Source: Haplodiscus bocki (taxonomy: Eukaryota). From it: a stretch of 64,000 nt of DNA. A program made the translations under genes and the position numbers. The number at the start of each line of letters is the position of its first letter. Within the stretch, counting starts at the first letter, position 1. This document shows positions 1-64,000 of the stretch, in pieces. The stretch is taken from positions 29,698,001 to 29,762,000 of the forward strand of contig OZ296649.1 in the NCBI GenBank assembly GCA_965655095.1, in the 5' to 3' direction. The notes under the pieces are model-generated. The model saw nothing but the letters and a program-made list of their open reading frames with translations. It searched no databases and had not been told where the DNA came from.

Positions 1-1523
1 CATGTGGACGTTGCGCTACGTTATAAGCCTATTGGATGCGACAAGATGATCGAATTTGGTTAAATCTTCGTTCAGTAAGGAATCTTCGTTGTATGGTCTT
101 TCAACCAGGTGAGTGCCCCCTGTATCTTGTATCCTCAATAAAAAGAGGAGAGTGGGAAGAAGTCGTTTCTTAAAAGAAAAATTAAGGAGTTTCACCCTGG
201 TGAAACGTTCGGTTCGAGGATAGAGTCTAGTGTGTTTAGTTTTTTTAAAAAAATAGTAACAAAGTACTTCTCCGTTTATACCATTTAGTTTTGGAACCAG
301 TGCTTCCATGAAAAAGTTTAGTTTGTTTTCTCAGTTAAGTTACGTCGTAAACCCCTCGTTTCCTGTTGGTTTTGATTTAAATTGAAATTCGTGGTTAAAT
401 CCACCGTAGCTTTCCTCCGAACTCTGCTGACGTCGTGTGGTCTTACCAAACGTTACGATTTCTATTCTTTTTCAGTTTTCTGACACAGAATTGATGAATT
501 TGTTGTTTCAGCTCTTCTCTTCCAGGTGTGTCTTGCGTTGCTGATCCTAATTGTGGATCCGTTTTCTTCCTGTTGGAGCCACAACCCGGTCATCTCCGTC
601 GCTTGTACCCTCAAACTGAAACCCTTCGCGTGTGCCCAGCTTTCGGTTCCCAGGAGCAGTCCTTTGTGCCGATGTCAATAATCTGTAGCCCACCGGATCC
701 GATGACTTCCTTCGCTGTTTATACAGAGCGAATGGAATTCAGATGCCTCTCTTGTTCGCTTCGCCCATCCTTCCTTTAGTAATGCCGGATAATCGGCATT
801 TTGCGAGGCTAACCTCTCCTATACCGACCCGATCCGTCTCATGTTTTACCGACTCGACTGTTCACCGTGAATTTGTTGCCCTTCTCAAGGATACCGATAA
901 ACTTGATTCCTTTCGAATTTTTCTTGGCGCTGAAGTGAGCGCTTTTTCCGCCTCCAAAAAACAAATTCCACCGCCTTCGGGAAATTTTAAAGATGACGAT
1001 GAGAAATCTAGAGATGAAGGTAATTGACAACACCATACTTGAACGGAATACCAATGTCCCTAAAGCAATTCTTACTGATCTTCGACAAGATATTGACATT
1101 GAGGGTCTTGAAGCCGATCGTGGCTGAGTTTCAATGATCCATGACCTTGTGGCACCTTTGTACCACAGTTCCCGGATTTCCTCATAAAGTATACCCCTCA
1201 GCTGTCTTCTACAAGCGTTTAGGTTGCAGCCGATATTCCTCCTTGCCGACGCTCAACAAAATTCCATATATTGATTCCTTCATGCCATGCCGACAAGCAT
1301 CCACACTTCTACCTCCACATAGCTCAACGGCTCAATGAAGTTCTATCAAAGTTTGTCTGACAATCGCAGCCGGCGAACATGGAATTGCTGTGCAGTTAGT
1401 GCAGTTAACCGAAGCGATTAAGGTTATTTCTGTCGCCTTTGCAAGCCCCGCCCCTAATACGAGTTGTGTGATCATTATTGGAACTAAAATGGTGCAGGGA
1501 CCCATTTCCTTGAAAGAGGGCAT

Positions 1524-2095
1524 TTTGGAACGGACTTATTTTAAAACAATTTTTTTCATCACCTGTACAATTGTACGCACATATATCTGAATCACTTTTT
1601 TAATGCAATTGCAGTAATAATTCAATCCCTTGATGCAAAATAACGACTGGGAATACGCCTGAAATCAAAAAGTATGTATCTTTCTTTTAATTTGTCCCAA
1701 TACACTTTCATCACCTTTCTTCGTTCCCAATGAGTAATAGACTAAACGCACGTGACTTGTAATCTGTGCTCACCTGAATCGATTTGCAGTTTTAGAAAAA
1801 CATCGTATTGAATTTTTTTCTTTGCAACTCATCCCCTATTTTAGCTGCCAATCCTTGTGCACCAAACTAGACCCATAAGCGCCTTACCGATAAATATCTT
1901 GCTTTCTGGATTTTCTCCACTTATCATACGAGCAGAAAACATCAACACTATAAACATTGCAACGATGTTTGGGTTTTTCTTCGTCAAGTTGATCCATTTT
2001 TGCTTTTTTACGTAATTTTGATGAAAAAATCAAACGTTTTAAGACGAACTTTTGCCAACTTTACCTGAAAGAAATGGCTCCCTCGCATGTGGACG
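1524..2095 (+). repeat. LTR-derived segment of a monomer (representative copy)
   Basis: Colinear with 62079-62636. It follows the purine tract gaaagaggg and ends at catgtggacg. The equivalent segment of the last monomer is followed by the PBS-like site and gag. Confidence 0.75.
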
Positions 2096-5000
2096 TTGCG
2101 CTACGTTATAAGCCTATTGGATGCGACAAGATGATCGAATTTGGTTAAATCTTCGTTCAGTAAGGAATCTTCGTTGTATGGTCTTTCAAGCAGGTGAGTG
2201 CCCCCTGTATCTTGTATCCTCATTAAAAAAGGAGAGTGGGAAGAAAAATTAAGGAGTTTCACCCTGGTGAAACGTTCGGTTCGAGGATAGAGTCTAGTGT
2301 GTTTAGTTTTTTTAAAAAAATAGTAACAAAGTACTTCTCCGTTTATACCATTTAGTTTTGGAACCAGTGCTTCCATGAAAAAGTTTAGTTTGTTTTCTCA
2401 GTTAAGAAAGTTACGTCGTAAACCCCTCGTTTCCTGTTGGTTTCGATATAAATTGAAATTCGTGGTTAAATCCACCGTAGCTTTCCTCCGAACTCTGCTG
2501 ACGTCACGTGCTCTTACCAAACGTTACGATTTCTTTTCTTTTTCAGTTTTCTGACACAGAATTGATGAATTTGTTGTTTCAGCTCTTCTCTTCCAGGTGT
2601 GTCTTGCGTTGCTGATCCTAATTGTGGATCCGTTTTCTTGCTGTTGGAGCCACAACCCGGTCATCTCCGTCGCTTGTACCCTCAAACTGAAACCCTTCGC
2701 GTGTGCCCAGCTTTCGGTTCCCAGGAGCAGTCCTTTGTGCCGATGTCAATAATCTGTAGCCCACCGGATCCGATGACTTCCTTCGCTGTTTATACAGAGC
2801 GAATGAAATTCAGATGCTTCTCTTGTTCGCTTCGCCCATCCTTCCTTTAGTAATGCCGGATAATGCGGCATTTTGCGAGGCTAACCTCTCCTATACCGAC
2901 CCGATCCGTCTCATGTTTTACCGACTCGACTGTTCACCGTGAATTTGTTGCCCTTTTCAAGGATACCGATAAACTTGATTCCTTTCGAATTTTTCTTGGC
3001 GCTGAAGTGAGCGCTTTCTCCGCCTCCAAAAAACAAATTCCACCGCCTTCGGGAAATTTTAAAGATGACGATGAGAAGTCTAGAGATGAAGGTTATTGAC
3101 AACACCATACTTGAACGGAATACCAATGTCCCTAAAGCAATTCTTACTGATCTTCGACAAGATATTGACATTGAGGGTCTTGAAGCCGATCGTGGCTGAG
3201 TTTCAATGATCCATGACCTTGTGGCACCTTTGTACCACAGTTCCCGGATTTCCTGATAAAGTATACCCCTCAGCTGTCTTCTACAAGCGTTTAGGTTGCA
3301 GCCGATATTCCTCCTTGCCGACGCTCAACAAAATTCCATATATTGATTCCTTCATGCCATACCGACAAGCATCCACACTTCTACCTCCACATAGCAGAAC
3401 GGCTCAATGAAGTTCTATCAAAGTTTGTCTGACAATCGCAGCTGGCGAAGATGGAATTGCTGTGCCATTAGTGTAGTTAACCGAAGCAATTAAGGTTATT
3501 TCTGTCGCCTTTGCAAGCCCCGCCCCTAATACGAGTTGAGTGATCATTATTGGAACTAAAATGGTGCAGGGACCCATTTACTTGAAAGAGGTTACTTTGG
3601 AACGGACTTATTTTGAAACAATGTTTTCATCAACTGTACAATTGTACGCACATATATCTGAATCAGTTTTTTAATGCAATTGCAGTAATAATTCATTGCC
3701 TTGATGCAAAATAACGACTGGGAATACGCCTGAAATCAAAAAGTATGTATCTTTCTTTTAATTTGTCCCAACACGCTTTCATCACCTTTCTTCGTTCCCA
3801 ATGAGTAATAGACTGAACGCACGTGACTTGTCACATGAGCTCACCTAAAGCGATTTGCAGTTTTAGAAAACCTTCGTATTGAAGTTTTTTCTTTGCAACT
3901 CATCACTTATTTTAGCTGCCAATTGTTGTGCATCAAACTAGACGCGTAAACCCCTTACCGACAAATATCTTGCTTGCTGGCTTTTCTCTACTCATCATAC
4001 GAGCAGAAAACATCAACACTATAAACATTGCAAAGATGTTTGGATTTTTCTTCGTGAAGGTGATTCATTTTTGCTTTTTTACGATTTTTTGGTGACAAAA
4101 TCAAACATTTTAAGATGAATTTCAGCCAAGTTTACTTGAAACAAAATGCTCCCTGGGATGGGGACGCTGCGCTACGTTATAGGCCCATTGGATCCGAAAA
4201 GATGATCTAATTTGGTTAAATCTTTGTTCAGTAAGGAATCTTCGTTGTATGGTCTTTCAACCAGGTGAGTGCCCCCTGTATCTTGTATCCTCAATAAAAA
4301 AAGGAGTGTGGGAAGAAGTCGTTTCTTTAAAGAAAAATTAAGGAGTTTCGCCCTGGTGAAACGTTCGGGTCGAGGATAGAGTCTAGTGTGTTTAGTTTTT
4401 TTAAAAAAATAGTAACAAAGTACTTCTCCGTTTATACCATTCAGTTTTGGAACCAGTGCTTCCATGAAAAAGTTCATTTTGTTTTCTCTGTTAAGAAAGT
4501 TACGTCGTAAACCCCTCGTTTCCTGTTGGTTTTGATATAAAGTGATATTCGTTGTTAAATCCACCGTAGCTTTCCTCCGAATTGTGCTGACGTCACGTGG
4601 TCTTACCAAACGTTACGATTTCTATTCTTTTTTATTTTTCTGACACAGAATTGATGAGTTTGTTGTTTCAGGTCTTCTCTTCCAGGTGCATCTTGCGCTG
4701 CTGATCCTAATTGTGGATCCGTTTTCTTCCTGTTTGAGCCACAACCCGGTCATCTCCGTCGCTTGTACCGTCAAACTGAAACCCTTCGCGTGTGCCCAGC
4801 TTCCGGTTCCCAGGAGCAGTCCTTTGTGCCGATGTCAATAATCTGTAGCCCGCCGGATTCGATGAATTCATTCTCTGTTAATACAGAGCCAATGAAATTC
4901 AGATGCGTCTTTTTGTTCGCTTCGGCCATCCTTCCTCTAGTAATGCCGGATACTCGGCATTTTGCGAGGCTAACCTCTCCTATACCGACCCGATCCGTCT

Positions 5001-8000
5001 CATGTTTTACCGACTCGACTGTTCACCGTGAATTTGTTGCCCTTCTCAAGTATACCGATAAACTGGATTCCTTTCGAATTACTCTTGCCGCTGAATTGAG
5101 CGCTTTTTCCGCCTCCAAAAAAACAATTTCCATCGCCTTCGGGAAATTTTGGCGATGACGATGAAAAAATAGATGAAGGTTATTGACAACACCATACTTG
5201 AACGGAATGCCAAGGTCCTTAAAGCAATTCTTACTGATCTTCGACAAGACATTGACATTGAGGGTCTTGAAACCGATCGAAGCTGAGTTTCACAGTTCCT
5301 TTGTTCCACCTTTCCCGGATTTCTTGATAACAAAATTCCATGATTAGGTTCCTTGATGGCATACCGCCAAGCATCCACACTTCTACCTCCACTTAGCTCA
5401 ATGGCTCAATGAAGTTCTATCAAAATTTGTCTGACGATCGCAGCCGGCGAACATGGAATTGCTGTGCCATTAGTGCAGTTAACCGAAGCAATTAAGGTTA
5501 TTTCTGTCGCCTTTGCAAGCTCTGCCCCTAATACGAGTTGTGTGATCAATATTGGAACTAAAATGGTGCAAGGACCCATTTCCTTGAAAGACGGCACTTG
5601 GAAACGGACTTATTTTAAAACAATTTTTTCATCACCTGTACAATTGTACGCACATATATATGAATTACTTTTCTTATGCAATTGCAGTAATAATTCAATC
5701 CCTTGATGCAAAATAACGACTGGGAATACGCCTGAAATCAAAAAGTGTATATCTTTCTTTTAATTTGTCCCAACACGCTTTCATCACCTTTCTGCGTTCC
5801 CAATGAGTCATAGACTAAACGCACGTGACTTGTCACATGAGCTCACCTAAATCGATTTGCAGTTTTAGAATACCTTCGTATTGAAGTTTTTTCTTTGCAA
5901 CTCATCCCTTATTTTAGCTGCCAATCCTTGTGCATCAAACTAGACGCGTAAGCCCCTTACCGACAAATATCTTGCTTGCTGGCTTTTCTCTAATCATACG
6001 AGCAGAAAACATCAACTCTATGAACATTGCAACGATGTTTGGGTTTTTCTTCGTGAAGGTGATTCATTTTTGCTTTTTTACGATTTTTTGGTGACAAAAT
6101 CAAACATTTTAAGATGAATTTTAGTCAAGTTTACTTGAAACAAAAGGCTCCATGGGAAAGGGACGCTGCGCTACGTTATAGGCCCATTGGATCCGAAAAG
6201 ATGATGTAATTTGGTTAAATCTTTGTTCAGTAAGGAATCTTCATTGTATGGTCTTTCAACCAGGTGAGTGCCCCCTGTATCTTGTATCCTCAATAAAAAA
6301 AGGAGTGTGGGAAGAAGTCGTTTCTTTAAAGAAAAATTAAGGAGTTTCGCCCTGGTGAAACGTTCGGGTCGAGGATAGAGTCTAGTGTGTTTAGTTTTTT
6401 TTAAAAAAACAGTCACAAAGTACTTCTCCGTTTATACCATTTAGTTTTGGAACCAGTGCTTCCATGAAAAAGTTCAGTTTGTTTTCTCTGTTAAGAAAGT
6501 TACGTCGTAAACCCCTCGTTTCCTGTTGGTTTTGATATTCATTGATATTCGTTGTTAAATCCACCGTAGCTTTCCTCCGAATTCTGCTGACGTCATGTGG
6601 TCTTACCAAACGGTACGATTTCTATTCTTTTTCATTTTTCTGACTCGGAATTGATGAATTTGTTGTTTCATGTCTTCTCTTCCAGGTGTGTCTTGCGTTG
6701 CTGATCCTAATTGGGGATCCGTTTTCTTCCTGTTGGAGCCACAAACCGGTTATCTCCTTCGCCTGTACCCTCAAACTGAAACCCTTCGCGTGTGCCTAGC
6801 TTTCGGTTCCGGGGAGCAGTCCTTTGTTCCAATGTCAACAATCTGGAGCCCGCCGGATCCGATGGATTCATTCGCTGTTAATACAGAGCCAATGAAATTC
6901 AGATGTGTCTTTTTGTCCTCTTCGCCCATCCTTCCTCTAGTAATGCCGGATACTCGGCATTTTGCGAGGCTAACCTCTCCTATACCGACCCGATCCGTCT
7001 CATGTTTTACCGACTCTACTGCTGACCGTGAATTTGCTGCCCTCCTCAAGTTTACCGATAAACTGGATTCCTTTCGAATTACTCTTGCCGCTGAATTGAG
7101 CGCTTTTTCCGCCTCCAAAAAAACAATTTCCATCGCCTTCGGGAAATTTTGGCGATGACGATGAAAAAATAGATGAAGGTTATTGACAACACCATACTTG
7201 AACGGAATGCCAAGTTCCTTAAAGCAATTCTTACTGATCTTCGACAAGATATTGACATTGAGGGTCTTGAAACCGATCGAAGCTGCGTTTCACAGCTCCT
7301 TTGTACCACAGTTCCCGGATTTCTTGATAACAAAGTTCCATGATTAGGTTCCTTCATGGCATACCGACAAGCATCCACACTTCTACCTCCACTTAGCTCA
7401 ATGGCTCAATGAAGTTCTATCAAAATTTGTCTGACAATCGCTGCCGGCGAACATGGAATTGCTGTGCCATTAGTGCAGTTAACCGAAGCAATTAAGGTTA
7501 TTTCTGTCGCCTTTGCAAGCCCCGCCCCTAATACGAGTTGTGTGATCTTTATTGGAACTAAAATGGTGCTAGGACCCATTTCCTTGAAAGAGGGCATTTT
7601 GGAACGGACTTATTTTGAAACATTTGTTTCATCACCTGTACAATTGTACGCACATCTATATGAATTACTTTTTTTATGCAATTGCAGTAATAGTTCAATC
7701 CCTTGATGCAAAGTGACGACTGGGAGTACGACTGAAATCAAAAAGTGTATGTCTTTCTTTCAATTTGTCCCAACACGCTTTCATCACCTTTCTTCGTTCC
7801 CAATGAGTAATAGACTGAACGCACGTGACTTGTAACCTGTGCTCACCTGAATCGATTCGCAGTTTTAGAATAACATCGTATTGAATTTTTTTCTTTGCAA
7901 CTCATCCCCTATTTTAGCTGCCAATCCTTGTGCACCAAATTAGACCCGTAAGCACCTTACCGACAAATATCTTCCTTTTTGGATTTTCTCTACTTATCAT

Positions 8001-11000
8001 ACGAGCAGAAAACATCAACACTATAAACATTGCAACGATGTTTGTCGTCAAGTTGATCCATTTTTGCTTTTTTACGTAATTTTGATTAAAAAATCAAACG
8101 TTTTAAGACGAATTTTAGCCAACTTTACCTAAAGAAATGGCTCCTTCGCATGTGGACGTTGCGCTACGTTATAAGCCTATTGGATGCGACAAGATGATCG
8201 AATTTGGTTAAATCTTCGTTCAGTAAGGAATCCTCGTTGTATGGTCTTTCAACCAGGTGAGTACCCCTTGTATCTTGTATCCTCAATAAAAAAGCAGAAG
8301 GCGGAAGAAGTCGTTTCTTCAAAGAAAATTGAAGGAGTTTGGCCCTGGTAAAACGTTCGGGTCGAGGATAGAGTATAGTGTGTTTAGTTTTTTTGAAAAA
8401 ATAGTAACAAAGTACTTCTCCGTTTATACCATTTAGTTTTGGAACCAGTGCTTCCATGAAAAAGTTCAGTTTGTTTTCTCTGTTAAGAAAGTTACGTCGT
8501 AAACCCCTCGTTTCCTGTTGGTTTTGATATTCATTGATATTCGTTGTTAAATCCACCGTAGCTTTCCTCCGAATTCTGCTGACGTCATGTGGTCTTACCA
8601 AACGGTACGATTTCTATTCTTTTTCATTTTTCTGACTCGGAATTGATGAATTTGTTGTTTCATGTCTTCTCTTCCAGGTGTGTCTTGCGTTGCTGATCCT
8701 AATTGGGGATCCGTTTTCTTCCTGTTGGAGCCACAAACCGGTTATCTCCTTCGCCTGTACCCTCAAACTGAAACCCTTCGCGTGTGCCTAGCTTTCGGTT
8801 CCGGGGAGCAGTCCTTTGTTCCAATGTCAACAATCTGGAGCCCGCCGGATCCGATGGATTCATTCGCTGTTAATACAGAGCCAATGAAATTCAGATGTGT
8901 CTTTTTGTCCTCTTCGCCCATCCTTCCTCTAGTAATGCCGGATACTCGGCATTTTGCGAGGCTAACCTCTCCTATACCGACCCGATCCGTCTCATGTTTT
9001 ACCGACTCTACTGCTGACCGTGAATTTGCTGCCCTCCTCAAGTTTACCGATAAACTGGATTCCTTTCGAATTACTCTTGCCGCTGAATTGAGCGCTTTTT
9101 CCGCCTCCAAAAAAACAATTTCCATCGCCTTCGGGAAATTTTGGCGATGACGATGAAAAAATAGATGAAGGTTATTGACAACACCATACTTGAACGGAAT
9201 GCCAAGTTCCTTAAAGCAATTCTTACTGATCTTCGACAAGATATTGACATTGAGGGTCTTGAAACCGATCGAAGCTGCGTTTCACAGCTCCTTTGTACCA
9301 CAGTTCCCGGATTTCTTGATAACAAAGTTCCATGATTAGGTTCCTTCATGGCATACCGACAAGCATCCACACTTCTACCTCCACATAGCTCAACGGCTCA
9401 ATGAAGTTCTATCAAAGTTTGTCTGACAATCGCAGCCGGCGAACATGGAATTGCTGTGCAGTTAGTGCAGTTAACCGAAGCGATTAAGGTTATTTCTGTC
9501 GCCTTTGCAAGCCCCGCCCCTAATACGAGTTGTGTGATCTTTATTGGAACTAAAATGGTGCTAGGACCCATTTCCTTGAAAGAGGGCATTTTGGAACGGA
9601 CTTATTTTGAAACATTTGTTTCATCACCTGTACAATTGTACGCACATCTATATGAATTACTTTTTTTATGCAATTGCAGTAATAGTTCAATCCCTTGATG
9701 CAAAGTGACGACTGGGAGTACGACTGAAATCAAAAAGTGTATGTCTTTCTTTCAATTTGTCCCAACACGCTTTCATCACCTTTCTTCGTTCCCAATGAGT
9801 AATAGACTGAACGCACGTGACTTGTAACCTGTGCTCACCTGAATCGATTCGCAGTTTTAGAATAACATCGTATTGAATTTTTTTCTTTGCAACTCATCCC
9901 CTATTTTAGCTGCCAATCCTTGTGCACCAAATTAGACCCGTAAGCACCTTACCGACAAATATCTTCCTTTTTGGATTTTCTCTACTTATCATACGAGCAG
10001 AAAACATCAACACTATAAACATTGCAACGATGTTTGTCGTCAAGTTGATCCATTTTTGCTTTTTTACGTAATTTTGATTAAAAAATCAAACGTTTTAAGA
10101 CGAATTTTAGCCAACTTTACCTAAAGAAATGGCTCCTTCGCATGTGGACGTTGCGCTACGTTATAAGCCTATTGGATGCGACAAGATGATCGAATTTGGT
10201 TAAATCTTCGTTCAGTAAGGAATCCTCGTTGTATGGTCTTTCAACCAGGTGAGTACCCCTTGTATCTTGTATCCTCAATAAAAAAGCAGAAGGCGGAAGA
10301 AGTCGTTTCTTCAAAGAAAATTGAAGGAGTTTGGCCCTGGTAAAACGTTCGGGTCGAGGATAGAGTATAGTGTGTTTAGTTTTTTTGAAAAAATAGTAAC
10401 AAAGTACTTCTCCGTTTATACCATTTAGTTTTGGAACCAGTGCTTCCATGAAAAAGTTCAGTTTGTTTTCTCTGTTAAGAAAGTTACGTCGTAAACCCCT
10501 CGTTTCCTGTTGGTTTTGATATTCATTGATATTCGTTGTTAAATCCACCGTAGCTTTCCTCCGAATTCTGCTGACGTCATGTGGTCTTACCAAACGGTAC
10601 GATTTCTATTCTTTTTCATTTTTCTGACTCGGAATTGATGAATTTGTTGTTTCATGTCTTCTCTTCCAGGTGTGTCTTGCGTTGCTGATCCTAATTGGGG
10701 ATCCGTTTTCTTCCTGTTGGAGCCACAAACCGGTTATCTCCTTCGCCTGTACCCTCAAACTGAAACCCTTCGCGTGTGCCTAGCTTTCGGTTCCGGGGAG
10801 CAGTCCTTTGTTCCAATGTCAACAATCTGGAGCCCGCCGGATCCGATGGATTCATTCGCTGTTAATACAGAGCCAATGAAATTCAGATGTGTCTTTTTGT
10901 CCTCTTCGCCCATCCTTCCTCTAGTAATGCCGGATACTCGGCATTTTGCGAGGCTAACCTCTCCTATACCGACCCGATCCGTCTCATGTTTTACCGACTC

Positions 11001-12156
11001 TACTGCTGACCGTGAATTTGCTGCCCTCCTCAAGTTTACCGATAAACTGGATTCCTTTCGAATTACTCTTGCCGCTGAATTGAGCGCTTTTTCCGCCTCC
11101 AAAAAAACAATTTCCATCGCCTTCGGGAAATTTTGGCGATGACGATGAAAAAATAGATGAAGGTTATTGACAACACCATACTTGAACGGAATGCCAAGTT
11201 CCTTAAAGCAATTCTTACTGATCTTCGACAAGATATTGACATTGAGGGTCTTGAAACCGATCGAAGCTGCGTTTCACAGCTCCTTTGTACCACAGTTCCC
11301 GGATTTCTTGATAACAAAGTTCCATGATTAGGTTCCTTCATGGCATACCGACAAGCATCCACACTTCTACCTCCACTTAGCTCAATGGCTCAATGAAGTT
11401 CTATCAAAATTTGTCTGACAATCGCTGCCGGCGAACATGGAATTGCTGTGCCATTAGTGCAGTTAACCGAAGCAATTAAGGTTATTTCTGTCGCCTTTGC
11501 AAGCCCCGCCCCTAATACGAGTTGTGTGATCTTTATTGGAACTAAAATGGTGCTAGGACCCATTTCCTTGAAAAAGTTTACTTTGGAACGGACTTATTTT
11601 GAAACAATTTTTTCATCACCTGTACAATTGTACGCGCATATATCTGAATCACTTTTTTAATGCAATTGCAGTAATAATTCAATCCCTTGATGCAAAGTGA
11701 CGACTGGGAGTACGACTGAAATCAAAAAGTGTATGTCTTTCTTTCAATTTGTCCCAACACGCTTTCATCACCTTTCTTCGTTCCCAATGAGTAATAGACT
11801 GAACGCACGTGACTTGTAACCTGTGCTCACCTGAATCGATTCGCAGTTTTAGAATAACATCGTATTGAATTTTTTTCTTTGCAACTCATCCCCTATTTTA
11901 GCTGCCAATCCTTGTGCACCAAATTAGACCCGTAAGCACCTTACCGACAAATATCTTCCTTTTTGGATTTTCTCTACTTATCATACGAGCAGAAAACATC
12001 AACACTATAAACATTGCAACGATGTTTGGGTTTTTCTTCGTCAAGTTGATCCATTTTTGCTTTTTTACGTAATTTTGATTAAAAAATCAAACGTTTTAAG
12101 ACGAATTTTAGCCAACTTTACCTAAAGAAATGGCTCCTTCGCATGTGGACGTTGCG

Positions 12157-15100
12157 CTACGTTATAAGCCTATTGGATGCGACAAGATGATCGAATTTGG
12201 TTAAATCTTCGTTCAGTAAGGAATCCTCGTTGTATGGTCTTTCAACCAGGTGAGTACCCCTTGTATCTTGTATCCTCAATAAAAAAGCAGAAGGCGGAAG
12301 AAGTCGTTTCTTCAAAGAAAATTGAAGGAGTTTGGCCCTGGTAAAACGTTCGGGTCGAGGATAGAGTATAGTGTGTTTAGTTTTTTTGAAAAAATAGTAA
12401 CAAAGTACTTCTCCGTTTATACCATTTAGTTTTGGAACCAGTGCTTCCATGAAAAAGTTCAGTTTGTTTTCTCTGTTAAGAAAGTTACGTCGTAAACCCC
12501 TCGTTTCCTGTTGGTTTTGATATTCATTGATATTCGTTGTTAAATCCACCGTAGCTTTCCTCCGAATTCTGCTGACGTCATGTGGTCTTACCAAACGGTA
12601 CGATTTCTATTCTTTTTCATTTTTCTGACTCGGAATTGATGAATTTGTTGTTTCATGTCTTCTCTTCCAGGTGTGTCTTGCGTTGCTGATCCTAATTGGG
12701 GATCCGTTTTCTTCCTGTTGGAGCCACAAACCGGTTATCTCCTTCGCCTGTACCCTCAAACTGAAACCCTTCGCGTGTGCCTAGCTTTCGGTTCCGGGGA
12801 GCAGTCCTTTGTTCCAATGTCAACAATCTGGAGCCCGCCGGATCCGATGGATTCATTCGCTGTTAATACAGAGCCAATGAAATTCAGATGTGTCTTTTTG
12901 TCCTCTTCGCCCATCCTTCCTCTAGTAATGCCGGATACTCGGCATTTTGCGAGGCTAACCTCTCCTATACCGACCCGATCCGTCTCATGTTTTACCGACT
13001 CTACTGCTGACCGTGAATTTGCTGCCCTCCTCAAGTTTACCGATAAACTGGATTCCTTTCGAATTACTCTTGCCGCTGAATTGAGCGCTTTTTCCGCCTC
13101 CAAAAAAACAATTTCCATCGCCTTCGGGAAATTTTGGCGATGACGATGAAAAAATAGATGAAGGTTATTGACAACACCATACTTGAACGGAATGCCAAGT
13201 TCCTTAAAGCAATTCTTACTGATCTTCGACAAGATATTGACATTGAGGGTCTTGAAACCGATCGAAGCTGCGTTTCACAGCTCCTTTGTACCACAGTTCC
13301 CGGATTTCTTGATAACAAAGTTCCATGATTAGGTTCCTTCATGGCATACCGACAAGCATCCACACTTCTACCTCCACTTAGCTCAATGGCTCAATGAAGT
13401 TCTATCAAAATTTGTCTGACAATCGCTGCCGGCGAACATGGAATTGCTGTGCCATTAGTGCAGTTAACCGAAGCAATTAAGGTTATTTCTGTCGCCTTTG
13501 CAAGCCCCGCCCCTAATACGAGTTGTGTGATCTTTATTGGAACTAAAATGGTGCTAGGACCCATTTCCTTGAAAGAGGGCATTTTGGAACGGACTTATTT
13601 TGAAACATTTGTTTCATCACCTGTACAATTGTACGCACATCTATATGAATTACTTTTTTTATGCAATTGCAGTAATAGTTCAATCCCTTGATGCAAAGTG
13701 ACGACTGGGAGTACGACTGAAATCAAAAAGTGTATGTCTTTCTTTCAATTTGTCCCAACACGCTTTCATCACCTTTCTTCGTTCCCAATGAGTAATAGAC
13801 TAAACGCACGTGACTTGTAACCTGTGCTCACCTGAATCGATTCGCAGTTTTAGAATAACATCGTATTGAATTTCTTTCTTTGCAACTCATCCCCTATTTT
13901 AGCTGCCAATCCTTGTGCACCAAATTAGACCCGTAAGCAACTTACCGACAAATATCTTCCTTTTTGGATTTTCTCTACTTATCATACGAGCAGAAAACAT
14001 CAACACTATAAACATTGCAACGATGTTTGGGTTTTTCTTCGTCAAGTTGATCCATTTTTGCTTTTTTACGTAATTTTGATTAAAAAATCAAACGTTTTAA
14101 GACGAATTTTAGCCAACTTTACCTAAAGAAATGGCTCCTTCGCATGTGGACGTTGCGCTACGTTATAAGCCTATTGGATGCGACAAGATGATCGAATTTG
14201 GTTAAATCTTCGTTCAGTAAGGAATCCTCGTTGTATGGTCTTTCAACCAGGTGAGAACCCCTTGTATCTTGTATCCTCAATAAAAAAGCAGAAGGCGGAA
14301 GAAGTCGTTTCTTCAAAGAAAATTGAAGGAGTTTGGCCCTGATAAAACGTTCGGGTCGAGGATAGAGTATAGTGTGTTTAGTTTTTTTTAAAAAATAGTA
14401 ACAAAGTACTTCTCCGTTTATACCATTTAGTTTTGGAACCAGTGCTTCCACGAAAAAGTTCAGTTTGTTATCTCTGTTAAGGAAGTTACGTCGTAAACCC
14501 CTCGTTTCCTAATGGTTTTGATATAAATTGATATTCGTTGTTAAATCCACCGTAGTTTTCCTCCGAATTCTGCTGACGTCACTTGGTCTTACCAAACGTT
14601 ACGATTTCTATTCTTTTTCAGTTTTCTGACACAGAATTGATGAATTTGTTGTTTCAGCTCTTCTCTTCCAGGTGTGTCTTGCGTTGCTGATCCTAATTGT
14701 GGATCCGTTTTCTTCCTGTTGGAGCCACAACCCGGTCATCTCCGTCGCTTGTACCCTCAAACTGAAACCCTTCGCGTGTGCCCAGCTTCCGGTTCCCAGG
14801 AGCAGTCCTTTGTGCCGATGTCAATAATCTGTAGCCCGCCGGATTCGATGAATTCATTCTCTGTTAATACAGAGCCAATGAAATTCAGATGCGTCTTTTT
14901 GTTCGCTTCGCCCATCCTTCCTCTAGTAATGCCGGATACTCGGCGTTTTGCGAGGCTAACCTCTCCTATACCGACCCGATCCGTCTCATGTTTTACCGAC
15001 TCGACTGTTCACCCTGAATTTGTTGCCCTTCTCAAGTATACCGATAAACTGGATTCCTTTCGAATTACTCTTGCCGCTGAAGTGAGCGCTTTTTCCGCCT

Positions 15101-18100
15101 CCAAAGAACAATTTCCATCGCCTTGGGGAGATTTTGGCGATGACGATGAAAAAACTAGATGAAGGTTATTGACAACACCATACTTGAACGGAATGCCAAG
15201 TTCCTTAAAGCAATTCTTACTGATCTCCGACAAGATATTGACATTGAGGGTCTTGAAACCGATCGAAGCTGAGTTTCACAGTTCCTTTGTACCACAGTTC
15301 CCGGATTTCTTGATAACAAAGTTCCATGATTAGGTTCCTTCATGGCATACCGACAAGCATCCACACTTCTACCTCCACTTAGCTCAATGGCTCAATGAAG
15401 TTCTATCAAAATTTGTCTGACAATCGCTGCCGGCGAACATGGAGTTGCTGTGCCATTAGTGCAGTTAACCGAAGCAATTAAGGTTATTTCTGTCGCCTTT
15501 GCAAGCCCCGCCCCTAATACGAGTTGTGTGATCTTTATTGGAACTAAAATGGTGCTAGGACCCATTTCCTTGAAAGAGGGCATTTTGGAACGGACTTATT
15601 TTGAAACATTTGTTTCATCACCTGTACAATTGTACGCACATCTATATGAATTACTTTTTTTATGCAATTGCAGTAATAGTTCAATCCCTTGATGCAAAGT
15701 GACGACTGGGAGTACGACTGAAATCAAAAAGTGTATGTCTTTCTTTCAATTTGTCCCAACACGCTTTCATCACCTTTCTTCGTTCCCAATGAGTAATAGA
15801 CTGAACGCACGTGACTTGTAACCTGTGCTCACCTGAATCGATTCGCAGTTTTAGAATAACATCGTATTGAATTTTTTTCTTTGCAACTCATCCCCTATTT
15901 TAGCTGCCAATCCTTGTGCACCAAATTAGACCCGTAAGCACCTTACCGACAAATATCTTCCTTTTTGGATTTTCTCTACTTATCATACGAGCAGAAAACA
16001 TCAACACTATAAACATTGCAACGATGTTTGGGATTTTCTTCGTCAAGTTGATCCATTTTTGCTTTTTTACGTAATTTTGATTAAAAAATCAAACGTTTTA
16101 AGACGAATTTTAGCCAACTTTACCTAAAGAAATGGCTCCTTCGCATGTGGACGTTGCGCTACGTTATAAGCCTATTGGATGCGACAAGATGATCGAATTT
16201 GGTTAAATCTTCGTTCAGTAAGGAATCCTCGTTGTATGGTCTTTCAACCAGGTGAGTACCCCTTGTATCTTGTATCCTCAATAAAAAAGCAGAAGGCGGA
16301 AGAAGTCGTTTCTTCAAAGAAAATTGAAGGAGTTTGGCCCTGGTAAAACGTTCGGGTCGAGGATAGAGTATAGTGTGTTTAGTTTTTTTGAAAAAATAGT
16401 AACAAAGTACTTCTCCGTTTATACCATTTAGTTTTGGAACCAGTGCTTCCATGAAAAAGTTCAGTTTGTTTTCTCTGTTAAGAAAGTTACGTCGTAAACC
16501 CCTCGTTTCCTGTTGGTTTTGATATTCATTGATATTCGTTGTTAAATCCACCGTAGCTTTCCTCTGAATTCTGCTGACGTCATGTGGTCTTACCAAACGG
16601 TACGATTTCTATTCTTTTTCATTTTTCTGACTCGGAATTGATGAATTTGTTGTTTCATGTCTTCTCTTCCAGGTGTGTCTTGCGTTGCTGATCCTAATTG
16701 GGGATCCGTTTTCTTCCTGTTGGAGCCACAAACCGGTTATCTCCTTCGCCTGTACCCTCAAACTGAAACCCTTCGCGTGTGCCTAGCTTTCGGTTCCGGG
16801 GAGCAGTCCTTTGTTCCAATGTCAACAATCTGGAGCCCGCCGGATCCGATGGATTCATTCGCTGTTAATACAGAGCCAATGAAATTCAGATGTGTCTTTT
16901 TGTCCTCTTCGCCCATCCTTCCTCTAGTAATGCCGGATACTCGGCATTTTGCGAGGCTAACCTCTCCTATACCGACCCGATCCGTCTCATGTTTTACCGA
17001 CTCTACTGCTGACCGTGAATTTGCTGCCCTCCTCAAGTTTACCGATAAACTGGATTCCTTTCGAATTACTCTTGCCGCTGAATTGAGCGCTTTTTCCGCC
17101 TCCAAAAAAACAATTTCCATCGCCTTCGGGAAATTTTGGCGATGACGATGAAAAAATAGATGAAGGTTATTGACAACACCATACTTGAACGGAATGCCAA
17201 GTTCCTTAAAGCAATTCTTACTGATCTTCGACAAGATATTGACATTGAGGGTCTTGAAACCGATCGAAGCTGCGTTTCACAGCTCCTTTGTACCACAGTT
17301 CCCGGATTTCTTGATAACAAAGTTCCATGATTAGGTTCCTTCATGGCATACCGACAAGCATCCACACTTCTACCTCCACTTAGCTCAATGGCTCAATGAA
17401 GTTCTATCAAAATTTGTCTGACAATCGCTGCCGGCGAACATGGAATTGCTGTGCCATTAGTGCAGTTAACCGAAGCAATTAAGGTTATTTCTGTCGCCTT
17501 TGCAAGCCCCGCCCCTAATACGAGTTGTGTGATCTTTATTGGAACTAAAATGGTGCTAGGACCCATTTCCTTGAAAGAGGGCATTTTGGAACGGACTTAT
17601 TTTGAAACATTTGTTTCATCACCTGTACAATTGTACGCACATCTATATGAATTACTTTTTTTATGCAATTGCAGTAATAGTTCAATCCCTTGATGCAAAG
17701 TGACGACTGGGAGTACGACTGAAATCAAAAAGTGTATGTCTTTCTTTCAATTTGTCCCAACACGCTTTCATCACCTTTCTTCGTTCCCAATGAGTAATAG
17801 ACTAAACGCACGTGACTTGTAACCTGTGCTCACCTGAATCGATTCGCAGTTTTAGAATAACATCGTATTGAATTTCTTTCTTTGCAACTCATCCCCTATT
17901 TTAGCTGCCAATCCTTGTGCACCAAATTAGACCCGTAAGCACCTTACCGACAAATATCTTCCTTTTTGGATTTTCTCTACTTATCATACGAGCAGAAAAC
18001 ATCAACACTATAAACATTGCAACGATGTTTGGGTTTTTCTTCGTCAAGTTGATCCATTTTTGCTTTTTTACGTAATTTTGATTAAAAAATCAAACGTTTT

Positions 18101-20160
18101 AAGACGAATTTTAGCCAACTTTACCTAAAGAAATGGCTCCTTCGCATGTGGACGTTGCGCTACGTTATAAGCCTATTGGATGCGACAAGATGATCGAATT
18201 TGGTTAAATCTTCGTTCAGTAAGGAATCCTCGTTGTATGGTCTTTCAACCAGGTGAGAACCCCTTGTATCTTGTATCCTCAATAAAAAAGCAGAAGGCGG
18301 AAGAAGTCGTTTCTTCAAAGAAAATTGAAGGAGTTTGGCCCTGATAAAACGTTCGGGTCGAGGATAGAGTATAGTGTGTTTAGTTTTTTTTAAAAAATAG
18401 TAACAAAGTACTTCTCCGTTTATACCATTTAGTTTTGGAACCAGTGCTTCCACGAAAAAGTTCAGTTTGTTATCTCTGTTAAGGAAGTTACGTCGTTAAC
18501 CCCTCGTTTCCTGTTGGTTTTGATATAAATTGATATTCGTTGTTAAATCCACCGTAGCTTTCCTCCGAATTCTGCTGACGTCACTTGGTCTTACCAAACG
18601 TTACGATTTCTATTCTTTTTCAGTTTTCTGACACAGAATTGATGAATTTGTTGTTTCAGCTCTTCTCTTCCAGGTGTGTCTTGCGTTGCTGATCCTAATT
18701 GTGGATCCGTTTTCTTCCTGTTGGAGCCACAACCCGGTCATCTCCGTCGCTTGTACCCTCAAACTGAAACCCTTCGCGTGTGCCCAGCTTCCGGTTCCCA
18801 GGAGCAGTCCTTTGTGCCGATGTCAATAATCTGTAGCCCGCCGGATTCGATGAATTCATTCTCTGTTAATACAGAGCCAATGAAATTCAGATGCGTCTTT
18901 TTGTTCGCTTCGCCCATCCTTCCTCTAGTAATGCCGGATACTCGGCGTTTTGCGAGGCTAACCTCTCCTATACCGACCCGATCCGTCTCATGTTTTACCG
19001 ACTCGACTGTTCACCCTGAATTTGTTGCCCTTCTCAAGTATACCGATAAACTGGATTCCTTTCGAATTACTCTTGCCGCTGAAGTGAGCGCTTTTTCCGC
19101 CTCCAAAGAACAATTTCCATCGCCTTGGGGAAATTTTGGCGATGACGATGAAAAAACTAGATGAAGGTTATTGACAACACCATACTTGAACGGAATGCCA
19201 AGTTCCTTAAAGCAATTCTTACTGATCTCCGACAAGATATTGACATTGAGGGTCTTGAAACCGATCGAAGCTGAGTTTCACAGTTCCTTTGTACCACAGT
19301 TCCCGGATTTCTTGATAACAAAGTTCCATGATTAGGTTCCTTCATGGCATACCGACAAGCATCCACACTTCTACCTCCACTTAGCTCAATGGCTCAATGA
19401 AGTTCTATCAAAATTTGTCTGACAATCGCTGCCGGCGAACATGGAGTTGCTGTGCCATTAGTGCAGTTAACCGAAGCAATTAAGGTTATTTCTGTCGCCT
19501 TTGCAAGCCCCGCCCCTAATACGAGTTGTGTGATCTTTATTGGAACTAAAATGGTGCTAGGACCCATTTCCTTGAAAGAGGGCATTTTGGAACGGACTTA
19601 TTTTGAAACATTTGTTTCATCACCTGTACAATTGTACGCACATCTATATGAATTACTTTTTTTATGCAATTGCAGTAATAGTTCAATCCCTTGATGCAAA
19701 GTGACGACTGGGAGTACGACTGAAATCAAAAAGTGTATGTCTTTCTTTCAATTTGTCCCAACACGCTTTCATCACCTTTCTTCGTTCCCAATGAGTAATA
19801 GACTGAACGCACGTGACTTGTAACCTGTGCTCACCTGAATCGATTCGCAGTTTTAGAATAACATCGTATTGAATTTTTTTCTTTGCAACTCATCCCCTAT
19901 TTTAGCTGCCAATCCTTGTGCACCAAATTAGACCCGTAAGCGCCTTACCGACAAATATCTTCCTTTCTGGATTTTCTCTACTCATCATACGAGCAGAAAA
20001 CATCAACACTATAAACATTGCAACGATGTTTGGGTTTTTCTTCGTCAAGTTGATCCATTTTTGCTTTTTTACGTAATTTTGATTACAAAATCAAACGTTT
20101 TAAGACGAATTTTAGCCAACTTTACCTAAAGAAATGGCTCCTTCGCATGTGGACGTTGCG
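12157..20160 (+). repeat. Two-monomer higher-order repeat (A-B-A-B), 4002-bp period
   Basis: Variant-specific ORFs recur at an offset of exactly 4002 (12655/16657, 14158/18160, 14674/18676, 15009/19011), while adjacent monomers differ. Confidence 0.9.
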
Positions 20161-23100
20161 CTACGTTATAAGCCTATTGGATGCGACAAGATGATCGAAT
20201 TTGGTTAAATCTTCGTTCAGTAAGGAATCCTCGTTGTATGGTCTTTCAACCAGGTGAGAACCCCTTGTATCTTGTATCCTCAATAAAAAAGCAGAAGGCG
20301 GAAGAAGTCGTTTCTTCAAAGAAAATTGAAGGAGTTTGGCCCTGATAAAACGTTCGGGTCGAGGATAGAGTATAGTGTGTTTAGTTTTTTTTAAAAAATA
20401 GTAACAAAGTACTTCTCCGTTTATACCATTTAGTTTTGGAACCAGTGCTTCCACGAAAAAGTTCAGTTTGTTATCTCTGTTAAGGAAGTTACGTCGTAAA
20501 CCCCTCGTTTCCTGTTGGTTTTGATATAAATTGATATTCGTTGTTAAATCCACCGTAGCTTTCCTCCGAATTCTGCTGACGTCACGTGGTCTTACCAAAC
20601 GTTACGATTTCTATTCTTTTTCAGTTTTCTGACACAGAATTGATGAATTTGTTGTTTCAGCTCTTCTCTTCCAGGTGTGTCTTGCGTTGCTGATCCTAAT
20701 TGTGGATCCGTTTTCTTCCTGTTGGAGCCACAACCCGGTCATCTCCGTCGCTTGTACCCTCAAACTGAAACCCTTCGCGTGTGCCCAGCTTCCGGTTCCC
20801 AGGAGCAGTCCTTTGTGCCGATGTCAATAATCTGTAGCCCGCCGGATTCGATGAATTCATTCTCTGTTAATACAGAGCCAATGAAATTCAGATGCGTCTT
20901 TTTGTTCGCTTCGCCCCGCCCATCCTTCCTCTAGTAATGCCGGATACTCGGCATTTTGCGAGGCTAACCTCTCCTATACCGACCCGATCCGTCTCATGTT
21001 TTACCGACTCGACTGTTCACCGTGAATTTGTTGCCCTTCTCAAGTATACCGATAAACTGGATTCCTTTCGAATTACTCTTGCCGCTGAAGTGAGCGCTTT
21101 TTCCGCCTCCAAAGAAAAATTTCCATCGCCTTCGGGAAATTTTGGCGATGACGATGAAAAAACTAGATGAAGGTTATTGACAACACCATACTTGAACGGA
21201 ATGCCAAGTTCCTTAAAGCAATTCTTACTGATCTCCGACAAGATATTGACATTGAGGGTCTTGAAACCGATCGAAGCTGAGTTTCACAGTTCCTTTGTAC
21301 CACAGTTCCCGGATTTCTTGATAACAAAATTCCATGATTAGGTTCCTTCATGGCATACCGACAAGCATCCAGACTTCTACCTCCACTTAGCTCAATGGCT
21401 CAATGAAGTTCTATCAAAATTTGTCTGACAATCGCTGCCGGCGAACATGGAATTGCTGTGCCATTAGTGCAGTTAACCGAAGCAATTAAGGTTATTTCTG
21501 TCGCCTTTGCAAGCCCCGCCCCTAATACGAGTTGTGTGATCATTATTGGAACTAAAATGGTGCTAGGACCCATTTCCTTGAAAGAGGGCATTTTGGAACG
21601 GACTTATTTTGAAACATTTATTTCATCACCTGTACAATTGTACGCACATCTATATGAATTACTTTTTTTATGCAATTGCAGTAATAGTTCAATCCCTTGA
21701 TGCAAAGTGACGACTGGGAGTACGACTGAAATCAAAAAGTGTATATCTTTCTTTCAGTTTGTCCCAACACGCTTTCATCACCTTTCTTCTTCATCACCCA
21801 ATGAGTCATAGACTGAACGCACGTGACTTGTAACCTGTGCTCACCTGAATCGATTCGCAGTTTTAGAATAACATCCTATTGAATTTTTTTCTTTGCAACT
21901 CATCCCCTATTTTAGCTGCCAATCCTTGTGCACCAAACTAGACCCGTAAGCGTCTTACCGACAAATATCTTGCTTTCTGGATTTTCTCTACTTATCATAC
22001 GAGCAGAAAACATCAACACTATAAACATTGCAACGATGTTGGGGTTTTCTTCATCAAGTTGATCCATTTTTGCTTTTTTACGTAATTTTGATGAAAAAAT
22101 CAAACGTTTTAAGACGAACTTTTGCCAACTTTACCTAAAGAAATGGCTCCCTCGCATGTGGACGTTGCGCTACGTTATAAGCCTATTGGATGCGACGAGA
22201 GGAACGAACTTGATTAAATCTTCGTTCAGTAAGGAATCTTCGTTGTATGGTCTTTCAACCAGGTGAGTGCCCCCTGTATCTTGTATCCTCAATAAAAAAA
22301 GGAGAGTGGGAAGAAGTCGTTTCTTTAAAGAAAAATTAAGGAGTTTCACCCTGGTGAAACGTTCGGTTCGAGGATAGAGTCTAGTGTGTTTAGTTTTTTT
22401 AAAAAAATAGTAACAAAGTACTTCTCCGTTTATACCATTTAGTTTTGGAACCAGTGCTTCCACGAAAAAGTTCAGTTTGTTATCTCTGTTAAGAAAGTTA
22501 CGTCGTAAACCCCTCGTTTCCTGTTGGTTTTGATATAAATTGATATTCGTTGTTAAATCCACCGTAGCTTTCCTCTGAATTCTGCTGACGTCACGTGGTC
22601 TTACCAAACGTTACGATTTCTATTCTTTTTCAATTTTCTGACACAGAATTGATGAATTTGTTGTTTCAGCTCTTCTCTTCCAGGTGTGTCTTGCGTTGCT
22701 GATCCTAATTGTGGATCCGTTTTCTTCCTGTTGGAGCCACAACCCGGTCATCTCCGTCGCTTGTACCCTCAAACTGAAACCCTTCGCGTGTGCCCAGCTT
22801 CCGGTTCCCAGGAGCAGTCCTTTGTGCCGATGTCAATAATCTGTAGCCCGCCGGATCCGATGAATTCATTCTCTGTTAATACAGAGCCAATGAAATTCAG
22901 ATGCGTCTTTTTGTTCGCTTCGCCCATCCTTCCTCTAGTAATGCCGGATACTCGGCATTTTGCGAGGCTAACCTCTCCTATACCGACCCGATCCGTCTCA
23001 TGTTTTACCGACTCGACTGTTCACCGTGAATTTGTTGCCCTTCTCAAGGATACCGATAAACTGGATTCCTTTCGAATTTTTCTTGGCGCTGAAGTGAGCG

Positions 23101-26100
23101 CTTTCTCCGCCTCCAAAAAACAAATTCCACCGCGTTCGGGAAATTTTAGAGATGACGATGAGAAATCTAGAGATGAAGGTTATTGACTACACCATACTTG
23201 AATGGAATACCAATGTCCCTAAAGCAATTCTTACTGATCTTCGACGAGATATTGACATTGAGGGTCTTGAAGCCGATCGTGGCTGAGTTTCAATGATCCA
23301 TGACCTTGTGGCACCTTTGTACCACAGTTCCCGGATTTCCTGATAAAGTATACCCCTCAGCTGTCTTCTACAAGCGTTTAGGTTGCAGCCGATATTCCTC
23401 CTTGCCGACGCTCAACAAAATTCCATATTTTGATTCCTTCATGCCATACCGACAGGCATCCACACTTCTACCTCCACTTAGCTCAATGGCTCAATGAAGT
23501 TCTATCAAAGTTTGTCTGACAATCGCAGCCGGCGAACATGGAATTGCTGTGCGATTAGTGCAGTTAACCGAAGCAATTAAGGTTATTTCTGTCGCCTGTG
23601 CAAGCCCAGCCCCTAATACGAGTTGAGTGATGATTATTGGAACTAAAATGGTGCAAGGACCCATTTACTTGAAAAAGGTTACTTTGGAACGGACTTATTT
23701 TGAAACAATTTTTTTATCACCTGTACAATTGTACGCGCATATATCTGAATCACTTTTTTAATGCAATTGCAGTAATTATTCAATCCCTTGATGCAAAATA
23801 ACGACTGGGAATACGCCTCAAATCAAAAAGTATGTATCTTTCTTTTAATTTGTCCCAACACGCTTTCATCACCTTTCTTCGTTCAATGAGTCATAGACTA
23901 AACGCACGTGACTTGTAACCTGTGCTCACCTGAATCGATTTGCAATTTTAGAATAACATCGTATTGAATTTTTTTCTTTGCAACTGATCCCCTATTTTAG
24001 CTGCCAATCCTTGTGCACCAAACTAGACCCGTAAGCGCCTTACCGACAATTATCTTGCTTTCTGGATTTTCTCCACTGATCATACGAGCAGAAAACATCA
24101 ACACTATAAACATTGCAACGATGTTTGGGTTTTTCTTCGTCAAGTTGATCCATTTTTGCTTTTTTACGTAATTTTGATGACAAAATCAAACGTTTTAAGA
24201 CGAATTTTAGCCAACTTTACCTAAAGAAATGGCTCCCTCGCATGTGGACGTTGCGCTACGTTATAGGCCTATTGGATCCGACAAGATGATCGATTTTGGT
24301 TAAATCTTCGTTCAGTAAGGAATCTTCGTTGTATGGTCCACCAACCAGGTGAGTACCCCTTGTATCTTGTATCCTACATAAAAAAGCAGAAGGGGAAAGA
24401 AGTCGTTTCTTTAAAGGAAATTGAAGGAATTTGGCCCTGGTAAAACGTTCGGGTGGAGGATAGAGTATAGTGTGTTTAGTTTTTTTCAAAAATAGTAAAA
24501 GTACTTCTCCGTTTATACCATTTAGTTTTGGAACCAGTGCTTCCATGAAAAAGTTCAGTTTGTTTTCTCTGTTAAGAAAGTTACGTCGTAAACCCCTCGT
24601 TTCCTGTTGGTTTTTCAATAAATCGATTTTCGTGGTTAAATCCACCGTAGCTTTCCTCCGAACTCTGCTGACGTCACGTGGTCTTAACAAACGTTACGAT
24701 TTCTATTCTTTTTTTCTGACACAGAATTGATGAATTTGTTGTTTCAGGTCTTCTCTTCCAGGTGCATCTTGCTTTGCTGATGCTAATTGTGGATCCGTTT
24801 TCTTCCTGTTGGAGCCACAACCCGGTCATCTCCTTCGCTTGTACCCTCAAACTGAAACCCTTCGCGTGTGCCCAGCTTCCGGTTCCCAGGAGCAGTCCTT
24901 TGTGCCGATGTCAATAATCTGTAGCCCGCCGGATCCGATGAATTCATTCTCTGTTAATACAGAGCCAATGAAATTCAGATGCGTCTTTTTGTTCGCTTCG
25001 CCCATCCTTCCTCTAGTAATGCCGGATACTCGGCATTTTGCGAGGCTAACCTCTCCTATACCGACCCGATCCGTCTCATGTTTTACCGACTCGACTGTTC
25101 ACCGTGAATTTGTTGCCCTTCTCAAGGATACCGATAAACTGGATTCCTTTCGAATTTTTCTTGGCGCTGAAGTGAGCGCTTTCTCCGCCTCCAAAAAACA
25201 AATTCCACCGCGTTCGGGAAATTTTAGAGATGACGATGAGAAATCTAGAGATGAAGGTTATTGACTACACCATACTTGAATGGAATACCAATGTCCCTAA
25301 AGCAATTCTTACTGATCTTCGACGAGATATTGACATTGAGGGTCTTGAAGCCGATCGTGGCTGAGTTTCAATGATCCATGACCTTGTGGCACCTTTGTAC
25401 CACAGTTCCCGGATTTCCTGATAAAGTATACCCCTCAGCTGTCTTCTACAAGCGTTTAGGTTGCAGCCGATATTCCTCCTTGCCGACGCTCAACAAAATT
25501 CCATATTTTGATTCCTTCATGCCATACCGACAGGCATCCACACTTCTACCTCCACTTAGCTCAATGGCTCAATGAAGTTCTATCAAAGTTTGTCTGACAA
25601 TCGCAGCCGGCGAACATGGAATTGCTGTGCGATTAGTGCAGTTAACCGAAGCAATTAAGGTTATTTCTGTCGCCTGTGCAAGCCCAGCCCCTAATACGAG
25701 TTGAGTGATGATTATTGGAACTAAAATGGTGCAAGGACCCATTTACTTGAAAAAGGTTACTTTGGAACGGACTTATTTTGAAACTATTTTTTTATCACCT
25801 GTACAATTGTACGCGCATATATCTGAATCACTTTTTTAATGCAATTGCAGTAATTATTCAATCCCTTGATGCAAAATAACGACTGGGAATACGCCTCAAA
25901 TCAAAAAGTATGTATCTTTCTTTTAATTTGTCCCAACACGCTTTCATCACCTTTCTTCGTTCAATGAGTCATAGACTAAACGCACGTGACTTGTAACCTG
26001 TGCTCACCTGAATCGATTTGCAATTTTAGAATAACATCGTATTGAATTTTTTTCTTTGCAACTGATCCCCTATTTTAGCTGCCAATCCTTGTGCACCAAA

Positions 26101-29100
26101 CTAGACCCGTAAGCGCCTTACCGACAATTATCTTGCTTTCTGGATTTTCTCCACTGATCATACGAGCAGAAAACATCAACACTATAAACATTGCAACGAT
26201 GTTTGGGTTTTTCTTCGTCAAGTTGATCCATTTTTGCTTTTTTACGTAATTTTGATGACAAAATCAAACGTTTTAAGACGAATTTTAGCCAACTTTACCT
26301 AAAGAAATGGCTCCCTCGCATGTGGACGTTGCGCTACGTTATAGGCCTATTGGATCCGACAAGATGATCGATTTTGGTTAAATCTTCGTTCAGTAAGGAA
26401 TCTTCGTTGTATGGTCCACCAACCAGGTGAGTACCCCTTGTATCTTGTATCCTACATAAAAAAGCAGAAGGGGAAAGAAGTCGTTTCTTTAAAGGAAATT
26501 GAAGGAATTTGGCCCTGGTAAAACGTTCGGGTGGAGGATAGAGTATAGTGTGTTTAGTTTTTTTCAAAAATAGTAAAAGTACTTCTCCGTTTATACCATT
26601 TAGTTTTGGAACCAGTGCTTCCATGAAAAAGTTCAGTTTGTTTTCTCTGTTAAGAAAGTTACGTCGTAAACCCCTCGTTTCCTGTTGGTTTTTCAATAAA
26701 TCGATTTTCGTGGTTAAATCCACCGTAGCTTTCCTCCGAACTCTGCTGACGTCACGTGGTCTTAACAAACGTTACGATTTCTATTCTTTTTTTCTGACAC
26801 AGAATTGATGAATTTGTTGTTTCAGGTCTTCTCTTCCAGGTGCATCTTGCTTTGCTGATGCTAATTGTGGATCCGTTTTCTTCCTGTTGGAGCCACAACC
26901 CGGTCATCTCCCTCGCTTGTACCCTCAAACTGAAACCCTTCGCGTGTGCCCAGCTTTCGGTTCCCGGGAGCAGTCCTTTGTTCCGATGTCAACAATCTGG
27001 AGCCCGCCGGATCCGATGAATTCATTCTCTGTTAATACAGAGCCAATGAAATTCAGATGCGTCTTTTTGTTCGCTTCGCCCATCCTTCCTCTAGTAATGC
27101 CGGATACTCGGCATTTTGCGAGGCTAACCTCTCCTATACCGACCCGATCCGTCTCATGTTTTACCGACTCGACTGTTCACCGTGAATTTGTTGCCCTTCT
27201 CAAGGATACCGATAAACTGGATTCCTTTCGAATTTTTCTTGGCGCTGAAGTGAGCGCTTTCTCCGCCTCCAAAAAACAAATTCCACCGCGTTCGGGAAAT
27301 TTTAGAGATGACGATGAGAAATCTAGAGATGAAGGTTATTGACAACACCATACTTGAACGGAATACCAATGTCCCTAAAGCAATTCTTACTGATCTTCGA
27401 CAAGATATTGACATTGAGGGTCTTGAAGCCGATCGTGGCTGAGTTTCAATGATCCATGACCTTGTGGCACCTTTGTACCACAGTTCCCGGATTTCCTGAT
27501 AAAGTATACCCCTCAGCTGTCTTCTACAAGCGTTTAGGTTGCAGCCGATATTCCTCCTTGCCGACGCTCAACAAATTTCCATATTTTGATTCCTTCATGC
27601 CATACCGACAAGCATCCACACTTCTACCTCCACATAGCTCATCGGCTCAATGAAGTTCTATCAAAGTTTGTCTGACAATCGCAGCTGGCGAAGATGGATT
27701 TGCTGTGCCATTAGTGCAGTTAACCGAAGCAATTAAGGTTATTTCTGTCGCCTGTGCAAGCCCAGCCCCTAATACGAGTTGAGTGATGATTATTGGAACT
27801 AAAATGGTGCAAGGACCCATTTACTTGAAAAAGTTTACTTTGGAACGGACTTATTTTGAAACAATTTTTTCATCACCTGTACAATTGTACGCGCATATAT
27901 CTGAATCACTTTTTTAATGCAATTGCAGTAATAATTCAATCCCTTGATGCAAAATAACGACTGGGAATACGCCTCAAATCAAAAAGTATGTATCTTTCTT
28001 TAAATTTGTCCCAACACGCTTTCATCACCTTTCTTCGTTCCCAATGAGTAATAGACTAAACGCACGTGACTTGTAACTTATGCTCACCTGAATCGATTTG
28101 CAGTTTTGGAATAACATCGTATTGAATTTTTTTCTTTGCAACTGATTCCCTATTTTAGCCGCCAATCCTTGTGCACCAAACTAGACCCGTAAGCGCCTTA
28201 CCGACAAATATCTTGCTTTCTGGATTTTCTCCACTGATCATACGAGCAGAAAACATCAACACTATAAACATTGCAACGATGTTTGGGTTTTTCTTCGTCA
28301 AGTTGATCCATTTTTGCTTTTTTACGTAATTTTGATTACAAAATCAAACGTTTTAAGACGAATTTTAGCCAACTTTACCTAAAGAAATGGCTCGCTCGCA
28401 TATGGACGTTGCGCTACGTTATAGGCCTATTGGATCCGACAAGATGATCGAATTTGGTTAAATCTTCGTTCAGTAAGAAATCTTCGTTGTATGGTCTTTC
28501 AACCAGGTGAGTACCCCTTGTATCTTGTATCCTACATAAAAAAGCAGAAGGGGGAAGAAGTCGTTTCTTTAAAGGAAATTGAAGGAATTTGGCCCTGATA
28601 AAACGTTCGGGTCGAGGATAGAGTATAGTGTGTTTAGTTTTTTTGAAAAAATAGTAACAAAGTACTTCTCCGTTTATACCATTTAGTTTTGGAACCAGTG
28701 CTTCCATGAAAAAGTTCAGTTTGTTTTCTCTGTTAAGAAAGTTACGTCGTAAACCCCTCGTTTCCTGTTGGTTTTTCAATAAATCGATTTTCATTGTTAA
28801 ATCCACCGTAGCTTTCCTCCGAACTCTGCTGACGTCACGTGGTCTTACCAAACGTTACGATTTCTGTTCTTTTTCAGTTTTCTGACACAGAATTGATGAA
28901 TTTGTTGTTTCAGGTCTTCTCTTCCAGGTGCATCTTGCGCTGCTGATGCTAATTGTGAATCCGTTTTCTTCCCGTTGGAGCCACAACCCGGTCATCTCCC
29001 TCGCTTGTACCCTCAAACTGAAACCCTTCACGTGTGCCCAGCTTTCGGTTCCCGGAAGCAGTCCTTTGTTCCGATGTCAACAATCTGGAGCCCGCCGGAT

Positions 29101-30969
29101 CCGATGAATTCATTCGCTGTTAATACAGAGCCAATGAAATTCAGATGCGTCTTTTTGTCCGCTTCGCCCATCCTTCCTCTAGTAATGCCGGATACTCGGC
29201 ATTTTGCGAGGCTAACCTCTCCTATACCGACCCGATCCGTCTCATGTTTTACCGACTCTACTGTTGACCGTGAATTTCCTGCCCTTCTCAAGTATACCGA
29301 TAAACTGGATTCCTTTCGAATTACTCTTGCCGCTGAAGTGAGCGCTTTTTCAGCCTCCAAAGAACAATTTCGGTCGCCTTCGGGAAATTTTGGCGATGAC
29401 GATGAAAAAACTAGATGAAGGTTATTGACAACACCATACTTGAACGGAATACCAATGTCCCTAAAGCAATTCTTACTGATCTTCGACAAGATATTGACAT
29501 TGAGGGTCTTGAAACCGATCGAAGCTGAGTTTCACAGTTCCTTTGTACCACAGTTCCAGGATTTCTTCATAACAAAATTCCATGATTTAGTTCCTTCAAG
29601 CCATACCGACAAGCATCCACACTTCTACTTCCACTTAGCTCAATGGCTCAATGAAGTTCTATCAAAATTTGTCTGACAATTGCAACCGCCGAACATGCAA
29701 CTGCTGTGCCATGAGTGCATTTAACCGAAGCAGTTGCGGTTATTTCTGTCGCCTTTGCAAGCCCCGCCCCTAAAACGAGTTGTATGATCATTATTGGAAC
29801 TAAAATGGTGCAAGGACCCATTTCCTTGAGAGAGGGCACTTTGGAACGGACTTATTTTAAAACAATTTTTTCATCACCTGTACAATTGTACGCACATCTA
29901 TACGAATTACTTTTTTTATGCAATTGCAGTGATAATTCAATCCCTTGATGCAAAATAACGACTGGGAATAGGCCTGATATCAAAAAGTATGTTTCTTTTA
30001 ATTTGTCCCAACACGCTCTCATCACCTTTCTGCGTTCCCAATGAGTCATAGACTGAACGCACGTGACTTGTCACATGTGCTCACCTGAATCGATTTGCAG
30101 TTTTAGAATAACATCGTATTGAATTTTTTTCTTTGCAACTCATCCCTTATTTTAGCTGCCAATCCTTGTGCAGCAAACTAGACCCGTAAGCGACTTACTG
30201 ACAAATATCTTGCTTTCTGGATTTTCTCTATTTATCATACGAGCAGAAAACATCAACACTATAAACATTGCAACGATGTTTGGGTTTTTCTTCGTCAAGT
30301 TGATCCATTTTTGCTTTCTTACGTATTTTTGATGACAAAATCAAACGTTTTAAGACGAATTTTAGCCAACTTTACCTGAAACAAGTGGTTCCCTCGAATG
30401 TGCACGCTGCGCTACGTTATAGGCCTACTGGATCCGAAAAGATGATCTAATATGGTTAAATCTTCGTTCAGTAAGGAATCTTAGTTGTATGGTCTTTCAA
30501 CCAGGTTAGTACCCCTTGTATCTTGTATCCTCAATAAAAAAGCAGAAGGAGGAAGAAGTCGTTTCTTTAAAGAAATTTGAAGGAGTTTGGCCCTGGCAAA
30601 ACGTTCGAATGGAGGATAGCGTGTAGTGTGTTGAATTTTTTGAAAAATAATCAAGTAATTCTCCGTTTATACCATTTAGTTTTGGAACCAGTGCTTTTAA
30701 CAAAAAGTTCAGTTTGTTCTCTCTCTCTCAAGAAGGTCAACTCGTAACCCCTTCGTGTCCGGTTGGTTCTGATATAAATTGAAATTCGTGGTTGAATCCA
30801 CCGTAGCTTTCCTCCGAATTCTCCTGACGTCACGTGGTCTTTCCAAACGTTACGATTTCTACTCTTTTTTAATTTTCTGACACAGAATTGATGAATTTGG
30901 TGTTTCAGGTCTTCTCTTCCAGGTGCATCTTGCGCTGCTGATGCTAATTGTGGATCCGTTTTCTTCCTG

Positions 30970-31524
30970 TTGGAGCCACAACCCGGTCATCTCCTTCGCT
31001 TGTACCCTCAAACTGAAACCCTTCGCGTGTGCCCAGCTTTCGGTTCCCAGGAGCAGTCCTTTGTTCCGATGTCAACAATATGGAGCCCACCGGATCCGAT
31101 GACTTCATTTGCTGTTAATACAGAGCCAATGAAATTCATATGCGTCTTTTTGTCCGCTTCGCCCATCCCTCCTCTAGTTATTCCAGATGCTCGGCATTTT
31201 ACGAGGCTAACATCTCCTATACCGACGCGATCCGTATCATGTTTTACCGACTCGGCTGTCGACCGTGAATTTGCTGCCCCTCTCAAGGATACCGATAAAC
31301 TGGATTCCTTTCGAATTACTCTTGGCGCTGAAAGAGAGCGCTTTCTCCGCCTCGAAAACAAATTCCGCCGCCTTCGGGAACTTTTGGAGATGACGATGAG
31401 AAATCTAGAGATGAAGGTTATTGACAACACCATACTTGAACGGAATACCAATGTCCCTAAAGCAATTCTTACTGATCTTCGACAAGATATTGACATTGAG
31501 GATCTTGAAACCGATCGAAGCTGA
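30970..31524 (+). CDS. Uninterrupted copy of the retroelement 3' accessory ORF (Pro/Ser-rich N-part, coiled-coil C-part)
   Basis: 184-codon frame reading through ...LGAERERFLRLENKFRRLRELLEMTMRNLEMKVID...; no ATG at the 5' end; expression not shown. Confidence 0.4.
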   Translation: MEPQPGHLLRLYPQTETLRVCPAFGSQEQSFVPMSTIWSPPDPMTSFAVNTEPMKFICVFLSASPIPPLVIPDARHFTRLTSPIPTRSVSCFTDSAVDREFAAPLKDTDKLDSFRITLGAERERFLRLENKFRRLRELLEMTMRNLEMKVIDNTILERNTNVPKAILTDLRQDIDIEDLETDRS

Positions 31525-34500
31525 GTTTCACTGTTCCTTTGTACCACAGTTCCCCGGATTTCTTGATAACAAAATTCCGTGATTAGGTTCCTTCATTGCA
31601 TACCGACAAGCATCCACACTTCTACCTGCACTTAGCTCAATGGCTGAATGAAATTCTATCAAAATTTGTCTGACAATCGCAGCCGGCGAACATGGAATTG
31701 CTGTGCCATTAGTGCAGTTAACCGAAGCAATTAAGGTTATTTCTTTCGCCTTTGCAAGCCCCGCCCCTAATACGAGTTGTGTGATCATTATTGGAACTAA
31801 AATGGTGCAAGGACCCATTTCCTTGAGAGAGGGCACTTTGGAACGGACTTATTTTAAAACAATTTTTTCATCACCTGTACAATTGTAGGCACATATATGA
31901 ATCACTTTTTTTATGCAATTGCAGTAATAATTCAATCCCTTGATGCAAAATAACGACTGGGAATAGGCCTGAAATCAAAAATGCATTTTTCTTTCTTTCA
32001 TGTCGTCCCAACACGCTTTCATCACCTTTCTTCGTTCCCAATGAGTAATAGACTGAACGCACGTGACTTGTCACATGAGCTCACCTAAATCGATTTGCAG
32101 TTTTAGAATACCTTCGTATTGTCGTTTTTTCTTTGCAACTCATCATTTATTTTAGCTGCCAATTGTTGTGCATCAAACTAGACGCGTAAACCCCTTACCG
32201 ACAAATATCTTTCTTGCTGGCTTTTCTCTACTCATCATACGAGCAGAAAACATCAACACAATAAACATTGCAACTATGTTTGGGTTTTTCTTCGTCAAGT
32301 TGATCCATTTTTGCTGTTTTACGTAATTTTGATGACAAAATCAAACGTTTTAAGACGAATTTTAGCCAACTTTACCTGAAAGAAATGGCTCCCTCGCATG
32401 TGGACGTTGCGCTACGTTGTAGGCCTATTGCATCCGAAAAGATCATCTAATTTGTTCAAATTTTCGTTCAGTAAGGAATCTTCGATGTATGGTCTTTCAA
32501 CCAGGTGAGTGCCCCCTGTATCTTGTTACTCAATAAATAAAGCAGAGTGGGAAGAAGTCGTTTCTTTAAAGAAAAATTAAGCAGGTTCGCCCTGGTGAAA
32601 CGTTCGGGTCGAGGATAGAGTCTAGTGTGTTTAGTTTTTTTAAAAAAATAGTAACAAAGTACTTCTCCGTTTATACCATTTAGTTTTGGAACCAGTGCTT
32701 CCACGAAAAAGTTCAGTTTGTTATCTCTGTTAAGAAAGTTACGTCGTAAACCCCTCGTTTCCTGTTGGTTTTGGTATAAATTGATATTCGTTGTTAAATC
32801 CACCGTAGCTTTCCTCCGAATTCTGCTGACCTCACGTGGTCTTACCAAACGTTACGATTTCTATTCTTTTTCAGTTTTCTGAAGCAGAATTGATGAATTT
32901 GTTGTTTCAGGTCTTCTGTTCCAGGTGCGTCTTGCGTTGCTGATGCTAATTGGGGATCCGTTTTCTTCCTGTTGGAGCCACAAACCGGATATCTCCTTCG
33001 CCTGTACCCTCAAACGGAAACCCTTCGCGTGTGCCCAGCTTTCGGTTCCCAGGAGCAGTCCTTTGTGCCGATGTCAACAATCTGTAGCCCACTGGATCCG
33101 ATGACTTCCTTCGCTGTTAATACAGAGCGGATGAAATTCAGATGCGTCTCTTGTCCGCTTCGCCCATACTTCCTCTAGTAATGCCGGATACTCGGCATTT
33201 TGCGAGGCTAACCTCTCCTATACCGACCCGATCCGTCTCATGTTTTACCGACTCGACTGTTGACCGTGAATTTGCTGCCCTTCTCAAGGATACCGATAAA
33301 CTGGATTCCTTTCGAATTACTCTTGGCGCTGAAATGAGCGCTTTCTCCGCCTCCGAAGAAGAAATTCCACCGCCTTCGGGAAATTTTGGAGATGACGATG
33401 AGAAATCTAGAGAGGAAGGTTATTGACAACACCATACTTGAACGGAATACCAATGTCCCTAAAGCAATTCTTACTGATCTTCGACAAGATATTGACATTG
33501 AGGGTCTTGAAGCCGATCGTGGCTGAGTTTCAATGATCCACGACCTTGTGGCACCTTTGTACCACAGTTCCCGGATTTCCTGATAAAGTATACCCCTCGC
33601 TGTCTTCTACAAGCGTTTAGGTTGCAGTCGATATTCCTCCTTGCCGACGCTCAACAAAGTTCCATAATTTGATTCCTTCATGCCATATCGACAAGCATCC
33701 ACGCTTCTACCTCCACATAGCTCAACGGCTCAATGAAGTTCTATCAAAATTTGTCTGACAATCGCAGCCGGCGAATATGGAATTGCTGTGCCATTAGTGC
33801 AGTTAACCGAAGCAATTAAGGTTATTTCTGTCGTCTTTGCAAGCCCCGCCCCTAATACGAGTTGTGTGATCATTATTGGAACTAAAATGGTGCAAGGACC
33901 CATTTCCGTGAGAGAGGCCACTTTGGAACGGACTTATTTTAAAACAATTTTTTCATCACCTGTACAATTGTAGGCACATATATGAATCACTTTTTTTATG
34001 CAATTGCAGTAATAATTCAATCCCTTGATGCAAAATAACGCCCGGGAATACGCCTGAAAGCAAAAAGTATGTATCTTTCTTTTATATTGTCCCAACACGC
34101 TTTCATCACCTTTCTTCGTTCCCAATGAGTAATAGACTAAACGCACGTGACTTGTAACCTGTGCTCACCTGAATCGATTTGCAGTTTTAGAATAACATCG
34201 TAATGAATTTTTTTCTTTGCAACTCATCCCCTATTTTAGCTGCCAATTCTTGTGCACCAAACTAGACCCGTAAACGCCTTACCGACAAATATCTTGCTTT
34301 CTGGATTTTCTCTACTTATCATACGAGCAGAAAACATCAACACTATAAACATTGCAACGATGTTTGGGTTTTTCTTCGTCAAGTTGATCCATTTTTGCTT
34401 TTTTAAGTAATTTTGATTACAAAATCAAACGTTTTAAGACGAATTTTAGCCAACTTTACCTGAAAGAAATGGCTCACTCGCATGTGGACGTTGCGATACG

Positions 34501-34971
34501 TTATAGGCCTATTGGATCCGAAAAGATGATCTAATATGGTTAAATCTTCGTTCAGTAAGGAATCTTCGTTGTATGGTCTTTCAACCAGGTTAGTACCCCT
34601 TGTATCTTGTATCCTCAATAAAAAAGCAGAAGGAGGAAGAAGTCGTTTCTTTAAAAAAATTTGAAGGAGTTTGGCCCTGGCAAAACGTTCGAATGGAGGA
34701 TAGCGTGTAGTGTGTTTAATTTTTTGAAAAATAATAAAGTAATTCTCCGTTTATACCATTTAGTTTTGGAACCAGTGCTTCTAACAAAAAGTTCAGTTTG
34801 TTCTCTCTCTCTCAAGAAGGTCACCTCGTAACCCCCTCGTGTCCGGTTGGTTTTGATATAAATTGAAATTCCTGGTTGAATCCACCTTAGCTTTCCTCCG
34901 AATTCTCCTGACGTCACGTGGTCTTTCCAAACGTTACGATTTCTACTCTTTTTTAATTTTCTGACACAGAA

Positions 34972-35598
34972 TTGATTTGTTGTTTCAGGTCTTCTCTTCC
35001 AGGTGCATCTTGCGCTGCTGGTGCTAATTGTGGATCCGTTTTCTTCCTGTTGGAGCCACAAACCGGTTATCTCCTTCGCCTGTACCCTCAAACGGAATTC
35101 CTTCGCGTGTGCCCAGCTTTCGGTTCCCGGGAGCAGTCCTTTGTTCCGATGTCAACAATCTGGAGCCCGCCGGATCCGATGACTTCATTCGCTGTTAATA
35201 CAGAGCCAATGAAATGCGTCTTATTGTCCGCTTCGCCCATCCCTCCTCTAGTTATTCCGGATACTCGGCATTTTGCGAGGCTAACCTCTCCTATACCGAC
35301 GCGATCCGTATCATGTTTTACTGACTCGGCTGTCGACCGTGAATTTGCTGCCCTTCTCAAGTATACCGATAAACTGGATTCCTTTCGAGTTACTCTTGGC
35401 GCTGACAGAGAGCTCTTTCTCCACCTCGAAAACAAATTCCACCGCCTTCAGGAAATTTTGGAGATGACGATGAAAAAACTAGAGGCGAAGGTTATTGACA
35501 GCAGCATATTTGAACGGAATGCCAAGGTCCTTACAGCATTTCTTTCTGATCTCCGACAAGATATTGACATTGAGGGTCTTGAAGCCGATCGTGGCTGA
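34972..35598 (+). CDS. Uninterrupted copy of the accessory ORF
   Basis: 208-codon frame ending ...LRQDIDIEGLEADRG*; heptad-like L/I/M spacing in the last ~70 aa. Confidence 0.4.
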   Translation: MICCFRSSLPGASCAAGANCGSVFFLLEPQTGYLLRLYPQTEFLRVCPAFGSREQSFVPMSTIWSPPDPMTSFAVNTEPMKCVLLSASPIPPLVIPDTRHFARLTSPIPTRSVSCFTDSAVDREFAALLKYTDKLDSFRVTLGADRELFLHLENKFHRLQEILEMTMKKLEAKVIDSSIFERNAKVLTAFLSDLRQDIDIEGLEADRG

Positions 35599-38500
35599 GT
35601 TCCGATGATCCATGACCTTGTGGCACCTTTGTACCACAGTTCCCGTATTTCTTGATGAAGTATACCCCTCAGCTGCCTTCTACAAGCTTTTAGGTTTTAG
35701 TCGAGATGCCTCATTGCCGATGTTCATCAAATTTCCATATTTGGATTCCTTCATGCCATACCGGCAAGCATACGCACTTCTACCTCCACATAGATCAGCG
35801 GCTCAATCAAGTTTTATCAAAATTTGTCTGACAATCGCAACCGCCGAACATGCAACTGCTGTGCCATTAGTGCAGTTAACCGAAGCAGTTGCGGTTATTT
35901 CTGTCGCCTTTGCAAGCCCCGCCCCTAAAACGAGTTGTATGATCATTATTGGAACTAAAATGGTGCAAGGACCCATTTCCTTGAGAGAGGGCACTTTGGA
36001 ACGGACTTATTTTAAAACAATTTTTTCATCACCTGTACAATTGTACGCACATCTATACGAACTACTTTTTTTATGCAATTGCAGTGATAATTCAATCCCT
36101 TGATGCAAAATAACGACTGGGAATAGGCCTGATATCAAAAAGTATGTTTCTTTCTTTTAATTTGTCCCAACACGTTTTCATCACCCTTCTTCGTTCCCAA
36201 TGAGTAATAGACTAAACGCACATGACTTGTCACATGAGCTCACCTAAAGCGATTTGCAGTTTTAGAATACCTTCGTATTGAAGTGTTTTTGCAACTCATC
36301 CCTTATTTTAGCTGCCAATCGTTGTGCACCAAACTAGACCCGTAAGCGACTTACCGACAAATATCTTGCTTTCTGGATTTTCTCTACTTATCATACGAGC
36401 AGAAAACATCAACACTATAAACATTGCAACGATGTTTGGGTTTTTCTTCGTCAAGTTGATCCATTTTTGCTGTTTTACGTAATTTTGATGACAAAATCAA
36501 ACGTTTTAAGACAAATTTTAGCCAACTTTACCTGAAAGAAATGGCTCCCTCGCATGTGGACGTTGCGCTACGTTGTAGGCCTATTGCATCCGAAAAGATC
36601 ATCCAATTTGTTCAAATTTTCGTTCAGTAAGGAATCTTCGATGTATGGTCCTTCAACCAGCTGAGTGCCCCTTGTATCTTGTATACTCAATTAAAAAGGC
36701 ACAACGGTGAAGAAGTCGTTGCTATAAAGAAAAATGAAGGAGTTTGGCCCTGGCAAAACGTTCGGGTCGAGGATAGCGTCTGGTGTGTTTAGTTAAAAAA
36801 TTTTTGGAACAAAGTAATTCTCAGTTTATAACATTTAGTTTTGGAACCAGTGCTTGCAAGAATAAGTTCAGTTTGTTTTCTCTGTTAAGAAAGTTACGTC
36901 GTAAACCCCTCGTTTCCTGTTGGTTTTGATATTCATTGATATTCGTTGTTAAATCCACCGTAGCTTTCCTCTGAATTCTGCTGACGTCATGTGGTCTTAC
37001 CAAACGGTACGATTTCTATTCTTTTTCATTTTTCTGACTCGGAATTGATGAATTTGTTGTTTCATGTCTTCTCTTCCAGGTGTGTCTTGCGTTGCTGATC
37101 CTAATTGGGGATCCGTTTTCTTCCTGTTGGAGCCACAAACCGGTTATCTCCTTCGCCTGTACCCTCAAACTGAAACCCTTCGCGTGTGCCTAGCTTTCGG
37201 TTCCGGGGAGCAGTCCTTTGTTCCAATGTCAACAATCTGGAGCCCGCCGGATCCGATGGATTCATTCGCTGTTAATACAGAGCCAATGAAATTCAGATGT
37301 GTCTTTTTGTCCTCTTCGCCCATCCTTCCTCTAGTAATGCCGGATACTCGGCATTTTGCGAGGCTAACCTCTCCTATACCGACCCGATCCGTCTCATGTT
37401 TTACCGACTCGACTGTTGACCGTGAATTTGCTGCCCTTCTCAAGGATACCGATAAACTGGATTCCTTTCGAATTACTCTTGGCGCTGAAATGAGCGCTTT
37501 CTCCGCCTCCGAAGAAGAAATTCCACCGCCTTCGGGAAATTTTGGAGATGACGATGAGAAATCTAGAGAGGAAGGTTATTGACAACACCATACTTGAACG
37601 GAATACCAATGTCCCTAAAGCAATTCTTACTGATCTTCGACAAGATATTGACATTGAGGGTCTTGAAGCCGATCGTGGCTGAGTTTCAATGATCCACGAC
37701 CTTGTGGCACCTTTGTACCACAGTTCCCGGATTTCCTGATAAAGTATACCCCTCGCTGTCTTCTACAAGCGTTTAGGTTGCAGTCGATATTCCTCCTTGC
37801 CGACGCTCAACAAAGTTCCATAATTTGATTCCTTCATGCCATATCGACAAGCATCCACGCTTCTACCTCCACATAGCTCAACGGCTCAATGAAGTTCTAT
37901 CAAAATTTGTCTGACAATCGCAGCCGGCGAATATGGAATTGCTGTGCCATTAGTGCAGTTAACCGAAGCAATTAAGGTTATTTCTGTCGTCTTTGCAAGC
38001 CCCGCCCCTAATACGAGTTGTGTGATCATTATTGGAACTAAAATGGTGCAAGGACCCATTTCCGTGAGAGAGGCCACTTTGGAACGGACTTATTTTAAAA
38101 CAATTTTTTCATCACCTGTACAATTGTAGGCACATATATGAATCACTTTTTTTATGCAATTGCAGTAATAATTCAATCCCTTGATGCAAAATAACGCCCG
38201 GGAATACGCCTGAAAGCAAAAAGTATGTATCTTTCTTTTATATTGTCCCAACACGCTTTCATCACCTTTCTTCGTTCCCAATGAGTAATAGACTAAACGC
38301 ACGTGACTTGTAACCTGTGCTCACCTGAATCGATTTGCAGTTTTAGAATAACATCGTAATGAATTTTTTTCTTTGCAACTCATCCCCTATTTTAGCTGCC
38401 AATTCTTGTGCACCAAACTAGACCCGTAAACGCCTTACCGACAAATATCTTGCTTTCTGGATTTTCTCTACTTATCATACGAGCAGAAAACATCAACACT

Positions 38501-39127
38501 ATAAACATTGCAACGATGTTTGGGTTTTTCTTCGTCAAGTTGATCCATTTTTGCTTTTTTAAGTAATTTTGATTACAAAATCAAACGTTTTAAGACGAAT
38601 TTTAGCCAACTTTACCTGAAAGAAATGGCTCACTCGCATGTGGACGTTGCGATACGTTATAGGCCTATTGGATCCGAAAAGATGATCTAATATGGTTAAA
38701 TCTTCGTTCAGTAAGGAATCTTCGTTGTATGGTCTTTCAACCAGGTTAGTACCCCTTGTATCTTGTATCCTCAATAAAAAAGCAGAAGGAGGAAGAAGTC
38801 GTTTCTTTAAAAAAATTTGAAGGAGTTTGGCCCTGGCAAAACGTTCGAATGGAGGATAGCGTGTAGTGTGTTTAATTTTTTGAAAAATAATAAAGTAATT
38901 CTCCGTTTATACCATTTAGTTTTGGAACCAGTGCTTCTAACAAAAAGTTCAGTTTGTTCTCTCTCTCTCAAGAAGGTCACCTCGTAACCCCCTCGTGTCC
39001 GGTTGGTTTTGATATAAATTGAAATTCCTGGTTGAATCCACCTTAGCTTTCCTCCGAATTCTCCTGACGTCACGTGGTCTTTCCAAACGTTACGATTTCT
39101 ACTCTTTTTTAATTTTCTGACACAGAA

Positions 39128-39754
39128 TTGATTTGTTGTTTCAGGTCTTCTCTTCCAGGTGCATCTTGCGCTGCTGGTGCTAATTGTGGATCCGTTTTCT
39201 TCCTGTTGGAGCCACAAACCGGTTATCTCCTTCGCCTGTACCCTCAAACGGAATTCCTTCGCGTGTGCCCAGCTTTCGGTTCCCGGGAGCAGTCCTTTGT
39301 TCCGATGTCAACAATCTGGAGCCCGCCGGATCCGATGACTTCATTCGCTGTTAATACAGAGCCAATGAAATGCGTCTTATTGTCCGCTTCGCCCATCCCT
39401 CCTCTAGTTATTCCGGATACTCGGCATTTTGCGAGGCTAACCTCTCCTATACCGACGCGATCCGTATCATGTTTTACTGACTCGGCTGTCGACCGTGAAT
39501 TTGCTGCCCTTCTCAAGTATACCGATAAACTGGATTCCTTTCGAGTTACTCTTGGCGCTGACAGAGAGCTCTTTCTCCACCTCGAAAACAAATTCCACCG
39601 CCTTCAGGAAATTTTGGAGATGACGATGAAAAAACTAGAGGCGAAGGTTATTGACAGCAGCATATTTGAACGGAATGCCAAGGTCCTTACAGCATTTCTT
39701 TCTGATCTCCGACAAGATATTGACATTGAGGGTCTTGAAGCCGATCGTGGCTGA
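39128..39754 (+). CDS. Uninterrupted copy of the accessory ORF
   Basis: Translation identical to 34972-35598 (4156-bp duplicate). Confidence 0.4.
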   Translation: MICCFRSSLPGASCAAGANCGSVFFLLEPQTGYLLRLYPQTEFLRVCPAFGSREQSFVPMSTIWSPPDPMTSFAVNTEPMKCVLLSASPIPPLVIPDTRHFARLTSPIPTRSVSCFTDSAVDREFAALLKYTDKLDSFRVTLGADRELFLHLENKFHRLQEILEMTMKKLEAKVIDSSIFERNAKVLTAFLSDLRQDIDIEGLEADRG

Positions 39755-42030
39755 GTTCCGATGATCCATGACCTTGTGGCACCTTTGTACCACAGTTCCC
39801 GTATTTCTTGATGAAGTATACCCCTCAGCTGCCTTCTACAAGCTTTTAGGTTTTAGTCGAGATGCCTCATTGCCGATGTTCATCAAATTTCCATATTTGG
39901 ATTCCTTCATGCCATACCGGCAAGCATACGCACTTCTACCTCCACATAGATCAGCGGCTCAATCAAGTTTTATCAAAATTTGTCTGACAATCGCAACCGC
40001 CGAACATGCAACTGCTGTGCCATTAGTGCAGTTAACCGAAGCAGTTGCGGTTATTTCTGTCGCCTTTGCAAGCCCCGCCCCTAAAACGAGTTGTATGATC
40101 ATTATTGGAACTAAAATGGTGCAAGGACCCATTTCCTTGAGAGAGGGCACTTTGGAACGGACTTATTTTAAAACAATTTTTTCATCACCTGTACAATTGT
40201 ACGCACATCTATACGAACTACTTTTTTTATGCAATTGCAGTGATAATTCAATCCCTTGATGCAAAATAACGACTGGGAATAGGCCTGATATCAAAAAGTA
40301 TGTTTCTTTCTTTTAATTTGTCCCAACACGTTTTCATCACCCTTCTTCGTTCCCAATGAGTAATAGACTAAACGCACATGACTTGTCACATGAGCTCACC
40401 TAAAGCGATTTGCAGTTTTAGAATACCTTCGTATTGAAGTGTTTTTGCAACTCATCCCTTATTTTAGCTGCCAATCGTTGTGCACCAAACTAGACCCGTA
40501 AGCGACTTACCGACAAATATCTTGCTTTCTGGATTTTCTCTACTTATCATACGAGCAGAAAACATCAACACTATAAACATTGCAACGATGTTTGGGTTTT
40601 TCTTCGTCAAGTTGATCCATTTTTGCTGTTTTACGTAATTTTGATGACAAAATCAAACGTTTTAAGACAAATTTTAGCCAACTTTACCTGAAAGAAATGG
40701 CTCCCTCGCATGTGGACGTTGCGCTACGTTGTAGGCCTATTGCATCCGAAAAGATCATCCAATTTGTTCAAATTTTCGTTCAGTAAGGAATCTTCGATGT
40801 ATGGTCCTTCAACCAGCTGAGTGCCCCTTGTATCTTGTATACTCAATTAAAAAGGCACAACGGTGAAGAAGTCGTTGCTATAAAGAAAAATGAAGGAGTT
40901 TGGCCCTGGCAAAACGTTCGGGTCGAGGATAGCGTCTGGTGTGTTTAGTTAAAAAATTTTTGGAACAAAGTAATTCTCAGTTTATAACATTTAGTTTTGG
41001 AACCAGTGCTTGCAAGAATAAGTTCAGTTTGTTTTCTCTCTGAAGATTGTTACCTCATAAACCCCTCGTGTCCTGCTGTTTTCATATAAATTGATTGTCG
41101 TGGTTAAATCCACCGGAGCTTTCCTCCGAGCTCTGCTGACGTCACGTAGTCTTACCAAACGTTACGATTTCTATTCTTTTTCAGTTTTCTGAAGCAGAAT
41201 TGATGAATTTGTTGTTTCAGGTCTTCTGTTCCAGGTGCGTCTTGCGCTGCTGATGCTAATTGTGGATCCGTTTTCTTCCTGTTGGAGCCACAAACCGGTT
41301 ATTTCCTTCGACTGTACCCTCAAACTGAAACCCTTCGCGTCTGCCCAGCTTTCGGTTCCCAGGAGCAGTCTTTCTTTGTGCCGACGTCAACAATCTGGAG
41401 CCCGCCCGATGCGATGACTTCCTTCGCTGTTAATACAGAGCCAATGAATTTCAGATGCGTCTCTTGTCCGCTTCGCCGATCCTTCTTCTAGTTATGCCGT
41501 ATGCTCGGCATTTTGCGACGCTAACCTTTCCTATACGGACCCGATCCGTCTCATGTTTTACCAACTCGACTGTCGACCGTGATTTTGCTGCCTTCTGAAG
41601 GATACCGATAAACTGGATCTCTTTCGAATTACTCTTGGCCCTGAAAGACAGCGCTTTCTCCGCGTCGAGAACAAGTTCCCGGATTTCTTGATAAAGTATA
41701 CACCTCAGCTCTCTTCTACAAGCTTTTAGGTTTCGGCCGAGATGCCTCCTTGCCGAAGCTCAACAAAAATGCATAGTTTGATTCCTTCATGCCATACCGA
41801 TAAGCATCCACACTTCTGCTGTTACATAACTCAACGGCTCAATGGAGTTCTATCAAAATTTGTCCGACAATCGCAGCTGCCGAACATGCAATTGCTGTGC
41901 CCTTAGTGCAGTTAACCGAAGCAATTAAGGTTATTACTGTCGCCTTTGCCAGTCCCGCCCCTAATCTGAGTTGTGTGAACACTATTGGAACTAAAATGGT
42001 GCAAGGACCCATTTCCTTGAAAGAGGGGAC

Positions 42031-42559
42031 TTTGGAACGGACTTATTTCAAAACAATTTTTTCATCACCTGTACATTTGTTCGCACATATATATGAATCA
42101 CTTTTTTTATACAATTGAATTAATAATTCAATCCCTTGATGCAAAATAACGACTGGGAATACGCGCGAAATCAAAAAGTTTATATATTTCTTTTATTTGG
42201 TCCCAACACGTTTTCATGAACTTTTTTCGTTCTCAATGAGTAATAGACTAAGCGCACGTAACTTGTCACGTGACCTCACCTGGATCGCTTTGCAATTTTA
42301 GAATATCTTTATTCAAGTGTTTTCTTTGTATGTCCTCCCTTTTTTTCGTTTCGGCTTTTGGTGCAGCAAACTAGTCGTGAGCCTCACACCGACAAATATC
42401 TTGCTTTCTGCATTTTCTCTATTTATCAGCATCATGTTTGTCTTTTTCCTCATCAACGTAATTCATTTTTGCTCACGTTTTCAGGAAGAAATCTGACGGT
42501 CTGATGACGAATTTCAGCCGAATATACTTAGAACCTATAGCTCCCCACGGTAGCGGACG
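42031..42559 (+). repeat. 5' LTR (also the end of the last array monomer)
   Basis: Homologous to 62079-62636. Homology to monomers stops at ...tagcggacg (42559) and is followed by tggtgac and the leader instead of the flank segment. The 3' half is clearly more diverged. Confidence 0.75.
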
Positions 42560-42569
42560 CTTTTAAGTT

Positions 42570-42587
42570 TGGTGACAGAGTTTGCGA
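42570..42587 (+). promoter_or_regulatory. Candidate primer-binding site TGGTGACAGAGTTTGCGA
   Basis: Begins with TGG (complement of tRNA CCA) 10 nt after the inferred LTR end; cognate tRNA not identified. Confidence 0.55.
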
Positions 42588-43989
42588 ATCCGTTTCAGCC
42601 GGTTTTTTTAATTTTGTTACATTTGCAGTTCCAGGCACTTTTTTCTTGGCTTCTCTGATTTTTCTCTGATGCAAACTGAGTGCTAGAACTCGGAACCGCT
42701 TCTAACTAAACGAAAATAGTCTATGTCATAATTTTTCTGGCGGAGCATCGCCATTTGAGCAGAGCAAATTCACTATCGATTTTCATAACTCAGGCGATTT
42801 CCATCTTCGTACCAAAACTGCTAGATTAGATCAAAGATTAGTTCCAGTTTTTATACTGAGATTTTTTCTTAGATTGTATAGAAGTGCCTGTTTAAATTTG
42901 GTGACTGTCTCCGTGAGGTGGTGTTTTTCGTTCGAAAAGGCATTCCGTACGTTTTTTACTCAATATTTTCCTCTAGCCTCCGGTCCATTCCCGCTCGCCA
43001 TCCCGTGTTATTCTTGTCGGTTTATTCAAGCACAAATTCCACTCGATTTTCAGTTAGGGTCCGGTGCGGGAGTCAATTGGTTTTCTGCACTCCGCACTCC
43101 TCCGACAACATTACGTTACCCATTTCCCTAAATCACTTAATTTGTTACCTTTTGCGTTTCTGTAGTCTCGTTTGCGCGAAAGAACGTCAAGTTTCTCCTT
43201 GGGAGCCGCTGCCTGGATTTACAACTTTTGACTTTGAATGAACGCCTCGACTGTTTTGCCGTCCCATTCTCCCACTGCACTCGCAATTCTGCTCACATCC
43301 GCTCCCCTACGTACCGAGTCGAGGTCAAGTTCCGTAACAATCGCGCCCGCTTCGTGTCGTTAAAAGCTCTGCATTAAACGTCAAAAGCTCCCACCGATTA
43401 CTCGCCTCTCCGTACCCTCCCGTCCCTTCCGCCTCCACTTGATTACGTCGAAGTTTTTTCAGTTTCGGAAAACACACACGCTCCCGCTCAGTTCACATTC
43501 CTATCTCATGACCGTTTCATCGTCGCGCTTCTGTGTATTTGTGTCACCTGTCTTCTCTGTCGGTTTGACTTTCGCGTTGTATCTCCATCTTCAATAGTTA
43601 ACTCGGATGATCGGCACTACTGTCATTCCTCTCATATGGTTGTTTTCCGCCTCATCTCAAATTGCCAGTGGTAGTCTACGAAATCCACAAATCGACGCTT
43701 GTGCTTCGCCTTCTTCCAGCTAGTCTTTTGAGGAAAAACTGTTGATCTTAGCCAACACTTATGCCTCGACCGATCTTCATAAATGTCTGAATGTCTATCG
43801 AAAGGAAACTGTCTTTCCTACTGAGTTCCACGAACATCAACTTTGTGAAGTACTTGACTATATGTTCTTGAAGTTTTGCTAGCTTTTGACTAACCTTGCT
43901 TGTTTAAAACTTCCAAATCTTGACCTTGACTACCCCTGCTCATAACTTCTGCTGCTTTCAATCTCCATGTTTGACAGGTCTTACGAACT

Positions 43990-44830
43990 TGGATGAGATA
44001 CATCACACAATCCGAGGCCGTTTCTACCTTTACCAATTGGCCGGCCTTGAGTCCGGACCCCCGCCCCCATTTCGTTTCTGCGCGCCTCACCGGTGATCCT
44101 CTCGCCTTTTACTGGCCCCTCGACTCTGCCCAAAAAGGCAGTTAGGACCTCAAACGTCTCTTCCAGCAGCAATACAAAACCAAGGCCGGCGTTTTGGAAG
44201 CCCAGTTGAAGTTCCTTCGCCTACTACCACGCCAAGATGTGTCGGCTTTCTACTGGACACTCCTCGACTTTGCGGGAAGGACCCATACCGACGATCCTGT
44301 GCCCAATGAACTCATCACGTTTATCGAGGGGTTGGCCAATTCTGTCGTCCGCTGGGAAGTGCGAAAAGCTGAACCAACTGTGGTTGACGACGAGGTCAGT
44401 TTGTTGCTTGAAAGGCAATCTCAATTGAAATTTTACGGCCAACAGCCTGACACTTCCGCGGCGCTCCCTAACGGATTGGCTGACTCTTCGACGTCTCAAA
44501 GTGAAATTTTTTCCCAGCTGATTTTCTCCATCAAGGAAGAAGTTAAACGAGCTTTAGATGACTGAAGTGGTCCCCGCAAAGAGGCCGTAGTGGTGAACGT
44601 CCCACCAGCAGCCGATCGGAACGTTCTCAGTGCGACAATCAATCGGATCAGGGTGAGCACCGCACTTGGAACCGAAATAAAACTGTAGCCGCACGACCTA
44701 AAAAAATTGAGTCAGTTTCAACAACTCTGGAGCGTTGCCATCCTGAAAATCATGAAACCAAATAATACAAAGCGTTCTTCAATTGTGGACGAGTGGGACC
44801 TTTTGGGGCGTGATTGCTGCAGTCGGTCCC
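43990..44830 (+). pseudogene. gag: gag remnant (capsid-like region and degenerate CCHC knuckles)
   Basis: ...ARLTGDPLAFY...DLKRLFQQQY...EAQLKFLRLLPRQDVSAFYWTLLDFAGR...TFIEGLANSVVRWEVRK (ORF 44194-44565), and ERCHPENH...FNCGRVG at ~44730-44800. Confidence 0.8.
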
Positions 44831-44929
44831 AGCCTTTACACTAGAGCAACTTGCGCATGAGGAAGGCGGCTGCGCAGGGGATCATAATCGTCTCGCCAAT
44901 GAACCAGCGATTCTCAATTCTGTCATGGA

Positions 44930-45300
44930 CAAAAAATGTATCTTCGTGAATCTTGAGGTATGTAACTTGCCATTTAGTAGTTTGCGGTACTAGCGCCAGT
45001 GTGTCGCATTAGCCAATAGGTTTTGAAACGACTTCCTGTGAATTTCCAGAACCAAATTCAACCAGCTAATTACCGACTTTTAACAGCAAATCAAGCTGAA
45101 TTACCTGTCTCGGACGCAGTAATTCTGCCGATATCACTCGCTAGCAGCCGATAACAGCCACAATACTTTTTGTTGTGGTCCTCCGAAGCTGACTCTCTTC
45201 CCGGTTTAGACTTCCTTGGGGACAATCATTGTGATGATCTTTTTTCTAGGATGCAATTTAGATTCCTTAATTGCCAGACAGTTCCTTTTTTCGCAGCCGC
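44930..45300 (+). pseudogene. Aspartic protease remnant
   Basis: ggt act agc gcc agt gtg tcg (GTSASVS, degenerate DTGASVS) at ~44986, and LPGLDFL (the LLGxDFL motif) at ~45197. Confidence 0.7.
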
Positions 45301-45304
45301 AAAG

Positions 45305-46071
45305 CTACTTCGGATCCTCTGACTGAATAAGTCTATGTAATTGCCCGAGAAACCACATTCTTTCGAGCTGGTCATGAGGCTGGGATCCTGGGTGAGCTAC
45401 TCACTTGGAGTTTAGCGGAGAAATCCGGGGGTGTTTTTGAACCTTCACCCGCATATTGCAAGAAACACCAGCTATTGGCCTTCAGTTCTCTTCGTTAGTC
45501 TGCGGTGATGATACCAGCTCGCCTCAATAATCCTCGTGCAGATGTAACATTCTACTAGGGTACTTCGATGGTATGTTTTTCCGTGATTGGATCCGGGGAA
45601 ATGGCGGCAATGACTCGAGTCATCGCAAACCTACCTGACAATCCTCCAGGCCAGGTTCCTGATTGGTACTACGTTAGGGAAGTGTTGAACCACACTCATT
45701 CTTCCATGGATCCCGAACTTCATTCACGGTTTGCGTAGCTCCTTTGAACAATTTCAGACGTTCTCGAATTCGGAATGGGATAATTGTAAGCGCAAGCATG
45801 GTCGGCACAGGATGGACCTTCATCCAGGCTTAAAATCGTTGAAGTTACCCAATCGCCGATTGCTAAGGAATTCCAAAGCGGATTTACATCAAAAGTTTGA
45901 CTAGTTGATAGAACATAATTTTGATAACGCCATGCCACAGTTCTCATAGCTCACCCGCTGTGATGGTTCCGACGAAAAATGGCAAACTCAGATTGGTTCT
46001 CGGTTATCGACAGCTGAACAAGTAGGCTGTCAGTCAATTCCTGCTGCCTGATACCAAGGAGAATTTTTTGA
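45305..46071 (+). pseudogene. pol: pol fragment, first copy (PR-RT linker and RT N-terminus), truncated
   Basis: SSPAVMVPTKNGKLRLVLGYRQLNK (RT SP..LV.KK.G..R..DYR.LN motif) at ~45948-46022; near-identical to 49254-50019; breaks into monomer sequence at 46069-46071. Confidence 0.85.
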
Positions 46072-49000
46072 CAAAATCAAACGTTTTAAGACGAATTTTA
46101 GCCAACTTTACCTGAAACAAGTGGTTCCCTCGAATGTGCACGCTGCGCTACGTTATAGGCCTACTGGATCCGAAAAGATGATCTAATATGGTTAAATCTT
46201 CGTTCAGTAAGGAATCTTAGTTGTATGGTCTTTCAACCAGGTTAGTACCCCTTGTATCTTGTATCCTCAATAAAAAAGCAGAAGGAGGAAGAAGTCGTTT
46301 CTTTAAAGAAATTTGAAGGAGTTTGGCCCTGGCAAAACGTTCGAATGGAGGATAGCGTGTAGTGTGTTGAATTTTTTGAAAAATAATCAAGTAATTCTCC
46401 GTTTATACCATTTAGTTTTGGAACCAGTGCTTTTAACAAAAAGTTCAGTTTGTTCTCTCTCTCTCAAGAAGGTCACCTCGTAACCCCCTCGTGTCCGGTT
46501 GGTTTTGATATAAATTGAAATTCCTGGTTGAATCCACCTTAGCTTTCCTCCGAATTCTCCTGACGTCACGTGGTCTTTCCAAACGTTACGATTTCTACTC
46601 TTTTTTAATTTTCTGACACAGAATTGATGTGTTGTTTCAGGTCTTCTCTTCCAGGTGCATCTTGCGCTGCTGATGCTAATTGTGGATCCGTTTTCTTCCT
46701 GTTGGAGCCACAAAGCGGTTATCTCCTTCGCCTGTACCCTCAAACGGAATTCCTTCGCGTGTGCCCAGCTTTCGGTTCCCGGGAGCAGTCCTTTGTTCCG
46801 ATGTCAACAATCTGGAGCCCGCCGGATCCGATGACTTCATTCGCTGTTAATACAGAGCCAATGAAATTCATATGCGTCTTTTTGTCCGCTTCGCCCATCC
46901 CTCCTCTAGTTATTCCGGATACTCGGCATTTTGCGAGGCTAACCTCTCCTATACCGACGCGATCCGTATCATGTTTTACTGACTCGGCTGTCGACCGTGA
47001 ATTTGCTGCCCTTCTCAAGTATACCGATAAACTGGATTCCTTTCGAGTTACTCTTGGCGCTGACAGAGAGCTCTTTCTCCACCTCGAAAACAAATTCCAC
47101 CGCCTTCAGGAAATTTTGGAGATGACGATGAAAAAACTAGAGGCGAAGGTTATTGACAGCAGCATATTTGAACGGAATGCCAAGGTCCTTACAGCATTTC
47201 TTTCTGATCTCCGACAAGATATTGACATTGAGGGTCTTGAAGCCGATCGTGGCTGAGTTCCGATGATCCATGACCTTGTGGCACCTTTGTACCACAGTTC
47301 CCGTATTTCTTGATGAAGTATACCCCTCAGCTGCCTTCTACAAGCTTTTAGGTTTTAGTCGAGATGCCTCATTGCCGATGTTCATCAAATTTCCATATTT
47401 GGATTCCTTCATGCCATACCGGCAAGCATACGCACTTCTACCTCCACATAGATCAGCGGCTCAATCAAGTTTTATCAAAATTTGTCTGACAATCGCAACC
47501 GCCGAACATGCAACTGCTGTGCCATTAGTGCAGTTAACCGAAGCAGTTGCGGTTATTTCTGTCGCCTTTGCAAGCCCCGCCCCTAAAACGAGTTGTATGA
47601 TCATTATTGGAACTAAAATGGTGCAAGGACCCATTTCCTTGAGAGAGGGCACTTTGGAACGGACTTATTTTAAAACAATTTTTTCATCACCTGTACAATT
47701 GTACGCACATCTATACGAACTACTTTTTTTATGCAATTGCAGTGATAATTCAATCCCTTGATGCAAAATAACGACTGGGAATAGGCCTGATATCAAAAAC
47801 TATGTTTCTTTCTTTTAATTTGTCCCAACACGTTTTCATCACCCTTCTTCGTTCCCAATGAGTAATAGACTAAACGCACATGACTTGTCACATGAGCTCA
47901 CCTAAATCGATTTGCAGTTTTAGAATACCTTCGTATTGAAGTGTTTTTGCAACTCATCCCTTATTTTAGCTGCCAATCGTTGTGCACCAAACTAGACCCG
48001 TAAGCGACTTACCGACAAATATCTTGCTTTCTGGATTTTCTCTACTTATCATACGAGCAGAAAACATCAACACTATAAACATTGCAACGATGTTTGAGTT
48101 TTTCTTCGTCAAGTTGATCCATTTTTGCTGTTTTACGTAATTTTGATGACAAAATCAAACGTTTTAAGACGAATTTTAGCCAACTTTACCTGAAAGAAAT
48201 GGCTCCCTCGCATGTGGACGTTGCGCTACGTTGTAGGCCTATTGCATCCGAAAAGATCATCTAATTTGTTCAAATTTTCGTTCAGTAAGGAATCTTCGAT
48301 GTATGGTCCTTCAACCAGCTGAGTGCCCCTTGTATCTTGTTTACTCAATTTAAAAGGCACAACGGTGAAGAAGTCGTTGCTATAAAGAAAAATGAAGGAG
48401 TTTGGCCCTGGCAAAACGTTCGGGTCGAGGATAGCGTCTGGTGTGTTTAGTTAAAAAATTTTTGGAACAAAGTAATTCTCAGTTTATAACATTTAGTTTT
48501 GGAACCAGTGCTTGCAAGAATAAGTTCAGTTTGTTTTCTCTCTGAAGATTGTTACCTCATAAACCCCTCGTGTCCTGCTGTTTTCATATAAATTGATTGT
48601 CGTGGTTAAATCCACCGGAGCTTTCCTCCGAGCTCTGCTGACGTCACGTAGTCTTACCAAACGTTACGATTTCTATTCTTTTTCAGTTTTCTGAAGCAGA
48701 ATTGATGAATTTGTTGTTTCAGGTCTTCTGTTCCAGGTGCGTCTTGCGCTGCTGATGCTAATTGTGGATCCGTTTTCTTCCTGTTGGAGCCACAAACCGG
48801 TTATTTCCTTCGACTGTACCCTCAAACTGAAACCCTTCGCGTCTGCCCAGCTTTCGGTTCCCAGGAGCAGTCTTTCTTTGTGCCGACGTCAACAATCTGG
48901 AGCCCGCCCGATGCGATGACTTCCTTCGCTGTTAATACAGAGCCAATGAATTTCAGATGCGTCTCTTGTCCGCTTCGCCGATCCTTCTTCTAGTTATGCC

Positions 49001-49117
49001 GTATGCTCGGCATTTTGCGACGCTAACCTTTCCTATACGGACCCGATCCGTCTCATGTTTTACCAACTCGACTGTCGACCGTGATTTTGCTGCCTTCTGA
49101 AGGATACCGATAAACTG
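46069..49117 (+). repeat. Second block of ~1.5 satellite monomers inside the retroelement
   Basis: Mostly matches 39.0-41.6 kb at offset 7502 (39768/47270, 41235/48737, 41282/48784). The first ~400 bp match the 30.3-30.7-kb variant (ORF 46242 = ORF 30506). Confidence 0.95.
46624..47256 (+). CDS. Uninterrupted copy of the accessory ORF
   Basis: 210-codon frame, near-identical to 39128-39754. Confidence 0.4.
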   Translation: MMCCFRSSLPGASCAADANCGSVFFLLEPQSGYLLRLYPQTEFLRVCPAFGSREQSFVPMSTIWSPPDPMTSFAVNTEPMKFICVFLSASPIPPLVIPDTRHFARLTSPIPTRSVSCFTDSAVDREFAALLKYTDKLDSFRVTLGADRELFLHLENKFHRLQEILEMTMKKLEAKVIDSSIFERNAKVLTAFLSDLRQDIDIEGLEADRG

Positions 49118-49255
49118 TATAGAAGTGCCTGTTTAAATTTGGTGACTGTCTCCGTGAGATGGTGTTTTTCGTTCGAAAAGGCATTCCGTACGTTTTCTAC
49201 TCAATATTTTCCTCTAGCCTCCGGTCCCGTCCCGCTCGCCATCCCGTGTTATTCT
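49116..49255 (+). repeat. Duplicated leader fragment (copy of 42875-43014)
   Basis: tgtatagaagtgcctgtttaaatttggtgac...cccgtgttattct, constant offset 6241. Confidence 0.92.
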
Positions 49256-50645
49256 ACTTCGGATCCTCTGACTGAATAAGTCTATGTAATTGCCCGAGAA
49301 ACCACATTCTTTCGAGCTGGTCATGGGGCTGGGATCCTGGGTGAGCTACTCACTTGGAGTTTAGCGGAGAAATCCGGGGTTGTTTTTGAACCTTCACCCG
49401 CATATTGCAAGAAACACCAGCTATTGGCCTTCAGTTCTCTTCGTTAGTCTGCGGTGATGATACCAGCTCGCCTCAATAATCCTCGTGCAGATGTAACATT
49501 CTACTAGGGTACTTCGATGGTATGTTTTTCCGTGATTGGATCCGGGGAAATGGCGGCAATGACTCGAGTCATCGCAAACCTACCTGACAATCCTCCAGGC
49601 CAGGTTCCTGATTGGTACTACGTTAGGGAAGTGTTGAACCACACTCATTCTTCCATGGATCCCGAACTTCATTCACGGTTTGCGCAGCTCCTTTGAACAA
49701 TTTCAGACGTTCTCGAATTCGGAATGGGATAATTGTAAGTGCAAGCATGGTCGGCACAGGATGGACCTTCATCCAGGCTTAAAATCGTTGAAGTTACCCA
49801 ATCGCCGATTGCTAAGGAATTCCAAAGCGGATTTACATCAAAAGTTTGACTAGTTGATAGAACATAATTTGATAACGCCATGCCACAGTTCTCATAGCTC
49901 ACCCGCTGTGATGGTTCCGACGAAAAATGGCAAACTCAGATTGGTTCTCGGTTATCGACAGCTGAACAAGTAGGCTGTCATTCAATTCCTGCTGCCTGAT
50001 ACCAAGGAGAATTTTTTGATACTTTGGATGGAAGTTGTTTCTTATCAACGAATTACATGCCATAGGGATTCTGTCGGCCCCCGTAAGAGAGAGTGGTCAA
50101 AAATAAAGAGCGTTCAGTTGTTTGTTCGATTCCTTCGAGTAGCTCGTTATGCCAATGGGTCTCAAGTGCAGTCCTCCCGTTTTCCCATCTCTGATGAAAA
50201 AAGTCCTAGTTGGCCTTACGTGGAAAAGCACAATTCCCCACCTACACTGTTGCCTTATATTCTCTCGTTTGGCTGAGGAACACATTGAAAGACTTCTCAA
50301 CGCTTCAAAGACGACCTTGAAAATCAATCCGCCTGAATAGGAGTTTTTGAGAGATTATCTGCCCTTGTTGGTCACATTGTCAGGCGAGATGGAATTACGG
50401 CTGATCTAGCTGTAACATCAGCTGGCGATAGTGTCCGGAAGCGGAAACGCTTACTGAGGTTAGAATTTTCGTACTCTGCTCATACTACCAACGTTGCATT
50501 CGCGTTTTTCTAGCCATTGCTCGACCTCTTCATTAGCTCACGGACAAAATGAAAGGTTTCCGCTTGAGCCCGGAAGCCTAACTGGCTTTGGAACAATTGA
50601 AAGATTGCCTCACCTCGCCACCTATTTTACCCTAACCTTCCATGA
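49254..50645 (+). pseudogene. pol: pol, second copy: Gypsy reverse transcriptase remnant
   Basis: GKLRLVLGYRQLNK, EIFDTLDGS, MPMGLKCSPPVFPSLMKKVLVGLTWK (YxDD position degenerate), LVGHIVRRDGITAD, IARPLH, LKDCLTSPPIL. Confidence 0.92.
50637..50645. repeat. Target-site duplication CTTCCATGA (left)
   Basis: The same 9-mer occurs at 56037-56045. Removing the insert rejoins ...TSPPIL..PSM-KEPFIVFYDAS of pol. Confidence 0.9.
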
Positions 50646-50794
50646 TATATATCCTTCAAGTCCCAAGTAGTTGCGCGATAGTTTCATCAGACGGAATTTT
50701 CGACTGTTTTTGTAGTTGGCAGGTTGTGGAGTTGGTCGTTGTTTAAGTGCTCGAGGATTTGGGAATCTTCTATGATTGTGATCAATTCTGTGAT

Positions 50795-53700
50795 CTAATC
50801 TTCGTCGTAAATGTCACGGTTCAAGTATTTGTCTGATCTGTGTGCGAGGTATCTCTCATACTCGAAGAGGCAGTGTCTGGAAGATAGTGCTAATGTTTGG
50901 CATTTGCAATTTCGTGAGGGCACTAAGCTACAATTGAAGGTGTAGTTTGGAAGGCTTTGACGCGTATCGAGTAGTAATCTGGGGATTGTTTTGCCTACAT
51001 TGAAAGAGCAAGACTGACGCAAAGCGATAAGTCTGAGTTTGGCTTGTTAGATTGGTACTGGTGTTAAACTAGTTTGCTCAGAACTTCATAGTCTTCTGGG
51101 CCATGAGTGCTCAACAATTGATAATATATCTGCTGGGTTTTAGTTTCGTCTACCGCAATTTGTGATTTTTTGAAGTCCTTCAGAATCGCGACGTCTTGGT
51201 TCACATTCTTGTCTTGAGACTCCACTACACAGCTTTTCAAGTTATCGTTTGACTGCATAAGTTTTTTGAAGCATCTTGCTGTCAGTGTCTCACAGTGGAG
51301 GTCTAGTGGGTGTGTCCCGGCTAAAATTTCAGCAACGCAGTTGCTAGTCGATATTGGAACACCTAACGCTTGCTTGACATTTCTGTTTTTGAAGTGTGAA
51401 GGGTGCGAAGATTTTTCCATGGCCACACTGGCGTTGCGTATAAAATTCTTGCCAAGAAGACATTAAAGTAGATTGTGATCATCGGTTTGGTGCCCAATCC
51501 CTACTTGAATCCAACGTGCTTAGCCATTGACTGAAAGTGATACTGAGCGCGTCTATTCGTGTTATTTGCATGGGATTCGAATAACAACTTGGAGTCAAAT
51601 TCTTGAATAGAGTCAAATTGAAGCTACGCCAAGAATCCTGCAGCTATCGGAAACTGTGACTGTTTTACTGCCAATTTTGTGTGATGGAAGCTTACCATCT
51701 ACTAACATGGTTAGAACCAGTATAGATTTCTCTACGTTCATTTTGAGCCGCCACTTGGTGCACCGTTGGATGAATTTCAGAAGGGTTTTTCTTGTTCAAT
51801 CGTCTAATTCGACTTTGGTGTCTACGCTGATCAAGAGATTACCACCTATTGCATTTTTGAAATTCTCTGCTTCTGTTCTGGAAAACATTTCCCAAACAAA
51901 AATGATAAACAAAAGCGCTTAGAGAACTGCACCCTGCGGTACTCCGATGTTGTTTCTGAACGTTTCACTTTTCTGGTCGCCAATTTCAATGTAAAGACAG
52001 AGTCGAATACTTTTTGAAGGTCCAATGATATCAAAGCGCCCACTCGCTTTCTCGCCGTCAAGTTTCTGCATTTAATCATCAGTCAGTACAGAAGGCGTAC
52101 GGTGCTTTTGCGTTTCCGAAATCCTTCTTGTTCCGCATCCAAAATTCCCTCTTGTTCCACATCCAAAACTCCCTCTTTTTCTGCAAAGGCTCGGATTTTT
52201 AATTGTAGCGCGCGTTCGAATAGTTTTCCAACGTAGCTGGATAATGTGATGACGTGGCATGACCAAGGTCTGGAGTAGTTCATTTTTCCTTGTTCCCGAA
52301 GAAATAAGACTTTATTGGTTTCCCATAGCCTGCTTTTTTTCCTCTAAGCATTTGTTGAACCGTTGAAGCATTAGTTCCCTGGAACTAGGTCTAGTACTCT
52401 TTAGCATCTTGGGGTGATAATTGTTTGTGTCAATAGCTTTGTTGGCAGTGAGGAGTTGTTTGATTGCGTAGTTTATGTCTTGCCAACTCAGCGGGTCGTT
52501 TTATTAGTGCGTGTCATTCCAGCTTGTAGAGAGTTGTTCCATCTATTCGTTGATCGAGTCATTCAAAGTGTTGTCCAAGTGAAACTGTGTCATGTGCTTT
52601 CCCATGAAGAAGATTTCCCGCAGTAATTAGTCTTGCTCGCTGTTTTAATGAAGTAACCTGACTCCTTCTTCAATGGAGCAGTGCCTTGGCTAACATCGGT
52701 TTTGTACACTTTACCCACGTTCTGCCAGAAGTTTCGAGCCTTAGTCTCAACCCGTTTAACAGTGAGTTGGTCCAGTTGTTGGACTTTCCTATCAAGAAAC
52801 TTCTGAAGATGCCTTGTTCTTTCAAAACATTCGTTTCTTGGTGTGCATCTAATTCGATAGATCGTTCTGTCGGTCCGCAGCAATTGACTGGCTTCCTTGA
52901 GTTCTTGCTCCAGAAAGGTTTCGAGTGCATGCAACACCGTTTCATGAGTTCGCTGTGTGCATCGTTTAGAAGCTCTTTTGTCATTTACCATAAATTTGTT
53001 TCATTTTTTGTTTCTATTCAGGGCCGCACATTTGCTTTGTTTCAAGTTTAACTTTCCGAGCATCCCAGTTTGCTGTAGGGATGTCTGGTTCCTTTGAGAT
53101 TTCCTTTTTTTGGGTGGCCGGAGGTCTATTGCGCTCAGTACTGGTACGTGTCCTCTCCTGAGAGCTCCGGTGAACAATTCCACTTCATCGTTCATCGTCA
53201 ATGTAATGACGCATCGGTTTTGCTTTCACTTTTGAAAAGAGTAAACGGAAGTCGATAACACTTTCCGTCGACTGACTAGAAAGTGGGCACATATGGGCTT
53301 TTTTATGTATAAGCTCTGAATTGATGATAGAAAATTGTCAAGCAGATTTCCGTGATTGTTGAATTTAGCATCATGCCACATTGTGTGTCTGGCATTGTAG
53401 TCACCTGAAACCTAGCGGGCCCTAATTGTTTGTTTTACTGAAATCTGAGGCTTTCTCAAAGTCTTGTGGAAGATCATCATCTGAGTCTCGCACTCTGGTG
53501 TTTTGTATACAGATGCTACTAAAGAAAAACATTACAAGTAGGCAATAGAGCAGACGGCATCAACTTCGTTTGTCTTCAGATCGTGTATTTCACAAAACAA
53601 TTAATTTTTCCTGATGAGCCGGCTCACTCCTCCCTTATTGCGGTTATGGCAACTCGGTAGTACTTCGAAGTTGGCAAACTCATCGTTGGAGATAGTTCTG

Positions 53701-53830
53701 TGGGTTTCTCCCAGAGCTATAAGTTGTGAGTGTGTGTCTTGCAGGTATTTGTTCAGCGCAACTACCTGGCATGATAAATCCGTAGGTGTTTAGCTCTAGG
53801 AACTTTACTGTCAAAGTATTAGGATTCATT
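50795..53830 (-). pseudogene. LINE ORF2 remnant: apurinic endonuclease + reverse transcriptase + C-terminal Cys/His motif
   Basis: APE: QLIALGETH, NKGGVS, VASVYKTP, GDYNARH, SVID, GHVPV. RT: ITLSSYVGKLFER, QEGFRKRKST, LISLDLQKVFDSV, GVPQG, LKMNVEKS. C-terminus: NCKCQTLALSSRHCLFEY. Confidence 0.9.
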
Positions 53831-53849
53831 TACAGCGTCGAGTATTCGT

Positions 53850-55930
53850 TGCTGAAATTTTTGTGGTTTTGGCTGGTTGCGACTCTCATAGATTTTCTTT
53901 ATGGTGATCAGAATACCGGGCAATCCCTGGAGTTTGAAACCTTTTTTGTTCCACAGTTAGCGCACCCAAGGTTTTCCGTTTGAGTGCAGTCGTTGGTTCG
54001 ATGGGTTTGCTGGCAGTTCCTGCATTTGACACTCGCTCGACATGTTTTTGCAATGTATCAAAACTTCTGACATCTGTAGCATCTTGTGACTCGAATAAAT
54101 TCCGAGTGCTCGTACTTCTCTGGGCGATACAAATGCTTGGACAATAAGATTCCTTCCGCAATGAGTTCTCTTTCCGGTTCTCTGAAGTCAGTTTTCACAG
54201 TGTTCAACTTTTTCCCCTCTTTCGTTTTGAATCTGCGTACCTCAGAGTCTTGTTTTTTTATGCTGTAGCTCGACTCAATTTGTTGACTCATCGGTTTCTG
54301 CGAACAATTGGTCAATTGTTTGATCGGCAGAAAGTGTTTCGTATCTTGGGCCGCTGGTAATCTTCCTGCTGTTTTTGATCGCAGAAAGGTTGGGTTTCAG
54401 TTCTCAAGGACGTCTGTCCCGTCCTGTTCGTTGTCGAACTCCAATTGTAGATTGTTTTGGCTGTTGCGGAAGGCGTATATCAGTCTTTTTCATGGGACGA
54501 GTTCGAAAAACCTTTTTCTGATTACTGGGCTGTTCTTTGGGTTGCTTGTGTTGGCGTTCGTAATGACCACGCTTTCCTTGTTGTTTCTCTGAGGTTTGGG
54601 TTGTTGATTTTTTGTGTTTTGCTGCTCCGTGACAACTTGATTCTTTTTCGTGACATTTGAATGTCACATTCGTGTTCAAAATTTCACTCGTTTCCTCGAA
54701 GGAAGTCATTTTGTTTTTCATTTCAGCGTTGGTTTTCTGCACCTCGTTGCAGGTGTCTTTCTCTGCGCTCATCTCACTTTTCGCAGACTGAATCTCAGTG
54801 GCAGTTTGGTGACGTTCGTTTGACAAATCTTTGGCCTTTCTAGCGCTCTTTATTATTTCTATAGCTTTTTGGATGTGCAGTTTCTCATTGTGTATGCCAG
54901 CTTCGAACATCGATTTGGCCTAACATAGCAGTTTTTGCAGCACCATTAGGATTCGGAAATTTGTCGTGGTTTCATGTTGTACTTCGTTCATGCCAACACA
55001 TGTGATGTGAAACCATACGTCACAGCCGTCGCACTGAACGTAAAGTTCTTTTTTGTCGGTGAGTTTCCCGAATGTTTTTTGTTCATTTCTGACATCTGTC
55101 GTTGCTCACTGAGGAGCTTCTGTTTTTGGTCTTTTTGCCCAATCCTTTGTGACATCTGAGCCCCACCAGAGTAATTAAACCCCAGGTGTATCACACAAAG
55201 AACTAGGAAGTAAGCAAACCAGTTGCTAACTTTGTTTTGTCTCGCTGTGTCTTTTCTGAGACTTCTTTTTGTTTCTTGGTTTGTCTTTCTTGTGGGAGAT
55301 TTTAGTGAGGTCGTCATCGCGACGCAGAACAGTCGCTGCTAAGTTCAGCCTCGAAGCTGATACAGGATGTTTTTGTTTCAGGTTTCGACAGTTTTTCTCG
55401 TTTCTTCGCTTACGCTTGGAGACGCTTGTCTTCTGACGTCAATTATAGGAACGCCTGCTTTTTTCAGTTCGCCGAAGATGTCAGTTGATCCTTCTCGTTG
55501 CACGTATAGAACTACAGCTATTTTTGGTGCTTTTACAGGACTTGGACCAGTTCGTTGAGAGTCAGCGGGGTGTAGTGTTTCTGCTGTGGGGCGAAGCACC
55601 CTGACTGATGATGTCGTGCCAAATGACCTGTTTTCCAGATGTTCTGTTGGCTAGTCTGCGAAAGTTTCCGTTTACTAGGAGGTGCTTCAAGTTTTTCAGG
55701 GGGTACCAGTGGCAGAAACTGAGACCTGGTTTTGTGAAGGACCTGTAGTCTCTTGAAGACGTGATAGGAGTTCTGGATTGCTTGATGCAGGGAGTTGGTT
55801 CCCAAAACGAACACCATGAACCAGTCGACGGGAGTTTACGTTGAAGGTAGAGGGATTGAAAAAATTTGGACGTTGAGAGATAGATGACTTCACCTGTCCA
55901 TCCGCTAGGAACAAACAGGACTTTTGATAA
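53850..55930 (-). pseudogene. LINE 5' ORF(s): SGNH-esterase-like block, PHD finger, coiled coil, three CCHC-type knuckles
   Basis: CLFLADGQ (~55900) and VFVLGTNSL (~55800); VQCDGCDVWFHITCVG...WCCKNC (55040-54928); RCYRCQKF*YIAKTC, KCRNCQQTHRTNDC, GCANCG (54085-53950). Confidence 0.8.
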
Positions 55931-56036
55931 TTGTTCGTAGAACAGTGATTCAGTCCCTCACCTATTTGACTGAAAGTACACTATTTCCAAACGGGGTTGG
56001 AACGGTCTATATAATAATTTTATCACAACAATTATG

Positions 56037-56045
56037 CTTCCATGA
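56037..56045. repeat. Target-site duplication CTTCCATGA (right)
   Basis: Matches 50637-50645. Confidence 0.9.
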
Positions 56046-56405
56046 AAGAACCATTCATCGTCTTTTATGACGCCAGCCAGTTTTCCATCGGCGCCGTCCG
56101 TGCTCTAGTCCGGAATGGCCTCGAGCGAGTCATTTGCTATGCTTTCGAATATCTCAGCAAAGCCCAAAGTCGCTATTCGACAACAAAGCGAGAACTTTTA
56201 GCTGTAGTCAATAAATAAGACAATTCAAGGTTTACCTTCTTGGCCGACAATTCAAGATCATTGTGGACCACGGAGCGTTCCAGTGGTTCCATAAATTGAA
56301 AGATACAGACGCCTTGACTGCTCGTCGCCCTGGAAAACTCGCCACCTTCGACTATGAGATTGAACACCGAAGAGGTAAAAGCATTGGACATGCTGACTGC
56401 TTGTA
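56037..56405 (+). pseudogene. Gypsy RNase H remnant
   Basis: KEPFIVFYDASQFSIGAV, RVICYA, AQSRYSTTKRELLAVV, GRQFKIIVDHGAFQW, FDYEIEHRRGKSIGHADCL. Confidence 0.93.
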
Positions 56406-56709
56406 ACGACCCCCGGCAACAGCCACCGCTCTTCACATGACTATAACCATAGACGTTGACCCTTCGCTGACGGGCAGCCGAACCCCTCCTCGCAAAATCT
56501 TCCTTCTTCAAACAGTCAATTTACAACAGCACCACAGTCGAATTGCACCACCATGCCACGGGAAACCGATGAGAATAATCGGACTGATGATGAGCGGGCT
56601 GATGTCGAGAAAGGCTACAAAGCCAGTGCAAATAACGATCAGACTGATTATGAGCAGTCTCAGGTCGAAAGAACCCATAGAGACGGAGCAAACAAAACAG
56701 TATCACAAT

Positions 56710-57090
56710 TCACAGTAATCGAACAGCAAGGAATTTGGCTGGATGCTCGACATTCAGTCGCCGACTGTATTTTAGCTGATTTCAAGCTGGGGGCTGGTCT
56801 CGCGAAACAAATCAAAGAAAAGTTTCCAAGTTTTTTCACGACGGAAACGAGTACAAGCGATAGGTAGTGCACGAACATTACTCGGGTAATGATAAATTTG
56901 TGTTTCATTTGATCGTCAAACCGCGCTATACTCACAAGCCTATTTACCGCTCCCTGAGAAAAGCATTCGCCAATTTTCTTTCTCATTTGAGTTTCTACCG
57001 AATCGAAAAATTCCGTATTCACATCTATCATGTGGCTTGGACAAACTTGATTGTAATGACTTAGAAAACATAATTCTTGAAACTATCCGG
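56710..57090 (+). pseudogene. TARG1/OARD1 (Poa1p-like) macrodomain remnant embedded in pol
   Basis: IEQQGIWLDARHSVADCILADFKLGAGLAKQIKEKF / KFVFHLIVKPRYTHKPIYRSLRKAF / SCGLDKLDCNDLENII match the successive TARG1-family motifs (AHCIS.D..MGAGIA..FK.KF; YYLITK....KPTY..L; P.IGCGLD.L.W). Confidence 0.85.
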
Positions 57091-57169
57091 GCTTGAAACC
57101 TCGAAGTAACCGGTTTCACCCTACAAACGTCACCAGAAAGCACCACACATGGTGATCGAAACCCAGCAA

Positions 57170-58270
57170 CAGATTTACAGAAAACACAAGATACTGGGAT
57201 AAATCAAGTTTTTACTTGGGCACCAAACAACTCTCGTCCTCCCCTTTCCCAGCTTCAGTTTCTCTCTGTCAATGTATGGAAGCTTTGGAATCTTTCTGAG
57301 GAGCTCACAATCTGCCACGGCATTCTCAGCTGGAAGCAAGAAAATCTCAAACCTGTCAAATGGGTTTCGAACAACTCGTTCTGCCCGCACTAGTTCCAAC
57401 ACATACTCCCTTCCTTACTTGTCTGACAACCCCTTTGCCCTTCTCTGAGTAACCAAGACTTGAGAAAAAATACGCTCCCGTTTCTATTGGCCTGAGCACA
57501 AACGATGCCAGTGTTTGTGGCCAGTTGCTTTGTTTGTGAGAAACGCAACAGTCCCCAGAAGAAATACATCCATAGTCTGTGGGCACGGAAGCCCAGTTTT
57601 TCCTTCCCAACGGTCGGTATTGACTTCTTAGGCCCACCAGCTCTCTCCGGAAGAAGTCACTACATTCTTTTGATCATTGATCATTTCACCTAGTGTCGTG
57701 GAGCAGTGGCGCTACCAGATGAGTCAGCTCCAACAACAGTCAAAGTCCTCGTGGAATATTGCATCACCCGCTTCGGCTGCCCCGAGAGCCTTCACTCCGA
57801 CCAAGGGCGTAACTTTGAAGCCTAACTTTTGACAAGCCTGAAAACTCCTCCAAATAACTGAAAACTCGCACAACCGCTTCCCATCCACAATCCAATGCCG
57901 TTTTAGGAAGGTCAAACTGTACGCTACACGAAATGTTGACTAAAACGACCGACGAAAATCAACGCAATTGGTCTGAACGCCAAGGGAAGCCACGTGGACT
58001 AACTGTCGTGAGTTTTTTGCTGTAATACGGCTTCGCTTCCTAAAGGCCGGCGAGCTGGCTCTTCAGCATATGCAGGGCCAACGAAATCGGCAACATGCGC
58101 CTTGTGACTCTGAAGTACTTGACCCTACATACACCGTAGGCCAATTGATCTTCCTCCATAGTCCCATAACTCCCGAAGGACTGAGTCCAAAACTTCATTC
58201 TTTTTGGCGTGGTCCTCATGAAATAAGTCATCAGCGAAGTGACTCACAAACTTTGCGAGGTAGAAACAAA
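57170..58270 (+). pseudogene. Gypsy integrase remnant with GPY/F-like motif
   Basis: RFYWP, VASCFVCEKR (HHCC cysteines), VGIDFLGP, YILLIIDHFT, RFGCPESLHSDQGRNFE, RTTASHPQSNA, VGQLIFL...SPKLHSFWRGPHEI. Confidence 0.95.
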
Positions 58271-59199
58271 TAAAAGTTGATCGTTAACTGGAATGGCATG
58301 CAATCTTGCCGTTCGCCCCTGGTGGTTTCGTCGTCAAAGCCAACACGTCTACTACACCTACGAGGCTACCAGCCGAGTTCACTCCCAATCCTCTACCTGC
58401 TTAGGGCCATTCTTGTCTGTATGCGGCCAATTTGGATTGTAATTCAACAGCTGGCCCAGTTCCCCTCTCAGGTTCTGTCGTACAAGTTCTGAGAACAGCA
58501 AAAGCTACCCCGGCAGTGCCACCAGTTGTTACTGACAACGTTCCGGCATCCTCCGCGCCCCTAGAGGAAAATAAATTCCCAAACTGTTCATGTCCTTCCG
58601 ACTCCAATATCCCTGTAGCCGTTAATTCGACAAATTGTTTCTTCAACACTGCCGTTTCCTCGGCCTTTTTTTGAATACTCATCTACGGGAGTTCAAACCG
58701 TAATTCTTCCTTCCCCTCTGGTTTCCCCAGAGATACTTCGAAAGCCACCAAAAACGTCAATCCGGAGCACCGCTAATTGACGATCTCTTGGGTAATGCAT
58801 CTTCGCGTTTGAAAACATTCTCTAGAATACGAGCTTCTGACCAGGAAAGTCCCGGTCCGTTACGTTACAGAGTAACACAGTCAATCAAAGGCGTGCCACC
58901 GCTCAAGTTATCTCCAACAAAAATTTCACATACTATTTGAAGAACGAACTAGGACTCGCAATGGCGCGATGCGCAGCTTCCTTTGGCCAATCGCCTAAAA
59001 CAACGCAGTTTACAGCACAAACATCTGTCCGCTACCGTCCGACCTGCTGGGAATTCCTTTCCAGGACACTCGGAAAACAAAATGGTTTTATAACTGGTCC
59101 CAAGTAGCCAGCAGGCTTGAACAAAAACCATATCTTCCCGTCATCAGCGTTAAACACGGTTCATCAACGCATCAGTTTACGTAACTTTTTAAACCCATA

Positions 59200-61260
59200 C
59201 TAGTAACATCATACATTTTTGTTTTTTTTCCCAGTGACAACAGTCTTCTGGTATCTTCCCGTTGTTTATAGCCGTTTTTGTAAAGATTTCGCAACTTTAT
59301 ACTCAAGTACACCTGTTTTGTTTCCAATGTTCCACTGGGTCAGTTTCCCTGATGGTTCTCCTGCAGATGGCACTCCAATCATCCAGAAAGGCGATGCATT
59401 AATACATAACTATCGAGCTGTCACTTCGGAGAGCGAAAGCAAAGTCCGTCTTTTCTCCCTTCACACTACCGCCGTCAGTTGATCTAACAGCAGTCGCTCC
59501 ACTCATTGAAATTGTCAACAATATCCGAAATTGTTTGAGCTCCTTGCATTTTGTTCAATTGGTTGCTTCTATCGAAAACGGCTCAATCGCTATGTTTAGA
59601 TCACAGAGTCGTGCTGATGGCCTCAGGGAGAGTGTCTAATATCGTATACAGCTACTAGAGGATGAATATTTTGGTTTTGCAAAGGATTATTCTAAACTAT
59701 ATCGTCTTTTTTCGAGCCACCTACGATGGAGCTTCCCTCCTTTCAGTCTCGTCACCATCTACCACGACGACTTTGCCCGCACTCATGGCGGCTTTTGGTA
59801 TCGCTGGTCTTGTCCTAGGAAACCCAATACGAAACCTGCCGGCAGAGCCCTCTCCAGTTTTTCAATCTATGCAGTGATAACTCCGTTTTGAAGAATAACG
59901 TGCGCAATTCGCTCCAACGTCAAGACAATTCGAGCAGTGTTTCCGTCGTGTCCCCAAAACTAATGACAAGGACTTCTTCCTTCTGGGTTGAGACATCGCT
60001 GTTACCCAGACGATAGTTCAAGCCTTACGAGATGTCACAGATGCCTGTCTAAATGCCACATGAGAATCAGTTCAACTCAGTTCACAGTTAAACATCATGG
60101 GTGAATGTCCAGCGTAAATTCGAACTCTTCGTAGATAAAGTCCATATCTACACGTCTTCTCCGGATGGCGCTCATTTGCACTTAAAATCTTACCGTGCTT
60201 CGTTTGTGTCGCATAAAAGCTCGATGTTTTCTGCTATGTTCTCCCTCTCCTCTGGTTTTGTCGCACCCAGATTCCTCACACCCGACCAACTCGTTGCGAT
60301 TGTTGACGACCTTACTGAGGAACAGATTCGAGCAGGTACGAAGCTTGCCGCAGCCATTTAACTTAGTTTTGGGGTTATTTACTATGAAATCCAAATTGTA
60401 ATCGAACTCACTGTCTTACAGGAAGGCCTCTCCATCGTCTGGGGTATACCAATGAATTGAAAATAGTCCACCTTATTCTGTTCTTTATTTTTCTCATGAG
60501 TTCCTGGCTTTTGCTACTGATAACTCACAATACGCTGAATTGAGTGCTACTGCTCTCAATCACTGTGCTGGAACAAATCGCATTAAATTGAGCCGAAAAG
60601 GTTTTTCGACCACCACGGATGAAACCTTTCCCTGTTGGACGTCTCTATTTTATGAGTGCAGAATCCCAGTTCTTCGTTAATGTTTAGTGGACTCTGTCTT
60701 GTTGCGGGAAACCCCGTAAGCTTCGTATTCAGCGTATGGCGTTCACCACGTCATATTTCGTACTCCAGTTTTACAGGTCCAGAACTATATCGATGGCTTA
60801 CCTCTGTTCATATCCACCCTCCAGTGTCAAGCCTGTCTTTTTCGACCCAGTTTTTTGTCAACCCTCACCTATAACCATGGAGATCTCGTTCATACCCCGA
60901 ATATGGCTTTTTGTGAAACCCGGTCCGAACCTTTGATTGCATCTGTCAACCTCGCCGCTCCTTTGGCCGCAGTCTCCAATTCATTGCCTCCCACCAGCCC
61001 CGTTCTGAAGGTGAAATCATCTGGCGAGGCGCGCCGTTAAATTGTTTCCGACCTACAGTTGGAGCTCGCCGCTCTGCCCCACGTCTAACCAATGACCTCA
61101 GAAGATCTTCGCACAGTGGCCCAACCATTTTCGCGATTTTACACGGCTGATTCTGCTTCTTCCAGCCGTGCTCTAGCAGATTACATGTCTATGCGGTTTG
61201 CTTTTTCATCGGCATGCATATCCATGACCATTTTCCTCTTGCAATACAATCATCATTATG
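59200..61260 (+). pseudogene. env-like membrane glycoprotein remnant
   Basis: Third coding region after INT. Hydrophobic N-terminal stretch, Gly/Ala-rich LPALMAAFGIAGLVLG (fusion-peptide-like), amphipathic helix then SLSSGFVAPRFLTPDQLVAIV, a Cys-rich region (HCAGTNRIK..KGFSTTTDETFPC; CQ...P) and a C-terminal hydrophobic segment MRFAFSSACISMTIFLL. Confidence 0.7.
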
Positions 61261-61310
61261 CATATTGATTTTCGTGTTTAAATCCACTCGAGCTTTCCTC
61301 CAAGCTCTGC

Positions 61311-61322
61311 TGACGTCACGTG
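61311..61322. promoter_or_regulatory. Overlapping CRE (TGACGTCA) / E-box (CACGTG) motif, also present in many monomers
   Basis: TGACGTCACGTG is seen directly; function untested. Confidence 0.3.
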
Positions 61323-61393
61323 GTCTTACCAAGCATTACAATTTCCATTCTTTTTTAAATTTTCTGACCTAGTTGATGAATTTGTTGTTTCAG

Positions 61394-61965
61394 GTCTCCT
61401 CTTCCAGGTGCCATCTTGCGCTGCTGATGCTAATTGTGGATCCGTTGTCTTCCTCTTGGAGACACAACCTGACCATCTTCGCCTGTACCGTCAAACTGAA
61501 ACCCTTCGCGTGTGCCTAGCTTTCGATTTCCATGGGAAGACCTTATTCGTGCCGATGTCAACAATCTGGAGCCCGCCGAAGCCGATGACATCCTTTTCTA
61601 TTAAAACAGAGCCAATGAATTTCAGATGCGTCCCCTGTCCGCTTCGCCCATCCCCACTTTAGTTGTGCCGGATGTTCGGCTTTTTGCGACTTTAACTTCT
61701 ATGCTGACCCCATCCGTCTCCTGTTTTACCGACTCGACTGTCGACCGTGAATTTGTTGCCCTTCTCAAGGATACCGATGAACTGGATGACCTTCAAAATA
61801 CTCTTGGCGCTGAAAGAGCGCTTTCTCCGCCTCGGAAACAAATTTCACCGCCTTCGGGAAAGATTGGATATCACGATGAAAGAATTAGAGGCGAAGGTTA
61901 CTGAAAGCAACATACTTGAACGGAATGCCAAGAACCTTAAAGCAAAACTGTGACTGATCTTCGAC
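61394..61965 (+). pseudogene. 3' accessory ORF of the element (frameshifted), preceded by a splice-acceptor-like site
   Basis: Pieces 61408-61662, 61626-61904 and 61747-61953 together give the same protein as 34972-35598; upstream lies ttttctgac...ttgttgtttcag. Confidence 0.6.
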
Positions 61966-62066
61966 ATGCAGTCAATCAACGAGATTCCGGCCATTTCTGG
62001 CGCCTTTGCAACCCGCGACCTATTTACGAATGGTGGAACTAGAATGATGCGAGGACCCATTTCGTT

Positions 62067-62078
62067 GAAGGAGTGGAC
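62067..62078 (+). promoter_or_regulatory. Polypurine tract
   Basis: gaaggagtggac lies immediately before TGTCCAAC; the monomer equivalent is gaaagaggggac/gagagagggcac. Confidence 0.65.
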
Positions 62079-62636
62079 TGTCCAACGGACTTGTTTTCAT
62101 TTTTTTATCACCTGTACATTTGTACGCACATATATATGAATCCCTTTTTTTATGCAATTGCACTAATAATTCAATCCCTTGATGCAAAATAACGACTGGG
62201 AATACGCCTGAATTCAAAAAGTATGTATCTTTCTTTTAATTTGTCCCAACACGCTTTCATCACCTTTCTTCGTTCCCAATGAGTAATAGACTAAACGCAC
62301 GTGACTTGTAACCTGTGCTCACCTGAATCGATTTGCAGTTTTAGAATAACATCGTAATGAATTTCTTTCTTTGCAACTCATCCCCTATTTTAGCTGCCAA
62401 TCCTTGTGCACCAAACTAGACCCGTAAACGCCTTACCGACAAATAGCTTGCTTTCTGGTTTTTCTCCACTTATCATACGAGCAGAAAACATCAACACTAT
62501 AAACATTGCGACGACTTTTGGGTTTTTCTTCGTCAAGTTGATTCTTTTTTACCTATTTTTGATGATAAAATCAAACCTTTTAAGACGAATTTTAGCCAAT
62601 TTTACCTGAAAGAAATGGCTCCCTGGCATGGGGACG
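62079..62636 (+). repeat. 3' LTR (~558 bp)
   Basis: Starts TGTCC after the PPT and ends GGACG (imperfect inverted terminus, expected GGACA). The end point coincides with the end of homology to 42031-42559. Confidence 0.75.
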
Positions 62637-62641
62637 TTGCG

Positions 62642-63480
62642 CTACGTTATGGGCCTATTTGATCCGAAATATGATCTAATATGGTTAAATCTTCGTTCAG
62701 TACGGAATCTTCGTTGTTTGGTCTTTCAACCAGCTGAGTGCTCCTTGTATTTTGTATCCTCAATAAAAAAGCTCGAAGGGGAAGAAGCAGTTTTCTTTTA
62801 GAAAATTGAAGGAGTTGTGCCCTTGCAAAACGTTTGGGTCGAGGATAATCCATGGTGTGTTTTAGTTCTTTAAAGAATTTAGTAACAAAGTAATTTTCCG
62901 TTTGTACAATTTAGTTTTGGAACTAGTGCTTCCAAGAAAAAGTTCAGTTTGTTTTCTCTCTCAGGAATGGATTTTGTGGATGAAACAATAGCAATATCAA
63001 TAGCGCTTTCAGTCGTTATGGTTGTTTGCGTGTTTTTTTTAATTATGCACACTTCGTTTTTCCGCTGCAGTGTCTGTTTTGTTCAGACTTTCAATTTTTT
63101 TGAAGCTTTAGAAGTGTTACTGTGATAGAAGCTAAGTGAGCTCTTACCAAAAATTGGCTTTGTTGAAGCTCAAGATCTCAAGAACATTGAGGTTGAGAAA
63201 TTGAGAGCAGAAAGAATTGTTTCTTCGACTTTTTGATAAGATCGAGGTTTTTTTCGGTGAAGATGAGAACAATATTCAGTTTAAGATCCCCATTCCATGA
63301 ATGATCTTTTTTCAACATTTTTTAGGACTTTTTGGCAGATTGTGATCCACTTCATATAAAAGTATTCTAGATTCTATGCGCTCAACTGAAACTTAAGAAC
63401 CCACCCGAAGACATGATAAGCAAGTTTGGACTCAAATTTCATTTTCTTTGAAAACGCTCGTTCTTCCAAGATTGTCATGT
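62642..63480 (-). pseudogene. Possible decayed minus-strand coding sequence in the flank
   Basis: A stop-free frame ...TTITTESAIDIAIVSSTKSIPERENKLNFFLEALVPKLNCTNGKLLCY* crosses the monomer boundary at 62962; further short frames lie upstream. Identity unknown. Confidence 0.3.
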
Positions 63481-64000
63481 TTTGTTATTCATGCATTAAA
63501 ACTTCAGAACTTCAACATTTTCTGTTCAGGACTTCTAATTAAAACAGTATTGTTTTGTGAGGTGATTTGTGATAGAATTAGAGCGCGTCTTTGTTGGAAT
63601 TGTTATTTGGTAATTACAAGTTTATTCACCGTCTCTTACAACAGTACTGATTTTAATTTAGTGAACTCGTGTGCGAAAATTGGAGTTTTTGAAGCTGAAA
63701 TTCTCAAACTAAAAAGTTTAGGTAAAAATAGCAAGAACAAAAGTTTCTTGGAACTTTTAAACAATCACAGTAATTTTTTTTATTGGATGATAATTTGTAC
63801 AATATTTAAAGAGTTTGAGACCCCCGTTTTCGGACCTTTTCACCATTCTTCACTTTTTCGAGTTTTTTCGGTGGTCAAAATATTACATTCTTTGCATTTT
63901 TTTTCTCGGTTAGTTAGGCTCACCATGAATCCCCGAGGGCATTTTATGGGACATTTTGTGAAATACTCTTGCGTTTCAGAAAAAAAAACGATTTTCAGGT

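What the first reader, a model, noticed from the sequence alone, without database searches (positions are those of the whole stretch)
1..42559. A macrosatellite built from the 3' provirus-host junction, with its source locus still beside it
Seen: each monomer (e.g. 11-2095) is ~320 bp flank + ~50 bp linker + ~1.14 kb of element 3' interior + PPT + ~570 bp LTR. The same pieces occur once in native order at 61264-62962, where interior follows env and the flank continues into unique DNA. In the array the flank end is joined back to the interior start, and the array lies upstream of the element, ending in its 5' LTR. Inference: this fits a ~2.1-kb extrachromosomal circle (or equivalent copy) of the 3' junction that entered the 5' LTR by LTR homology and expanded by rolling-circle copying and/or unequal exchange. 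Satellites derived from LTR elements are known in general; capturing the host flank and retaining the source is what stands out here.
Basis: partly seen in the sequence, partly recalled or inferred. Interest (0 to 1): 0.85.

Follow-up and report, generated by a model that had tools for sequence, protein, structure and literature searches.

The report
Satellite born from a retrotransposon's end
A 2-kb piece spanning the end of an old retrotransposon and its neighbouring DNA was copied into a tandem array right beside its parent, which records the steps of satellite DNA birth but fits ordinary chromosome recombination as well as the proposed DNA circle.

Summary
The array is real: 20 full units of 1992-2086 bp (88.7-100% alike) plus a truncated last unit whose LTR runs into the 5' end of a decayed, env-bearing Ty3/gypsy retrotransposon. 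Each unit is ~325 bp flank + ~40 bp linker + ~1.13 kb interior + PPT + ~570 bp LTR.

Divergences give an order: 5' vs 3' LTR (0.28-0.38), then source interior and flank vs array (both 0.20), then last unit vs array (0.12), then array radiation (0.07-0.10). A ~345-bp tract of the source LTR is array-like (0.06), which points to later gene conversion.

Nothing in the window needs a circle. One illegitimate joint plus LTR-to-LTR ectopic recombination gives the same structure, and the units show stepwise, recombining growth. Verdict: a well-preserved new variant of LTR-derived satellites; eccDNA origin possible (about 0.3), not shown.

The parts
1..41043 (+). Tandem array, 20 full units of 1992-2086 bp; continues left beyond the window
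38655..38974 (+). Example unit: captured flank (homolog of 62645-62968)
38975..39012 (+). Example unit: ~40-bp linker, no match elsewhere in the window; origin unresolved
39125..40114 (+). Example unit: decayed accessory ORF (coiled coil + C-terminal J-domain), stop ~25 bp before the PPT
40139..40726 (+). Example unit: polypurine tract and 3'-type LTR
33169..41039 (+). Newest two-unit (4156-bp) duplication, 3715 bp exactly identical; very recent or an assembly duplicate
41044..42030 (+). Last, edge-diverged unit: linker + interior with ~200-bp deletion at 41677/41678 + PPT
42031..42566 (+). Hybrid LTR: left part array-like, right part the original 5' LTR; switch at ~42260-42330
42570..42587 (+). 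PBS-like motif (starts TGG); tRNA partner not tested
   Evidence: by eye
42588..46071 (+). Element 5' body: leader, presumed gag and protease (no Pfam hit), start of RT
   Evidence: negative; RT start by identity with 49254-50019
46062..50019 (+). Recent tandem duplicate of ~38570-46071 (1.5 array units + leader piece + pol piece) with two internal deletions at 2-bp microhomologies
50020..50645 (+). Rest of Ty3/gypsy RT
   Evidence: (weak, E 0.15)
50646..56036 (-). Nested non-LTR retrotransposon (PHD, endonuclease, RT) with 9-bp target-site duplication at 50637 and 56037
56037..58900 (+). RNase H, TARG1-like macrodomain remnant (~56745-56990), integrase; right end approximate
59286..61250 (+). 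Decayed env-like ORF (baculovirus-F-like family), cut short at its 3' end
61260..62066 (+). Source interior: J-domain ORF remnant with a 311-bp deletion at 61966/61967
62067..62643 (+). PPT and 3' LTR; 62164-62508 is an array-like (converted) tract
62645..62968 (+). Source flank captured into the unit; runs on into DNA unmatched in the window

Best explanation
A locus-born macrosatellite made by chromosomal recombination. (1) An env-bearing Ty3/gypsy element inserted and began to decay [shown: domains, LTR divergence]. (2) Later one illegitimate joint fused a point ~325 bp into the right flank back to a point just upstream of the accessory ORF, defining the 2.1-kb unit [shown: one joint, equal ages of interior and flank; the chemistry is inferred]. 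(3) Ectopic recombination between a 3'-type LTR and the 5' LTR put the unit upstream of the element [shown: hybrid LTR; route inferred]. Route (a): an in-place tandem duplication, then unequal LTR-LTR exchange with a chromosome carrying a single 3' end. Route (b): repair of a break in the 5' LTR that copied the 3' LTR, ran into the flank, slipped back 2.1 kb and re-annealed. (4) The array grew and homogenised stepwise by unequal exchange and gene conversion [shown for the pattern]. (5) The source then lost two segments and had part of its LTR overwritten by an array copy; a LINE entered pol; a 7.5-kb duplication copied 1.5 units into pol [structures shown; order partly inferred]. The array is most likely selfish or neutral DNA; its ORF is decayed.
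For: Interior and flank equally far from the source (0.200, 0.199), younger than the 5'/3' LTR split (0.28-0.38). Hybrid LTR. Array-to-source exchange did occur: 3 private sites of 345 in 62164-62508 against 150 of 1363 outside, LLR 50.8 vs maximum 18.5 in 100 permutations (coarser grid), and the source nests among the units in the LTR tree but is the outlier in the interior tree. Microhomology-joined tandem duplication occurred at this very locus. Divergence rises with distance (lag 1-2 ~5%, lag 16-19 9-10%; rho 0.42, 0 of 5000 permutations), exact repeats sit at one- and two-unit offsets, and four-gamete incompatibility rises from 0.08 to 0.30 with site distance. LTR elements form tandems mostly by LTR-LTR recombination in Drosophila (PMC5932611, passages); a chromosomal route was proposed for maize CRM1TR/CRM4TR (PMC3648361, Discussion).
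Against: All recombination evidence concerns later history; it does not show how the first unit moved. A circle gives the same in-window product. Later homogenisation would erase a rolling-circle signature. Microhomology at the founding joint cannot be checked because the source has lost the DNA left of 61260. Route (a) needs a partner chromosome with one 3' end or later loss of extra downstream units. That the source's env deletion ends within ~40 bp of the unit start is unexplained. Distances rest on short stretches (~290-700 bp) and assume equal rates.
Confidence: 0.55

Rival explanations
1. One reading: a ~2.1-kb extrachromosomal circle of interior-LTR-flank formed from a sister copy, recombined into the 5' LTR, perhaps as a rolling-circle concatemer, then evolved by unequal exchange.
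For: Predicts the hybrid LTR, the single joint, equal ages of interior and flank, and a single retained source. Rolling-circle reinsertion is a proposed route for TE tandems (PMC5932611 Fig. 1B legend; not excluded in PMC3648361).
Against: No feature requires it. The unit tree is structured by position, not star-like. The locus shows chromosomal duplication and conversion at work. It needs two events (circle formation, targeted re-entry), no fewer than the chromosomal routes.
Confidence: 0.3
2. The array came first, from an earlier insertion at its left end; a different family copy then entered the last unit by LTR recombination (one-LTR circle or ectopic exchange). Then 61260-62066 is the incoming element and 62645-62968 is just the array's terminal flank, not a 'source'.
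For: Explains without a separate conversion why the source LTR is array-like (0.06) while its interior is not (0.20), and why the 5' LTR's right part is so distant.
Against: The array-like tract starts ~150-200 bp left of the position reciprocal to the switch in the 5' LTR and fades after 62508. The source flank is as far from the array (0.20) as the source interior, and farther than the last unit's left part (0.12), which under this model came from the same unit.
Confidence: 0.1
3. The 'flank' is not single-copy host DNA (part of a longer LTR, or of another repeat the element landed in), or much of the array is an assembly artefact.
For: Flank GC (0.36) matches both LTR (0.35) and downstream DNA (0.34), so composition does not separate them. 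No eukaryotic DNA collection could be searched. One 3715-bp exact repeat could be an assembly duplicate.
Against: The 5' LTR's homology ends just before the PBS-like motif, at the point matching ~62640, so the flank is outside the LTR. Units differ by up to 11% in structured ways. A protein from a different contig (P0023, 27,755 bp) is 98.6% identical over 148 aa to one unit type, so such units exist in another record. 124 fetched family proteins gave no credible match to 62645-64000 (2 weak hits, E 0.016 and 0.022).
Confidence: 0.05

Closest known systems
Maize CRM1TR / CRM4TR (PMC3648361; abstract, passages and Discussion read)
   Same: Locus-restricted tandem repeats with 0.7-1.4-kb units derived from Ty3/gypsy LTR plus adjacent sequence; begun by an illegitimate joint; varied by gene conversion; later TE insertions nearby.
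   Different: Those are entirely element-derived (LTR + UTR) and can arise by deletion inside one element; here the unit spans the 3' end, includes outside DNA, and had to move upstream; the parent copy is beside it.
Sobo satellite of Solanum bulbocastanum (known here only from its description in PMC3648361, and a table row in PMC9659126; original paper not read)
   Same: Kilobase unit (4.7 kb), one locus (~360 kb), mixing gypsy LTR with other genomic DNA: capture of non-element DNA in an LTR-derived satellite is already known.
   Different: The passages read do not describe a retained adjacent source or an array ending in the parent's 5' LTR.
Tandem LTR retrotransposons sharing an LTR (PMC5932611, passages)
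   Same: PPT-LTR-PBS joint made by ectopic LTR-LTR recombination, as at 42019-42587.
   Different: There the repeating unit is the element itself; here it is a 3' fragment plus flank.
Ogre 3'UTR-derived satellites (PMC7004042, passages)
   Same: Satellites arising from the 3' part of LTR retrotransposons.
   Different: Those expand short repeats already inside the 3'UTR; here the unit is 2 kb, with no internal array, and includes the whole LTR.
Env-bearing Ty3/gypsy elements (errantivirus-like; name recalled, not from a call)
   Same: RT closest to Ty3, RT-RNase H-integrase order, env homologs with Baculo_F hits.
   Different: Carries a J-domain ORF between env and PPT and a TARG1-like macrodomain remnant in pol; not found in the literature searches.

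Membership tests
Macrosatellite / long-unit satellite DNA | Head-to-tail units of kilobase length | tested here: met
   20 units of 1992-2086 bp
Macrosatellite / long-unit satellite DNA | Array of tens of kb or more | tested here: met
   at least 42 kb; left end outside the window
Macrosatellite / long-unit satellite DNA | Concerted evolution (local homogenisation, diverged edge units) | tested here: met
Macrosatellite / long-unit satellite DNA | Copy-number variation between individuals; read-level support | not testable with these tools
   no reads or population data
LTR-retrotransposon-derived tandem repeat | Unit homologous to part of an identifiable LTR element | tested here: met
CRM1TR/CRM4TR type | Unit entirely element-derived (LTR + UTR) | tested here: not met
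   unit holds ~325 bp from outside the LTR
eccDNA / rolling-circle-seeded array | Single circularisation joint shared by all units | tested here: met
   23 of 23 joints alike; also expected of a tandem duplication
eccDNA / rolling-circle-seeded array | Units born identical at one time (star-like tree, no relation to position) | tested here: inconclusive
   present pattern is position-dependent and mosaic, but later exchange could have overwritten a burst
eccDNA / rolling-circle-seeded array | Left end is host DNA + LTR with matching TSD, no second element body | not testable with these tools
   left end lies outside the window
Ty3/gypsy LTR retrotransposon | Two LTRs with PBS and PPT | tested here: met
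   PBS judged by eye, tRNA partner not tested
Ty3/gypsy LTR retrotransposon | pol order RT - RNase H - integrase, Ty3-like RT | tested here: met
   (best hits 4ol8 and Ty3-G Gag-Pol, E 2e-6 and 9e-6)
Ty3/gypsy LTR retrotransposon | gag and protease upstream of RT | tested here: inconclusive
   no Pfam hit in 42560-46100
Ty3/gypsy LTR retrotransposon | Target-site duplication | not testable with these tools
   left host junction outside the window
Errantivirus-like (env-bearing Ty3/gypsy) | Third ORF related to baculovirus F | tested here: met
   22 homologs; 2 of 3 env homologs scanned hit Baculo_F; atlas top hits Baculo_F on 12-23% of members
Errantivirus-like (env-bearing Ty3/gypsy) | RT phylogeny within the insect errantivirus clade | not tested
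   RT too decayed; no tree built
J-domain (DnaJ) proteins, accessory ORF | J-domain profile match with the signature motif | tested here: met
   for homologs only: P0026 E 9.4e-07; 15 of 17 chosen homologs hit at E<=0.01, 8 above the curated cut-off; motif in 26 of 99. Window copies are decayed: no Pfam hit, motif intact in 0 of 11 units where located
J-domain (DnaJ) proteins, accessory ORF | ORF is a regular part of the element family | not testable with these tools
   position shown only in this element; homologs have no genomic context

The most novel reading that the evidence does not exclude
The locus is a dated fossil of eccDNA seeding a satellite: a circle spanning the 3' element-host junction re-entered its own 5' LTR, amplified, and later exchanged sequence back with its source. 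The parent also belongs to an undescribed lineage of env-bearing Ty3/gypsy elements with their own J-domain co-chaperone ORF and a TARG1-like macrodomain (this second part alone I put at about 0.6).
Probability: 0.2. Interest if true: 0.72.

Novelty: new variant of a known kind. Interest (0 to 1): 0.45.

Why it matters
The first step of satellite birth is usually erased. Here the parent insertion, the founding joint, the hybrid LTR and a dated series of later events survive within 64 kb, so the competing routes (circle, unequal LTR exchange, template-switch repair) can be narrowed by reading the array's left end and a few haplotypes. It also shows an array rewriting part of its single-copy parent more than 13 kb away, a warning for LTR-LTR dating: the converted tract makes the 3' LTR look young against the array. 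Separately, the unit preserves a J-domain ORF remnant that the parent partly lost, a lead to a retroelement lineage with its own Hsp70 co-chaperone.

Tried and rejected
1. Linker as the env C-terminal tail: a by-eye resemblance failed; a profile of 22 env tails hit only the source's own env (E 5.9e-06) among 144 translated targets, and 12 pairwise tests gave 13-298 of 300 shuffles at or above the score.
2. Linker as a templated insertion from nearby DNA: 18 of 18 local alignments at shuffle level.
3. Flank as a second, inverted family element: no credible tblastn or blastn match. An inverted match between one unit's PPT region and the flank end scored 0 of 1000 shuffles locally and 17 of 1000 over 62645-64000, but the source's own PPT gave nothing (409 and 722 of 1000) and the test was post hoc; kept only as a curiosity.
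4. RNA genes: none (ARAGORN, whole window; Rfam 38000-64000 only).
5. Pfam on one unit in six frames and on 62000-64000: 0 hits. Macrodomain: Pfam negative; PDB hits weak (E 0.37 and 0.008, both to TARG1/OARD1, in collinear order).
6. A homolog search with the whole decayed unit ORF found nothing among 2261 candidates, although a 215-aa open part found 4 of 156. Atlas search of P0026 gave only scores under 0.9.
7. Flank against phage genomes: no match, uninformative.
8. Names and taxa of the homologs could not be obtained, so the host group is not stated.
9. Supplements of the papers were not read; they could hold closer examples.
Full report
Observation. A self-comparison and anchor mapping show 20 full units between 4 and 40712, 1992-2086 bp long and 88.7-100% identical, then a truncated last unit ending in an LTR at about 42566. 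Each unit matches 61264-62968 in two blocks. The order is flank (~325 bp), linker (~40 bp), interior (~1.13 kb), polypurine tract, LTR (~570 bp). The flank-linker joint is in the same place in all 23 copies printed. The array's left end is outside the window.

(a) 46062-49120 holds 1.5 more units. They are part of a tandem duplicate of ~38570-46071 that differs by 26 of 3043 and 5 of 766 aligned bases in its two long pieces (4 of 140 in the short one) and has two internal deletions joined at 2-bp microhomologies. (b) The source lacks 311-312 bp present in the units, and that segment is native coding sequence: homolog P0026 aligns across it collinearly (34% over 288 aa, E 2e-41). (c) The env-interior joint of the source is a deletion: homology to 775-aa P0001 ends at residue 681, window 61250. 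So the 'source' is a damaged copy, and the linker may be native DNA it lost; two tests of other origins were negative.

The parent element. RT is closest to Ty3, followed by RNase H (E 1.6e-10) and integrase (E 1.7e-4): a Ty3/gypsy element. gag and protease gave no profile hit. The env-like ORF has 22 homologs among the 8000 candidates scored, two of three scanned hitting Baculo_F. A LINE with a 9-bp target-site duplication fills 50646-56036 on the minus strand. The unit's interior is a decayed accessory ORF whose stop lies ~25 bp before the PPT. Its family has 100 representatives at E<=0.001, 2 of them the window's own; 82 of 99 family proteins match one unit. I scanned 17 of the 99, chosen for length or C-terminal cover: 15 hit DnaJ, 8 above the cut-off, one of these probably an ordinary cellular DnaJ. 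Between RNase H and integrase two adjacent pieces hit TARG1/OARD1 weakly and in order.

Order of events. K2P distances: right part of the 5' LTR against 3'-type LTRs 0.28-0.33 pairwise, 0.38 (0.29-0.47) in the multiple alignment; source interior against the array 0.200 (0.17-0.23); source flank 0.199 (0.16-0.25); left part of the last unit 0.124 (0.11-0.14); unit against unit 0.07-0.10. Insertion came first; interior and flank left the source together; the array radiated later.

The two LTRs are mosaics. The last LTR is array-like on the left and diverges on the right, with the rise from about 42266 and a best change point at 42329 (69 private sites of 1166 left, 58 of 242 right): a crossover between a unit LTR and the 5' LTR. 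The 3' LTR has a tract, 62164-62508, with 3 private sites of 345 against 150 of 1363 outside (LLR 50.8; maximum 18.5 in 100 permutations on a coarser grid), K2P 0.062; in trees the source is the longest branch for interior and flank but sits among the units for this tract. Units are not more conserved there among themselves (0.070 vs 0.072 in the interior), so constraint does not explain it. Gene conversion from an array unit is the simplest reading (inference).

How the array grew. Divergence rises with distance (rho 0.42, 0 of 5000 permutations), lag-2 units are slightly closer than lag-1, and incompatibility among 311 informative sites rises from 0.08 (under 50 bp apart) to 0.30 (over 500 bp). 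The longest exact repeats lie at offsets of one, two or three units, the largest 3715 bp at 4156, and one 547-bp match lies ten units away. This is stepwise unequal exchange and conversion. It does not exclude an earlier rolling-circle burst.

Mechanism. Any model needs one non-homologous joint and one LTR-LTR homologous joint. A circle supplies them in two steps. So does an in-place tandem duplication followed by unequal exchange between a unit LTR and the 5' LTR of a chromosome with a single 3' end; this predicts another element body at the left end. So does one break-repair event with a template switch, whose product equals the circle's. Both ingredients of the chromosomal routes are seen acting at this locus, and LTR-LTR recombination is the usual source of LTR tandems in Drosophila (PMC5932611, passages). 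I give the chromosomal routes 0.55, the circle 0.3, entry of a different copy into a pre-existing array 0.1, and non-host flank or artefact 0.05. These are judgements, not computed values.

Results against my reading. The array-like tract in the 3' LTR overlaps the position reciprocal to the 5' switch, which the third model predicts in part. The env deletion ends within ~40 bp of the unit start, unexplained. The 3715-bp exact repeat may be an assembly duplicate. Host origin of the flank rests on the LTR boundary and on absence of matches within the window only.

Comparison with the literature. Satellites from gypsy LTR regions are established (PMC3648361: abstract, passages, Discussion; PMC7004042: passages; PMC9659126: passages). 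Sobo already mixes LTR and genomic DNA (as described in PMC3648361; original not read). Five searches read as listings showed no title describing a flank-capturing array ending in its parent's 5' LTR; this is weak evidence of absence, as most subscription papers are not held and supplements were not read. For a J-domain ORF in such elements, searches returned 0 papers and one search returned 3, of which I checked one by passage (a host protein) and two not at all; for a macrodomain, one search returned 0.

Verdict. Real and unusually legible, but a new variant of a known kind. The eccDNA story is one of three routes that fit and is not the best supported. Interest 0.45.

Noticed in passing
window 39125-40114 (every unit) and 61354-62039: Decayed accessory ORF between env and PPT whose homologs carry a coiled coil and a C-terminal J-domain; 100 representatives at 50% clustering, mostly fragments; not found in the literature searches.
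   Followed up: partly
window 56745-56990: TARG1/OARD1-like macrodomain remnant between RNase H and integrase (PDB E 0.37 and 0.008, collinear; Pfam negative).
   Followed up: partly
window 50646-56036, minus strand: Apparently full-length nested LINE (PHD finger, endonuclease, RT) with 9-bp target-site duplication and a short TA-rich 3' end; holds a 24-bp x3 repeat at 52115-52185.
   Followed up: partly
window 46062-50019: Recent 7.5-kb tandem duplication with two microhomology deletions that carried 1.5 array units into pol; array spreading across its own boundary.
   Followed up: yes
window 62164-62508: Array-like tract in the 3' LTR, probable gene conversion from a unit more than 13 kb away.
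   Followed up: yes
window 62956-62971: The flank end resembles the reverse complement of the PPT region of some units (15 matches, 2 gaps), right at the founding joint; not seen with the source's own PPT; post hoc.
   Followed up: partly
window 33169-36883 and 37325-41039: 3715 bp exactly identical at a two-unit offset: a very recent dimer duplication or an assembly duplicate.
   Followed up: no
window 16457 and 36864: 547-bp exact match ten units apart, suggesting long-range conversion inside the array.
   Followed up: no
protein P0023 (contig of 27,755 bp): 98.6% identical over 148 aa to the unit type at 46627-47070 but with a different frame afterwards: the same unit type exists in another record (other haplotype, assembly or locus).
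   Followed up: no
window 61250-61264: The deletion that cut env ends within ~40 bp of the unit's left boundary; the two events may be linked.
   Followed up: partly

Follow-up and report, generated by a model that had tools for sequence, protein, structure and literature searches.

Among mobile elements, macrodomains have been mentioned for non-LTR retroposons. Acidic residues, thymidine and the ends of nucleic acids can all be freed of ADP-ribose by the enzyme TARG1 (excerpts of PMC7050489 and PMC8883491), and host ADP-ribosylation is countered by viral macrodomains (excerpt of PMC7729036). Fish epsilon-like endogenous retroviruses (ERVs) occasionally encode macro domain proteins, according to an excerpt of PMC4977317 which cites Basta et al. 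2009. For the Pol proteins of Ty3/gypsy elements, the 2026 survey by Chary and Hayashi, which covers 1,512 elements, describes a 'bridge' that holds a pseudo-RNase H and mini domains (excerpts of PMC13524379); in those parts of its text and supplements that were searched, neither a macrodomain nor ADP-ribose is mentioned. Likewise, a full-text literature search (subscription journals, Repbase, GyDB and CDD lying outside it) returned no description of a macrodomain in Ty3/gypsy Pol, and none is given in the excerpts of PMC4695847, PMC7729036, PMC8195603, PMC10221186 and PMC11642819. The enzyme class and the idea of a viral eraser are known, and a TARG1-class domain in the bridge of a Ty3/gypsy Pol appears to be undescribed in the literature searched.

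The window, by which we mean the whole 64-kb stretch of DNA analysed here, carries a macrodomain of the TARG1/OARD1 class in the pol spacer between RNase H and integrase. It lies after an acidic linker, extends from about 56706 to 57126 and consists of three colinear pieces on the plus strand in three successive frames. The initial annotation had placed three colinear TARG1-class motifs at 56710..57090, between RNase H and integrase and behind an acidic linker. The motifs and their position were borne out, the flanking domains being recognised by Pfam (RNase H and rve), and so was the locus; its 3' end had been set too early. The features of the element are as follows.

49806..50640, plus strand: reverse transcriptase (RT), decayed, the upstream part of the macrodomain-bearing pol (tblastn with full Pols)
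50646..56036 (ends approximate), minus strand: LINE-like element inserted into pol, where it separates RT from RNase H (Pfam matches to PHD, E 5e-8, to an endonuclease, E 8e-4, and, weakly, to RVT_1, E 0.03)
56033..56409, plus strand: Ty3/gypsy RNase H (Pfam RT_RNaseH over 56018-56409, E 4e-12 and 5e-5; tblastn)
56410..56705, plus strand: acidic linker, variable, with two copies of a short DDEQ-type repeat (translation, relatives)
56706..56852, plus strand: macrodomain piece 1 (frame 3, profile positions 4-54, 27.5 bits; PDB top match OARD1)
56858..57013, plus strand: macrodomain piece 2 (frame 2, profile positions 60-108, 27.6 bits; PDB top match OARD1)
57007..57126, plus strand: macrodomain piece 3 (profile match 57007-57111, frame 1, profile positions 107-141, 14.1 bits; PDB top match OARD1)
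57127..57420, plus strand: integrase lead-in; may correspond to the 'mini domain' known from Ty3/gypsy Pols of the ancient type (shares a frame with the macrodomain in P0001 and P0021; weak)
57449..57971, plus strand: integrase zinc finger and core, decayed (tblastn; Pfam rve E 6e-6)
59207..61265, plus strand: decayed env-like ORF, putative (3' of integrase; matches the C-terminal part of P0002)

Judged by its sequence, the host element is a decayed Ty3/gypsy (Metaviridae) retroelement. A Ty3-type RNase H is present in the order RT, RNase H, integrase (Pfam, tblastn), and the relative P0002 matches Ty3 Gag-Pol (E 5e-12). RT and RNase H lie 5.4 kb apart in the window pol, whereas full Pols are continuous across this gap: P0160 aligns with its residues 290-578 at 49806-50640 (residue 578 at 50638) and resumes from residue 577 onward at 56033 (tblastn), and the alignments of P0011 and P0077 cover both flanks. 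The LINE-like insertion at 50646-56036 has a candidate 9-bp target duplication (50637 and 56037) and carries a PHD finger in its ORF1. Downstream of RNase H, the DDEQ-type linker repeat occurs in one to five copies in seven relatives and in none in two. The integrase lead-in was modelled together with the macrodomain in P0020; the model is poor (mean pLDDT 38.6), the lead-in appearing as a helix and three short strands with pLDDT 52-73.

The outer parts of the element are less clear. It had been called env-bearing at the outset, and a decayed ORF does lie at the right position (59207-61265), with putative env-like motifs; the label found no env match in Pfam, PDB or the ESM Atlas. The types of element present suggest an animal host. 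Neither gag nor protease had a Pfam match in the window fragments scanned. The segment 42000-42428 matches 62048-62475 (81%) and the two are LTR candidates, yet both sit in a tandem array with a 2-kb repeat into which both element ends run. This array has units of about 2.0-2.08 kb in 22-23 copies (window positions 1-42428, 46062-49120 and 61264-62967), its inner copies being 92-100% alike, and the unit resembles the sequence just 3' of the env-like ORF; the array is possibly an LTR-derived satellite. Within the unit one frame stays open for up to 215 aa (46609-47256, 61282-61950), two fragments of which, at 61605-61950, had no meaningful Pfam match. There are also two recent internal duplications, one 99% identical over 767 bp (45305-46071 and 49254-50019) and the other 97% over 140 bp (42875-43014 and 49116-49255), and both flank about 1.5 array units inside the element.

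How well is the macrodomain in the window copy supported? A profile of 116 TARG1-like domains, made without element-derived rows, was scanned against 1278 six-frame tiles covering the whole window, and this locus was its sole find: the next match scored 4.2 bits and the best score in five shuffled windows was 6.0 bits, and the three pieces together span profile positions 4-141. In a PDB sequence search human OARD1/TARG1 ranks first for each piece alone (E 0.35, 0.006 and 0.23); these single-piece matches are weak, and the pieces are colinear. Pfam Macro, on the other hand, matches none of the window pieces, which may explain why such domains get overlooked; it does match many homologues. The LIVK lysine (equivalent to Lys84) is found in piece 2 at 56918-56920 and the GLD aspartate (equivalent to Asp125) in piece 3 at 57040-57042, as had been predicted, and both positions are kept in the alignment to the human TARG1 chain. 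We take the human residue numbering to be that of chain 2lgr minus an 8-residue offset. The second catalytic residue is written as Glu125 in an excerpt of a review (PMC7050489), and is Asp in the human chain. The domain is nevertheless broken: its frame is lost twice, near 56855 and again near 57010, a stop interrupts it at 57094, and two residues of motif 1 that hardly vary in the family are altered. This copy is a dead fossil, and its value is that of a pointer to the domain class.

This leads us to the relatives. A search seeded with the middle macrodomain piece returned two proteins. In P0002 a single ORF runs from RNase H through the linker into a macrodomain that is nearly complete (TARG1 E 2e-12), and P0001 combines the macrodomain's second half with the integrase zinc finger. 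When the P0002 domain was searched against 1.84 billion representatives, 1391 matches were obtained at E<=0.001, and the best 150 of the 1391 were used. By identity and flanking matches, at least 19 close relatives with the domain belong to the window's family among the matches listed, to which the window's own fragment (P0145) adds a further row; all were gathered with the macrodomain as query, a search to which members without the domain are invisible. RNase H and macrodomain share one ORF in P0002, P0011, P0077 and the sister protein P0014, and macrodomain and integrase zinc finger do so in P0001, P0020 and P0021. Such in-frame fusions, found by macrodomain query, exclude a one-off insertion, in agreement with the view that the domain belongs to the element. 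As for the intact in-frame copies that were to be looked for, partial fusions do exist in family relatives, and an intact full-length Pol of the family was found in none of 36 candidates (985-2810 aa), which is weak evidence of absence. In P0002, the macrodomain is also joined in frame, at residues of about 402-562, to the middle of the env-like ORF, apparently through an internal deletion.

Conservation within the family points in the same direction. P0002 and P0014 are 74% identical in RNase H, 27% in the linker and 42% in the macrodomain, and judged by these values the macrodomain has been retained while the neighbouring linker diverged. Among the matches listed, the catalytic Lys is kept in 14 of the 17 family rows that cover the site and the Asp in only 4 of 8, these being decayed copies; in a sister subfamily both residues are kept in all four rows listed, and further diverged subfamilies with the domain occur among these matches as well. 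On a domain tree from which 12 decayed rows had been removed and in which a third of the non-element rows was kept, 14 element domains of several subfamilies fall on one branch (SH-aLRT 94, not starred). The AlphaFold model of the P0002 domain has a pLDDT of 90.4, and in a structure search with it TARG1 occupies ranks 1-8 (TM 0.85, 28% identity), followed by DarG and Poa1p; the model was folded from an alignment that already was TARG1-like.

The domain also extends beyond this family. P0048, a distant match with RNase H followed by macrodomain, was used to search for longer proteins and gave 510 matches; among the best 120 of these 510, 105 showed both the end of RNase H and the zinc motif of integrase and form our sample of insect-type Pols, which is macrodomain-enriched through the query and provides no prevalence estimate. 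A bridge macrodomain was detected in 26 of the 105 among the matches listed and in none of 630 reversed or shuffled decoys, and the same 26 were obtained whether or not 12 element-derived rows were part of the profile. Iterating the profile added two more decayed bridge domains, for an end point of 28/105. Both catalytic residues are present in 18 of the 26 domains among the matches listed, and 17 of these 18 proteins are single ORFs of more than 950 aa with YxDD. In the remaining 8, Lys and/or Asp are lost from domains still in long ORFs, which suggests a non-catalytic role there. Decay is graded, down to barely detectable forms (P0199, P0209, P0225, P0190 and the bridge of P0169), and the domain is absent from 77 of the 105 sampled Pols among the matches listed, and is thus dispensable. 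Named carriers include Lampyris noctiluca errantivirus 1 (P0154, with the domain at residues of about 470-611) and, from Harmonia axyridis, LOC123676417 (P0170, residues of about 574-713), and the aphid proteins P0174 and P0219 have a macrodomain after RNase H. Precomputed Pfam Macro assignments exist for 4 of the best 120 of 510 rows, so automatic annotation has occasionally flagged the domain. The feature is real, stable in its family and also present in intact insect errantivirus-type Pols.

Its history is harder to read. RNase H identity between the window lineage and the insect group is 40-46%. On the RNase H tree, for which the careful search was incomplete and some rows labelled 'none' are truncated proteins, presence and absence are patchy, with nine label changes of which only two are forced by starred (strong) branches. 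A single origin of the window-lineage and insect domains is compatible with the data (p-AU 0.775); the trees, built on short alignments, do not separate one capture from several. TARG1-like domains also occupy other polyprotein sites, for instance after the protease in P0023 and after an integrase zinc-finger fragment in P0054, with a further case in P0018, and P0169 has an intact one at its N-terminus, before the protease, in addition to the decayed one in the bridge. Among non-element matches, TARG1-like domains are fused to SLOG, XPG, PNK3P/FHA and NADAR (P0034, P0128, P0036, P0141 and P0151).

What could such a domain do for the element? We give about even credence to the following reading: it is a Pol-borne eraser of the TARG1 class, captured by a Ty3/gypsy ancestor and kept by selection, which lifts a host restriction based on ADP-ribose. 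The starting points are the fold, class and position of the domain, its in-frame fusion in relatives, the preserved catalytic pair and the retention across diverged lineages. In an ancestor of the lineage, an ADP-ribosyl hydrolase of the TARG1 class would have been taken into the Pol polyprotein, right behind RNase H, and then maintained by selection. From established Ty3/gypsy biology we infer co-packaging: a domain produced within Pol would accompany RT and integrase into the particle and the pre-integration complex. If active, it may there remove ADP-ribose placed by host PARPs or ARTs on element proteins, RNA or new cDNA, and if this tag serves defence, its removal would lift a restriction on reverse transcription or integration. 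The known viral macrodomains that erase ADP-ribosylation of the host come from RNA viruses and are of another class; a TARG1-class domain with the catalytic pair kept in Ty3/gypsy Pols, those of intact insect errantiviruses among them, points to an action of ADP-ribosylation on the replication of invertebrate retroelements, a question that natural intact domains make testable. More broadly, and here we are doubtful, ADP-ribosylation might be a widespread, unrecognised restriction on invertebrate LTR retrotransposons and ERVs, the bridge eraser of TARG1 type an old Ty3/gypsy counter-defence module common to the window lineage and insect errantiviruses and acting on ADP-ribosylated cDNA, and some of the unnamed 'outlier' bridge domains of the 2026 survey its decayed forms.

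An eraser need not be directed against a defence. It could instead let integration and repair run to completion by clearing the ADP-ribose that damage PARPs leave at integration gaps or on the ends of cDNA, and we consider this unlikely but worth taking seriously. DNA breaks and DNA ends that bear ADP-ribose are sites of TARG1 action (excerpts of PMC4695847, PMC7050489 and PMC8883491), the macrodomain adjoins integrase, and the class that was captured is that of TARG1 and not the MacroD type found in RNA viruses, viral macrodomains ranking below TARG1 and DarG in the structure search. Most sampled Pols, however, integrate without the domain, and its patchy presence (nine changes, only two of them forced) and decay fit conflict dynamics better, if weakly. 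It is distinctly improbable, in our view, that the domain is an ADP-ribose reader which, in the manner of a chromodomain, anchors the integration complex on ADP-ribosylated chromatin or at DNA breaks. The class does have reader members (excerpt of PMC7050489), viral macrodomains are known in which the domain was kept and the activity lost (excerpt of PMC10221186), and 8 of the 26 insect-type domains among the matches listed are without Lys and/or Asp; yet the catalytic pair is kept in most lineages, and the domain also occurs away from integrase, as in P0023, where it follows a protease, and in P0169, where it is N-terminal.

Two further explanations were weighed. The graded decay seen in P0199, P0209, P0225, P0190 and the bridge of P0169 would suit a passenger or folded spacer with no role of its own, but active-site motifs kept across several subfamilies (the 14 rows on one branch with SH-aLRT 94), next to a reshuffled linker, make this a slender prospect. 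Finally, the element does hold other insertions, and a retrocopy of host TARG1 might have landed in the window copy alone; with at least 19 close relatives carrying the domain, several of them as in-frame fusions with RNase H or integrase, this deserves next to no credence.

Among known systems, the Pol-borne domain is closest to human TARG1/OARD1/C6orf130 (ALC1-like class; PDB 4j5q/4j5r/4j5s), its top match in both sequence and structure, with Lys84 and Asp125 kept. Human TARG1 is a stand-alone cellular enzyme, whereas the element domain is embedded in Pol and is a hydrolase by prediction from its sequence. The next structural match, the bacterial DarG antitoxin (TM 0.81-0.83), shares the catalytic Lys with the element domain (excerpt of PMC7050489); the latter has a second acidic residue that is absent from DarG, and the partner DarT is not among its neighbours. 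A DarTG toxin-antitoxin pair was considered and rejected, as the adjacent genes are RNase H and integrase and no ART family was found by Pfam among the window fragments scanned. The macrodomains of coronaviruses and alphaviruses likewise sit inside a viral polyprotein and serve as the model for the counter-defence reading, but their class is another one (15-16% identity, at rank 18 and lower) and they belong to RNA viruses that are not reverse-transcribing. The endogenous retroviruses of teleosts (Basta et al. 2009, via an excerpt of PMC4977317) also bring a macro domain into an LTR-type reverse-transcribing element; their carriers are epsilon-like Retroviridae with additional ORFs, a comparison made by description only.

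A match in position is provided by the errantivirus Pol 'bridge' domains of Chary and Hayashi (excerpts of PMC13524379), which occupy the matching stretch that separates RNase H from integrase in Ty3/gypsy elements with env across animals. The bridge domain common in insect errantiviruses was rejected as a macrodomain (hhalign probability 0.4%, with iteration halted at 28/105 bridges), and we infer that it is the pseudo-RNase H of that survey; in 11 Pols the macrodomain precedes it as a separate unit. The two-domain bridges 'A D D' and 'A D B' and the outlier types E and F in supplement 5 of the survey, as excerpted, may be macrodomain-bearing Pols. Our analysis thereby names a domain in a region of Pol that a recent dedicated survey described only structurally.
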